From the NCBI GenBank assembly GCA_036785375.1, contig JAWMAR010000551.1, positions 372,001-436,000 of the forward strand: DNA of 64,000 bases, written 5' to 3'. The notes under the pieces were generated by a model that was given only the letters and a program-made list of their open reading frames with translations, was not told the DNA's origin and did no database searches. This document shows positions 1 through 64,000 of this stretch, piece after piece. This stretch comes from Leucoraja ocellata. Lineage: Eukaryota. Within the stretch, counting starts at the first letter, position 1. The number at the start of each line of letters is the position of its first letter. A program made the position numbers and the translations under genes.

Positions 1-466
1 GTGGATTACGGATATGTCCGAGACGCTACATTTGGAAAACATTAGGCTTGTCTTGGCGGAAAAACCAGATCAATTTCTTAAGACATGGTTACCTTTTACT
101 GAATTTCTGCAATAACAGAATGGTTAAACACAAATTTAAATTTAAATCCGACGCCAGGGATGGGTGAGGGGGGGAGGGGGGGATATCTCCATCTTTTCTT
201 TTCTTATTTCTTTTCTTTTCTCCTGCACTGCTTTGGTAGTTTAGGGGTCATTTTCCTGTTCTTCTGTATTTTACTTTTTTACCCTTCATTCCTTTCCTTC
301 TTCTTTCTTTGTTTTCCTTTTTTTAAAATCTTTTTTCTTGTTGTTTTGATTTAGGCTACAAGGTTAAAAATGAAGCTGTACAATAATAGTATAACTGTTA
401 TGCCGATCGTCTTATCCTTGTACAATTGCTTCTAATAAAATAAATAATTAAAAAATAATAATAATA
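1..466 (+). mobile_element. 3' end of an L1-clade LINE (ORF2 C-terminus, 3' UTR, A-rich tail)
   Basis: Frame 2..115 reads WITDMSETLHLENIRLVLAEKPDQFLKTWLPFTEFLQ*, matching the LE.I...F.K.W.PF C-terminal pattern of fish-type L1 ORF2. A T-rich UTR follows, then AATAAA and an (AAT)n/A tail at about 434-466. Confidence 0.75.
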
Positions 467-1980
467 TTAATTGGAGCCAGAAAACATTTCTTATTGATTA
501 GGAATTTGTTTGATGGTTGAAAATAAAAATAAACTATCCTGGAGTCAGTTGTCATGTTGGGTTTCCAACACGTGGAAGTACTGGTCGGAATGTTAATTTA
601 CAGGAAACTTGGGCTACATTGAAATACTTGGAAGCATATTACAGCAGAGATGTTTAAAATTCTGAGAAGCCTAGATGTTGTGAATAGGCCGGACCTTTTT
701 TCGTTAACAGAGAAGTCAATATTTGAAGGTCATAGATATAAAGTATTATTAAATCATTTGTTGAAGAATTTTGTTTCCAGCCGGTGTATAGAGGGTCTGG
801 AATTGGATCTCAGTATATCGATACTGGAATCAACGTGATATTTTAAAAGTTATGTGATGCATCATATCCAGGCCAGGGCTTGAGAATTGAAGATGCGATT
901 AGTTTCAATCTATTTTATGGTAGACATGGACACATCAGTGCTGCAAATTTTCACAATTATCCGAGAAGGTTCTCTGCCGGGGTGGTGGCATAAATAGCAT
1001 TAAGACCTGTAATAACGTGGAAATCACCTTAAAACAGTTTTGGAGTCTTAACGAGTAAACTGAAGTTGCACTGAAGCAATGACCAAAGTAAACAATGCGG
1101 TTGCTTGAAGGACCCAGTGAGTTTTGCGAGTCTGATACATTATTTAACGTATTTGGAAAATAAGGACGTCAGTTCTTGAACTTTTTACAAGAGGATTGAA
1201 ATAATAATGTGTTATTAATATTAATAATGAATACATTAACATGCCTTTTCCCAGGTCCTGCTATTTTTTATTAAGTACACACAAAAGAATTTTATGGAAA
1301 TAGATTTGGTGCTCAAATTGCATTGTCAATTTCACTCTTATTCAACAAGAGCAAAAAACGGGTTCTGCAAAGATAAGATTTTATCACTGATATTGATCTT
1401 TATAGCCGCTACTCAACATTTGACTATTTGGTTGAAATGTTAACTTTGCCTGGGCAATAAAGAATGGGACAAGTGGGTGGCTTAACTAATGGACATGCAT
1501 TCTGAATTAACTCCACTCACTGCCATTTTAGTGGAACTTTTTTTTGATTTTGTGATAGGAAGTGGCAAGAGGCAAAATATTAACACTAAGCTGTCTTGAA
1601 CCAAACAAGTCTCATGGAAGATAGACACACAATGCTGGAGTAATTCAGTAGATCAGGCAGCATCTCTGGAGAAAAGGAGTTGGTCTCATGGAATAGTCAG
1701 AGTAATAGTTTCATGGATGTCTTAGTCAGTGGTTGAATCATTAACAACATTGGGCTGGATTGGTGGCTCAGAGCAATTACATCATTCGCCTCCCATAAAG
1801 CAATGCACTGCATAACCTAGCCATGTTGTAATTATAACATAGAACAGTGCAGCACAGGAACATACTCTTAGGCCTACAATGTCCATGCTGAATATGATGC
1901 CAAGTTGAACTATTATAAACCCACTATTATAACCCTATTATTATAAACCCACATATTATATACCTAGCCATATTAGATAC

Positions 1981-2705
1981 CTAGACTACACTTCTTCCCA
2001 CTCTGCTTCTTGTAAAGACCCCATCCCCTATTCCCAATTCCTCGCTGCACCCAAGATGAGGTGTCCAATACCAGGACATCGGAGATGTCCTCATTCTTTA
2101 GGGAACGGGGGTTCCCCTCTTTCATCATAGATGATGCCTACAATAGGGTCTCTTCGTTATCCCGCAGCTCTGCTCTTGCTCCCCTCCCCCCAGTCGCAAC
2201 AGGGACAGAGTCCCCCTAGTCCTCACCTTCCACCCAACAGCCGTCGCATACAGCACATAATCCTCCGACATTTTAGCCACCTGCAACGGGATCCCACCAC
2301 TAACCACATCTTCCAGTCTCCACCCCTTTCCACTTTTTGCAGAGATCGTTCCCTCCGCAACTCCCGGAGAAATTCAAGTGGTTAGCAACCAGGAGATCCA
2401 ATAGGCCTTGGCCAACCAATTGCAAGTGTTTGACGAAAGGGTCGCAAAGTCTACACTCGGTCTCGCTGATGTACAGGAGGCCACATCTGGAACACCGAAT
2501 GCAGTAACCCATTACATATCCATCTTAATATCCACCAGGCGTTGTCCTGCCCCTCCTCCCTTCCAGCTCCCCTCTCCTTACAATCAGTCAGAAGAAGGGT
2601 CATGACCCAAATCATTAGCTATCCAGGTTCTCCAGAGATGCTGCCTGATCCGTTACTCCAGCACTGTGTTCTTTTTTGTAAATCAGCATCTGCAATTACT
2701 TGTGT
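1981..2705 (+). mobile_element. Penelope-like element remnant with an internally inverted GIY-YIG segment
   Basis: The + strand gives IPYSQFL...SFFRERGFP...RDRVPLVLTFHP...RIQHIILRHF (PLE RT thumb/linker). About 2370-2510 on the - strand gives YCIRCSRCGLLYISET...VANH (GIY-YIG). A + strand PLE terminal repeat follows. Confidence 0.75.
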
Positions 2706-3194
2706 CTGCCTGATAGAAGATTCAACACATTCCATCAGCTTCTGTGCCTTATTGACACATGAGTAATGCAACCACAGCAGTTCATATTTGGCAACATTGT
2801 AAGGCAGGTGACCAAATGTGTGAAATGAGGATTAATTCAATGGCAAATATTAGAACTGCATTTCATTCATTTTCCAGCACAAAACTTGATCTTAAAGGTT
2901 AACTAACCTTTGTGCCATGTATCTTTCTTCTGAGTGTTGTGGTTTCCTCCATGCTGGTTGGTAGGGTATTTGGTAATAGGTAATTTAATTCTGGTACATG
3001 TGGGTAGGAGGAGATTCCAGGGGCAATTGGTGCGTTGAAATAGGTGCAGGAATGGAAACATTCTGTGAGCAGGCATTGACTCAAGGGGCGAAATTACCTC
3101 TTTCTATGCTGCGAGTGATAGAAAGTACTGTAGAAATATACACTCTCTCTCCAGAGACCCCAGTACATCTAGAAAAAAGCTACCATGATTAGAT

Positions 3195-3290
3195 CTGAAG
3201 AAGGGTCTCGACCCGAAATGTCACCCATTCCTTCTCTCCAGTGATGCTGCCTGCCCCGCTGAGTTACTCCAGCTTTTTGTGTCTATCTAC
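3195..3290 (+). mobile_element. PLE terminal-repeat fragment with a hammerhead-like core
   Basis: CTGAAGAAGGGTCTCGACCCGAAATGTCACCCATTCC...GCTGAGTTACTCCAGC; the same module recurs more than 10 times in the window. Confidence 0.7.
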
Positions 3291-3572
3291 CATTCTGTAG
3301 AGACCTATGCCAATGAGTTCTGTGCGCTGAAAACTGCAATTGGCCGTTGGTTGCTGTCAGGGCAACTCAGGAGGGCTGACCTGCTCGCTCATTTCTCCAG
3401 AGCATCCCACCCCACCTTCCATCACGTGTCACCTGCCCTTTGCTTTATCGATTGGAGTAAATGCCTACAAGCCTGTTGTGGATCTCCACCAGAGGAACAG
3501 TAAACTCCCCCAAATGGCTGAGAGCACATGACAGCATTTTTTAAACCCTGTTTGAAATAAATCACTAAAGTA

Positions 3573-3727
3573 ACCATATAACAAAACCATATAACAATTA
3601 CAGCACGGAAACAGGCCATCTTGGCCTTACAAGTCCGTGCCGAATAAAAAAAATTTCCTCTTAGTCCCACCTGCCTACACTCATACCATAACCCTCCATT
3701 CCCTTCTCATCCATATGCCTATCCAAG
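3573..3727 (-). mobile_element. CR1-like LINE 3' tail, (ATATGGTT)n subfamily
   Basis: Near-identical to the tails at 35033-35275, 45453-46051 and 57980-58157; the 45453 copy is attached to CR1 ORF2 sequence (YKALVRPILEY). Confidence 0.75.
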
Positions 3728-6597
3728 TGAGGAATGAATGGACTGAATCACTGGTTGTATTCACAAACTGTAAATATTGTATCTTGGTTTGATAATAGAA
3801 TGTTGTGACCTTAGACGTGGAGCTCAGAGTTGTGAGCATTTTTCATTTATTAATGGCAATTCTTGCTGTAGTCAGAATTTCATTCTCCAGGTTTGCATTA
3901 GCCATTACAAACCAACCACATTTTTGACACCATGACTTCTTTCGAAAACAAATTTATTTCTTTATTATAACAGTTATTTGAGCAGTGATTCCTGTTTGTG
4001 CCAGATGTGAATCTTCACTCGATTGCTTCAAAAGTACTTCAAATTTAGAGAAAATGGAAATCATGTGCCTTTCAGTGACTTAAATATTAGGTCTTAATTT
4101 AAAAGAAAGAGGCAAATCACTTTACTGAACTAACATTAAATTTGATCAAATTACAGTGATAATACAGAATTTATTTTTCTCAACTGCTGTTCACATGGCT
4201 GTCAGAAAGTAATGAAAAATGAGGATTATTTTTCCAAGTGAAGGTTGAAATCAATATGATTGACAGACTGTATTAAGATTTGTAGTCTTTAAGTATTTTG
4301 GGACTTGGGGCATCTTGGAACTTCGATTTCACAACAATTGAATGGTCCCATGTAGCAATGTGCAGTGGCTATTTTATATAAAGATTCCAGTTAGTAAATA
4401 TTGAACAATATGTTGCTAAATATCACACTTAAACAGTGATTTTCTGACTGGTCCCTCATGACAACGAGCAGATATTTCAATAGGTAGTTGGAGGCATACG
4501 TTTCTGGTCAATATACAACACCCAATGGTTGCAATGGTTTGTGAATACGTTTTCCACTAATTATCTTTGGATGAAGGATCTGTCGAATGGTTAAAGGTAG
4601 TAATCACTTTACCGACACTCATCCGGCAGTTACAGACCAGTACAAACCATGGCAGAATATAAAATGGGTGGGAAGGCTGGTTGTGCAGCCAATGTACTGA
4701 GTCATTTGCCAGGCTTGCTTTGCAAATCAACTATGCACCTAACAAAGTAAATCTTGATATCAACATTTTTCTGCACACCGATTCTGCGAGATGCCAGCCT
4801 TTGCACCTTTGAACTGACTTTTATTCTTGTGTTTCTCTGCTGTTCATTGAATTAACCACCTGAAATTTTCAAAGATGTGCTTTAGTTATAAAATGCATTG
4901 GTGAAATAACATTTGAAGTACTGCATACAATATTGGTCTGATTGCTTATGGATGTTAATGTGTTCAAAGCACTTCAGAGATGACTGATAAGTAAATGGAG
5001 ACATTGATGTTGGTAATCGTTTATTATTGTTAGGTATACCTGTACTGAGATACAATGAAGATCTTTGCTTGGCATGCTACCCTGGCAGTTTCTACCGTAC
5101 ATGAATACGACAGGTAATGCAAAGAAAATAAACAGTGCATAATATAGTGATACAGCTACAGAGAAAGTGGACACAAACAAAAACGTGCAAGTGGGTGAGC
5201 TGTCTTGTGAGACAATCTTAACAAGGTTTGGGTTGTCACCTTTGGAATTAACAAGGACTTGATTGAAACAGGATGGTTGTTATTGTTTCCTCTTATTGGA
5301 AAGACTAGACTGAGTGGTCACTGTTACAAAAGATGGGTTACTCATTTTAGACAGATGAAGTGAAGAGCAGAAATTAAGACAGAAATAGGTTAAAAAAGTG
5401 TGAAATGTTACCTCAGGCAGAAAGGGGAGTTGATTATTATCAGATTAATTGTATCATTAAAAAGTAGAATAAGATGGAGGCGGCAAATGGCCTACATCTG
5501 CTTCACAAAAAAGTGTTAACTGGAGGTCTATTCTTCTCTACTTTGATTGCTGGTGGGGTGCCATCTCTTCTTCCACTTCACAGTGTGGGTTGTAAGAATG
5601 CTATCATCTTTCTTATCAATTTATGCAATGAGGATGGATGGAAGAAAGCCTGGGGCAAAAACATTACCTAAAGGAATTAACGGAAGACCCTCAGGTAAGG
5701 CTTCTTTGGTTTCACAGACACAAAGAAGATGGGTAGATCTAAGCAGGACCCAGATGGGACAATGGTGATGTGGTCACACCATGCATATATGAAGTCAGAC
5801 TCTGGTCTACCTGTGAATGTAGTAACATGGATCAAGCAATGGATTACATCATTACATCATGCTCTTGATGCAAATATATTTCATAAGTTCATAAGTGATA
5901 GGAGTAGAATCAGGCCATTCGGCCCATCAAGTCTACTCCACCATTCAATCATGGCTGATCTACCTCTCGCTCTCATAATCGCATTCTCCTGCCTTATCCC
6001 CATATCCTCTGACACCTCTGATATTAAAAATATCCCAAAGATTAACTCCCTTCCCAAAAAAAGTCAGAAACCACAAAATCAGTTTATAACTGTCACCCTG
6101 GCCTTGTGCAAGAAGGTGAACTGAATTTTTGTGGTAATCAAAACTAAAAATTTGCTCAAGCACAGTTAACATGGAGAGGGTCTTGTTAAACAGGGACGAT
6201 ACCAAAGCTAAGGCATCTGTCAGGAATGCAGAAGCAAAATGTTGCTGATGTTGGAAACCTAAAATAAAGTAAAAAAAATACTGGAAATATTCAGCATAGA
6301 AACAGAAATTTTATTTGGCAAGAATATATATTTATTTGTTTACCGCAAGAAATAAAACACTGGATGAAGTCAACAGGTCAGGCAGCATCTGTGGAGGGAA
6401 ATGGACAGACAACATTTTGGGTCAGGACCTTTCATTAGACTTATCAAGTTGAGGGAGAAGGCTGGTGAAGAAAGGAGGGTGAGAGGTGGGCAAAGCCTGG
6501 CAAGTGATAGGTGGATACAGCAAGTGATTGGCAAATTTATTTATCACATTAAGCACATCAGTGCCTCTACTTCCTGAGAAGATTACGGAGAGTCGGT

Positions 6598-7119
6598 TTG
6601 TCAAGGAGGACTCTCTCTGACTTCTACAGGTGCACAGTAGAGATTATGCTGACTGGTTGCATCGTGGCTTGGTTCGGCAACTTGAGTGCCCTGGAGAGGA
6701 AGAGACTACAAAAAGTAATAAACACTGCCCAGTCCATCATCGGCTCTGACCTTCCTTCCATCGAGGGGATTTATCGCAGTCGCTGCCTCAAAAAGGCTGG
6801 CAGTATCATCAAAGACCCACACCATCCTGGCCACACACTCATCTCCCTGCTACTTTCAGGTAGAAGGTATAGGAGCCTGAAGACTGCAAATACCAGGTTC
6901 GGGAATAGCTACTTCCCCACAGCCATCAGACTATTAAACCTGGCCCGGACAAAACTCTGATCATTAATAACCCATTATCTGTTATTTGCACTTTATCAGT
7001 TTATTTATTCATGTGTTGTAGTCAATGCCTACTATGTTCTGTTGTACTGAAGCAAAGCAAGAATTTCATTGTCCTATCAGGGACACATGACAATAAACTC
7101 ACTTGAACTTGAACTTGAA
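6598..7119 (+). mobile_element. Rex1/Babar-like LINE 3' end
   Basis: ORF 6598..6960 reads FYRCTVE..LTGCIVAWFGN...LQKVINTAQSIIG..LPSI..IY..RCLKKA..IIKDPHHPGH.L..LL.SGRRYRS. The 3' UTR has GACAATAAA and a (CTTGAA)n tail. Confidence 0.8.
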
Positions 7120-10100
7120 ATGGGTCGAGTTAATGACAAAGGCGAAGGAAGAGGAGGTGTATAATGTACAGCCAGAGGGATATGGGTGGATTTACTTGTT
7201 TTGTTATGTTGCATCTAATGTGCCTGTAAAGCTGCAGCAAATAAGGATTTCAATTAGAAGCTTTGGAAATCTCTTGAATACAGGCTTGTTGTAAATATGG
7301 ATAGGAGAAACACATCTAAGAAAAATATGGATCTAAACATTAGTCAAAGTGGAAAGGCTAAACAACCTTGTCCGCATAAGCTGATACATAGAAGCCCTTA
7401 GAAGTTAGAAAGGACAAAAGTGCCCGCATATTTAGGAGTAATAAGGAGTCTCACCTTCTCTCTTGGTGGGCAGGAGAGTCTTGTAGTGATCCTGCTTTGT
7501 AATGTTATAATGACACTCGCTGGAACACTATGTCTCTGGCAAGAGCATGCATTTAAGGCCAGGGTTATATCTTGTAAATAAATGATTAACTCTTTTAAAG
7601 TACCTGCACTGTGCTTCAGTGTTATGTGAAGATGCCGCAAATTGATGAGAAGGGCAGTGTCCCATGTAGTTATCTGTCAAGATCACTTGACAAGCTTTAA
7701 ATGCTTTTACTACCAACACTGACATTTCATCCTATTTTCCTGCGGCCACTTGCACTGAATCTTGTTTGTGTGAAGGCGAGAGTGCTTGATATAGCAAGCC
7801 AGAGTGGCAAGGTATAACATCACCAGACCATTGCAAGCCCCAGGTTTAGCTGCATTTGTATAGAATGGGCAGTACGGAGATGCAGTGTCCATCCCTGTTG
7901 CCTTACAGCTCCAGAGTCCTTGGTTCAATCCTGATCTTCTATGCTATCTTCCTTGAGTTCCAGCTACTGCAGTGTTCTGCATCTCATAGTTCAATAGGTT
8001 TTTTTTTCTCTCTAACGAGATAGCTCCAAAAATGTTGTGCCACCGGGTCAGCCTTGGTCTCTACTATATCCCTCTGTCTGCTCCACCCTTTCCCCTCCCT
8101 GTAACCCAAAGCACACTTTTCCCAGGGTGTGAAAGGTGATTGATTTGAAACAATAATCCTGTTTCTCCTTCCACAAATGCCAGCTGACATGCTGAGTCTC
8201 TTTGGCATTTGCTGCTTTAATTTCAGAGAATGAGTGTTGGTTGTCATGTAGGAGTAGACAGTAGGGTTCTGGTGGCAGGAATGAGATAGTGCTGAGATTT
8301 GCTGATATACACCGGTTGGGGGGAATTTACACATCCAACAGATGTCAGATGCCTCTCGGTTACTCTTTGTACTGATGAATGCTTAAGCCTGTCTGCTTTG
8401 CTGAACATCTCAACTTTCCCTCCCCCTCTGCCTCTGCAGCAGCAAGGGATTGCCTGGGGAATCGGATTCTAGCCCAGCACCAGGGTGAACTGCATCTCCT
8501 TGTTCTTGCATTGGTCTTTAGTAGCAGAGTGTCGACTCCCAAAGTGTGTGTTACAGCACCGGGAATCTGCTCCAAGCACCGCAAAATATTTTTGGGGCTT
8601 AAAACTTGAAGAAGCCAATGAATTGTAGAGAATGCATGAAGGAAATAGACCCTTGGCCCACCGTGTCCACGCTATCCATCAATCAACCATCCAATTTGGA
8701 AATGTGAATGAGTTTCACAATCTCAATCTTTTCCGGATTATGCGTGGAAGGGCTGTTTAGCACCTTGGAAAATAAATGACATCTGGTGATTCTGGTCGAT
8801 TGTACTCTTCAATAAAATTAGTGGAAAGTAGAATTATGTGGAGTACCAAATTTGACATTCCATCTGATCCTTCAGAATACCTACAGTGGCATTGTGAAGC
8901 ATTGATAAGGCTCAGAGTATTGGTTTCATAATTTGGTTCCCTCTTTGCTAACATGGCAACCATGTGGGACTTTTACACTTGCCAACAATTCCCATTGCGG
9001 ACAAACTGAATCTGTATCCTCCCAATTTGTTTAATTATTCTTCCGCAGATTTGTGACTGAAGAAACAGGGCCAATATTTTTTTTCATATAGCTCTGAAAT
9101 GCTCCGAGCTGCAAATGAAGGGTCCAAAGTGATTGAAATAGCAAGCAGGATGTTAATGCCTTCTTCTTCAATGAGCCTTGAAAACAGCCATAGTAATGTC
9201 TTTGCTAGATTTGATGCCAATGCAAGTTAATTTTTCACAGGCAAAACTCTGCATTCTTGTACCAGAAGCAATTTTTATTTTAAAATCACTTTTTTTCCTT
9301 CATGTCTTTTAAATAAAACAATTTAACTAAAAATGTTCAAAGCGCAACAATGCAGAACAATGGCCCAATGAAATTACCCGGGCCAAACGACAATAGAAGT
9401 AAATGCACCATAAAGTTCCTCCAAATAAGTAATTACAGTCAAAATTCTTTACCCTTCAAAATATAAATCAAATGCATTATCAATAAACACAGAATATATG
9501 ATTTGTATTTTTTCTGGTGACTGTAATAACAATGTGCACCTTTGCTGTTTGAAAGAAATGTGGTTTGTTCATGTAGATGATTTAAAGCCCACTGATATTA
9601 TTTCAAAAAATTCTGTTTTATGGAGGGAGTTGAACGTTTTTACTCATGCAGTAAGTGTGTTATGTTGCATATTTTATCCCCTTGCTTTTGGAGAAGGCTA
9701 CTTTTGCTTGCAGTTAGCAGTAAATAAAATGGAAACTATCGATGAAAACCTACATGACAGAAAGATTTTGGGTACAATATATATTCTCTCCTTCTGGATA
9801 CCTTTGACAGAGCTTTAAGATTCTGTACTTTTATTTTATCAAAATTAGGGTAGATGTGTCAATGATTTATGAAAAAGGAAATCTTAATTTGACGTATTCT
9901 GTCTGACATCAGGAGTTCCCGGTTCATTTATATTGCTGCAGGGTGTTATTTCCATTGCTCTGTTTATTTTTAATCATCTGTCATCTCTGAGTGTTATGGT
10001 TATGTTTCCTGTATTTCTGCCTGCTTTCCCTTCAGAACTATAATACATGCTAATAGTATTCATCTACATTCTGCACATAATGGGTTTCGTGAGAAACCAC

Positions 10101-11104
10101 TGGATTAGCTTCTCAGTGACCGAGTGCTCATGTGCTTTTAACTTCAGATCTGCCCTGTACCTGATCTTACAATTTCTCTTGCTTCACCTAAATTCCATGG
10201 TGAATTTCTCTGTCACCCATTGCAATATTAATGGCCCGATTTATGTAATTTTCCTATTAAATCTGTCTGCATTTTCCTGCCATTTTAGAATACATCTCTG
10301 GATGGAATTTCCAGCCCCTTTTTATGCCAATATGACCATATCAAATACTACAGGACATAGTTTGAAGGTGAAAGAGACAAAGTATAAAGGAGATGTGCCA
10401 GTCAAGATTATTTTGCACAGATGATGGTGGCACCTGAAACATATTGTCAGGTTGAGGCAGATATGATAGTGGCATTTGAATTATGTGCAGGCAGATTCTT
10501 GGCATCATGTTCGGCACAGACATTGTGGTTTGAAGAGCCTATTCTTGTGTTGTACTGATCTATAGTCTATGATGCAAAAGAATCAGAGGCCCAGAAAGAA
10601 ATGCAGAAACACTTTCATCCAAATCTGAAAAAGATATGTAGGTCAGTTTCTGAAGAAGGGTCCCGACCTGAAATGTCACCTATCCATGTTTTTCAGGGAT
10701 CCTGACTAACGGCTGAGTTACCCCAGCACTTTGTGTCTTCTAAGGTTAGTTTCGAGTTTTCTAACACAACTTGCAGTATCCCGGCAATTATAAATGATTT
10801 GTGACTAAGCCTCCATGTATGTGAGATAGAATTGCATGCACTGTTGCAGTCTGAGAAAGACAGAAATATCATTGGGCAATACTGACTTTGTGTCATCATA
10901 AAAATCGACAGTGTGATTTGTTGTGTGTCATTAGGTCTCTGAGTAGAAAATGGATCAATAAACAAATCTTAAGTGCAGCAGTTCTTTATGATGTTAAATG
11001 GAGATCTGGATTAAAGGTAGAATCTCTTGTGATACTGAAATACAGCATCATTATGCACAGAAGGAGGATTTTCAGCCTATAAACTCCATACTAATCTCCA
11101 TAAG

Positions 11105-11345
11105 AGTCAGTAGAAGGGCCTCGATCCGAAACGTCACCTATTCCTTTTCTCCAGAGATGCTGTCTGACCCACTGAGTTGCTCCAGCTTTTTGTGTCTATC
11201 TTCGGTTTAAACCAACATCTGCAGATCCTTCCTATACAAACTCCATATTGGCGATAGACAAATAATGCTGGAGTAACTCAGCGGGACAGGCAGCATCTCT
11301 GGAGAGAAGGAATGGATGACGTTTCAAGTCAAGTCCCTTCTTCAT
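11105..11345. mobile_element. Inverted pair of PLE terminal repeats
   Basis: A + copy (GAAGGGCCTCGATCCGAAACGTC...CTCCAGC) is followed by a - copy (GCTGGAGTAACTCAGC...GACGTTTC). Confidence 0.65.
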
Positions 11346-13177
11346 GTCCATATGGTTCTTTGTTTGAGGAATCTAATCATTCTGCTTTTTCCATGGAGTC
11401 CTGCAAGTCATTTACCTGTAAGTGTTGGTCCAATTCCCTTCTAAATGCCCTGAATGATCTGTTTCTAATTCCCTCACGGGCAGTGAGTTGCAGACTGAAT
11501 ACAAACTGCATGAAAATGCTTTTCCTCAGTTTCTCCAGAAGCTGCGGTGTCCCGATACTTTAACCAACTGCCAATGGTAATTACATTAAGTGGGTGAAAT
11601 TGAAGAATTGTTACACATTACAAGAAATACATAATGTCTTTAAGGCACAAACGCCTAACAAGTAATCCAAATTGATCCAATCCAGTAATCCAATCCACAT
11701 TCGATGAAGGATCTTTGACCCAAGACATTGACTCTGTCTTTCTTCCCATAGATGCAGCCTGACTTGCTGAGTATTTCCGGATTTTTCAGTTTCTATTTTT
11801 AGTTTAGATTACCAGCATCTGCAGCTTCTGTTTTGATTTTCTGATCTGGTTGATATTATGTTCCGGTAAAGCTAGCAGAAAGTAGTTTTGAGTGCGTGAA
11901 CATTTTTTTTTAGGTCAGATGGGAAAGATTCAAAATGGTCCCAAGAGCAACTTTTTCACACACAGGGTAGTGTGTATATGAAATGAGCTGCAAGAGGAAG
12001 TGGTAGAGGTGGGTGTAAATATATTTAAAGTATACTTGGACAGGTATATGGATACAAAATGTTTGGAAGTGTATGGGCCAGGCACAGGCAAGTGGGATTA
12101 GCTAATTTGGGTAAATTAGTCAACATGGATGAATTGGGCCAAATAATCTGTTTCCATGCTGTATATCTCTATCACTCTATGACGTTCCATATTATCTTGT
12201 GACTGGTAAATTGCTTCAGAATGCCTCTAGTGATATTTTAAAGCATGAATGGGGCTCAGCAATTTTCAAAAGTAATTCAAATATAGCTAACAAGGGAAAT
12301 TAAAAAAAGCAATGCACCAATTGAAAAAGGCTTATAACGTTGTCAAAAGAGCAGCAAGCCTGAGGATTGCTACTACTCCAGAATGTATCAAGGGAGGACC
12401 ATGCCATTGGCAAGAAATGGAAAATCAGAATATGAGAGTAATCCAGAAAGTAAAATAAAAATAGACTCCAATGACATCTATTAATGTGCAAAAAGAAAAT
12501 GAAATATAAAATGTCAATCTGGATTATTTGTAGTGAGAAATGGAACATAAAACAGTACAACATAAGAATGGCCCCTCAAGGCCCACAATGTCTATGCTGA
12601 ACATAATGGTTAGAATAACTATATAACTCAATGTCTCATCTTGACCGCTTCCTCTCTACGCTGTATATTGATTTTAGAAAAAAACGCTACCATATATCGC
12701 TATGATTTTTGGCCATCTTACTCAGTCCTCCTCCGCTGAGGCAGCCCTGAGGATTTTTCCGAACGATGAAAAATACAAAAAGTTTATGAGTGTTTACATT
12801 TTTTTTAGATCAGCTGATTGGTACTCTCGCCTGTCAATCATCATGATGAAGGTAATGCCCCTTTCATTGGGGGGGCGGGGGGAGGCGGGGCAGGACTATA
12901 AAACCCCGGATGCCTGGACGCGAGTCAGCCACTCTGGAAGATCGCGAGGGAGAGTGCACAACCGTGATTCTATGCTGTGAATCAACTGAACTGTGAGTCT
13001 GCAATATACTTGCAATAAGTGATTTGTTAGCCCTTAATGACAATGCAATGAGTAGTTTGGCAATTTGGTGGCCTGTATTCTGCTCTAAATGCTATGAAAT
13101 TGAATTTGGTGGCCTGCACTCTGATTGAAATGCAATGAAACTGAATTTGGTGGCCTGCACTCTGCTTGAAATGTTAC

Positions 13178-14666
13178 GAGAGTTTCCTGGACAGGACCTA
13201 CAGTGAGATTGTCACGCCGAGGATACGGGAAGAACGAAGGTGTGTGACTGAGAGAAAGGGTGGTAACCATGGAGTGCAGGAGACACAGATGGCTTTGTCT
13301 AATGAAAACAGGCACGCCCTCTTGGGAACTGTCAGGGGAGACGATGCTTCCTGTCCGAGTGGCGGACACGTCGGTGGCTCCAAACCTAGAGATGGGACTC
13401 GACCAGCTTCGGGCAGAGTCATAGTAGTGGGTGACTCCATTGTCCGAGGTGCAGACAGGAGATTCTGTGGTGGCAGACGAGACGCGAGGATGGTCTGTTG
13501 CCTCCCTGGTGCCAGGGTTCAGGATGTCATGAGCCGAATTCAAAACATCCTTGATAGAGAAGGTGAGTAGCCGGCAGTAGTTGTGCTAGTAGGCACAAAT
13601 GACATCGGGAAGAAGAGGAAGGAGATTCTCCAACTGAGTTCAGAGAGTTATGTCCCTGTCCCACTTAGGAAACCTGAACAGAAACCTCTGGAGACTTTGC
13701 ACCCCACCCAACGTTTCCATGCAGTTCCCGGAGGTTGCAGGTGGTTGCCGGAGGTTGCAGGTAGTGGAAACAGGTAGGGAGACTAACAAAAACCTTCGGG
13801 AACCTCCGGGAACCGCACGGAAACCTTGGGTGGGGCGCAAAGTCTCCAGAGATTTCCATTCAGGTTTCCTAAGTGGGGCAGGGGCATTAGGAAGAAGACT
13901 GAAAAGCAGGACTTCTAGGGTGGTTACCTCTGGATTGCTTCCAGTACCTCGTGCTAGTGAGGACAGGAACAGGGAGATAGGGGACCTGAATGTGTAGCTG
14001 AGGGGCTGGTGCAGGGAGCAAGGATTTAGATTTATAGACCACTGGGATCTCTTCTGGGACAAAAGGGACGGGTCACACCTTAACTGTAGGGGGACCGACA
14101 TTCTGGCAGGCAGGTTTGCTAGTGCTACACGTGTGGGTTTAAACTAAATAGTGAGGGGGAGGGATTGACAAATTGGGAGTATAAAGATGGAGTTGAAGGG
14201 GAAGTGAATACAGCAAAAATTACAAAAGATTCTCGAATTAAAGGGAAGGAAAGTTCGAGAAGGGATAAGAGAGCAAGGTCAGGACCAATTGCGAGCGGTA
14301 CGAGGGGGGACGTGAATACGGACGTCAAAGTGTTGTATATGAATGCGTGAAGTATAAGATATAAAGTGGACGAGCTTGAGGTTCAGTTAGAAATTGGCAA
14401 GTATGATGTTGTGGGAATTACAGAGACATGGCTGCAAGAGGGCCAGGGCTGGGAACTGAATATTCAAGGGTATACCTCCTATCGAAAAGACGGACAGGTG
14501 GGCAGAGGGGGTGGGGTTGCTCTGTTGGTCAGGAATGAAATTCAGTCCCTAGCAAGGGGTGACATTGAAACAGAAGATGTGGAGTCAGTATGGATAGAGC
14601 TAAGGATTTGTAAGGGTACTAAGACCCTAATGGGACATCTTTAGGCCCCCAAACAGTAGCCTGGAT
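13178..14666 (+). mobile_element. CR1-like LINE 5' part: ORF1 SGNH esterase and start of the ORF2 endonuclease (degenerate)
   Basis: VIVVGDSIVRG, CLPGARVQDV and VGTNDIG (ORF1 esterase); VLYMNA, VGITETW and GGGVALLV (APE endonuclease). Contains in-frame stops. Confidence 0.9.
13651..13886. mobile_element. Harbinger/Tourist-like MITE with TTA TSD
   Basis: TTA at 13648-13650 and 13887-13889. TIRs are TGTCCCTGTCCCACTTAGGAAACCTGAA / TTCAGGTTTCCTAAGTGGGGCAGGGGCA, extending about 90 bp. Removing the insert restores CR1 ORF1 (FREL-GRRLKSR). Confidence 0.85.
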
Positions 14667-15230
14667 GGTACCTGGATGTGGCGCCACCAGACAAGAAGCC
14701 GAAGCAAAGAAGTCGAAGCCAAAGAACGGAATGGAAACGAGGCAAAACGCCAATAAAACGAAAGAGTCCGAAGACGAAACGCCAACTAACCGAACGGATG
14801 TGACGCCTAAATGCAAATTTACAGAAAGGGCGGAACACCTAAAAGCCAACAAACCGAACAGCTGCGTCACCTAAAAGCAAAGTTACCGAATGGCCGCTCT
14901 GTCGAAACGCCACCTACCCGAAAGGGGCGTCGCCTACAGGCCAAAGGACCGACTGCCACTCAACAGAAAAGTCCAATAACGGACATGACGTTGCCGGGGG
15001 CGGGACTTGTCAGCGATTGGTCCAGACCCCCGCGTCCATCACATCAATGTGAAGGCATGAACATCATCCCAAACTCCGCTCCACCCGACCCGCAGCCTGC
15101 GGAGGGTGGCCGTGGGACAGTGGGGGCTGTCCCGAGGAATGCACACCTTCGGCCGATTTTAACTTGGTGTTTGTGTTCAGATTGCCCAGTTACCTATGGC
15201 TTGTGTGGGAAAATGAACCCCACACTCCCG

Positions 15231-15541
15231 TCTCCCCCTTATCTCTCTCCCTTCTCTCTCTCCCTTCTCTCTCTCCCTTCTCTCTCTCCCTTCTCTCTCT
15301 CCCTTCTCTCTCTCCCCTTCTCTCTCTCCCCCTCTCTCCCCTTCTCTCTCTCCCTCTTCTCTCTCCCATCTCCTCTCTCATCCTCTCTCCCATCTTCTTT
15401 CTATCCTCTTTTCTCTCTCCTCCTCTCTCCACTCTTCTCTCTCCTCTCTCTTCCCCTCCTCTCTCCCCTTTCTCCCCCCCCCTCTCTCCCCCCCCCTTCT
15501 CTACCCCCCCCTTCTCTACCCCTTCTCTCTCTCCTCCGTCT
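15231..15541. repeat. CT-rich polypyrimidine microsatellite
   Basis: About 310 bp of nearly pure C/T with (CCCTTCTCTCTCT)-like units. Confidence 0.95.
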
Positions 15542-15566
15542 CCACCTGCGGGAGCGTCCCGCAGTC

Positions 15567-16164
15567 ACATAGAAACATAGAAACATAGAAAATAGGTGCA
15601 GGAGTAGGCCATTCGGCCCTTCGAACCTGCACCGCCATTCAATATGATCATGGCTGATCATCCAACTCAGTGTCCTGTACCTGCCTTCTCTCCATACCCC
15701 CTGATCCCTTTAGCCACAAGGGCCACATCTACCTCCCTCTTAAATATAGCCAATGAACTGGCCTCAACTACCTTCTGTGGCAGAGAATTCCAGAGATTCA
15801 CCACTCTGTGTGTGAAAAATGTTTTCCTCATCTCGGTCCTAAAAGATTTCCCCCTTATCCTTAAACTGTGACCCCTTGTTCTGGACTTCCCCAACATCGG
15901 GAACAATCTTCCTGCATCTAGCCTGTCCAGCCCCTTAAGGATTTTGTACGTTTCTATAAGATCCCCCCTCAATCTCCTAAATTCTAGCGAGTACAAGCCG
16001 AGTCTATCCAGTCTTTCTTCAGATGAAAGTCCTGACATCCCAGGAATCAGTCTGGTGAACCTTCTCTGTACTCCCTCTATGGCAAGAATGTCCTTCCTCA
16101 GATTAGGAGACCAAAACTGTACGCAATACTCCAGGTGTGGTCTCACCAAGACCCTGTACAACTG
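15567..16164 (-). mobile_element. Young 5'-truncated CR1-like (HER1-like) LINE
   Basis: Uninterrupted ORF 15667..16161 (YRVLVRPHLEYCVQFWSP...RLRGDLIETYKILKG...RVVNLWNSLP) with a (TTTCTATG)n tail. Confidence 0.92.
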
Positions 16165-16418
16165 TCACTGACCGTGATGCACCGCCATTGGACCTCAACC
16201 TCCACACCAGGGTAATTGCCCCCTCCCCCCCCCCCCCCCCCCCGACCACCGGACTTTGACACCCACACCGGGTGATTCACCCCGGCTGCAGAGACAGACA
16301 TTTTATTTATTACCGTCTCAGTGTTTGCGGAACGCACCCAAGCTCCCACGCACAAAACAAGCAGCACCTCTGGAGAGAAGAAATGGGTGACGTTTTATGC
16401 CAAGACCATTCTTTAGAG

Positions 16419-17377
16419 CAGTGGTTCTCAAATGGGGGTACGCGTACCCCTGGGGGTACGTGAAGGCACTCCAGGGGGTACGTGAGATTTTAAAATGTAG
16501 GCCTACACTCTTCCTGTTCATCCTCTCTTGCTGCCGCCCGCCGGCTCAGCAGGACGTCGGCTCCCCCCGGCGCTGCGCTGCCCCCGCCGCCGCCTCTGCC
16601 TCCATGGCCATCGCAGCCAGCCCGGGCTCACTGAGGCTCCACTCCACATCCGCCCACATCGTGCTGCAGCTCACCTTGCAAGTGAACCACGGGAAACTCA
16701 GCGCCGGGGAGGCGTCACCGCCGAGTGTCTCACCCCGGGGTTGAAACGTTCAGCGGCATTTCCTTTGGTGGCCCGGCTGCTGTACTGTCTGTATGTCACT
16801 GGAAAGACTCAGCAAGCCAGGCAGCAACCCAATGCAGTACCTCCCCGCAAGGTCCAGCCTTCTCCCCGTTTTAAATAATCTAAAAACTTATGGAGTTGTG
16901 TTCACTATAACCAAAATTTTCTTCCACTGTTATGTCACCTGGTCAAGATCGTTTCTGAGTGCCGATGTGACAGTCTCCCTGTGACTTAACTCCTCAATCT
17001 ATCCCCCCCTCTCACGGTCACATCTAAACTGGAGGGGAACAAATATCCTGGGAAGGAGATTTGCTAGCGCTACTCTTGAGGCAGAGGGTCCCATGCATAA
17101 ATGAGGCAGAAGAGAAGTTGGGGGGCAGGTATTGTAGTCAAATAAAGCAAATTTAGTGGACAGGACAGGACAGGCAGGAGAACAGCAAAGTGAGAGACAG
17201 GACCAATGGTTTAGAGTCTATCAGTTCCAAAGTTTAATAAATCAGACACTGATGGCACAGTGCTCTGTTTTAAGTTTATTTTTTTCAACCAAAAATGCTT
17301 TGCGCTGGTTAGGGGGTACTTGGCTGAAAAAATATTTCACAGGGGGTACATCACTGAAAAATGGTTGAGAACCACTG
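16419..17377. mobile_element. Non-autonomous hAT (Charlie/Buster-like) DNA transposon with 8-bp TSD
   Basis: TIRs CAGTGGTTCTCAA / TTGAGAACCACTG; perfect TSD CTTTAGAG at 16411-16418 and 17378-17385; subterminal GGGGGTAC repeats. Contains a CR1 ORF1-end fragment at about 17010-17200. Confidence 0.9.
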
Positions 17378-17792
17378 CTTTAGAGTGCATCTGAAAGGTC
17401 TCGACCCGAAACGTCACCCATTCCTTCTCTCCAGAGATGCTGCCTGTTCAGCTGAGTTACTCCAGCATTTTGTGTCTATCTTTGGTGTGACAGTTGTCTA
17501 ATTTCATCGGCTTTGTGTAATGCACGCCCAGAAGAGATGCTGTACATGCCGCTTGCATCTATTCATACAAGTGTGCTCAAATTAAAATCCCACATCTTTG
17601 CGAGGGAGGGATGGAATGGATGTAATCACCGGCTAAAACAAAGGCCGTTAGGACAGGGAAATAATGCCACTAGTTAATTAACCATGTTCCCGAATGTAAG
17701 AACGATTTATACATGTAAGACATGCTATACATTTATACATGGTTAATTAACTGGTGTATATCATGTATTACATGCATAAATCGTTCTTACAT

Positions 17793-18893
17793 GGGGGTAG
17801 AGTGCTGACATGGATAGAAGATTGGTTGGCAGACAGGAAACAAAGAGTAGGGATTAACAGGTCCATTTCAGAATAGCAGGCGGTGACTAGTGGGATACCG
17901 CAAGGCTCGGTACTGGGACCGCAGCTATTTACAATATACATCAATAATTTGGATGAAAGGAGTCAAAATAGCATTAGCAAATTTGCAGGTAACACAAAGC
18001 TGGCTGGCAGTGTGAACTGTGAGGAGGATGCTACGAGAATGCAGGGTGACTTGGACAGATTGTGGGCAGATGCATGGCAGATGAAGTTTAATGTGGATAA
18101 ATGTGAGGTTATCCACTTTGGTATCAAAAACAGGAATACAGATTACAAACTAAATGGCGTCGTTGGGAAAAGGAGAAGTACAACGGGATCTGGGGGTCCT
18201 TGTTCATCAGTCTATGAAAGTAAGCATGCAGGTACAGCAGGCAATGAAGAAAGCGAATGGCATGTTGGCCTTTATAACAAGAGGAATTGAGTATAGGAGC
18301 AAAGAGGTCCTTCTGCAGTTGTACAGAGCCCTAGTGAGACCATAACTGGAGTATTGTGTGCAGTTTTGATCCCCTAATTTGAGGAAGGACATTCTTGCTA
18401 TTGCAGCGTAAATTTACAAGGTTAATTCCCGGAATGGCGGGATTGTCATATGCTGAGAGAATGGAGCAGCTGGGCTTGTACACTCTGGAGTTTAGAAGGA
18501 TGAGAGGGTATCTTATTGAAACATATAAGATTGTTAAGGGTTTGGATACGCTCAAGGCAGGAAACATGTTCCCGATGTTGGGGGAGTCCAGAACCAGGGG
18601 CCACGGTTTAAGAATAAGGGGTAAGCCATTTAGAACAGATGAGGAAACACTTTTTTTTCCAGAGTGTTGTGAGTCTGTGGCATTCTCTGCCCCAGAGGGC
18701 TGTGGAGGCCGGTTCTCTGGATACTTTCAAGAGAGAGCTAGATAGGGCTCTTAAGATAGCAAAATCAAGGGATATGGGGAGAAGGCAGGAATGGGGTACT
18801 GATTGGGGATGATCAACCATGATCACATTGAATGGCGGTGCTGGCTCGAAGGGCCGAATGGCCTACTCCTGCACCTATTGTCTATTGTCTATT
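17793..18893 (+). mobile_element. CR1-like LINE 3' part (RT and tail)
   Basis: TSGIPQGSVLGPQLFTIYIN, decayed FADDTK (KFAGNTK), WQMKFNVDKC and LYRALVRP; ends in a (CTATTGT)n tail. Confidence 0.92.
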
Positions 18894-20152
18894 GAAACTG
18901 AATTTGGTGGTCTGCACTCTGCTTGAAATGCCATAAAACTTTATTTGGTGGCCTGCACTCTGCTTGAAATGCTATGAAATTGAATTTGCTGGCCAGCACG
19001 CTGCTTGAAATGCTATGAAATTGAATTTGCTGGCCTACACTCTGCTAGAAATGCTATGAAATTGAATTTGCTGGTCTGTACTCTGCTTAAAATGGAATTT
19101 CAAGGAATAGCCATGAGTGAACTGCCAGCCCACCAAGCCTGAGTGACTGAGCTGCCAGCCCAATAATCCATTCGGCCCACAGTCCTAATAGCCCTGTGGA
19201 AACCTGACCCTTTGGCCCACAACACCCATACTAGCACTCCAGAAAGCCCCCCTCCCCCTCCCCCACAATATTGGAATTGGTGGAGATGTGGAATATTGCG
19301 TTGGGGGACCAGCCCTCACGTAACATTATGAAGGGTATACATAGGACAGGTAGTCATAGTTATCTTCCTAGGATAGGCTAGTCTAAACCTAGTCTCATTT
19401 AAGGTGAGAAGGAAAGATTTAAACAAGATTTGAGGGTGAAATGTATCGCACAGAGGGTGGTGGGTATAAGGAAGCGGTATGTGGTCCAATTACAATGTTT
19501 TAAAAAACATTTGAACTTGTACATGGATAGGAAAGCTTTAGATGGGATTTGAGCCAAACCCAGGCAAATACGATTAGCACGGGTAGGCGTCATGCTCAGC
19601 ATGGATATTTTGACTACTGACTTGGCACTAGTTTAAATCACGCTGCTAAGGAGGGAGACATTGAATTCCAGGTGATTTATTTACATAATTCTTTAGATAA
19701 ACAAATTCACGGTCATGCACACATAACTTAACATTAGAAGAGGTACACATATGTTTGTTTCACTAACACTATATATTTGCCATTTAAGTTGCACTGAATA
19801 GAACATACAACGTACAACATACAGCAATACAGCATAAGAACTGCCCCTTCAGCACACAATGTTTTGGCTGAACACGATGCCAAGCCAAATTCATGTCTGC
19901 CTGCACATAATCCATAACTCTCCATTCCTTACATATCCACATGCCTATCCAAAAGTCTTATAAATGCCACTACCATGTCAGCCTCAACTACCTCCCCCGA
20001 CAACATCTTCCAGGCATTCACCTCCTAAGTAGAAAAACGTGCCCCACACATCCTCCATTAAACTTTCCCCGCTTATCTTATAGCTACAGCTGATGTTGGA
20101 CATTTCCACCCTGGGGAAAAGATTCTGACAGTCTGTCCTATCTACACTTATA

Positions 20153-20441
20153 ATGGTAGAGCTACTGCTTTACAGCGCCAGAGATCCTGACTACGGGTGC
20201 TTGTTTGTACGGAGTTTGTACGTTCTCCCCATAACCGCATGGGTTTCTCCGAGATCTTCGGTTTCCTCCCACATTCCAAAGATGTACAGGTTGTAGGTTA
20301 ATTGGCTTGGAATAAATGTAAAAAAAATTGTTCCTGGTGCGAGTTGGGTGGTGTCAATGAGCAGGGACCGCTGGTTGGTGCAGACTCAGTGAGCCGAAGG
20401 GCGTGTTTCCGCGATGTATCGCTGATCTAAACTAAACTAAA
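20153..20441 (+). mobile_element. HE1-like tRNA-derived V-SINE
   Basis: V-domain-like GGAGTTTGTACGTTCTCCCC...CGGTTTCCTCCCACA, CR1-like 3' end GAAGGGCGTGTTTCC and a (CTAAA)n tail. Confidence 0.8.
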
Positions 20442-20464
20442 AAAAATCTATAACTACGATTACG

Positions 20465-21355
20465 TCCAAGTCATTTATATATATCACTGACATCAGAGGT
20501 TTCAGCATAGATCCCTACAGAACTCCACTGGGTACAGACCTTTAGCCTGAATATTGCCCTTCCACCACTATCAGTAAGCCAGTTTTGAATCCATACAACC
20601 GCCATTGTTAATCCCATGCATCTTAATCTTCTGGATTCGCCTTCCATAGGGGACTTCATCAAATGCCTTACTAAAATGCATGTAGACAACGTCCACTGCC
20701 CTCATCAATCACCTTCATCACTTCCTCAAAATATTTCATCAAGATAGTAAGACCCGACCTGCCATGTACAAAGCCTTGCTGATAGCCCATAAGTAACCCA
20801 TTCTCTTCCGAATCCAAATTAATCCTATCCTGAAGAATCCTCTCCAATAGCTTCCCTACCACCAGCCTATAATTCCCTAGATTCACTTCTTAAATAAAGG
20901 AACAACATTAGCTACTCTCCAGTCTTCTGGGACCTTGCCTGTGGGTAGAGAAGACACAAAGATCTTTGTCAAGGCTCCTGTAATTTCCTCTCTTGCCTCT
21001 CTCAATAAACTGGGGTTGATCCCGTCAAATCCTGGGACTTTTTCCACCTTAATGTTCTTCAAGCGCCCCGACGCCTACTCCTTCTTAATCTCAAACTCCC
21101 GTTGCATATTTGTGTTCTCCGTACTGATCTCAATGTCCTCCATGTCCTTCTACTTGGTGAAAACAGATGCAAAGTACTTGTTTAGTACCCCTACATCCTC
21201 AGACCAAGCACAAATGCCTTTCTTTATCCTTGAGCAGCCCTACTTTCTCCCTGGTTACCCTTTCTTTTTAACGTAGATATAAAAAGTTTTGCGATTTTCT
21301 TTAATCTGACTTGCCAAAGCTGTTTTGTGGCCCCTTTGGCCCTTCTAATGTTCCA
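20465..21355 (-). mobile_element. Degenerate CR1 ORF2 (RT N-terminal region)
   Basis: The minus strand gives GNYRLV..GKLLERILQDRI...QQGFVHGRSGLT.L..FEEV, with frameshifts. Confidence 0.8.
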
Positions 21356-22939
21356 TCCAGTCATGGAGTCATAGAGAGATCGAAGATAGAAAAAGGCCCT
21401 TCGATTCACCATGCCGTCCATCAACCAATCACTTACACTGAGCCTATATTAATTTCCACGTTCCCATCTACTCCTTCAACATTCCACCTCTCACCTACTC
21501 ATGGGAGGCAATTCACAGTGGCCAAATTAGTTGTCAACCGACATAGTTTTGAGATTCGGAAGGAAACGTGCAAACTCCACATAGACATTTCAATGTTTGT
21601 GCACTGTCGGATTAACCTAACTACAATGGGTGGAAGGATGTGGGATGAGTCATTTAGTGCCTTATGATCATTCTGCATATCCCACCTCTGAAAGGAATTA
21701 AAAGACTTCCACCTCAATCAATGCCCAACACCCGAGTAAGCAATCAAACAATGGTGTGGGCTGTGGCCACTATACAGGAAGGAAACATGGATCCTTCATG
21801 TTAAGGCAACAACAGGCACCAGCCCATGGGAAGGGAATGAAAGTAGAAAAATATCACTGGAAATGTAAGATCATGTAGCCATCAAGTACAGAACAGTGTG
21901 TTGGTTCCACAAATTTAGGTCATCTTTGATACTCAGACATGAGTGATGAAGTCCAAACTGATTGGGCACCCTTATAATACTGCCCCCTGACCCATTGTAA
22001 AACATCCCCATGCTGAGATCTGTACAGGTCAAGCACATCTGCAAATCTATGTTTCAATGACCAGCACAGCAGGCTGTGGCAGAGAGATTGGCTGAAAATG
22101 TCATTGTGGATTTAATAGAAGCAGTGGCAATACATGCAAGGAACTGACAGTAATTTGATTTATTTTTTAGTGCTGCAGCTACTTGGTACAAATCACATCC
22201 ATCACTAACTGCCTTGTCCGACACGTTCATACCCAGCTTTACCAATACCATTTATTATTTTATACTTGGCTTCGGCTATGTTTTAATAATGACAAAAGTG
22301 TTCAGCACAGTGTGGCTTATGCATGCAGACATTTTTGTTATTTTGTGATGTGAAAATGCTGGGAGTTCTGTTTCAGAAATCAAAATACAGGATGTGGCTG
22401 TCATATCTTAAAAAACAAGTTGGAAACATCTTCACCAGAAAGGCCGCCATGTTTTAAGTAGGTGCCACATCTCTATCAGCTCACTTAGCGGTGGGGATAA
22501 ATATTTGCAATGCCCAAACCCCATCAAGAAATAAATAGAAGAAAATTATTGTCCATCCCTAATTGTCCAAGAATGCAATGGTTGCCCTGGCAGTGCTGCT
22601 GCCTCACTGCTCCGTGGCCCTGTGTTCGATCGTGACCTCGGGTGCTGGTTGTGCGGGCTCTGCAATCCCTCCCTGCAACTGGGAGGGTGCCGGAGAAGTG
22701 CTCTGGTTTGCTCCCTCCTTCCAAAAAATGTGTTGTGAGCTAATTGGCCTTGGTTCAACAAAGTGTACAGGGGGACCTGTCTGGAGGGCACCAGGCATGC
22801 CTAAAAACAATAAGGTCCAGTGAAACGTTAGTATAAGATTACTTCTCCGCTTATCAACAAAAACAGCTTGCAATGGACAGAGCTGTGTGATCTCACAGAC
22901 AATAGACCAGCTGAGATCTTTGTAGTCAACCACTGTAGT

Positions 22940-23320
22940 AAATGGTGGTGGACAATTAAACAGCTAACGGGAGGAAGAAGATTCGAGGTCATCCCTGTAC
23001 GTAATGATGGGGACTGGTGCTGAAGGCATGGTTAAAGCATTCACTGCCATATTCAGCCAGAACACACAACACATCCCTTCATCACAGAAGCAATTTTCCT
23101 GTCATTTCATTTCATTCCGCGTGATGCCAAGAATCAACTGCGGTCACTGGATACAATAAAGGTTGCGGGACCAGATAAATACCCAGTTGTGGTACCGAAG
23201 ACTATGCTGCAGAATTGACTGTCTCACTCATCATGGTGTTCCTGTGCAGTACCACACAGGAATGTACCTGATAGTGAGGAAAATAATCCGCATATAACCC
23301 ATTCTTGTAAAGCAGGATAA
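22940..23320 (+). mobile_element. Old CR1/L2-group LINE ORF2 fragment
   Basis: Decayed KWWWTIKQLTGG and KVAGPDKYP...AELT motifs from the pre-RT region. Confidence 0.5.
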
Positions 23321-26300
23321 TCCAATATGACTAGTCTCTCACCTTTATAATACTGCGAGGGTCACCACTAACCAAAAAATTCAAAAGGACCAGCTTCATA
23401 TATCCCATGGCAAGAACATGTCCCAAGCCCATAGCCTCCAACCCTCAGAAGCTAGCGGGTAGCAAAAGTATTGGAACACCACCACACAGGTCCCTCTCTG
23501 AGTTACACACCATCCTGACTTGGAAATATAGAGCCACACAACACAAAAACATGCCATTCAGCCCGCTGAGTGTGCATCAAGTACTCACGTACACCAATCC
23601 TACACTGGCCCCGTTTTATTCTGACCATGTGTGAGGAAGCAAGGACACTTGTAAGAAACTCAGGTAGTCACAGTGAGAACATGCAAACTCCACCCAGATA
23701 GCAACAGAGGTCAGGAATGAAGTCTGATAGGTGGAGCTATGAGACAATGGCCCTAGTATCTGAGCCATGTATTATGCACTGTCCCCCAGTCAAAATCCTA
23801 GATATAGCACTGTGTGCGTTCCTTCATCAGAAAAATTGCAAGAGCTCAAGAAGGTGGCTCATCAAAACCTTCTCAAGGGCATTTAACAATGGGCAATATA
23901 TGTTGCTGCAATCCCAAAAATAAATGTAAAAAAGTACTGTTGCGCTTTGGTAAGAGGCAAAATGAATCAAGGGAGGATGGGTTAGTGGACTACTGAGGGA
24001 AAACAAGTTGAAGGGCTACAGAGAAATAAGGAAAGGAGGATTGGGATCAATGAGATTGCTTCTGGGAGGCAACATGGACCTGATGGGGGTAAATAGTCTT
24101 CTTCTGTGCCATGACATTTCAGAGAGGATGTGTTTTTTCTTGATCCATTGGGACCTTTGTGGGGAAAGTTCTCACAGGATGATATTTTAGTATCCATATC
24201 AAGAAGGAGAGGAACTAGTGGATTTTGCTGTTCTCATGTACCTTGTGCATTCATTTTCCCAATAGAAACGGTGGGAAGTGGGGATAAAGAAGGCTTGGTG
24301 AGTTACAGTGGGTCTTGAGGTTGGTACATGCTGGAACTACAGGGTGCCAGTGAAGGGATTGATCATGGAACTGGCGGGCCTATTATACGTGGCCTCTTCT
24401 GTTCCAATTACAACCTGATATATGATGTGGATGAAAATCAGATAATTGCTGTTTTACGATGATTACTGCTAACAAGACACAGAATATACTGAAATGTGAC
24501 AGCGGTGACGTTATTTAAGAGCTGACCATGTAAACAAAATAGATTAAAAAGAACCAAATTGCTAATATATATTTCTCTCTGTAGCTGGTATACCCAGTGT
24601 GCATTTCTGTCCTGGAATTGTAGTAATTTTCCATATTTATACCTTGAGGCAGTTCACGCTCAGTCTATTGCTGAACCAATCATATCTTTACTAATGGAAG
24701 CTTGCCACTAAATTTCACACTGATATTTTCTGTCATGTGAGTTGTCCCATGACAACCTGATGGTGCAATGGTATTGTGGTTGTAAATCATCTGTCTTCAA
24801 CTCCACTAATTGCTCTGTCAAAGCTATTTCCTCGACAGTAAGAGGTCGGCCAAAGGGCTGGAAGAAACTCCTGCGTGTGCAGAAGCTGTCGACGAGCACT
24901 GTGAGAAAGGTAGCAACAACAAGATAGAGCTAATGGTACAATTACACATGCGGCACTATATATGGTTTCAAAGGGCACGTGCCGATAATAATGCATTGTT
25001 GCAGGACAGCATTTGAGAAGCATTTAAGTCTGACATGGGCAGTTCAACAATTGTCTTACAAACAGCTTGTGGTCAAAGGTCATATCCTGGGTTACCATGC
25101 CTCTACAAAAGCCTTTTGCACTTGAGTTTCTCCAGTCTATAACATTGGACAATAACATGGAGCAGCGGAAGAGAGTTACTGTTCAATAACCCTGTAAGTC
25201 ATGGGGAACTACTGAGAGGGTGGGTTGCAGATCTTGGTATTTCTGGTTCTCAAATTCATACTGACTATGATATCACAAACAATGAATGTAAATAGAATCT
25301 TATAAAAACAAAAATCTTTATGCTCACAGCTTGAAATAAATATCTTCACTTTTCTGGGCAATGAAATGAAAATGTTACTCTTCAGTGTGTCTCAGCACCA
25401 ACTGAGAACCATTTCAGCCTGCCAGATTGCTTTAATAGTCTACGATTAGAGGGGTGACTGAGAGTAGTAAACCAGGGCCAAGCCCACTCTTCTACTGATC
25501 TAAACAAAGAATCCCTGCAAGGAACTAAAGGAAAAATCTAACAACACACACATGTGAAACTGCACTGGAAATGTTCTCCATCTGATATCAATCTGTAGCC
25601 CAAGGAAATTAATGTCATGAGAAGTTTCATTTCTCTTTAGAGTCAGGTGGGGTCCGACTCTGCATTTGCATTTCAACTTTAGTTTTGCACTGGTATCAAA
25701 GGGACCTCTAACCTGTGGATGGTTTTGCACACTCAAACAGTGTTTTTTGACTGAACTCCTTACTGGTTTATTGTGCGACACCTGTCTTTCCATGCTGGAA
25801 GTCAAATAAATAGTTGCTGACTCATGTGGATAATGCTCCACAAAATATCAATGGAGGCTAATGGAAAGAACGTTCTGTGAACGTTGACTAACTGGAGGTC
25901 ACGGATATGAAACATTCAGTCGTCAAACAGGAGGAAAAATTATGAAGAATGAAGGATGATTGTCACAGATGAAACAGATTTAGAAGAAACCAAAGCATTG
26001 AAGGATTACATGCACAGTGAAACTCTTTCAGATAGATAGTAACTCATTGCAAGTTCAATCTTTTGTTTACTTCCAAATGTGTTTCTTCATGTACTAGTTC
26101 TGGCCTCAACAATGCCTTGTACATGCTGCAACATAATGTCCCAATTCCTGTACTCAGTACCCTTACTGATAAACACAAGTGTGCTAAATACTTTCTTCAT
26201 CACCCTATCTATCTGTATCATCACTTTCAGGGAACCATGTAGCTATATCCCAAATCTCTCTGCTCTACAACGGTCTCCAGGGCCTGACCATTTACTATAT

Positions 26301-27197
26301 AAATACTGCTCTTCTTTGACTTCTCACAATGCATCACCTCACATTTGTCCACATTAAATTCCATCTCTCTTTCCTTTTCCCACTTCCCTAGTTGAACTAA
26401 AACCTTTTGTAAACTTGGATGGACTTCTCATTGTCCACTATAACTTCCCAGCTTCCCACAATATCCAATTATTTACTAATTCATGGCCTAGGTAATTATC
26501 CACCTTAATATACTTTAAGACTGCTATCACCTACTCTTCTGTAACTTGAACATGGTCCAACACATCACTACTAATTTTTCTAAATTATTTTGCTTCTATG
26601 GTGTTCTCCTCAGTAAATAAAGATGAGAAGTATTCATTTAATACCTGGCCCATCTTCTGAGCTCAATGCATGTATAATGATGTTGAGTCTTACGAGGAAC
26701 TATTTTCTCCCTTGTTACCCTTTTGCTGTTATTGAATTGATGTTTCTGTACATTAATGCAAAATCTGCTGTCATTTGTACATTTGGTATTGATATTGATT
26801 TATTATTGTCACGTGTACTGAGATACAGTGAACAAACTTTGTATTATGCCATATCCAGGCAAATTATACTACACCAGATAGTACAAATGGGAACATAAAC
26901 AAAGTGCAGAAGATGGTCGGACAGTTGACAACTTAAAAGAGTAGACTGATTGTAATAAACGTTATTAGATTTGTTAGGGCTAGAATCACCATGATCTGAT
27001 GCAATGATCAACTAGCAATTCAATAACCAATGGAAACACTACTTGGCTTGGCAACACAGACCTCAAAAATAACATTTCTATTCTGATATGACCAAAGGTC
27101 AGATACAAATATGTTACACAGGCTCACAATAATTTACTTTTCAAGGTTTGAGATACAACATAGATACAAGAAAAGGGATAGACCCAAGCAGTAACTT

Positions 27198-27489
27198 GGG
27201 TGGCATGGTGGCGCAGCGGTAGAGTTACTGCCTCACAGCACCAGAGACCGGGGTTCAATCCTAACTACAGGTACGTGGCTGTACGGGTTTTGTATATTCT
27301 CCCTGCGACCTGCATGGTTTATCCCCGGGAGCTCTGGTTTTCTCCCACACTCCACTGGCTTTGGTAACATTTTAAATTGTCCCTATTGTGTGTCGGATAG
27401 TGTTAATGGGCGGGGATCTCTGGTTGGCACAGACTCAGTGGGCCAAAGGGCCTGTTTCCACCCTGTAACTTGAAACTAAACTAAACTAA
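27198..27489 (+). mobile_element. HE1-like V-SINE
   Basis: tRNA-like head TGGCGCAGCGG (A box) and GGTTCAATCC (B box), V-domain, (CTAAA)n tail. Confidence 0.85.
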
Positions 27490-28245
27490 GTAACATTACA
27501 AATGGAAAATACCATCAGAATGAATGAATAGAAAAGTAACGTATATCAAATTTGTGCTCTCCCTTAAATCCTGGCTCTTCATAAATGTCCAACCTGGTGA
27601 TACATTAATTTTGTTACATGTGATTCCTTGATCGTACTAAGGGTTGAGAAGCAATGACAGTGAACCACAAATGTATATCTAATCAAAGCCATTGCTCCAT
27701 TCTCTGTTTTAAATGTAAAATATCCCCCTTCAGAAATAACAGATTTTGCATGGCAACTTATCCCAGAGGAATAAAGATGGGAAGAAGAATAGGAGGAATT
27801 ATTATTATTAATTGATAACATACAAAACCTTAAAGGCATTTCCTACAATGAATGGTACATTATTTCTTAATAAACCTGCCATATCTCTATTGTTAATCTT
27901 TCATTGTGAATGCCAGTGACGCTGCCTTGACACTGAAGGCCAGCAAGCTCTAACAACAGCTGCTGCCATCAAAACTAACACAAGGCTAACACAAGGCAAC
28001 ACTCCGTAAATTGTTGCAATACTTCACTTGCAATGATTACTAAGCAGATAATCTAATCTTACAAGAATGGTTATAAACTGCTTAGCTTACATGGTTAAGG
28101 CATCCTTCTCAACAAAACCTGTCAACATATGCTCTTCAAATTCCATTTTTCCATGCCATGTATTTGCATTTCATATTAAACATAGTCCATAGAACAGTAC
28201 AGCACAGGAACAGGTCCATCAGCCCACAAGACAAGACAGAGATAA

Positions 28246-28557
28246 GGCAGCACGGTGGTGCAGAGGAGGAGTTGCTGCCTTACAGCGAATGCAGCACTGG
28301 AGACCCGGGTTCAATTCCGACTACGGGTGCTGTCTGTACGGAGTTTGTACGTTCTCCCCGTGACCTGCGTAGGTTTTCTCCGAGATCTTCGGTTTCCTCC
28401 CACACTCCAAAGACGTACAGGTATGTAGGTTAATTGGCTTGGTAAATGTAAAAATTGTCCCTAGTGGGTGAAGGCAGGGATCACTGCTCGGCACAGACCC
28501 GGTGGGCTGTAGGGCCTGTTTCTGCGCTGTATCTCTAAACTAAACTAAAACTAAAAC
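28246..28557 (+). mobile_element. HE1-like V-SINE
   Basis: GGCAGCACGGTGGTGCAG...GGGTTCAATTCC, V-domain, (CTAAA)n tail. Confidence 0.85.
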
Positions 28558-28649
28558 TTCATCTGTCTGCACATGATTCACACCCCTCCATTCCCTGCAT
28601 ATCAATCCGCCTATCTAAAAGGCTCTTAAACATCACTAACTTACCTGAC

Positions 28650-28856
28650 TAGCAGGGTGAGGGCGAATTGCTATTGCAACATGCAGGACAAGTGCAATTG
28701 GAATTTTTTTAAGAGCGCTGCTGAGGGAGGCAAGGGGAGTGCTGGAATCTTACGTTCGGGAATGGCTTGAGTTGAGGAGCATGCCTTCCCTGGGAGCTAC
28801 GGGTAGGGAACGGGTGCGTTGGTGGAGCAGACCCAATAGGTCTGCACTTGGTCTAG
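28650..28856 (+). mobile_element. Helitron 3' end fragment
   Basis: Hairpin GCAGACC-caata-GGTCTGC followed by ACTTGGTCTAG|T; homologous to the 3' end of 50209-50677. Confidence 0.75.
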
Positions 28857-29449
28857 TCAACTTTAAAATTAGCTCACCTTAAAGCAATGCCCTCTAGTCT
28901 TTGGCATTTCGACCCAGAGAAAAAGGTTCTGACCGTCTACCTGATCTATGCCTCTCGTGATAGAGGCATAGAGTCATAGAGTGATACAATGTGGAAACAG
29001 GCCCTTCAGCCCAACTTACCCACACAGACCAACATGTTCCAGCTACACTAGTCCCACCTGTCTGCGTTTGGTCCATATCCCTACAAACCTGTCCCATCCA
29101 TGTACCTGTCTAACTTGGGATAATCCCAGCCTCAACTACCTCCGCTGGCAGCTCGTTCTATAAATTATCCATACTTCTATCAGGTCTCCCTATAATCTCT
29201 GGCATTTAAGAGAAATCAATCCAAGTTCATCTAAACTCTTCTCATAGCTAACACTCACTAATCCAGACATTTTGATAATCCTCTTCTGCATATTCTCCAA
29301 AGCCTCCACATCATATTGTAATGTGGCACCCAGAACTACATGCAACACTCCAACTGCAGGTAATGAACGTATTACAGAGCTGCATCATGTCTTCCTGGCT
29401 CTTATACAATTATTCTGCACATTTAATTAACCACACCACCGCAGACTGA

Positions 29450-30180
29450 AATTAGCATCTAAAAAGATACAAAAGACTGTACAAAACTCAATGGGCCAGG
29501 CCTCATCTCTGGAGAACACGGATAGGTGACGTTTCAAATTAGGACGTTTCTTCTTCAGGCTAATTGTGAGGGGATAGGGGAGGGGAGGAGATAGCTGGTG
29601 GAGAGGAGAGGCAGACAAAGCGAGGCCAGTAATAGATGGACACAGGCAAAGGGACCTTTTGATACACAGATGGTGGGAACACCGCCAGAGATTTAAGTTG
29701 AATGTGTGAGATAGAGGGATTGAAGTGTTGCAAATTGTGAAGCTAGACAAAGGAATATAGAACGGGAGATGGATAAATTGGTGTGAGTCAGAGCAGGGTA
29801 AAGGGGAGGGGAGTTGTTGGAGCTTACCTAGAATTGTAGAATTCAATGTTTATATTGTTGGAATGTAAGCTACCTAAGCGGAATATGACGTGATGTTCTG
29901 CAAGTTTGCGTGTGGCCTCACCCTGGCCATGGAGGAGGCTCAGGACAAGATGATTAGAGTGGGAATTCAAAGGGGAGTTAAAATGGTTAGGAACCAGGAG
30001 ATCCAGTAGGCCTTGGTGAACCAAGCGCAAGTGTTCAACAAAATGGTCACTGCGGGTATGCTTGGTCTCGCTGATGTCCAGGAGGTCACATTGGGATCAC
30101 CAGATGCAGCAGATGAGTTTAGAGGAGGTGCACACTAACCTCTGTCTCACCTGGAAGAACTGCTGGGATCCTTGAATAGA
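29450..30180 (-). mobile_element. PLE GIY-YIG endonuclease region and terminal repeat (degenerate)
   Basis: The minus strand gives QQFFQVRQRLVCTSSKLICCI..., VPNHFNS and RKLAEHHVIFRLGSLHSNNINIEF. Confidence 0.75.
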
Positions 30181-30870
30181 GCCAGAGTGGTGCGGGTCCT
30201 TGATAATGCTGGCTGCCTTTTTGAGACAGTGCCTCTTGTAGATCCCTACAATGGTGGGGAGATCAGTACCTGTTGTGGACCAGGCAGTGTTCACCACTCT
30301 TTGTAATCTCCTTTATTCCTGGGCATTCTAGTTGTCAAAACAGGCTGTGATGCAACCAGTCAATATGCTCTCTACTATAAACATGTAGAAGTTCAAGAGA
30401 GAATTCATTGACATACTGAATCTCCTCAATCTTCTAATGAAGTAGAGGTTTTGGTTGTTATTTAATGATTGCAACAACGTGCTGGGTCCAAGACAATCAC
30501 ATTTGTGAATACTTGGCTCTCCTCTTCTAAAGTTAACAATCAGTTCCTTCATTTACTGATGTTGAGAGCAAGGTTCTAATTCTAGAACCATTCAATCAGC
30601 CGATCTATCTCCCTCCTATACTCTGACTCATCACAACCTGTAACTCGTCCGACTATGGAGGTGTCATCAGCGAATATAAAGATGGAGTTGGAAGTGTGTC
30701 CGGCCACACAGTCATGGGTTTAGAGTGAGTAGAGCAGGGGGCTGAGCACGCAACCTTGAAGTGCTTCTGTGCTGATGGCTATTGAGGAAGAAGTGTTGTT
30801 GCTAATTTGTACCGATTGTGTTCCACCCAGGAAGAAGTAATGATCCATTTGCAGGGAGATGCAGTTCTCT
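30181..30870 (-). mobile_element. Rex1/Babar-like RT fragment
   Basis: The minus strand gives QGCVLSPLLYSL, FADDT, KELIVNFRR, LYFIRRLRRF and ESILTGCITACF. Confidence 0.8.
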
Positions 30871-31750
30871 GTGCTTGGTAACAAGTTTGGAATGAAGTTT
30901 GGAAGTTAAATGCTGAGATGTAGTCAAAGGCCCTTTCACCAAACCCTGCAAAATAAGTCATGCTAACTCTTTCCATTCATATAGTCATTCAGTGCCCTCA
31001 CAATTGAATTTACCTCTACTTAAATCCAAGCAGTGCATTCCAGTGCCAATTAGTATCATTCTGCTTTGACCTTATAGTTTAAAATATCATGAGTGGAGGG
31101 GGGAACATGGATAATGTGAACAGCTAGAATAGGGGACTAAAACTATGGGGCATAGGTTTAAGGTGAAGAGGGGAAAAGGAGAAGATTTAAAACGAACCTG
31201 AGGAGCAGCTTTATCACATACAGTAGAAGGTTGCGGGTACCTGAGCTGCCTGATGGTACAATTATGACAGTTTAAAGACACTTGGACAGATATACGGTTA
31301 GAAAAGGTTTGGGGGGTAATAGGCAGATGCAGGCAAGTGGGACTGGGTGGGTTAGGCAATATGGTTGGCATGGATGAGTCGGCTTAAGGACCTGTTTTGA
31401 TGCTGTATAACTCTGTGATATCTCCGTGATTGTCACCTTCAGGAGCATCTGAATTGTCTTCATTTTTTCTGAACAGCTGCTTCCCCTTAGTCATTGTTAA
31501 GAGAGCCCTTGACTGCATCTCATCCGTCTCACATCCCTCTGCCCTCAGCTCCTCTTCTGAACTGAATAAGGATAGGGTACCCGTGGTCCTCACGTCCTAC
31601 CCCACCAGCCTCCGCATTCAACAGATCATTCTACACTAATTAAGTCGACAAAGTAGTCTTGGAACTGAAATATTTCTATTCCCTTTCCACAGATGCCATC
31701 TGACATCCTGAGTGTTTCCAGCATTTTCAGTTTTTGTTATCTTTAACTTG

Positions 31751-32050
31751 AGGCAGCGGTAGAGTTGTTGCTTTACAGCACCAGAGATCTGGGTTCGATC
31801 TTGACTACAGGTGCTTTCGGAGTTTGTATGCTCTCTCCGTGACCTATGTGGGTTTTCTCCGGGTGCTCCAGTTTCCTCCTATAATCCAAATATGTGCAGG
31901 TTTGTAGGTTAATTGGCTTTAGTAAAATTGTAAATTGTCCCTAGTGTGCAGGGTAATGCTAGTGTACTGGGTGATTGCTGATCGGAGCGGACTCTGTGGG
32001 CTGAAGAGGCAGTTTCCGCGCTGTACCTCCAAAGTCTAAAAGTCTAAACT
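31751..32050 (+). mobile_element. HE1-like V-SINE
   Basis: B box GGTTCGATC, V-domain, TCTAAA tail. Confidence 0.8.
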
Positions 32051-32914
32051 GATGTTGGTCACACACAATGTTAGACCCTTGCCAAAGGATGCAGCAGCTG
32101 GCAAGCAGCATGCAATTAGTAGGTCCCGAGTGAGTAGGTTAATTATGGCATACATTCTCCAGACCTGCTTAAATGATCTGTGAATTGTACTTTCTTTCCC
32201 ACCCCCTGCCCACCCCCATTGTATCTTAGCATAATGTATGCTGGCATTAGGAGAAAATCTCATTGTTACTCTGAATTCAGGGATATGTCTGCAGAACAGA
32301 GAAAGCTTCTCACTATTGTCACCAAGGTCACATGAGTTTTTATATTCAGTATCATATTCAGCAGCTGAATGCTTCATCCCAGAATTGTTTTAAAAAATCT
32401 CCTTATAAGCACTGAACGTGATAGATGATTCCTACAGAACCGATGAATCTTAATGGCTTTTGCACCAGCTATTCTCAACTAATGTTGTTTTCCCATCAGT
32501 TGTTTTTAAAATTTCATTAATCTTTATGTTTCACCTGATGATTTATGGGCAGTAAGTGCCTTGTCGCAGATCTCTCCTTGACTCCTGTCAGGACAATGTC
32601 CACTTTGTGCTACCTGTATAATCTTTCAGCCATCAGGATGGTATTCGTGCCTGCAATCAATTTTCCTCATTCATAGCAAGGCAGAAACAGGCATTCAATC
32701 CCCCAAGCCTGGTCCACCAGTCAATTAGATTAATGCTGATCTCTATCTGAAAGCCATTTGCCTGCTTTGGTTCCATAACCCAAAATATCCCTGCCTAACA
32801 AAAACTTATCTATTCCGGGTTACATTTTCCAATGACACCACTCTTTAAAGGTGAGACGATGAAAATACTCCAAAATAGCACAGAAATTGGAATTGCTGGT
32901 AAGATGTGTCACCA

Positions 32915-33757
32915 TCTATAAAAGTGTGTTTTTTTGTGTTTTTTGGTGTTTTTTATGTGGGGGAAGAGGGCACGGTGCGGGGGATACCGTCCTTCAGCCG
33001 CTTCCTGGTGAGGACGCGACTATTATTCGAGTCGCGTCCTCCCCCCCCCCCCTCCCCCCACAGCGGCCTACCTACCTGGATTGGCGCGGCCTTTCCTGCC
33101 GGGATCGACCGGAGCTCCAGCAGCGGCGGGACAGCGCTGGAACATCGCGGGGCTGGTGATGCCTTACCGGGGGTCGCCGTTTGGAGCCCGGAGTGCTGGA
33201 CCTGCTGCACCAACATCACGGAGCTGCGGTTTGCAGAGCTCCCAACGCGGGCGGCGCTGACTAATCAACGCGGGGTCCTGCGACTCTGCCCGGCTCGGCC
33301 TGCGGACTCAGGAGCTGCAGACTCCGGCAGCGGGAGGCGGCTGATCAGGAGGTCCGGGCCGCTGAGGAGGAGGATGCTCACCGTCGGGGTTCGGCGTCGG
33401 CGTTCCACCAGCCCGGCGTGAGGGCCTGAACATCGGGCCACCCGGGGCGGCGACTGCGGGTGCTTGGAAGGCCCCGACCACGGATGAACACGGAGGGGAG
33501 GCTGGCTGGACTATGGTGCCGTCCTCACCTGGGTGCCATTTATGTTATGTTGTGTCGTGGACTTCTGTATTTGTGCTTTTTTTTTAAAATTTTAATTCAA
33601 TTTCAATTTTATTTTTAATATGTTTTATTATTTCTTTATTATTTATTTTTATAATTTCTTTGTGATTTTTTTTAATGATACTGCCTGTAAGGAAAATTCA
33701 TTTCGTTGTCTCAAATTGAGACAATGACAATAAATTTGAATACAATACAATACAATA
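32915..33757 (+). mobile_element. GC-rich non-coding retroposon-like element, copy 1 (Rex-like tail)
   Basis: T-rich lead, GGGGGATAC, 12-bp hairpin at 33010-33041, GCGGCCTACC. The 3' end is CATTTCGTTGTCTC...GAGACAATGACAATAAA plus (TACAA)n. Confidence 0.65.
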
Positions 33758-34189
33758 ATTTATGGTGCACTGGTCAAATCAAATTAGAAGATGAACATCA
33801 TATTCATTCCGAATATGATGTTCATTCATGAATATGATGGAGATAATATGGGATTTATTTCAAAGATTTGATGCACGCTCCCAGAAACTAATTAAAATAC
33901 TTTGAAATCATTAAGACTAATCAAGACTGTACTTGCTCCCCACTACAAAGTCATATTGTGACGGGGCCAATAGATCACTCCCTGATCCAAGTGGCCATTC
34001 ATTTTAATTCACCTGGCCATCACCACTGTGATTGGTATCTATTGCTATCCCAGACAGCCCAATGTTACCTACTGATCAATGCTGTATGTTGCAGTTTCTT
34101 TGAACCTGAAACGTTAACTCTGTTTTTCTTTCACGAAGCGGAAACAGGCCCTTTGGCCCCACAATCTAACACTATCCTACATGCTAGAG

Positions 34190-34392
34190 ATGATTTACAA
34201 TTATGCCAAGCCAATTAACCTACAAACCTGTGCATCTTCGGAGTGTGGGTGGAAACCGGAGCACCCGGAGAAAACCCACACAAGTCATGGGGAAAACAGA
34301 CAAATCCGTACAGACAGCACCCCCTGTCAGAATCAAATCCAAGTCACTGTCTATGTAAGGCAGCAACTCCACCACTGCGCTGTTGTGTCGCC
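34190..34392 (-). mobile_element. HE1-like V-SINE (degenerate)
   Basis: Reverse complement of the V-domain: GGAAACCGGAGCACCCGGAGAAAACCCAC. Confidence 0.7.
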
Positions 34393-35899
34393 ATGAATCA
34401 GAGTGTGGAAACAGACCTTCGGCCCACCTCGTCCATGATGACAAAGATGCACATCTACACAAGTCTCATTTGCTCGTGTTTGACCCATATTCTCCTCACC
34501 TTTCTTATCCATTTAGCTGTCTAAACGCCCTTTAAAAGAGACATTGCTTGATTTGCGGAGTCTTTCTGGCATTTTAATTTTATTTCAGAACTCTGCAGTA
34601 TCTGCAGTTTTTTGATTTTCAATCACTGAACAATTATTTGCTGTGTATTTCATATAGGTAATGCAAGTGCTTTATTGAGGTCCTGCACCAGACTTAAAAA
34701 ATGTGTGCTGGCAGGCTAATTCACCATGGACGGTGTCACCACTCAGTCTGCTTATGATCCACAAAGGTGACACATTTTGATCTTCAGTGAGAGCTCTCCA
34801 GTGACTAAATGGAAAGAAGATGGAATCAGATGCACGTGCAATTCATCACCATCTGTCTGCTGCCCAGCTGAAGTTGAACATTCCCAGAAGAGATCATTTA
34901 AAAGCAATTTAAGAAAGTGAACTGTGGCTGATTTTTCATGGACTGATTTGTCCCCTTCCCCACCCAGAGGTGAGGATTCCTACAGTAAATCCTAGCACCA
35001 TTCCAGCTAATGATCAGAGAAATCAACACATCACCATATAACCATATAACAATTACAGCACGGAAACAGGCCATCTCGGCCCTACAAGTCCGTGCCGAAC
35101 AACTTTTTTCCCTTAGTCCCGCCTGCCTGCACTCATACCATAACCCTCCATTCCCTTCTCATCCATATGCCTATCCAATTTATTTTTAAATGATACCAAC
35201 GAACCTGCCTCCACCACTTCCACTGGAAGCTCATTCCACACCGCTACCACTCTGAGTAAAGAAGTTCCCCCTCATGTCACAGGTTGAGTTTAGACGGATG
35301 AGGCGGGGCCTCATTGAAACTTACCAAATAGTGCAAGGCCTGGATAGAGTGGATGTGGAGAGGATGTTTCCACTAGGGGGAAAGTCTTGGACCAGAAGCC
35401 AAAGCCTCAGAATAAAAGGACGCATGGTTGGAGAGGAGATGAGGAGAATTTCTTTAGTCAGAGGGTGGTGAATCTGTAGAATTTATTGCCATAGACTGCT
35501 GTGGAGGCCGTCAATTGATATTTTTAAGGCAGATTGACAGATTATTGGTTTGTACGGGTGTCAGAGGTTATGGGGAGAAGGCAGGAGAATGGGGTTCAGA
35601 AGGAAAGATAGACCAGCCATGATTGGATGGTGGAGTAGACTTGATGTGCTGAATGGCCCAATTCTGCTCCTATAATTTATGAACTTATGTATGGCCCTGT
35701 AGGTTCCATAGTTCAGATCCACCCCACATCTAGAATTCATCCACTGACGGAACCTAAAGTCATACCATCATTGCATTACAGAAATAGGAGCTTCTTCCCA
35801 CTGAACCGCAACGACCTTAAGGTGCCATCGAACCTAAACCTATTTTATTCTCTCACCGTCCCATTGATGCACAGACCAAGTTAAGGAAGGTACAGGAAA

Positions 35900-38125
35900 A
35901 TATCCATGATTGCTTGGAGTTAGTAGCTTGGGAGATATTCAAGGGCTCAGCAACAGACCTGAATGAATACATCACGATTGTTACCGACTTCATAAGGAAA
36001 TGTGTGGAGGAAAGTGTTTTCACCAACACCATCCATGTGTTCCCTAACCAGAAATCCTGGATGAACCAGGACGTTTACCATCAACAGTGGAACAGATCTT
36101 GGTCATTCAAGTCTGGCGATGCAGGTTCATGTAGGACATCCAGGTACATCCTCGATAAAGCCATCAGAAATGTGAAGAGACACTTTTGCTCCAAATTGCA
36201 GGATGAGACAGACATTTGGCAGCCGTGGCTGGGCTTGCACACCGTAACTTCCTACAAGGCAAAACCAAGTGGTGTACCTGGCCATGTTCTTAAAACCTGT
36301 ACGGAAGAACTGACTGGAGCCTATGTGGACATCTTCAAACCCTCATTACAAAGGTCTGAGGTTTCCCATTTGCCATGAATGGGCATCAATAATACTGGTG
36401 CCTAAGAAGAGTAAGGTGAGGCCAGTTCATTGGCTATATTTAAGAGGGAGTTGGATGTGGCCCTTGTGGCTAAAGGGATCAGGGGATATGGAGAGAAGGC
36501 AGGTACAGGATACCGAGTTGGATGATCAGCCATGACTGATCATCCTGAATGGCGGTGCAGGCTCGAAGGGCCGAATGGCCTACTCCTGCACCTATTTTCT
36601 ATGTTTCTATGTGACATGCCTCAATGACTCCAGACTGGTGGCACTACCAATCATGGTGATCAAGTGGTTGGTTATGGGGCACATCAACTCCTCCTACCTT
36701 AGCAAGAACCCTAGATCAACTATAAATTCCCCACTATCACAATAGATCAACGGGGATGCGATCTTGCTCTCTCCCCACTTTGCACTGGACCACTTGGATG
36801 ATAAGAACATATATGTCAGGCTGTTGTTTATTGACTACAGATCAGAATTCAACAGCATCATCCCCTCCATACTTCACATATATTACATTCATGGAACTGG
36901 GTCTTTGCTCATCCCTGTGCAACTGGATCCTTAACTTCCTCATCAGCAGACCATAATCAGTATGAATAGGCAACAACACTTCCTCCTCGTTAACCATCAG
37001 CAAAGGGGAACTTCAAGGATGTGTGCTAAGTGATCCAAAACTTAGTGGTTTTGCAGATAGTGAATATGGTGATGAAAGATTGCAGCAGGATCTGGATCAA
37101 TTGGCCAGGTTGGTTGATGCAATTTAATACAGAAACGTGTGTGGTGTTGCTTTTTGGGACGTCGAACAAGGGCAGGACCTATACAGTAAATGGTAGGCCT
37201 CTTGGTAATGTTGTAGAGCAGGGGGATCTCGTAGCAAGGTTCATTGAAAGTCGAGCGCAGGTGGATAAGGTGGCTTTTGGCACATTAGCCTTTATCAGTC
37301 AAGAGTATTGAGTATAGAAGTTGGGAGGTCATGTTGCAGTTGTGTAAGATGTTGGTGAGACCGCATTTAGAATATTGTGTTCAGTTCTGGGCACCATGTT
37401 ATAGGAAAGATATTGTCAAGCTTGAAAGGGTTCAGAAAAAATTTACGAGGATGTTGCCAGGACTAGCGGGTGTGAGCTATAGGGAGAGGTTGAGTAGTCT
37501 GGGTCTCTATTCCATGGAGCGCAGGAGGATGAGGGGAGAGCTTATAGAGATATGCAAAATCATGAGAAGAATAGATTGGGTAGGTGCACAGTCTTTTGCC
37601 CAGATTAGGGGAATCGAGGACCAGAGGATACAGGTTCAAGGTGAAGGAGAAAAGATTTAATAGGAATCCGAGGGGTAACTTTTTCACACAAAGCGTGATG
37701 GATCTATGGAACAAGCTGCCAGAGGAGGTAGTTGGGGCTGGGACTATCCCATCATTTAAGAAATAATTAGACAGGTACATGGGTAGGACAGGTTTGGAGG
37801 GAAATGGACCAAACGCAGGCAAGTGGCTCTAGTGTAGTTAGGACATTGTTGGCCGGTGTGGGTGACTTGAGCCGAAGGGCCTGTTTCCACTTTGTATCGC
37901 TCTTTGACTCTATGACTCTAAACCCCCTGTTCTACTCACTCTATGGACATGACTGTGTAAATTCACTGATGATACCACCGTTGTTGGATAAATTATGGGT
38001 AATGAGTCAGAGTATATGAGGGAGATTGATAATCACATTGAATTGTAACCCACACTTCTTCAGGATGTGAGAAGAAACCAGAGCACCTTGCTCTCAATGT
38101 CAACAAGATCAAGGAACTGATTGTA
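35900..38125 (+). mobile_element. Rex1/Babar-like LINE interrupted by two CR1 insertions
   Basis: VTDFIRKCVE...FPNQKSWM, ILVPKKSKV | VTCLND, LCNWILNFLISRP and QGCVL | PLFYSLY.HDC. The breaks are at about 36420-36611 and 37030-37920. Confidence 0.8.
37030..37920 (+). mobile_element. CR1-like LINE 3' portion
   Basis: LVRPHLEYCVQFWAPCYRKDIVKLERVQKKFTRMLPG; (TATGAC)-type tail. Confidence 0.9.
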
Positions 38126-39429
38126 GAAAGAAGTGCAGATTGTATTTATAAAATATATTTTCAGGGTCTGACTGTCACTGCTATGCCTGCATTTATTGCC
38201 AATCGTTATTTGGAGATTGCAACCTTCATGTGGTCCACCCTGTTTCGACTAATGCAATCAACCCGATGTGCACAAATAATTAGATCAAATAGAACAAGTT
38301 GACTTAAAACTTTAGGCTGTGCACGCCATACACAAGAAGAAGATTTGCCCCTGCGAATGTAATGGTGAGCATTATTGAACCACTGGAGTCCTCCAGTTTA
38401 ACATGTTTGCACAATATTAAGGGGACAGTTTCAGGATTTAGGCCCAACTATGATGAAGGACTGGTGATACATTTTCAAGTCAAATTTGTACCTCGGAGGG
38501 CAGCCTGAAAGAAATTGTGTTCCCATGCTTCCACTGCCCATATCCTTCTTGGTGGGAGAAGTACAACTACACCCAAGGGGAAAAATAAGGTAGAAGATAC
38601 AGACATTTATGGAGAGAATTCCAGTAATACAGTTATAGAAATAAACAGCACTATCCATCAACTACCCATTTTCATTCATCTTACATTAATCCCATTTTTG
38701 ATTCTCCCTAAAATTCCCCCCAAACACCCCCAAAATTGTATTACTCACCTATACACTCAGGGCTATTTACAGTGGTCAATTAACCTACCAACCCACACTT
38801 CTTCAGGATGTGAGAAGAAGCCAGAGCACCTGAACAAACTGCAATTGGTCACAGGGAGAGCACACAAAGTCCACGCAGACTGCACTTGAGGACTGGATTG
38901 AAACTGGTCTCCGACACTATGGAATGATGGCTCCTTTAGTTGAACACAATATTAAAAGTGGGCAGCGTTGTTTCTCTGGTTCCTAGAAACATTAAAACAA
39001 TATTCTCAGTCTTTAGCCCAATTTCTTTCTCCAAAGCATGGAAGAAAAGTTATATTTCTTATTATAAATATACTGTAGGCACACGTTCATTTCAAAATTA
39101 CATTTGGTGGAATGACAGACATATTATCCGTTTCACTGGAGCAACAGAGGTCACTTAATAATAACAACTCAACAATACCCCTTTGACCCACTAATTATAT
39201 CCCATTTCTCTAAAGCACCACGGGCTGCGAGAAACTTTATTAATTTTATTAATAGAAACAATTAACTCTTTTGGGATGGAGGCACGTGCCCCGAAAGAGC
39301 TTGCGCCACACGCAATGCCTTCTGTGGTCGTCCAGTGCGTTCCCATAATTTTGTCTGGATTTAAGGAGGTGCCAGACCATCAGTTGCCAGAATATTGGTG
39401 ATGGACCTGTATAAGGTTTTTGAATTGAC

Positions 39430-40160
39430 CCAGTCCCGTTATCCGAGTTTGGACCATATCCCTCTAAATCTTTCCTATCCAAGTCCCTTAAATGTTGCCA
39501 TTGTATCTGCAGCTACAGCTTACTCTGGTAGTTACTTCCTTATGCACATCACCCACTGCATGGAATAATTTACTCCTCAGGCCACTTTTAAATCTTTTCC
39601 CTCACACCATAAACCTATGCCCTCTAGTTCTGAACTCCTCTACTCTGGGAAAAAGATGTGACCATTCACTTTATCTATGCCACTAATGATTTTGTATACC
39701 TCTGTAAGGTCACCCCTTACCCCTTTACACTCTAAAGTCCCAGTTTACTCAGCCACTCCTTATAAATCAATCCCTTGAGTTCTGGTAACATCCTGGTCAT
39801 TTTTTCTGCAACCTTTCCAGCTAATGATATAATTCCTTTAACAAAGCAGCCAGAAAAGTGCACAATACTCCTAGTGTAATCTCATCAACATTTGAACAGA
39901 TGTAGCATGACATCCCAGTTCCTGTACTCATACTCTTACTGGTGAAAGGAAGTGTACCAGATGCCTTCTTCACCACCCTGTCTACCCGAGTCACCATTAT
40001 CAGAGAACGGTGTGTCTATACATTCAGGTCTCCCTGGTCTACAACACTCCCCGGAGCCTTGCCAGTGTAAGTCCTGTCGTAGTTTGACTTATCAAAATGC
40101 ATCATCTTACACTTATCAGAGATAAATTCCATCTGCCATTGTTTGGCCCACTTCCTTTTA
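39430..40160 (-). mobile_element. Degenerate CR1 3' region
   Basis: Reverse-complement similarity to the other CR1 3' ends (CCATATCCCTCTAAA, AAACCTATGCCCTCTAG, CACAATACTCC). Confidence 0.7.
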
Positions 40161-40400
40161 ATAATACAAGTATGATAGGGAAAACAGCTAAAATGTATTC
40201 TGAAGTTTGCATACGTGGTTGTGGTTTATACTGGTCTGCCTGCTCCCACACCCACTTCTAGCAGCCTTCCCTTCCATGAGGAAGACTGCCTCACCTGAAA
40301 GAACAGTCAGGATTCCTGGACATAGTCGAGAGAGCAGGTGTTGTATCTCCTGCGGATGCAGGGGAACCTGTATCCCCCTTTCCTCTTTTCCCTGAATCTC

Positions 40401-40436
40401 AGTCTGAAGAAGGGTCTCGACCCGAAACGTCACCTA
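40401..40436 (+). ncRNA. Minimal hammerhead ribozyme motif in a PLE terminal repeat (best-preserved copy)
   Basis: CTGAAGA (40404-40410), A, stem II GGGTC-tc-GACCC, GAAAC, then GTC as the candidate cleavage triplet (40429-40431). Stem III is reduced to palindromic ACGT. Confidence 0.6.
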
Positions 40437-40999
40437 TTCCTTTTCTCCAGTGATGCTGCCTGTCTCGCTGAGTTACTCCAGCCTTTTATGTCTGTCTTCG
40501 GTTTAAACAAGCATCTACATTTTCTCCCTAAACATTTTCTCCCTAAACATTTCATACAGAGACGTTCGCAAATTCTGTCTACACACACTTACACGGTGAT
40601 GAAAGGAGTGATGGCAGATAGTAACGCCTTTCACAGGGAGTGTGTGCATTCAAAAGGGATTAATTTTCAACTAACATTAATGTCAGTACTAAAACTGACA
40701 TTGGACTTTCGCCGCTGTTACACACATGCACAGGTTCCTGAATTCTGACTCGGGGTAACGAGAAAAGAAAGGCACTACTGAGTTCCCTCATATGCGTGGA
40801 ACCTTTTCGAACTAAGAGGAAGTATAACATGTGACTCGCAAATGCACTGGTGCTAGGCATTACGTACACCCCGCAGAGTAAAACTTCCTCCATGCATTCA
40901 GGGAAGTTAGGCTGTGAAGTTGTCAGCAAAAGTGCCGTGAACTTTGCTATAGGTGCTCCGGGCAGCGGAGGACGGTCCATCCCGGGCCGGACAGTGGGT

Positions 41000-41119
41000 C
41001 ACCCCGTCCCCTATCACTCACCTGTCCCCTGTCACTCACCTGTCCCCTGTCACTCACCTGTGTCCTATCAGTCACCTGTGTCCTATCAGTCACCTGTCCC
41101 CTATCACTCACCTGTCCCT
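41000..41119. repeat. 18-bp minisatellite (~6.7 units) upstream of the SLC46-like exon
   Basis: Unit TCACCTGT(C/G)(C/T)CCT(A/G)TCA(C/G). Confidence 0.9.
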
Positions 41120-41239
41120 CCCCCAGCTCCATTTACCCGTGGCCCGATGCAGGGACTGGCTGCAGGTGGCTTCCAACACCCACCTTGCCCTCGCCCTCGC
41201 CCTCGCCCTCGCCCTCGCTGGACACTTTAAAGCGTTGGA

Positions 41240-41341
41240 ATGAATCTGAGGACCATCATCACAGTGGAACCCGTGATGTTTCTGTACCTGATGGCGACCT
41301 TTCTCAACACATTCGCTATGCAGCAGTTAGTGTTGGTTAAG
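41240..41341 (+). CDS. First coding exon of an SLC46-family (proton-coupled folate transporter-like) MFS transporter
   Basis: MNLRTIITVEPVMFLYLMATFLNTFAMQQLVLVK contains the VEP.xFL...Q transmembrane-1 signature of SLC46 proteins. It has an ATG at 41240, a strong donor AAG|GTGAGT at 41341/41342 (phase 0), and CpG-rich non-repeat context. It is too short for the ORF track, and the paralogue cannot be assigned. Confidence 0.8.
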
Positions 41342-42086
41342 GTGAGTCAGAAGCTGCCGCTCTTTTGGTCCGTGTGCTGGAGTTAGGTCAGTCTTATTCT
41401 TCGTTGGAAATATTTGCCAGTTTAACTAACACATTATTCCTCCAGTGACAGCCATCTGCAAACCGAGAATCATAACTACTTCCCCTAAAGTCCCCCGGTT
41501 ATTAGATGGTTAGGCGTGGCTTGTAACTACGTAGGTTTCAATATTCTTCCTCGCAGTACGTGACAGGTTTTTTTTTAAAGTGGAGTCAAATTTGTAGAAT
41601 AGGAGCAAGTTTGCAACAGTTCCACAAATGGTAGTTTTAACCAGCAAAATCTGTTCTTTTGCCTGAATATTTCTGAGGAATAAGCACTGAGCAAAAATCA
41701 AATTGCTGGAGGAACTCAGCGGGTCAGGCAGCATCTGCTGAGGCCGAATGATGGTTAACGTTTCCAGTCGAGATCCTGCAAGAAGAATAAGCATGCGCAG
41801 GACTCTGTGAATAACTACACAGAAGGAACTGCAGATGCTGGAATCTTGAGTGAAACACAAAGTACTGGAGTGACTCAGCAGGATAATAATAATAACAATG
41901 GATGGGATTTATATAGCGCCTTTCTAGATACTCAAGGCGCTTTACATCGCAGGCAGCATATATAGAGGGATAGGGGACTGTTTTCAGAATCAGTCTGAAG
42001 AAAAGTAACCAACTAGAAAGGTTGCCAGTCCATTTATCTCCACAAATGCTGACTGACCCGCTGAGTTACTCCAGCGATTTCTGTTT

Positions 42087-43397
42087 CAGAGCTGCCAACT
42101 CTCACGCATTGAGCATGAGAATCACGCATTTTGCCCAATTCTCACGCTGATCACAAAATTTGCACACTCTGTTGTGAGAAATTCTGTGATCAACGAGAAT
42201 TTCAAAACTAATGTCCACTGCTTGTGTACGTGTCTGTTGACAAGAGAGCAGCATTCTTATTCTCTGTTATTCTAACTTGATCGAACTGTCACACACCTCC
42301 AAAGCATGTCCCCATGCAAATTTACATTGAAAGACACAGACCGGGCAGTGAATGAGTGTCACCCAGTGCAGCAAGTGAGGCCATGTCCTGCTCCCGGCAG
42401 CAATCAGAATTTAAGGATTTTCGGAGAAGTGGAGTCAAATTTGTAAAATAGGAGCAAGTTTGCAACAGTTCCAGAAATGGTAGTTTTTACCAGCAAAATC
42501 TGTTCTTTTGCCTGAATATTTCTGAGGAATAAGCACTGAGCAAAAATCAAATTGCTGGAGGAATTCAGCAGGTCAGGCAGCATCTGCGGAGGCAGAATGA
42601 TGGTTAACGTTTCCAGTCGAGATCCTGCAAGAAGAATAAGCATGCGCAGGACTCTGGGAATAACTACATGTGAAGTGCCCCATGAAAGATTACCGCATTA
42701 GATAAGCACCTGACTTAACATAATAGGTTAAGTCCAGGGAGTCAGATATGGGGCTTTATGTGTGGGCCAGATATATTGTCAATGCAGAGGGTTTAGGAGC
42801 AAGACCAAGTGTGCATCCAGAGTCAAGGTCTGGAAAAGTACAAGGTATGCTGTCAAAGCTGGGACAATGGGAGTGTTCAGCACTGGGAACCTAAGCAGGT
42901 AAGCAACTATGATCAGAGTAGAATAGGGGGCCAGGTGTAAGGCTGGAATCAGGGTTAGGAATGAGAGAAGGTATGCAACTGGAGTCGGGGTCAGGAGTAG
43001 TACCAGGTGTGCAGTGAGACCCAGGTTAGTCAACATGGGCCAAGTGCTTGATTACAATCTGATTTCCATACATGAATACACTCAGATCATTCATGTGCTG
43101 CACCTGTTGATCAGAGCCTGGATCTACTGTGGAATGTAATTAGGAATGTAATTTAGCCTAACCTTATTCATAGCTAATCCAATTTAAAGCACAAATATTA
43201 CATTCAAGTGTGAGTTAAAAGACTCTACCGTATGCACCAGATTGCACAATTTCAAGCTGAAAAATGCAAAAGCTTCGCAACATGGGAGGGCGGACACCCG
43301 CATCTCACCCCCCTCCCCCCTCTCAGTCGCTACGCTCCCTCTCGCTTGGTCTCTCGCAATTTCTCACTCCCAACTCTCACCAATGTAGGCAGCCCTG
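42087..43397. mobile_element. Non-autonomous hAT-like DNA transposon with 6-bp flanking duplication
   Basis: Termini CAGAGCTGCCAAC / GTAGGCAGCCCTG; CTGTTT at 42081-42086 and 43398-43403; subterminal CTCACGC-like repeats. Confidence 0.7.
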
Positions 43398-43794
43398 CTG
43401 TTTTGTTCTGGGAATAACTATCTGTTGTATTCTCATGTTTAGAAACTATATGGTTGTGATATTCAAATAAGTATATGACGTAATGACATCATGAGATCAA
43501 GAGCGGGAGTAGAACAGAGGCCATTTTTAGTTGGAAATTATTAAACGAGAACTACCACATAAAATGCTGTTCTCTGTTCATGATTTTATACACGGATTTC
43601 AAAACACCAAAAGATAACGGTGGCAGGTGTTATGATTCTTATGATGACCCATAAGTGCTGAACATGCTTTCACCAGTTACTGAGGACTCAAAGTTTCAAT
43701 ATTAGATTGACTGTTTTGTTGCTAGATGCCTGTGAAAACAAGTGAACAAACATACTATAGACTTAAACGTGTATAAAGAACAGATTCAATTTTT

Positions 43795-43903
43795 TTTATA
43801 TATATATATATATATATACACAAAGAACAGATTCAATTATATATATCTATCTATATCTATTATATATATCTATCTATATAGATATAGATATAGATATAGA
43901 TAT

Positions 43904-43948
<45 letters not shown>

Positions 43949-43960
43949 TAAATATAAATA
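43795..43960. repeat. (AT)n/(ATAGAT)n microsatellite framed by inverted repeats
   Basis: Seen directly; AAAGAACAGATTCAATT on the left and AATTGAATCTGTTCTTT on the right. Confidence 0.9.
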
Positions 43961-44107
43961 AAATTGAATCTGTTCTTTGCTGGTTACGTACATTTGGAAC
44001 GGCAAAGCTGTGCGCATCGTAACAGACATGGCTGCAATAAACACGCCCATTCTAGAGCGCTAATAGACTGGGAAGCAGCTAATATAATGAGTGCTATCAC
44101 CAGATTC

Positions 44108-44650
44108 TCGGGTGCCGCTGCACGATGGCAACCTCACCAACAGGAAGTTTCATCGTTTTCTTCTTTTGTTGTTTTTAGTTTGCTGTTAATGTATGTTTTA
44201 TTGTATCTTTAGTTTTGTATTATGTGAGGGGTGGGGGAAACTTTTAAAATCTCTTTCCTCGACGGAGATGCGACTTTTTCCGTATCATATCTCCGTCCGC
44301 ACGGCGGCCTAACATCCTGGAGCTGGTGGTCCCTTTGTCAGGGATCGACTTCGGGAGCTCCAACCGCCTGAGCTTTGACCTCCCCGATCGCGGGACCTTC
44401 GATCTCCCCGATGCAGGAGCATAGATTGCCGGCTGCGGGAGCATCGATTGCCCCAACTGCGGATGGTTTGACTGCCCGACCACGGCAGAAAAGGAGGGAA
44501 GAAGATAATACTTTATGTTTATGTTAATTTTTATGTAGTTGTGTGGCTTGATGCTTATTTGATATGACTGTATAGCAAATCAAATTCCTTGTATGCTCTT
44601 ACATACTTGGCTAATACATTCTTTGTATATTGTATCATGTATCTTGTATT
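44108..44650 (+). mobile_element. GC-rich non-coding retroposon-like element, copy 2
   Basis: GGGGGAAAC, hairpin at 44261-44297, GCGGCCTAACA and ~22-bp GGGAGC..CGA..GCCCC repeats. The tail is AAATTCCTTGTATG...CATACTTGGCTAATA plus (TTGTA)n. Confidence 0.6.
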
Positions 44651-45452
44651 TAGACAAAAACATGGCCTGATGTTCAACAGTGTATTAAAGAATGACAGTG
44701 AGAGAGAAAGCTAGCTACCTGCTTCTCTGGACAGGACAGAATGGACTAGAGTTGCACAACTGTTGGACATTTCAGCAAGAGTAGTATAGAGCGAAGGCAA
44801 AAGTTCTCTTAGCTAAGTTTGGAAAATACCTTGAATCGAAGATCCACCATCGCATACATCGCTACACTTTTCGAGGGCTAACTCAAGCTAATGATGAATT
44901 TGTGGATGACTACCTACCAAACTTGAATAATGTGCATGGAAATGTAATTTCAGAGATACACAACAGGTGAATGACAAGTTGCTGGACCAATTCATATGGG
45001 GCACAATCCACAAAGATGTCTAGAAGTTTCTCATCAGTAGGGATGAGCAATTGACCCTCCAGATACCATTGACATAGCACAAGAGCATGAAGCTACAAAT
45101 AGGCAAAATGTCTCTAAAGACTCTTACAGACAGGAAAGTAGATGCAGTGAAGGCCTATATACAGTACAGAGCGAAATATTCAAGATCTGAGAAGATGTCT
45201 CAAACACCAACCAAAACTAAATAGCAAATGTGCAGGAATTGCGGCAGATCACATGGGCTCAGTGATAAAACCAATGAGGGTTCAGTGATAAAACCAACTG
45301 CCCAGCCTTTGGAATTCTTTGTAGGAAGTTCTGAAAGTAGAACCAATGGCAGTCAGTCTGCGGAGTGGACACAAACCACAGCAAACCAAAAGAAAAGGAA
45401 TAGAATGTGCACTCACAAGCACAACATGATGAGCTGTTCCTCGTGCTCAATG

Positions 45453-46051
45453 TTATAACCATATAACAATTACAGCACAGAAACAGGCCATCTCGACCCT
45501 TCTAGTCCGTGCCGAACACGTATTCTCCTCTAGTCCCATACACCTGCGTTCAGACCATAACCCTTTCCCGTCCATATAACTATCCAATTTATTTTTAAAT
45601 GGTAAAAACGAACCTGCCTCCACCACCTTCACTAGAAGCTCATTCCACACAGCCACCACTCTCTGAGTAAAGAAGTTCCCCCCTCATGTTACCCCTAAAC
45701 TTCTGTCCCTTAATTCTCAAGTCATGTCCCCTTGTTTGAATCTTCCCTACTCTCAGTGGGAAAAGCTTATCCACGTCAACTCTGTCTATCCCTCTCATCA
45801 TTTTAAAGACCTCTATCAAGTCCCCCCTTAACCTTCTGCACCCCAAAGAATAAAGCCCTAACTTGTTCAACCTTTCTCTGTAACTTAGTTGCTGAAACCC
45901 AGGCAACATTCTAGTAAATCTCCTCTGTACTCTCTCTATTTTGTTGACATCCTTCCTATAATTAGGCGACCAAAATTGTACACCATACTCCAAAATTGGC
46001 CTCACCAATGCCTTGTACAATTTTAACATTACATCCCAACTTCTATACTCA
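45453..46051 (-). mobile_element. CR1-like LINE 3' portion inserted in the Gypsy element
   Basis: ORF 45640..46065 reads IEYRSWDVMLKLYKALVRPILEYGVQFWSP...; ATATGGTT tail. Confidence 0.9.
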
Positions 46052-46299
46052 ATTGTTGGGGCCATTCAAATTCATAACTTGGATGATAAGTATCATTATG
46101 AAGCGATCTTCACAAATGTCAAAAATGGCCCTTGTGGCTAAAGGGATCAGGGGGTATGGAGAGAAGGCAGGTACAGGATACTGAGTTGGATGATCAGCCA
46201 TGATCATATTGAATGGCGGTGCAGGCTCGAAGGGCCGAATGGCCTACTCCTGCACCTATTTTCGATGTTTCTATGTCTGCATTCAGAAGAACAACACAA

Positions 46300-46655
46300 G
46301 GATTTAAACACCAAGTAATCCTTGCTTTCCCTCTTTCTCCATCCCTCCCTCTTCCCAGTTATGCGACCAGTCTGACGGTCCCCCTGATAACATTGTATCT
46401 CTGTTTGTTTGTTGTCATCTTCCCCGAGCTAACAATGATCTATTATACATCTTCCTTGATCTTTATCGCTTTTGATCTCTTACACTTCCCTAATCTCTGC
46501 AACTCCCTCTTCCTGATGCTCAGACTGAAGAAGGGTCTCGACCAGAAACGTCACCCATTCCTTCTATCCAGAGATGCTGCCTCTCCCGCTGAGTTACTCC
46601 AGCTTATTGTGTCTGTCTTCGGTGTAAAACAGCATCTGCCGTTGCTTCCAACACA
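46300..46655 (+). mobile_element. PLE terminal repeat with hammerhead-like motif
   Basis: CTGAAGAAGGGTCTCGACCAGAAACGTC at 46525. Confidence 0.7.
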
Positions 46656-47501
46656 AAGATTAACCTGAGATGCAAGTTTGTCACCAGTGCACAGAGCAAC
46701 ATCTTGCCTCGCCACATCTTCAGACAGATGAATCCTGACAAAGTGGACAAGAGAAGGATGCCAAGTCCAGATGTTCTACAGCAGAACAAAACAATCCTAA
46801 CTGGTTCTGGAGGCAGAAAAATAAGGCGGCTAGCAATGATTTTGATCACTTACACACATGGCAAGCTAACTGTACCTTCTTTGTGACTGATGCTGATTTA
46901 TTTGGTGAACACCTTGGGTCCAGCTAATCAAGAAGCTATTTCTTCAAGAGTAAGTGTGGGATAATGGTGCCTCTTCAATGCTCTGTTTGATCAGCAATTC
47001 TGGGACTGCATGCCTATCAGGACTTAAACATCATAGAGTATCTCTACACTGTGAGATCAATGACACTTCATCATCTTCTCACCAAATTGATGAAAACTGA
47101 GCAATTTCCAATCAGATACACAGATGATCTCATGGCAATGTATCCTGATTCTTTTGATGACAACATTGGTTGCTTTGATGTCTACGATTTCCACATTACA
47201 TTAGATCCCGCAGTGAAACCAGTCGTCCATCCTGCAGAATTCTTTATTTTATACACGGACTTCAAAACAACAAAACATAACCCTATCCCCAATCTAATGA
47301 TCTGTCAGACCTAAGGGACAGTTCTAGGTTAATGGCTTTCACGAAGTAGGAGGAAAGGAGATTTATGACTCGGGCTTATGGGTTCCACTATTGAGCACTT
47401 GGTCAGCAACTCCCTAGGTCATGGTTCTTTCAGTTGTTAGAATAAATGTGATGGATGTTTCACCTTTGGCTTCCTTTTCAGGCAGAGTTCCAGATCCCTG
47501 C

Positions 47502-49316
47502 TGTGATGTATTTGTAATGTACCATCATTGAATGTATTAGAATGGAATTTGTGATGTATATGTAATGTAATATCAAATGTAAATGCCAGTGCCCCTTGAG
47601 GCCAAAACCAGAAGCTGGTAAATGTACCTGTGCCTCGTGACTGAGGTCAAGTGACCTTCTGGAAGTTTTCTTTTTCTTTTTCTGCTCCTTTCCCATCTCC
47701 TTTGCAGTTTCCCGACTGTCACTTTTTTTTTCCGGTGGCCGTTATGGTCGCGCGGTCGCTGGCTCCAATCTTTGGGCTTGGGTGGTGGTCCGGGGCAGCA
47801 CGGTGGCAGCCGAACTCACCCAGCAGGTCTAAAAGCCCCCTACAGCGGGGCACAGTCTCGACGAGCCGAGCAGCGGGACCAGCAGCAGAGACGAGCCGTG
47901 GAACCAACAACGAGCCGAGCAGCAGGACACAGTCTCGACAGGCGGAACAGCGGGGCCTAGCAGCAGCCAGGCGGGCTGTGGAGACAGCAACATGCGCTGC
48001 ACCAGGAGACGGAGAGAAGGTAGCCTTCCGTGATGACCCGAGGCTTCTCCCAGAGGGAGTAATGGCCGCCGCCATGTTCGGTTCAAGCAGTTGTTTTAAA
48101 CTATATCACGAATCGAACCATAACTTGTTGTCCTAATTGATCGGTTGGTAGTGTAATACACGTTGTAATAAAACAAAACTACATTTGAACCCTGGTTTGC
48201 CAGCACCCAGTGCTACTTTTTGGTCTGTAATATATATTCTGAATTTCATAGCGAAGAAACGCTGCAATTTATTTTTCCCCTTGTGCTGTACACTTTGATG
48301 ACTTTTTTTACAAGCATCCTTATCCAGAAGAATAAGTAAAGCATGTAGTGTTGAATGTGCATGTTTTCATACAGTTGAGGGCATAATATTAATGCAGAAT
48401 TGTATTTTCTTACCTTGGAGAAGTCAGTGAAGTTAACTAGGGCTGCGGAAAATGAAATGCCAGTGAATGTACAGACTTTTACTCTCATATCTGGGGTGAC
48501 TATATTCCTAGTCAATATTTCATCTGTACAAAAGATTGCTGCAGTTTTTTTTTCTCTCAGCAAAGCCAAACTTAGTTTTGTGTCTGTTTTTTGTAATTCA
48601 ACAGTTTCAATAAATTCTTTTTTATATACAAAAGAAATTGAAAGAACAAAAATAGTTTGTATTGGCTGTTTAGTATTGACTATGTTTTTTTGTTTGAAGG
48701 GGGAGTCCGCCTCCTAGATGGAGCAAGTCTACGAGACCAGGCAGAGAGTTAGTCCAGGATAGAGCCCTGTAGCCCAGGATAGAGCCCTATAGCCGTGGAT
48801 AGACCCCTGAGTAGCTGTGGATAGGCCACCTGTAGCTAGTCTCCCAGAGGTGAGAAACCTGGACAGAGGAGCCAGTCTCCCAGAAGCCAGAAAGAGTCTC
48901 CCAGAAGGGGCAAGTCCCCAGAAGACATGATGCGGAGAGATGCAGCAAGAGGCAGGAGCCAGTCTCCCAGTCACAGCAAAAGGCAACAAGACAGGCCCTT
49001 GTTAAGAGTTTCTAGAGTTTGAGGTTAAAGTGAAAAAACGGCAGCACTCTTAATTGAGTCTAGTGTAACTCCTTATGTGGATATTAGGGGGAGATGTGAT
49101 GTAATTAAAGTTAGGGGGAGATGTGATGTAATTAAAGTGAAGGGGGAGATGTGATGTATTTGTAATGTCCTATCATTGAATATATTAGAATGGAATTTGT
49201 GATGTATATGTAATGTAATATCTGATGTAAATGCCAGTGCCCCTTGAGGCCAAAAGCAGAAGCTGGTAAATGTACCTGTGCCTCGTGACTGAGGTTAAGT
49301 GACCTTCTGGAAGTTT
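47502..49316 (+). mobile_element. Non-autonomous or deleted LTR element
   Basis: 167-bp direct repeats starting TGTGATGTA (47502-47668 and 49150-49316). A polypurine tract AGGGGGAGA lies immediately before the second copy; the 3' LTR appears truncated and no TSD was found. Confidence 0.7.
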
Positions 49317-50208
49317 AAACTTATCTTACACGATGACGGACATGAATTCTCTGTGCTAGTCACAATAGGCCTTACAGAAAACATTACACCTGCCACCTTC
49401 TGGAAGAAACATAATGTCTTCATCACTGATCTACTCTTTTCATTAACTACTTCAAATCTACACTACAAATAATGGTGGACAAGCTCAACTGGTCAGGCAG
49501 CATGTACAGAGAAAGAAACAGAGACATTTCAGGTTGAAGATAGACACAAAAAGCTGTAGCAACTCAGTGGGACAGGCAGCATCTCTGGAGAGAAGGAATG
49601 GGTGGCATTTTCGGGTCGAGACCCTTCTTCAGCCTGTCCCGCTGCTTCTCCCACTGAGTTACTCCAGCTTTTTGTGTCTATCTTCAGTTTAAACCAGCAT
49701 CTGCAGATCCTACTTATACACTTTGAACATTGCAGGTTGATGGCATTTTGTCAGCACTGAGAAAATGCTATTTCTGCCTCATTCCACTTTTTTTTCAAGC
49801 ATTTTCTTTTGGGCTGTTGATTCTTTTTCAAATTAGTGCCTGCTTATTTTAAGCTCTTCTTCAGAGGTAAGTAGACCATTCATAATGCCACTAAGTCTCC
49901 CCTTAGCCTTTCCAACAATTACAGCCCTAGTTTAGCTACAATTTTCCAATCCCATCAAAAATCTTCATAAATCTCCTCAGCTCCAGTGTTGCAGTCGTAC
50001 ATTTATACAACACAGAAGGAAGCCCTTTTTCCAGGTTAGCTAAGGTGCCAACCTATGTTAGTCCCAGTTGCCTGCGTTTGACTTGCATCCCTTTAAACCT
50101 TTCCTATCCATGTCTTCAAAGTGCAGACACATTGTTCCGGTATAGTGGGGGCTGTACTCAATCTATGGCCTAGCTAGCAACAGAGTAAAACCTGCCTACT
50201 CTTATATA

Positions 50209-50677
50209 TCTATTATATATTAAAACTGTGTGGCTGCCGCCTGGCGTCCGGCTGCCTTTCTGCCTTTTGATTCGTTCCATCGTGTGATGTCACAATGCCC
50301 AATACTCGCAGGTGTCCAATCGGAATGGATCCATTTACATGGACGGCTGCTCCTTCCTATCAGCTTCCAACACACTTCAAAACAAAGTTGCAAGACAGGA
50401 ACACTCTGAACTTTTCACCTCGATGGGATATCACAGTAAGTGCTTCAACAGTAGGGGGAGGGCCAAATAGTATTGCAATTGGAACTGCTGCAGCAGGCAG
50501 GGAAGGTGAAATTGGAATTTTTTTTTAATCCACAGCTGAGGGAGGCAGGGGAGTGCTGAAATCTTACATTTGGAAACGGGTTCAGTTCCGTTGGAGGAGA
50601 CGGGTGCATGGTGGAATATTGGGTTGGGGGATCACAACATTGGGGGAGCAGACCCAACTGGTCTGCACTTGGTCTAG
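50209..50677 (+). mobile_element. Complete non-autonomous Helitron
   Basis: A|TC at the 5' end; subterminal hairpin GCAGACC-caact-GGTCTGC (50648-50666); CTAG|T at the 3' end; no TSD. Confidence 0.8.
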
Positions 50678-50859
50678 TTTACTATAAAACGAGAAAACAT
50701 TCTGTGTGCGTGTGTTTTTTAATCATCTTAGTGACCTTAGGATAAGAGCATGTTCGGACCTGTGAGGGTCCATCAGTCAAGCCCACTTCTGGCTAATTGC
50801 TTTGGTAACGTTTGATTAAAAATTCAAAGCCATCACAGAACATATCATCCTTCCCTGGG

Positions 50860-51400
50860 TGTAGCGTGTCGGCAGCGTGTCCGTCTTTTTTCAACTTTTA
50901 AATTTTTTTTAGTATGTTTAAAAGTCTGTTTTTAATGTTTCTTTCTGTATTTTGTGTGGGGGGGGGTGAGGGGGAAACCGTTTCGGCCGCCTCCTCCACG
51001 GAGAGGCGACTTTTTCCAGGTCGCCTCTCCCGTGGCCTAACAGCAAGGATCGGCGCGGCCTTTCCCGGAGACGCGCCCGGGGCTTCAACGTCGGGTGCAG
51101 CGTGGACTCTCGGCGTGGAGTGGGTGAGACCTCGCTGGGGCTCGCTGGAGGGGAGTGCTCCACTTCGCTGGCCCGCGGCAGCCGGCAGCCTGAAGCAGCG
51201 GTCTGCAGAACTCCAGCTGGTGCGGCGTCTACAGCCCGGGATCCCTCGTGGAGGACCCGGGGGGAAGAAGAAGCTTCCACCGCTGGCCCGCGGCCGTCTT
51301 CTACCGCGGGCGAGGTATGGACTTACCATCTACCCTGGAGGGGAGCTTCGACTGCCGGCCCTGCAGACTGCGGTGCTTCCGGCTGCGGCACGGCAGGTAC
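50860..51400 (+). mobile_element. GC-rich non-coding retroposon-like element, copy 3 (3' end cut by a CR1 fragment at ~51400-51575)
   Basis: GGGGGAAAC, 11-bp hairpin at 51000-51030, GGCCTAACA, GGCGCGGCCTTTCC. Confidence 0.6.
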
Positions 51401-51889
51401 TTTAGCCACAAGGGCCACATCTAACTCCCTCTTAAATATAGCCAATGAACTGGCCTCAACTACCTTCTATGGCAGAGAGTTCCAGAGATTCACCACTCTC
51501 TGTGTGAAAAAAGTTTTTCTCATCTCGGTCCTAAAGGATTTTCCCTCTATCCTTAAACTGTGACCCCTTGTCCTGGATGGGCCGGAGTTGGGCCGGAGTT
51601 GGGCCGATATCCATGCTGTGTGACTATGACTCTTTGAACAAAAATTCCTTCATTAATTACTGTTTGATTGTATTGAATATATTTCTATTTCCAAGGACAA
51701 CCACTAAAAGATGTCCTTTTTGTCATGTTCCGTCGCTGTTTCTATTTGCTCCATTTATTGTTTTATTGGCAGCCACGAGCTTTCTATAATGCTTTAAGGT
51801 TATGCTTTTATCTTTCTGGAATTGGGTCCAAAGGTGTGGAGACCGCCAGGTTTACAAACTCATAATCTAGCTTGTGTAATACCTTGCTT

Positions 51890-53150
51890 GACTAGTGGTG
51901 TGCCTCAGAGGTTGGTACTGGGTGCATTGTTATTCGTCATCAATAGCAACAATTTGAATGATAACATACAAGGAAGGGTTAGTAAATTTGCAAATTACAT
52001 TCAAATAGGTGGTATCGTACACAGTGACGAAGATTGTCAAGAATTACAGTGGGAATTTGATTACCTGGGTAGGTGAGCCGAGGAATGGCAAATGGTGTTT
52101 AATTCAGAAAAATACGAGGTACTGCATTTTGGAAAAACAAACCAAGGTAGGACTTTCATGGTGAATGGTAGGGCCCTGGGGAGTGGGTTAGAATAGAGAC
52201 ACCATGACGTATAAGTGCCTGATTACTTGACTGTGCTACCACAGCTGGACAGGGTGGTGTAGGCGGTTATAGGCAGACTTGCCTTCATTAGTAAAAGGCA
52301 CTGAGGATGTTGTAATGTTATGTCACTGTTGTACAAGATGTTGGTGATGCTGCACTTGGAGTTTTGTGTTTAGTTGAGGTGACCCTGGTATCAGAAAGAT
52401 GAATAAAGCTGTGAGGGGTGCAGAGAAGATTAGGTGATTGTTGGCATGACTTTGAGGAACTGAGTTATAGGGAGAGGTCATACAGTAGGTGGAGTTTGGC
52501 AGTTGGGAATTTATTCCTTGGAGCACAGGAGAATGAAGGGCGATCTTGTAACTGTGTATAAAAGAATGAGGGGCATAGGTGCGGTGAATATAGATAGTCT
52601 TTTCACAGGATTGGGGAATCAAGAACTAGAGGACATAAGTTTAGGATGAGATCCTCTCTCATCTTAAACTTATGCCCTCCAGTTTTAGACTCTCCTACTT
52701 TGTAAATACAAACTGTGATTACCTACCCTAAGTATGTCCCTTATAAATCTTTATAAGGTCACTGCCCAGCCTCCTTTGCTCCAGTCTTTCTTATAACTCG
52801 TCTTCCAGTGCTGGGAACATCTTTGTGAATCTTTTTCTGCACCCTCTCTAGGTTATTCACACCCTTCCTATAACTAGGCAATGAGATAGTCCAATAGTTC
52901 ATTTGCAGTCTCACCAATATTTTTTACAACTGAAACGGGATGTCCCAACTCTTGGACCCAATGCCCTGACCATTGAATGCCATACAATATCTTCACCACC
53001 CAGTTTATCCGTACTGTCATTTTAAGGGTACTGTGTACTTGTACTCCGTACTTGTACTCCTGGGTCTCCCTATTGTCCAACACTCCTCCGCGCCCTGCCA
53101 TTCACTGTTTACGTCCTGAGTTGGTTTAATTTCCCGAAACGCATGACTTC
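51890..53150. mobile_element. Two degenerate CR1 RT/3' fragments in opposite orientation
   Basis: The + fragment (to ~52650) gives TSGVPQRLVLGALLFVI...KFANY; a - fragment follows from ~52650. Confidence 0.7.
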
Positions 53151-53427
53151 ACTTTCAGGGTGTCACAAAGTTGGTGATGTAGTGTGAAGAACAGTTATTG
53201 TTTTTAATAAAGGAAAGAAAGAGGCTAATTTGCAAATGGCAGACTTTCGCTGGTAGTGACCAGAAACATAGGTTCAGGGTGAAATGTTGATCAGGACACT
53301 GGATTTTTTTCAACTCAGGTCAAGGCGATCTTTTATTCTTTGTTTTAAAGTATAATTTGAGAGGGGAACATAATTAAAAGAAACTCAATGTCAGAACAAC
53401 TCTTAAAAGTATGTGCATAGAGAGAGT

Positions 53428-53429
<2 letters not shown>

Positions 53430-53462
<33 letters not shown>

Positions 53463-54330
53463 ATTTAATTGTCATTTGGATCCCTAGAGGTCCAAACGAA
53501 ATGCCGTTTCTGCAGCCATACATTACACACAAATAGACCCAGACACAACATAATTACATTTTACATAAACATCCATCACATAGCTGTGATGGAAGGCCAA
53601 AAAAAAAACTTATCTCTCCACTGCACTCTCCCCCCCCCGATGTCAGAGTCAAAGTCAAAGCCCCCGGCTGGCGATGGCGATTGTCCCGCGGCCATTGAAG
53701 CCACGCCGGGTGGTGCGAGGTCGCACACCGGGTCTTGGTGTTGGAGCCCCCGGTGTGCGCTCGCAAAGTCCCGCGGCCATTCCAGCCGCGCGGGGCGGTG
53801 TAGTGAGGCCCCGCTCCAGGAGCTCTTCAACCCCGCAACACGGGCGGGAGAATTCGCCGTTGCAGGAGCCCCGAAAAGCGGTATCTCTCCAGGGATCCGC
53901 GGGCTCCCGGCGCCGCTGTCCGCAGACCCGCAGTAGCAGCCTCCGACTCAGCAGCGGCATCGGCAGCAGCAGCAGCAGCAGCAGCAGCGGCAGCAGCAGC
54001 AGCAGCGCTCCTCCACCGCTCCAACCGCTCCGGACTCGGCCAGCCCCGCGACGGCGACGGTGAGTAGCACCAGAGTCCCCGGCTTCTTCCTGTTGGAGGC
54101 CGCTCCTCGTTGCGGCCCCAACGACAACGGAAACCCGACGAGAAAAAAATCGGGTCTCCAGTGCAGGGAGAGATTTAAAAAGTTTCCCCCCCCCTCCCAC
54201 CCCACCCCCACCCCCCCACACACACACCCCAACAAAAAATAACAAAAACTACATTAAAACACAGACAGAAAATAATAAAAACGCGGACAGACTGCAGAGG
54301 CCGCTGCTGGCCAGAGCCGCGCCGCCTACC
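53430..54330 (-). mobile_element. GC-rich non-coding retroposon-like element, copy 4, with an internal (CAG)n tract
   Basis: On the minus strand: GGGGGAAAC, hairpin at 54129-54159, and tail CATTTCGTTTGGACC...GATCCAAATGACAATTAAA plus (CT)n. The (CAG)n tract is at about 53950-54006. Confidence 0.6.
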
Positions 54331-55619
54331 GGGCATAGCAATCTGTGGTGTGAATTTGTGGAATGGTCTGGAACAGGAGATAAAACTTAGCACAAGCATA
54401 ATTCAGTTTAAAAAGATGTACAAAAACACTTGCTTAAAAGGATATTAGGATGAGGATAGGTGATTGTGAGTGGGATATTTGTTATACTGATTGTATTGGG
54501 AAGGGTGATTATAGAGTGATGGGTTGTATATGTGACTAAGATAAGTCCCGCAGGCGCGGGCACACCGCGACGCCCTGTGTCTCCCTTTCAAGGGAGATGC
54601 TAAAAATGCATTTCGTTGTCTCTGTACTGTACACTGACAATGACAATAAATTGAATCATTTCATTTCATTTTTTCATACTGTATAGTATAAGGGTTTTTT
54701 CTTTTCTTTTTCTTTTTTTCTTTTTTGTGTGGCTTTGTAAATATTTGATTAGTGTATAAATGTAAATAATTTGGTGTATATATAGTGGCTGGTGTACATA
54801 TGGTGTACATATAGCTGCTAAATTTGAATAAGATAATTACAAGCAGTTGAATAAGGGGGTGGGAATTAATAAGCTTTGGCTTCTTCCTGCTCCTTTTCGG
54901 ACACATACGATTTCATTTATTTATAGATATTGTTTATGACACTTTATAAATATTCTTGTTTTGTTTTTTTGTCTGCTTTTTATTCTTTTATTCTGTTCGA
55001 AATAAATAATAAAAAAAATAAAAATAAATTAAAAAAGTCTCAACCAAAAGATGGCCCCTTTGACAGTGCAACACCTCCTGAGTAGCCCTTCAAAACCGTA
55101 GTATAGTGACACTTGTCTTTTGTGCTTAGATCAACCTCAGATGCAAGAGAAATCTGAAGACATGACATTCTGACTTTTAGTTAAGAGTGCCACCCTCCGA
55201 AACCCAGCCATATGCTCAACATGAAGGCAATTCTAATGAATGGAAATACCCAGTAGGTCAGGCAGCATCCATGGAAAGTGAGACAGTTACCATTTTAGTC
55301 TGGAACCTTTCATTAGGACAGGAAAGAATGAAAACAAGTTACTTTTCAGCCGCAGATAAGGTGATATTTCTGAGCCAATCTGTGGCCACTACGCAACCCA
55401 ATTGGACAAGTTTGCTTTAAGGCAATTACTTAGCCATCTTACCCTTTCCCTATGGACCCCAACCCTCTCCTGTGGCATCACACTTTGATTCATACTCAAT
55501 TTAGTACAAACCATCCTCTACATTGTACTTTAGTGAAAACTATTTGAAAGTCCATACTTCCACTGCAGTTCCTTTATCATAACTGTTCATAAATTCATAA
55601 ACTTCTTATGTGGAGCTCG

Positions 55620-58600
55620 GAGAAGCAACAAGCAGAAGCAGAGAGAAGAGACTATTGGTTTGAAAGTCCATGAGAAAGAAAGTGAGTGACAGGGAAAGAC
55701 AGTTTAAAAAGAGCGCCAAGACCCAGGTTCAGGTAATTTACTAATTGGCCCTAAAGTATTTAATTAGGTAAGAGATTAAAAACATGTGCAGTTGTAGCTG
55801 AGCGGCCTTGGTGAGGTGAAGTGCCTTGGTGAGTAAAGTGTGAGTGTTTGGCTCAAGAGTCTTCGGTGAGGAGGCTGAGGCAAGAAGGCTACACTTGATC
55901 GAAATTTGTGATTTTTGCCCACTGAAGCAATGGCAGGCAAGTTGGTGCAGTGTGTTTCCTGCAGGATGTGGGAAGTCAGGAACACTGCTGGAAACCACAC
56001 CTGCGGAAATTGTGTCCAGGTGCAGCTCCTGAATAAACATGTTGGGGAACTGGAGCAGCAGTTGAATGACCTCGGGGCCATCAGGGAAAATGAGAATTTC
56101 CTGGACAGGACCTACAGTGAGGTTGTCACACCAAGGATACAGGAACAGCGAAGATGGATGACTGTGAGAAAGAGGAGTAAACGTGGAGTGCGGGAGACTC
56201 CGGTGGCTGTACCTACTGAAAACAGGTACACCCTCTTGGAAGCGGAGGACGACGAGATTGAGTGGTAGCCAGGGCTGTGATTCCAACCCTGGTGCTGAGG
56301 CTCAACGGGGAAGAATGACGTCAAGCAGAGCCGTAGTGGTGGGAGACGCCATCGTCAGAGGTGGGGATCGGAGATTCTGCAGCAGCAGGCGAGACTCCAG
56401 GCTGGTGTGTTGCCTTCCTGGTGCCAGGGTCCAGGACGTCTCGGAGAGGCTGCACGATATCCTCAAGAATGAGGGGGAGCAGACAGAGGTTGTTGTGCAT
56501 GTTGGCACGAATGATATAGGTCGGAAGAGGAAGGAGGTTCTGCAACAAGATTCTATGGAATTGGGCAGAAGATTGAAAAGCAGGACCTGCAGGGTAATGA
56601 TCTCAGGATTGCTTCCAGTACTTTGTGCTAGTGAAGATGAGAATAGGAAGATAGAGGATATGAATGTGTGGATGAGGAGTTGGTGCACGGGACTGGGATT
56701 CAGATTTCTGGATCATTGGGATCGCTTCTGGGCCAGGGGTGATCTATATAAAAGGGACGGGCTGCACCTAACCTGGAGTGGGATAAATATCCTAGTGGAA
56801 AGGTTTGCAAATGCTACATGGGAGGGTTTAAACTAGATTGGCAGGGGGTGGGATCTCATGCAGGACAGAGGCACAGGAGAGACTAGAAGTCGGTATGGAG
56901 GGTGGTGTGGGAAAGGTTAATGGACAAAATAGGCAAAAAGCCGGAGAGCGAGGAAGGAGAGTTGGTTTAAACTGCACGTATTTTAATGCAAGGGGCTTGT
57001 CGGGTAAGGCAGATGAGCTTCGGGCGTGGATGGGTACGAGCGACTGGGACGTTGTAGCAATCACTGAAACCTGGTTTAGGGAGGGGCAGGACTGGCAGCT
57101 CAATGTTCCGGGGTACAGGAGCTTCAGGAGAGGCACGGGTGAGGACAAAAGTGGATGGGGAGTTGCATTGTTGGTTGAGGAGGATGTTACGGCTGTGTTC
57201 GGAGGTGATATTACGGACGGTTTGTCTAGTGAGGCTATATGGGTGGAGCTGAGGAACAAGAAAGGGATGATCACCTTGTTGGGGGTGTACTACAGACCCC
57301 CAAATAGTCAATGGGAATTAGAAAAGTAAATGTGCCGGGAGATTGCAGACAGCTGCAGGTCTACTAAGGTTGTTGTAGTAGAGGATTTCAACTTTCCCAA
57401 TCTAGACTGAGAAAATCATAGCGTGAAGGGTTTAGATGGGGTGCAATTCTTCAAAGATGTTCAGGAGAGTTTTCTTAAGCAGTATGTGGCGGCCCCCACA
57501 CGTGAGAGGGCAACGCTGGATCTAGTATTGGGAAATTGGGAAGGGCAAGTTAGGTGAAGTGTGTGTGGAGGAGCCTTTTGGGACCAGTGACCACAGTTCG
57601 ATTAGGTTTAAGATAATGATGGATCGGGATGGAGAGGGTCCACGTGCTGAAATGCTCAACTGGGGTAAGGCCATCTTTGAGGGTATGAGAGAAGGTCTAG
57701 CTCAAGTTGACTGGAGCAAGTTATTTGAGGGGAAAGGAACATCGGCCAAGTGGGATGTTTTTAAAAGTGTTCGGAGGAGGGCTCAGGATATGTACATCCC
57801 CGTTAGAGTGAAGGGCAAAGCAGGCAAATGTAAGGAAGCTTGGCTGACGAGGGATATAGAGGCATTGGTTAAGAATTAAAAGGACGCATGGGACGTATAG
57901 ACAGCTGGGATCAAGCGCATCCCTGGAGGAGTTGTGGGAACTAAGGAGCAAACTAAAAAAGATCAGAAATTATCATTGGTATCATTTAAAAATAAATTGG
58001 ATAGGCATATTGATGAGAAGGGAATGGAGGGTTATGGTATGAGTGCAGGCAGGTGGGACTAAGGGTAAAAAAAAAAAAAAAATGTGTTCGGCACGGACTT
58101 GTAGGGCCGAGATGGCCTGTTTCCGTGCTGTAATTGTTATATGGTTATATGGTTATAAGTGCAAAAAGGGGCCAGGAGATAGTTCTGGCGGGTTGCATAA
58201 AAGACAATCCCAAAAGATTTTATAAATACATTGGGGAGAAAAGGGTAACTTGAGAGAGAGTGGGACCTCTCAGGAATAAAAGAGGTCACCTCTGTGTGGA
58301 GCCACAGGAGATGGGCAAAGTCCTCGGTGAATATTTCTGTGTATTTACCGAGGAGAAAGAAAGTAAGACGGAGAAAATTGGAGCAGTCGCTGGAAGTGTC
58401 ATGAGAGCAGTCAGTGTTACCGTCAACGAAGTACTGAAGGTACTGTGGTAGAAGGTAGACAAATCTCCAGGGCCTGATCTGACATATCCGAGGACATTGG
58501 GGGAAACTAGAGAGGAAATTACGGGAGCCCTGGTTGAAATTTATGAATCGTCCTTACAGGAGACGTGCCAGAGGATTGGAGGGTGGCAAATATTGTGCCT

Positions 58601-60013
58601 CTTTTCAAGAAGAGCTGCAGGGAAAATGCTGGGAACTATAGGCCGGTGAGCTTAACATCTGTAGTTGGTAAGTTACTGGAGAGTATTCTGAGGGATAGGA
58701 TATACAGGCATTTGGATGGGCAAGGGCTGATTAGGGTCAGTCAGCATGGTTTTGTACATGTGAGGTCGTCTCCCACAAATCTGATTGATTTATTTGAAGA
58801 TGTGACCAAAAAGGTTGATGAGGGCAGAGCTGTCGATGTTGTGTACATGGCTTTTAGTAAGGCATTCGTCAAGGTGCCACATGGTAGGCTGCTCTGGAAG
58901 GTTAGATCTCATGGGATCCAAGGAGAGATAGCTGAATGGATATCAAATTGGCACCATAGAAGGAAGCAGTTGGAAGGTGGTGGAAGGTTGCTTCTCAGAC
59001 TGGAGGTCTGTGACTAGTGGTGTGCCTCAGGGTTCTGTGGAAGGCATGTTACTGTTTGTCATCTACATCAATGTTTTGGATGAGAACATACAGGGCAAGA
59101 TTAGCAAGTTTGCTGATGATACAAAGTTAGTGGTTTTGCAGATAGTGAAGATCGTTGTCCACGATTGCAGCAGGATCTGGATCGATTGGCCAGGTGGGCA
59201 GAGGATTGGTTGATGGAATTTAATACAGAGATATGTGAGGTGTTACATTTTGGGACGTCGAACAAAGGCAGGACCTAAACAATAAATGATAGGCCTCTGG
59301 GTAGTGTTGTAGAGCAGCGGGATCTAGGTGTGCAAGTACATGATTCTATGAAGGTCGAGTCGCAGGTTGATAAGTTGGTCAAAAAGGCTTTTGGCACTTT
59401 GGCCTTCATCAGTTAGAGTATTGAATATAGAAGTTGGGAGATCATGTTGCAGTTCTATAAGATGGTGAGACCACATTTAGAATATTGTGTTCAGATTTGG
59501 GCACCATGTTATAGGAAAGATATTGTCAATCTTGAAAGGGTTCAGAAAAGATTTATGAGGATGTTGCCAGGACTAGAGGGTGTGAGCTATAGGGAGAGGT
59601 TGAGTAGGCTGGGTCTCTATTCCATGGAATGCAGGAGGATGAGGGGAAATCTTATAGAGGTATACAAAATCATGAGAGGAATAGATCGGATAGATGCACT
59701 TTTACCCAGAGTAGGGAAATTGAGGACCAGAGGATAAAGGTGAAGGGGAAACAATTTAAAAGGAATCTGAGAGGTAACTTTTTCACACACAGGGTTGTGG
59801 GTGTATGGAACAAGCTGCCAGAGGAGATAGTTGAGGCTAGGACTATCCCATCATTTAAGAAGCAGTTGGACAAGTACATGGATAGGACAGGTTTGGAGGG
59901 TTATGGACCAAGCACAGACAAGTGGGACTAGGGTAGCTGGGACAATGTTGGCCGGTGTGGGTGATTTGGGCCGAAGGGCCTGTTTCCCACACTGTATTAA
60001 TCTATGACTATGA
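55620..60013 (+). mobile_element. Near full-length, inactivated CR1-clade (HER1-like) LINE
   Basis: ORF1 has a CxxC..CxxC finger (VQCVSCRMWE...TCGNC), a zipper and an SGNH esterase (VVGDAIVR, HVGTNDI, DGLHL). ORF2 has APE (YFNARGL, ITETW, VYYRPP) and RT ([23 protein letters not shown]). Multiple stops and frameshifts; a short CR1 tail is inserted at about 57980-58157. Confidence 0.93.
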
Positions 60014-61279
60014 CATAGGAGTGGAAATAGTAATTTTGGCTCATCGAGTCTACTACGCCATTCAATTATGGCTGATCTATGTTTCCCTCTCACCCTCCTT
60101 CTCACCGTAACTTGAGATCCTTACTAATCAAGAACCTGCCGATCCCTGTTTTAAAAATACCCAATGACTTGGCCTCCACAGCCGTCTGTGGCAATGAATT
60201 TGTGTGAGTGGTTAGGATCTGGAATACACATCCAGAAGTAGCAGAGGAGACGGATTCAATTGTAATGTTTGAAAGGGAGCTGGGTAAATAGCTGAGGATT
60301 AAAAAACATCAAAGCTTTGGGGAGAAGATGGAACGACGGGACCAACTGAAATGCTCTTACGGAGTGAGTACCAGTATGAATTTGATCGTCCAAATGGCCT
60401 TTTTCGTTGCTCTGATACCAGCTCAAGGGCCGAGTAGGATATTTAGTGGCTCGAGTGATTCAGCCACTTGCTATGTCTCATCCATGACTTATGCGTGCAC
60501 AATCAGTATTGCAGCATTTAAACTAATTTAGGTGGAAGACTAAACTTCAACATCCAGTCATATTTGGAGATCCACAGGGTAAACAGCTACACACAATGAA
60601 ATGAAAACGGATCAGATTTAATATGAATTCCCCAAATTACCCAGTCAGTTATAGAAGTTTAGTTTGTTTTTAATGGATGTCTCCCTTTTAAATATTCTAA
60701 GTAATTAATTACTATTCACACAAAAAATACAAATCTGGGGGCAATTTAAGGCTGCTTGATTACTTTGAGACCGATATTCCTTAAAACACAGATGCTCTTT
60801 GTATTACGGACAGATTCCTATTCCCTGCACTTCCATGTGTCTATCTAAAAGAAGAAAATATGCATACATCAGTTAGATTTCTCACTTGTTGAAAATGTGA
60901 ATCAATTTATTCATTAAGGTTAGATAGGCTTTATTCGCTTTGCATGAGGTCTCCAGGAAGCATGAGACATCTCAGCAGTTTAAATCAAATACTAAACAAG
61001 TTTAATTGGGCTCATTACAGAAACCTTTCTTTGGTTTCAATGCAAGGATGGAAATCTGCTGGTATGGGGAGCTGGTGTCCATGAGGATGAGCAAAAACAT
61101 GAACTGAAGTAACCTCCGGTGAGAAAAGAGTGAAAGGTATGGGTGGAATGTGAACATTAATTTGTAATTCCTGAAAGTACCCACAGCCCCATTTCTAGTG
61201 ATACTATTTATAATCTGAAAGATTGTTACGGGCAAAGCAAATTGCAGTAATTCAGAACAATCATGAGAAAATATATTGA

Positions 61280-62400
61280 ATTGAAATAGTATAGTGGTGT
61301 GGGTTGAGTTTTGCTTAATAGATGGGATAGGGGGAGGAATCTGTTCTGGTCATGAAGCTATGACTAATGGGGTGCTGTGGGGAATGATGCTGGGGCCACG
61401 ACTATTATCAATCCACTTATTATTTATTTGGGATGGAAATTGTGTGCTACAAGTCTGATACAAAGCTAAGTTCTGATGAGGAGGCAGGGAAGTTTCAGGG
61501 CGATGATGTCTGGTGGATGAGGACTTGAGAGATGGAATGTGACAAGGAGATACATGAGCTCATCCACCTTGGTGACTCAAATAGGGAAATGGAATATTGT
61601 TTTTTAATTGTGAGAAATCAGAAGGTGTTGGCATTCAGAGGGAACTGGATGTCCTTGTGCACTAATCTCTGAAAGTTAACAGGCATGAATTGCAAGCAAT
61701 TAGAAAAGAAAATAGCAATTGAATCACAGAATTGTCTATCTATAAAGAACAAAAATAGGCCCTTCAGTCCAACTCATCCATGCTGACTAGGCTGGTGAAC
61801 TGAGCTTGTTCTTATATATGCCTGGCCCATATCCCTTCAAACCTTCCCTGTCCATGTATCTAATTTTTGTTTAATGTCATAATTGTAGATGCCTCAATCA
61901 CATCCTCTGGCAGCTTGTTCCATGTAGGCATCGCCTTCTGTTGAGAGCACACTTGAATATTTGTAAGATTTGTTCCTCAACCTGAGTGCTATGGAGGCTA
62001 ACCACATTGATTACTAAAATGCCAGATTTAATGTTTGTAGAGGAAATAAGCACACAGCGCTTATGCTTATTTGAGTTTAGGTGATCTAATTGAAATATGC
62101 AAAATTCATCTGGTATTTGACAGGGAAGCCTTGGAGGTGATGTGTCTATGAGGTGTGCTGTATATAGACAATGGTCACACCATCATTATAATAGGTTGAC
62201 TATTCTGGAGAAGAGATGCCCACCCTGAGGGTAGTGAACCTTTGGACCTCCCTATCCAAGAGGACTATGCACACTCAATTCGGAACCAGGGATATTAAGG
62301 GAAAGAGGGGATATGGGACGAGTGCAGGAAAGTGGGGCTGAGATAAAAAATTAACCATCTGCTTGTTGAATGGCGGGGCGGAATGCTGTACTATTGCTCC
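61280..62400 (+). mobile_element. Highly decayed CR1 RT/3' remnants
   Basis: TGACTAATGGGGTGCTG...TGCTGGGGCC (decayed GVPQGSVLGP), GGTGATCTAATTGAAA and GGGGATATGGG..TGCAGGAAAGTGG. Confidence 0.55.
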
Positions 62401-62839
62401 TAAACCTTATGATGTACGGCCTTGGATGAATGCAAAGTAAAGATCAAAAAAAGATCTGTAAATCGCATCTCACAGAAATACTGTTTTATTCACAGAACCT
62501 GTTGTGAAAAGCAATTAAAACAATGTAATTTTTTGAAACAAAATAATGAGAATTGTTCTATTCTTGCACCTGATGATGTAGTGCTTTGAAAAGCCTCATA
62601 ATTGCTGTTGCATTGAATGGAGATAACAAACTTTTATTGACCCATTACTTGTTCAGCAAAAATCACATTATGCAGATAAACAGCCTGTTTTTTCTTTGTT
62701 TTTATTATTTTCCATTCTGGAAATCCACAAATTAAATTTCTTTATGCTCACCTGATTTTGGAGGATGCGAAAGTGCTGGAGAGGGTGCAGTAAAGATTCA
62801 CACAAAGGGTTGTGGTGCTGAGAGATTTCACTTCATCAG

Positions 62840-63803
62840 GAGGAGGAGCCATCCTGGGGAACGTCTGCTAATCAGCAGCTGTCCGTTCAATTCACTTTTT
62901 TAAAATTATTTTTTAGTGAATTTTGTCCTATGTTTGTTGGGGAATTTGACTTTTTTATGTGGGGGCGTGAAGGGGGAAACTATTTTCTAGGTCCCTACCT
63001 GGTCGGTGAGGCAGCTTTTTCCCCGGGCTGCACCGTCGACCCGTCCTTGCGGCCTACCAGCGGGAGTGGAGCGGCGTTTTCCTGGCGGGGACCGCCCAGC
63101 ACCTTCAGCTTCGGTGGCAGCACAGCGCTGGAGCGCTATCGCGGAGCGGAGCGGGCGATGCCTTGCCTAGTTCGCGGCGCTAGGTCGCCGCGCTGGAGCT
63201 CCGGTATGCTGAGACCGCCGTGATCAACATCATCGAGCTGCAGGACTGTGTAGCAGCCAGCCGCCTGAGCCTCGGAGCACCAACCGGCGCGGCCCTATCG
63301 GCTTCGGAATGCCACAGACTCCGATAGGGAATCAGCCGTCCCAGCCGTCCCAGCCGCTGTGAGGACTCTCCCGACGCCGGAGCAACACCACCCGGCGAGA
63401 ACGGCCAGGAACATTGGGCCTCCGTAGAGGCAACTGTGGAGGCCTCAATAGGCCTGACTATGGGAGATCTGGGGATGGGGACTGGACATTGTGCCTTCCC
63501 CCACAGTGGTAACCATTGTGGGGGGATTTTGTTTTGTGTGTAAATGATTATTTTATTCTGTGTCCAAGATGGCTGCCAGAAGGGAGAGTGTACGCTGGCG
63601 CGCTTTAGCTGCCGCTGCTCTCTCTTCATATTGTGTTTTTGATTTTTGTCTTTGGATTGAATTCTGTCTTTAATTTGTGTACTGGTGATGTCTTTACTAT
63701 TTATTTCATTCCGCTTACATGTTTTTCTCTATTTGCTAAATTTTATAAGGTGTCCTTGAGACTCTTGAAAGGCGCCCATAAATAAAATTTATTATTATTA
63801 TTA
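62840..63803 (+). mobile_element. GC-rich non-coding retroposon-like element, copy 5 (L2-like tail)
   Basis: GGGGGAAAC, hairpin at 63001-63041, GCGGCCTACCA. It ends TAAGGTGTCCTTGAG...GAAAGGCGCCCATAAATAAAA plus (TTA)n; continuity of head and tail is inferred. Confidence 0.55.
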
Positions 63804-64000
63804 CTATAAAGTTAAACTGATGTCAACATCAAAATGCAGATTTGCTCTGCCATTCATTCAATAGCTGTCATGACTTTTCACCTTTCTTAATACTATATTC
63901 CTACATTCATCCCATTTGCCCCAATACCTTCTGTTTTAGGAATCTGTCTGCCCTTTTCTTATCCAGTGACTTGGCCTCTGTAAACCCCTTGTGGTAGCAA

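Follow-up and report, generated by a model that had tools for sequence, protein, structure and literature searches.

What are the five divergent GC-rich elements in this window (the whole 64,000-nucleotide stretch of Leucoraja ocellata DNA analysed here), and why do they retain a common stem-loop? The first-pass annotation proposed a SINE-like family under selection for RNA structure, which it could not name. All five elements stand, but the boundaries given for copies 1–3 were corrected from family alignments (Table 1). By these alignments, about 75 nt of the family's 5' head are missing from copy 1, and copy 3 is short of about 20 nt at its 5' end and about 330 nt at its 3' end; the copy 3 family is about 890 nt long and has a 3' hairpin, a Rex1-like stem-loop, and (TATC)n at its 3' terminus.

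Table 1. Positions (numbered within the window) of the five elements and their parts.
Feature	Position	Strand	Description
Copy 1	32919..33757	+	5'-truncated; young family; Rex1-type tail ending (AATAC)n
Copy 1 module	32979..33072	+	anchor GGGGGATAC 32979-32987; hairpin 33010-33041; GGCCTACC 33065-33072
Copy 1 Rex1-type 3' stem-loop, AATAAA and microsatellite tail	33691..33757	+	tail score vs shuffles
Copy 2	44109..44620	+	older family; Rex1-type tail; 3' hairpin deleted here
Copy 2 head	44109..44150	+	family majority vs Rex1 element L236 5' end
Copy 2 module	44233..44313	+	anchor 44233-44241; hairpin 44261-44297; GGCCTAAC 44306-44313
Copy 3	50855..51404	+	3' end missing
Copy 3 module	50970..51041	+	anchor 50970-50978; hairpin about 50997-51034; GGCCTAAC 51034-51041
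Copy 4	53456..54332	-	full-length; Rex1-like head; CTG-repeat body; Rex1-type tail
Copy 4 module	54110..54190	-	anchor 54190-54182; hairpin 54159-54129
Copy 4 second (3') hairpin	53570..53597	-	fold z -3.31
Copy 5	62839..63806	+	full-length; L2-derived tail
Copy 5 module	62972..63058	+	anchor 62972-62980; hairpin 63001-63041; GGCCTACC 63051-63058
Copy 5 second (3') hairpin, 14 bp	63496..63526	+	fold z -4.79
Copy 5 L2 3' UTR tail	63640..63806	+	match to L2 in L278

The stems described as paired do fold in all five copies (ViennaRNA), as helices of 11–13 bp with energies of -14.7 to -23.1 kcal/mol. The anchor GGGGGA(A/T)AC is common to the five, and GGCCTA(A/C)C is present in four and missing from copy 4, as had been annotated. 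Pairwise identity among the five modules is 50–68%. Relative to dinucleotide shuffles, the modules of copies 1–5 have fold z-scores of -3.85, -2.34, -3.92, -3.54, and +0.17, so that copy 5 taken alone lies within chance. A G-quadruplex motif, present in only two of the five families, was rejected as a shared feature.

Comparison across lineages indicates that compensatory changes maintain the hairpin. In an alignment of 30 lineages, made by sequence only, 88.7% of 354 hairpin cells are paired, against 37–50% in slid controls, and double changes occur at eight of 12 hairpin pairs. Under a tree-aware null (tree from non-stem columns, 3000 simulation runs), the 846 doubly changed sequence pairs compare with a mean of 129 and a maximum of 348, and seven of 13 stem pairs are individually significant (p<0.012). 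The covariation spans one continuous helix of 12–14 bp. A raw G-test ranking places just one stem pair in its top 20, the other entries being phylogenetic correlations; support for covariation comes from the pairing-specific tests. The hairpin is more stable on the sense strand than on its complement in 27 of 30 lineages, and GU/UG wobble cells number 43 versus 16 for AC/CA, counts that are non-independent, with 12 of the 43 at one pair. Of the annotation's proposal, a hairpin maintained through compensatory pairing with a bias to the sense strand is supported, and selection on the RNA structure is probable.

Two further pairings were considered around the hairpin. A helix between the G-run and a pyrimidine stretch, located upstream of the hairpin, is predicted in all five folds, but it was not accepted as selected because it lacks covariation (own partner -13.0 vs swapped -13.6 kcal/mol, p 0.94). 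The anchor is able to pair with the hairpin loop in every lineage but one, and the sole amplified lineage with the anchor GATAC, the copy 1 family, also has a complementary loop change, which amounts to one event. This lineage accounts for 92 of the 100 matches listed of 1,917, about 90 of these retaining the A. The gain in anchor-loop pairing there is small (-2.9 vs -1.1 kcal/mol), and two other regions are just as good partners for the anchor. We treat an anchor-loop pseudoknot as a lead only, and on this modelling a doubtful one.

Each element is a member of its own multi-copy family, and the five families are lineages of one superfamily. First-look candidates for copies 1–5 number 4344, 7052, 5215, 3737, and 7770; a strict motif pattern has 9,810 exact matches versus 2 in a reversed control, and an HMM has 23 matches in 1.2 Mb of unselected genome versus 0 in reversed sequence. 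Based on sampling, we estimate roughly 30,000–65,000 copies in the genome. The copy 1 family is young, with best matches 97–99% identical, while other copies of the copy 2 family are about 74–87% identical to copy 2. The 3' end is fixed, with a simple-repeat tail, and 5' truncation is variable, as for a non-LTR retroposon. Among 36 matches to the 3' module, 17 have the 5' module upstream, 15 have none (one of these carries a divergent complete module) and four lie at an edge; this frequent absence of the 5' module is a signature of TPRT. Candidate TSDs of at least 6 nt, a few of 10–12 nt, were picked up at 16 of 47 copies in a loose search without a chance control. An inner CAAGATGG segment of copy 5 was rejected as a free mini-element, as none of 12 fetched copies starts there.

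These elements appear to be non-coding. The longest stop-free frames in the families span 95–197 codons, and none of the seven open frames scanned over the elements has a Pfam match. ARAGORN found no relevant tRNA, and Rfam, at gathering and E-value thresholds, returned nothing relevant. The A box is missing in all five families, copy 5 has one lone B-like word, and each family contains five to seven early runs of four or more T; the lack of an A box and these runs make Pol III unlikely. Accordingly, the annotated absence of tRNA boxes and RT motifs holds, as does the designation of a non-tRNA SINE-like family, which is multi-copy and has no tRNA, 5S, or 7SL head found by Rfam or ARAGORN.

Although the family had been left unnamed, head and tail matches narrow the source of its ends to Rex1 LINEs, with L2 contributing in some lineages. 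Seven of 14 heads match one of six Rex1 5' ends at p<=0.05, and the other seven, including those of copies 1 and 5, have no significant match to these six. The majority head of the copy 2 family is identical at 20 of 21 positions to the 5' end of Rex1 element L236, ATG included. Tails are mostly Rex1-type across lineages: those of the copy 1, 2, and 4 families score above shuffles against Rex1-associated tails (for copy 1, 36 versus a shuffle maximum of 25), while that of the copy 3 family scores 17, below shuffles (22), and BLASTN aligns no Rex1 3' UTR with any family tail at length. The majority tail of the copy 5 family and the 3' UTR of the RT-bearing L2 in L278 share 90% identity over 168 nt (E 7e-60). 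On a 36-row tree with manual tail labels, which left out L249, whose tail is disrupted, and L258, which lies at the L163 locus, the L2 label needs three changes and a single L2-tail clade is rejected (p-AU 4e-53), suggesting about three captures of an L2 tail. Upstream of the tail lies a second hairpin, weaker than the 5' one, whose canonical form is missing from the copy 1 family. This second hairpin occurs in none of 98 C-terminal Rex1 loci, and the 5' module is part of none of 20 long Rex1 loci. As the body and both hairpins are missing from the Rex1 and L2 copies in this limited LINE sample, the elements do not appear to consist solely of two LINE ends brought together through an internal deletion. 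LINE-type tails, Rex1-like heads, and the second hairpin are all absent from the first-pass annotation.

By class, the elements are very probably ORF-less Rex1 derivatives mobilised in trans. The fuller explanation, a Pol II-transcribed ORF-less Rex1 derivative with a selected RNA domain, is in our judgment probable. Transcription by Pol II would begin from the LINE-derived head, and Rex1 or L2 enzymes would mobilise the RNA in trans via the tail stem-loop; in other LINEs, strict recognition of the tail has been established (PMC3747384). The hairpin would be selected in a few source copies, its domain acting in RNP assembly or RNA survival and so aiding RNA copying; that its role lies specifically in the RNP or in stability is plausible in this model, at somewhat less than even confidence. 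In five sequencing runs presumed to be RNA, compared as contigs only and with one run of small word share left out, 38–44% of copy 1 words are contained.

The same module could instead act at transcription, as a TAR-like nascent-RNA hairpin or as a DNA element past an internal promoter that boosts Pol II. Its position, about 130–200 nt from the 5' end in every lineage viewed, is compatible with this, as are bodies of about 70% GC with a CpG o/e of 0.9–1.2, what we take to be YY1/ETS-like words in the heads, and G-runs that presumably resemble Sp/KLF boxes. A double-stranded DNA site, however, needs no compensatory pairing, and the sense-strand bias fits RNA, yet equally for nascent or mature RNA; we consider this reading unlikely. 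We think it less likely still that mutation bias (template switching or quasi-palindrome correction) rather than selection maintains the hairpin. The stems are long with almost complete pairing, template switching is frequent in retroposons (compare the tail swaps), and the non-covarying helix adjoins them; nevertheless, G-U wobbles and internal mismatches stay fixed in individual lineages, the wobbles are biased to the sense strand, and both the unpaired anchor and the GGCCTA motif hardly vary across lineages.

Between these two in likelihood, and improbable, is a plain 5' UTR remnant of an unsampled autonomous LINE, which would make the elements ordinary bipartite derivatives, perhaps already in Dfam/Repbase. 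The comparison covered only the six Rex1 5' ends and none from L2, and in Rex1 L287 the 5' region is GC-rich and repeated. That region was rejected as a source of the bodies, having no BLAST match to any of them; moreover, the Rex1 heads viewed lead directly into the ORF, and the module matches viewed are either truncated or terminate, no more than about 1 kb on, in a LINE tail. Finally, the ribozyme raised by the annotation, of a known or new class, is highly improbable. GGCCTAAC presumably resembles the HDV J4/2 word, and the anchor could pair with the hairpin loop in all lineages but one. Against it, our own loose HDV descriptor (nested double pseudoknot, 3-bp P3, P1.1, catalytic C), written from recall and uncalibrated on a known ribozyme, finds no such fold in any of five families or 30 lineages; no hammerhead core (CTGA.GA) lies within -150/+200 nt of the anchor in the five families; Rfam is negative; covariation runs along a single uninterrupted helix; and the 5' ends of copies fall at the head rather than at the module, which is well downstream.

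The proposed ORF-less Rex1 derivative with its probably selected RNA domain can be compared with several known systems. Bipartite non-autonomous LINEs likewise have a LINE 5' end, a LINE 3' tail, and no ORF, with Pol II transcription and trans-mobilisation presumed in both and tail exchange known; the donor clades listed in the consulted part of PMC5786205 are RTE, Ingi, Vingi, and R2, without Rex1 or L2. In contrast, the elements described here have a body of 400–800 nt with two hairpins between the ends, unmatched in the LINEs sampled, and tails that switch between two LINE clades.

SVA and LAVA are composite, GC-rich, non-coding retroposons with a variable repeat body, and the Alu domain is a structured RNA that aids capture of the LINE enzyme. 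The composite GC-rich body and the model of capture by structured RNA are shared, whereas here there is no Alu/SRP similarity (Rfam), and the tail is a stem-loop plus microsatellite rather than poly(A). By analogy, the hairpin, with the possible pseudoknot, might be a functional counterpart of the Alu domain, in a Pol II SINE-like superfamily whose new structured RNA domain hijacks LINE enzymes. Such a general adaptor would explain about three moves between Rex1 and L2 and dozens of lineages, but both the adaptor and its Alu-like details are tentative and rather unlikely.

SINE superfamilies with conserved central domains (CORE, V, Deu, and Meta in the sections consulted of PMC5786205; chondrichthyan examples in those of PMC5499810) likewise share a middle domain among families with different LINE tails. 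Here, neither a tRNA, 5S, or 7SL head nor Pol III boxes were found, and the domain is kept by pairing more than by sequence; we set these SINEs apart by description. Sadhu of Arabidopsis, in the consulted part of PMC2848041, is similarly about 900 nt and non-coding, with divergent subfamilies, a pyrimidine tract besides a short 5' motif, and neither Pol III boxes nor a known RNA head, but it has a poly(A) end, 8–18 bp TSDs, and low copy number, and the paper makes no mention of a hairpin; the likeness is descriptive, and homology is not implied. CoeG-SINEs of coelacanth (PMC4255032, in part) are also non-coding SINE-like inserts in fish, of 1.0–1.4 kb, compared by description only, without structure or sequence. 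The literature searched holds no published description of the present elements, a comparison made without Dfam/Repbase consensuses.

The origin of SINE middle domains is called enigmatic in the consulted part of PMC5786205, and the reason for their conservation is an open question. Here, dozens of diverged lineages provide a natural mutational scan that maps the selected helix. Rex1 joins the LINE clades that spawn ORF-less derivatives, with repeated tail capture from L2 on record. As some of the families are young and the same genome contains long Rex1 ORFs able in principle to drive an assay, the role of a middle domain becomes directly testable.

The elements in the window carry a 5' module consisting of an anchor, GGGGGA(A/T)AC, a GC hairpin and the word GGCCTA(A/C)C, the last absent from copy 4. 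The first-pass annotation of shared hairpin-bearing elements proved real: across the five elements the stems lie where it had placed them, as do the anchors and the GGCCTA(A/C)C words. We assign the retroposon, with good confidence, to the ORF-less LINE derivatives. Module folding was better than that of shuffles in four copies (z -2.3 to -3.9), with no excess stability in copy 5 (z +0.17). Another contig, G000:C137 (L002, L052, L092), carries copies 2, 3 and 5 together with their flanking sequence at 96–99%, and would be either a segmental duplicate or an uncollapsed haplotype.

Elements of the superfamily and other features, with coordinates in the window or in other stretches of the genome (L-handles)
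Feature	Location	Strand	Remarks
Copy 1	32919..33757	+	
Copy 2	44109..44620	+	
Copy 3	50855..51404	+	
Copy 4	53456..54332	-	
Copy 5	62839..63806	+	
CAAGATGG segment	63565-63640	+	Within copy 5 tail region
L2-like tail	41887-41946	-	Isolated; no RT match upstream
CR1 LINE	55741-60000	+	Long; ORF1 a GDSL-esterase (Pfam PF13472), plus ORF2 fragments
Near-palindromic repeats	11087-11366 and 13650-13887		Arms 97-114 nt, MITE-like
Open frame	47645-48136	+	Plausible N-terminus at its end; may be a host first exon
Divergent lineage	L214:9083-9990	+	Anchor altered, stem different yet paired; head-to-head with another family member; not detected by module HMM
Facing partial modules	L233:3975-4473		Two, within element with long inverted ends; seems a retroposon captured in a MITE-like DNA element
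Rex1 element	L287:9109-9628	-	5' region unusually GC-rich and tandemly repeated

Each copy was assigned to a separate family. First-look candidates in the copies' own genome numbered thousands per copy, and 40 of these were scored. In the family alignments, built from the 20–30 best matches each, the 5' start is sharp and the 3' end is fixed, with differing microsatellites after it; the families are about 0.55–1.0 kb long. A strict pattern (anchor, GGDGA and GGCCTAMC, with pairing not specified) had 9,810 exact matches versus 2 in the reversed control. In 1.2 Mb of unselected genome, a module HMM gave 23 matches, 7 of them satisfying the strict pattern, versus 0 in reversed sequence; scaled to the 3.44 Gb genome, which is full of CR1-type repeats, the estimate is roughly 30,000–65,000 copies. 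The 184 near-full modules form 58 clusters at 86% identity, many of them lone decayed copies.

Thirty representatives, hand-picked from these clusters with intact ones preferred, were aligned on sequence alone, without structure, and RNAalifold predicted the same helix. The claim that the stems differ in sequence yet stay paired holds across this set: the 12-pair helix is 88.7% paired (slid registers, 37–50%), with double changes in 8 of 12 pairs. Because shuffles ignore kinship, we used a tree-aware null in which columns were simulated independently (3000 runs; tree from non-stem columns). Doubly changed, still-paired sequence pairs numbered 846, whereas the simulations averaged 129 and never exceeded 348; 7 of 13 stem pairs reached p<0.012. 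A generic G-test ranks one stem pair first and places no other within the top 20. Mutation bias is a rival explanation of the pairing; the pairing tests, an excess of G-U wobbles over A-C (43 versus 16 sense-strand cells, which are not independent) and the greater stability of the sense hairpin in 27/30 representatives favour selection on RNA structure, as initially proposed.

A second hairpin directly upstream of the tail had 114 regex matches across all DNA examined, 20 of them in the unselected 1.2 Mb versus 0 reversed. Pairing reaches 97.7% in its 22 representatives and double changes occur in 2 of 12 pairs, which is weaker evidence because the regex itself imposed part of the pairing. The canonical form is absent from the copy 1 family alignment. 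A predicted G-run helix showed no covariation and was rejected as a selected structure, and a candidate anchor-loop pseudoknot is supported by one lineage event.

Most tails have the Rex1 layout (stem-loop, AATAAA and microsatellite); that of the copy 3 family scored no higher against Rex1-associated tails than its shuffles did. The copy 5 tail is 90% identical to an L2 3' UTR over 168 nt. On a tree of 36 rows, built from the module and the body after it, the L2-tail label requires three changes, forced by well-supported branches, and a single L2-tailed clade is rejected; the three L2 tails are mutually different in sequence. The CAAGATGG segment, which we take to be YY1-like, has a different upstream context in 2 of 12 fetched copies. 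TSDs were inconsistent (16/47 copies, no chance control).

Rex1 elements were gathered via Pfam PF09004, with RT confirmed for one (L142). Their ORFs open right at the 5' end, where a GATGGC word is accompanied by a T-rich stretch, which in L141, L142, L143 and L236 encodes a hydrophobic, signal-peptide-like start. Seven of 14 element heads resemble one of 6 Rex1 5' ends at p<=0.05, the best being that of the copy 2 family (20/21 positions), which retains an ATG and a 17-codon frame. The GC-rich L287 5' region did not match element bodies and was rejected as their source. Rex1 coverage in rays is among the highest reported (PMC13343379, available text); together with the types of repeat present, this suggests that the genome is that of an elasmobranch, probably a ray or skate.

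Bipartite ORF-less LINE derivatives, which the available text of PMC5786205 reports from RTE, Ingi, Vingi and R2 only, share the working design of this superfamily; strict membership fails because none of the sampled Rex1 or L2 copies contained the middle of the element. A module from an unsampled parent LINE is a rival account of its origin. SINE superfamilies likewise combine a conserved body with swapped tails, here without a Pol III head. Sadhu is an analogue (PMC2848041, in part) and CoeG-SINEs, by description only, a candidate relative (PMC4255032, in part); the accessible text of PMC5499810 covers conserved-domain SINEs of elephant shark, and that of PMC6274825 does not mention non-autonomous Rex1. 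No description of the family was found in a literature search whose scope excluded most subscription papers, supplements, Dfam and Repbase; it may be present, unnamed, in repeat libraries of genome-paper supplements. Copy 1 or part of it occurs in 20 runs from 10 studies, all contigs, five of them guessed to be RNA.

Pol II transcription, probably started by the Rex1-derived head, is suggested because no Pol III A box was found and Pol III would terminate at T runs that come early in the elements. A Rex1 or L2 reverse transcriptase would recognise the tail, by analogy with other stringent LINEs (PMC3747384, in part). The hairpin and its invariant flanking words might then bind a host or LINE protein, favouring both the survival of the non-coding RNA and its encounter with the enzyme, a reading to which we give somewhat less than an even chance; a transcriptional role and a ribozyme are its rivals. 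Among 36 matches to the 3' module, the 5' module is present in 17, absent in 15 (one complete but divergent, one broken inside the module), and 4 of the matches lie at edges; insertion as such thus does not require the hairpin. On these sequence comparisons, selection on the hairpin would act in source copies.
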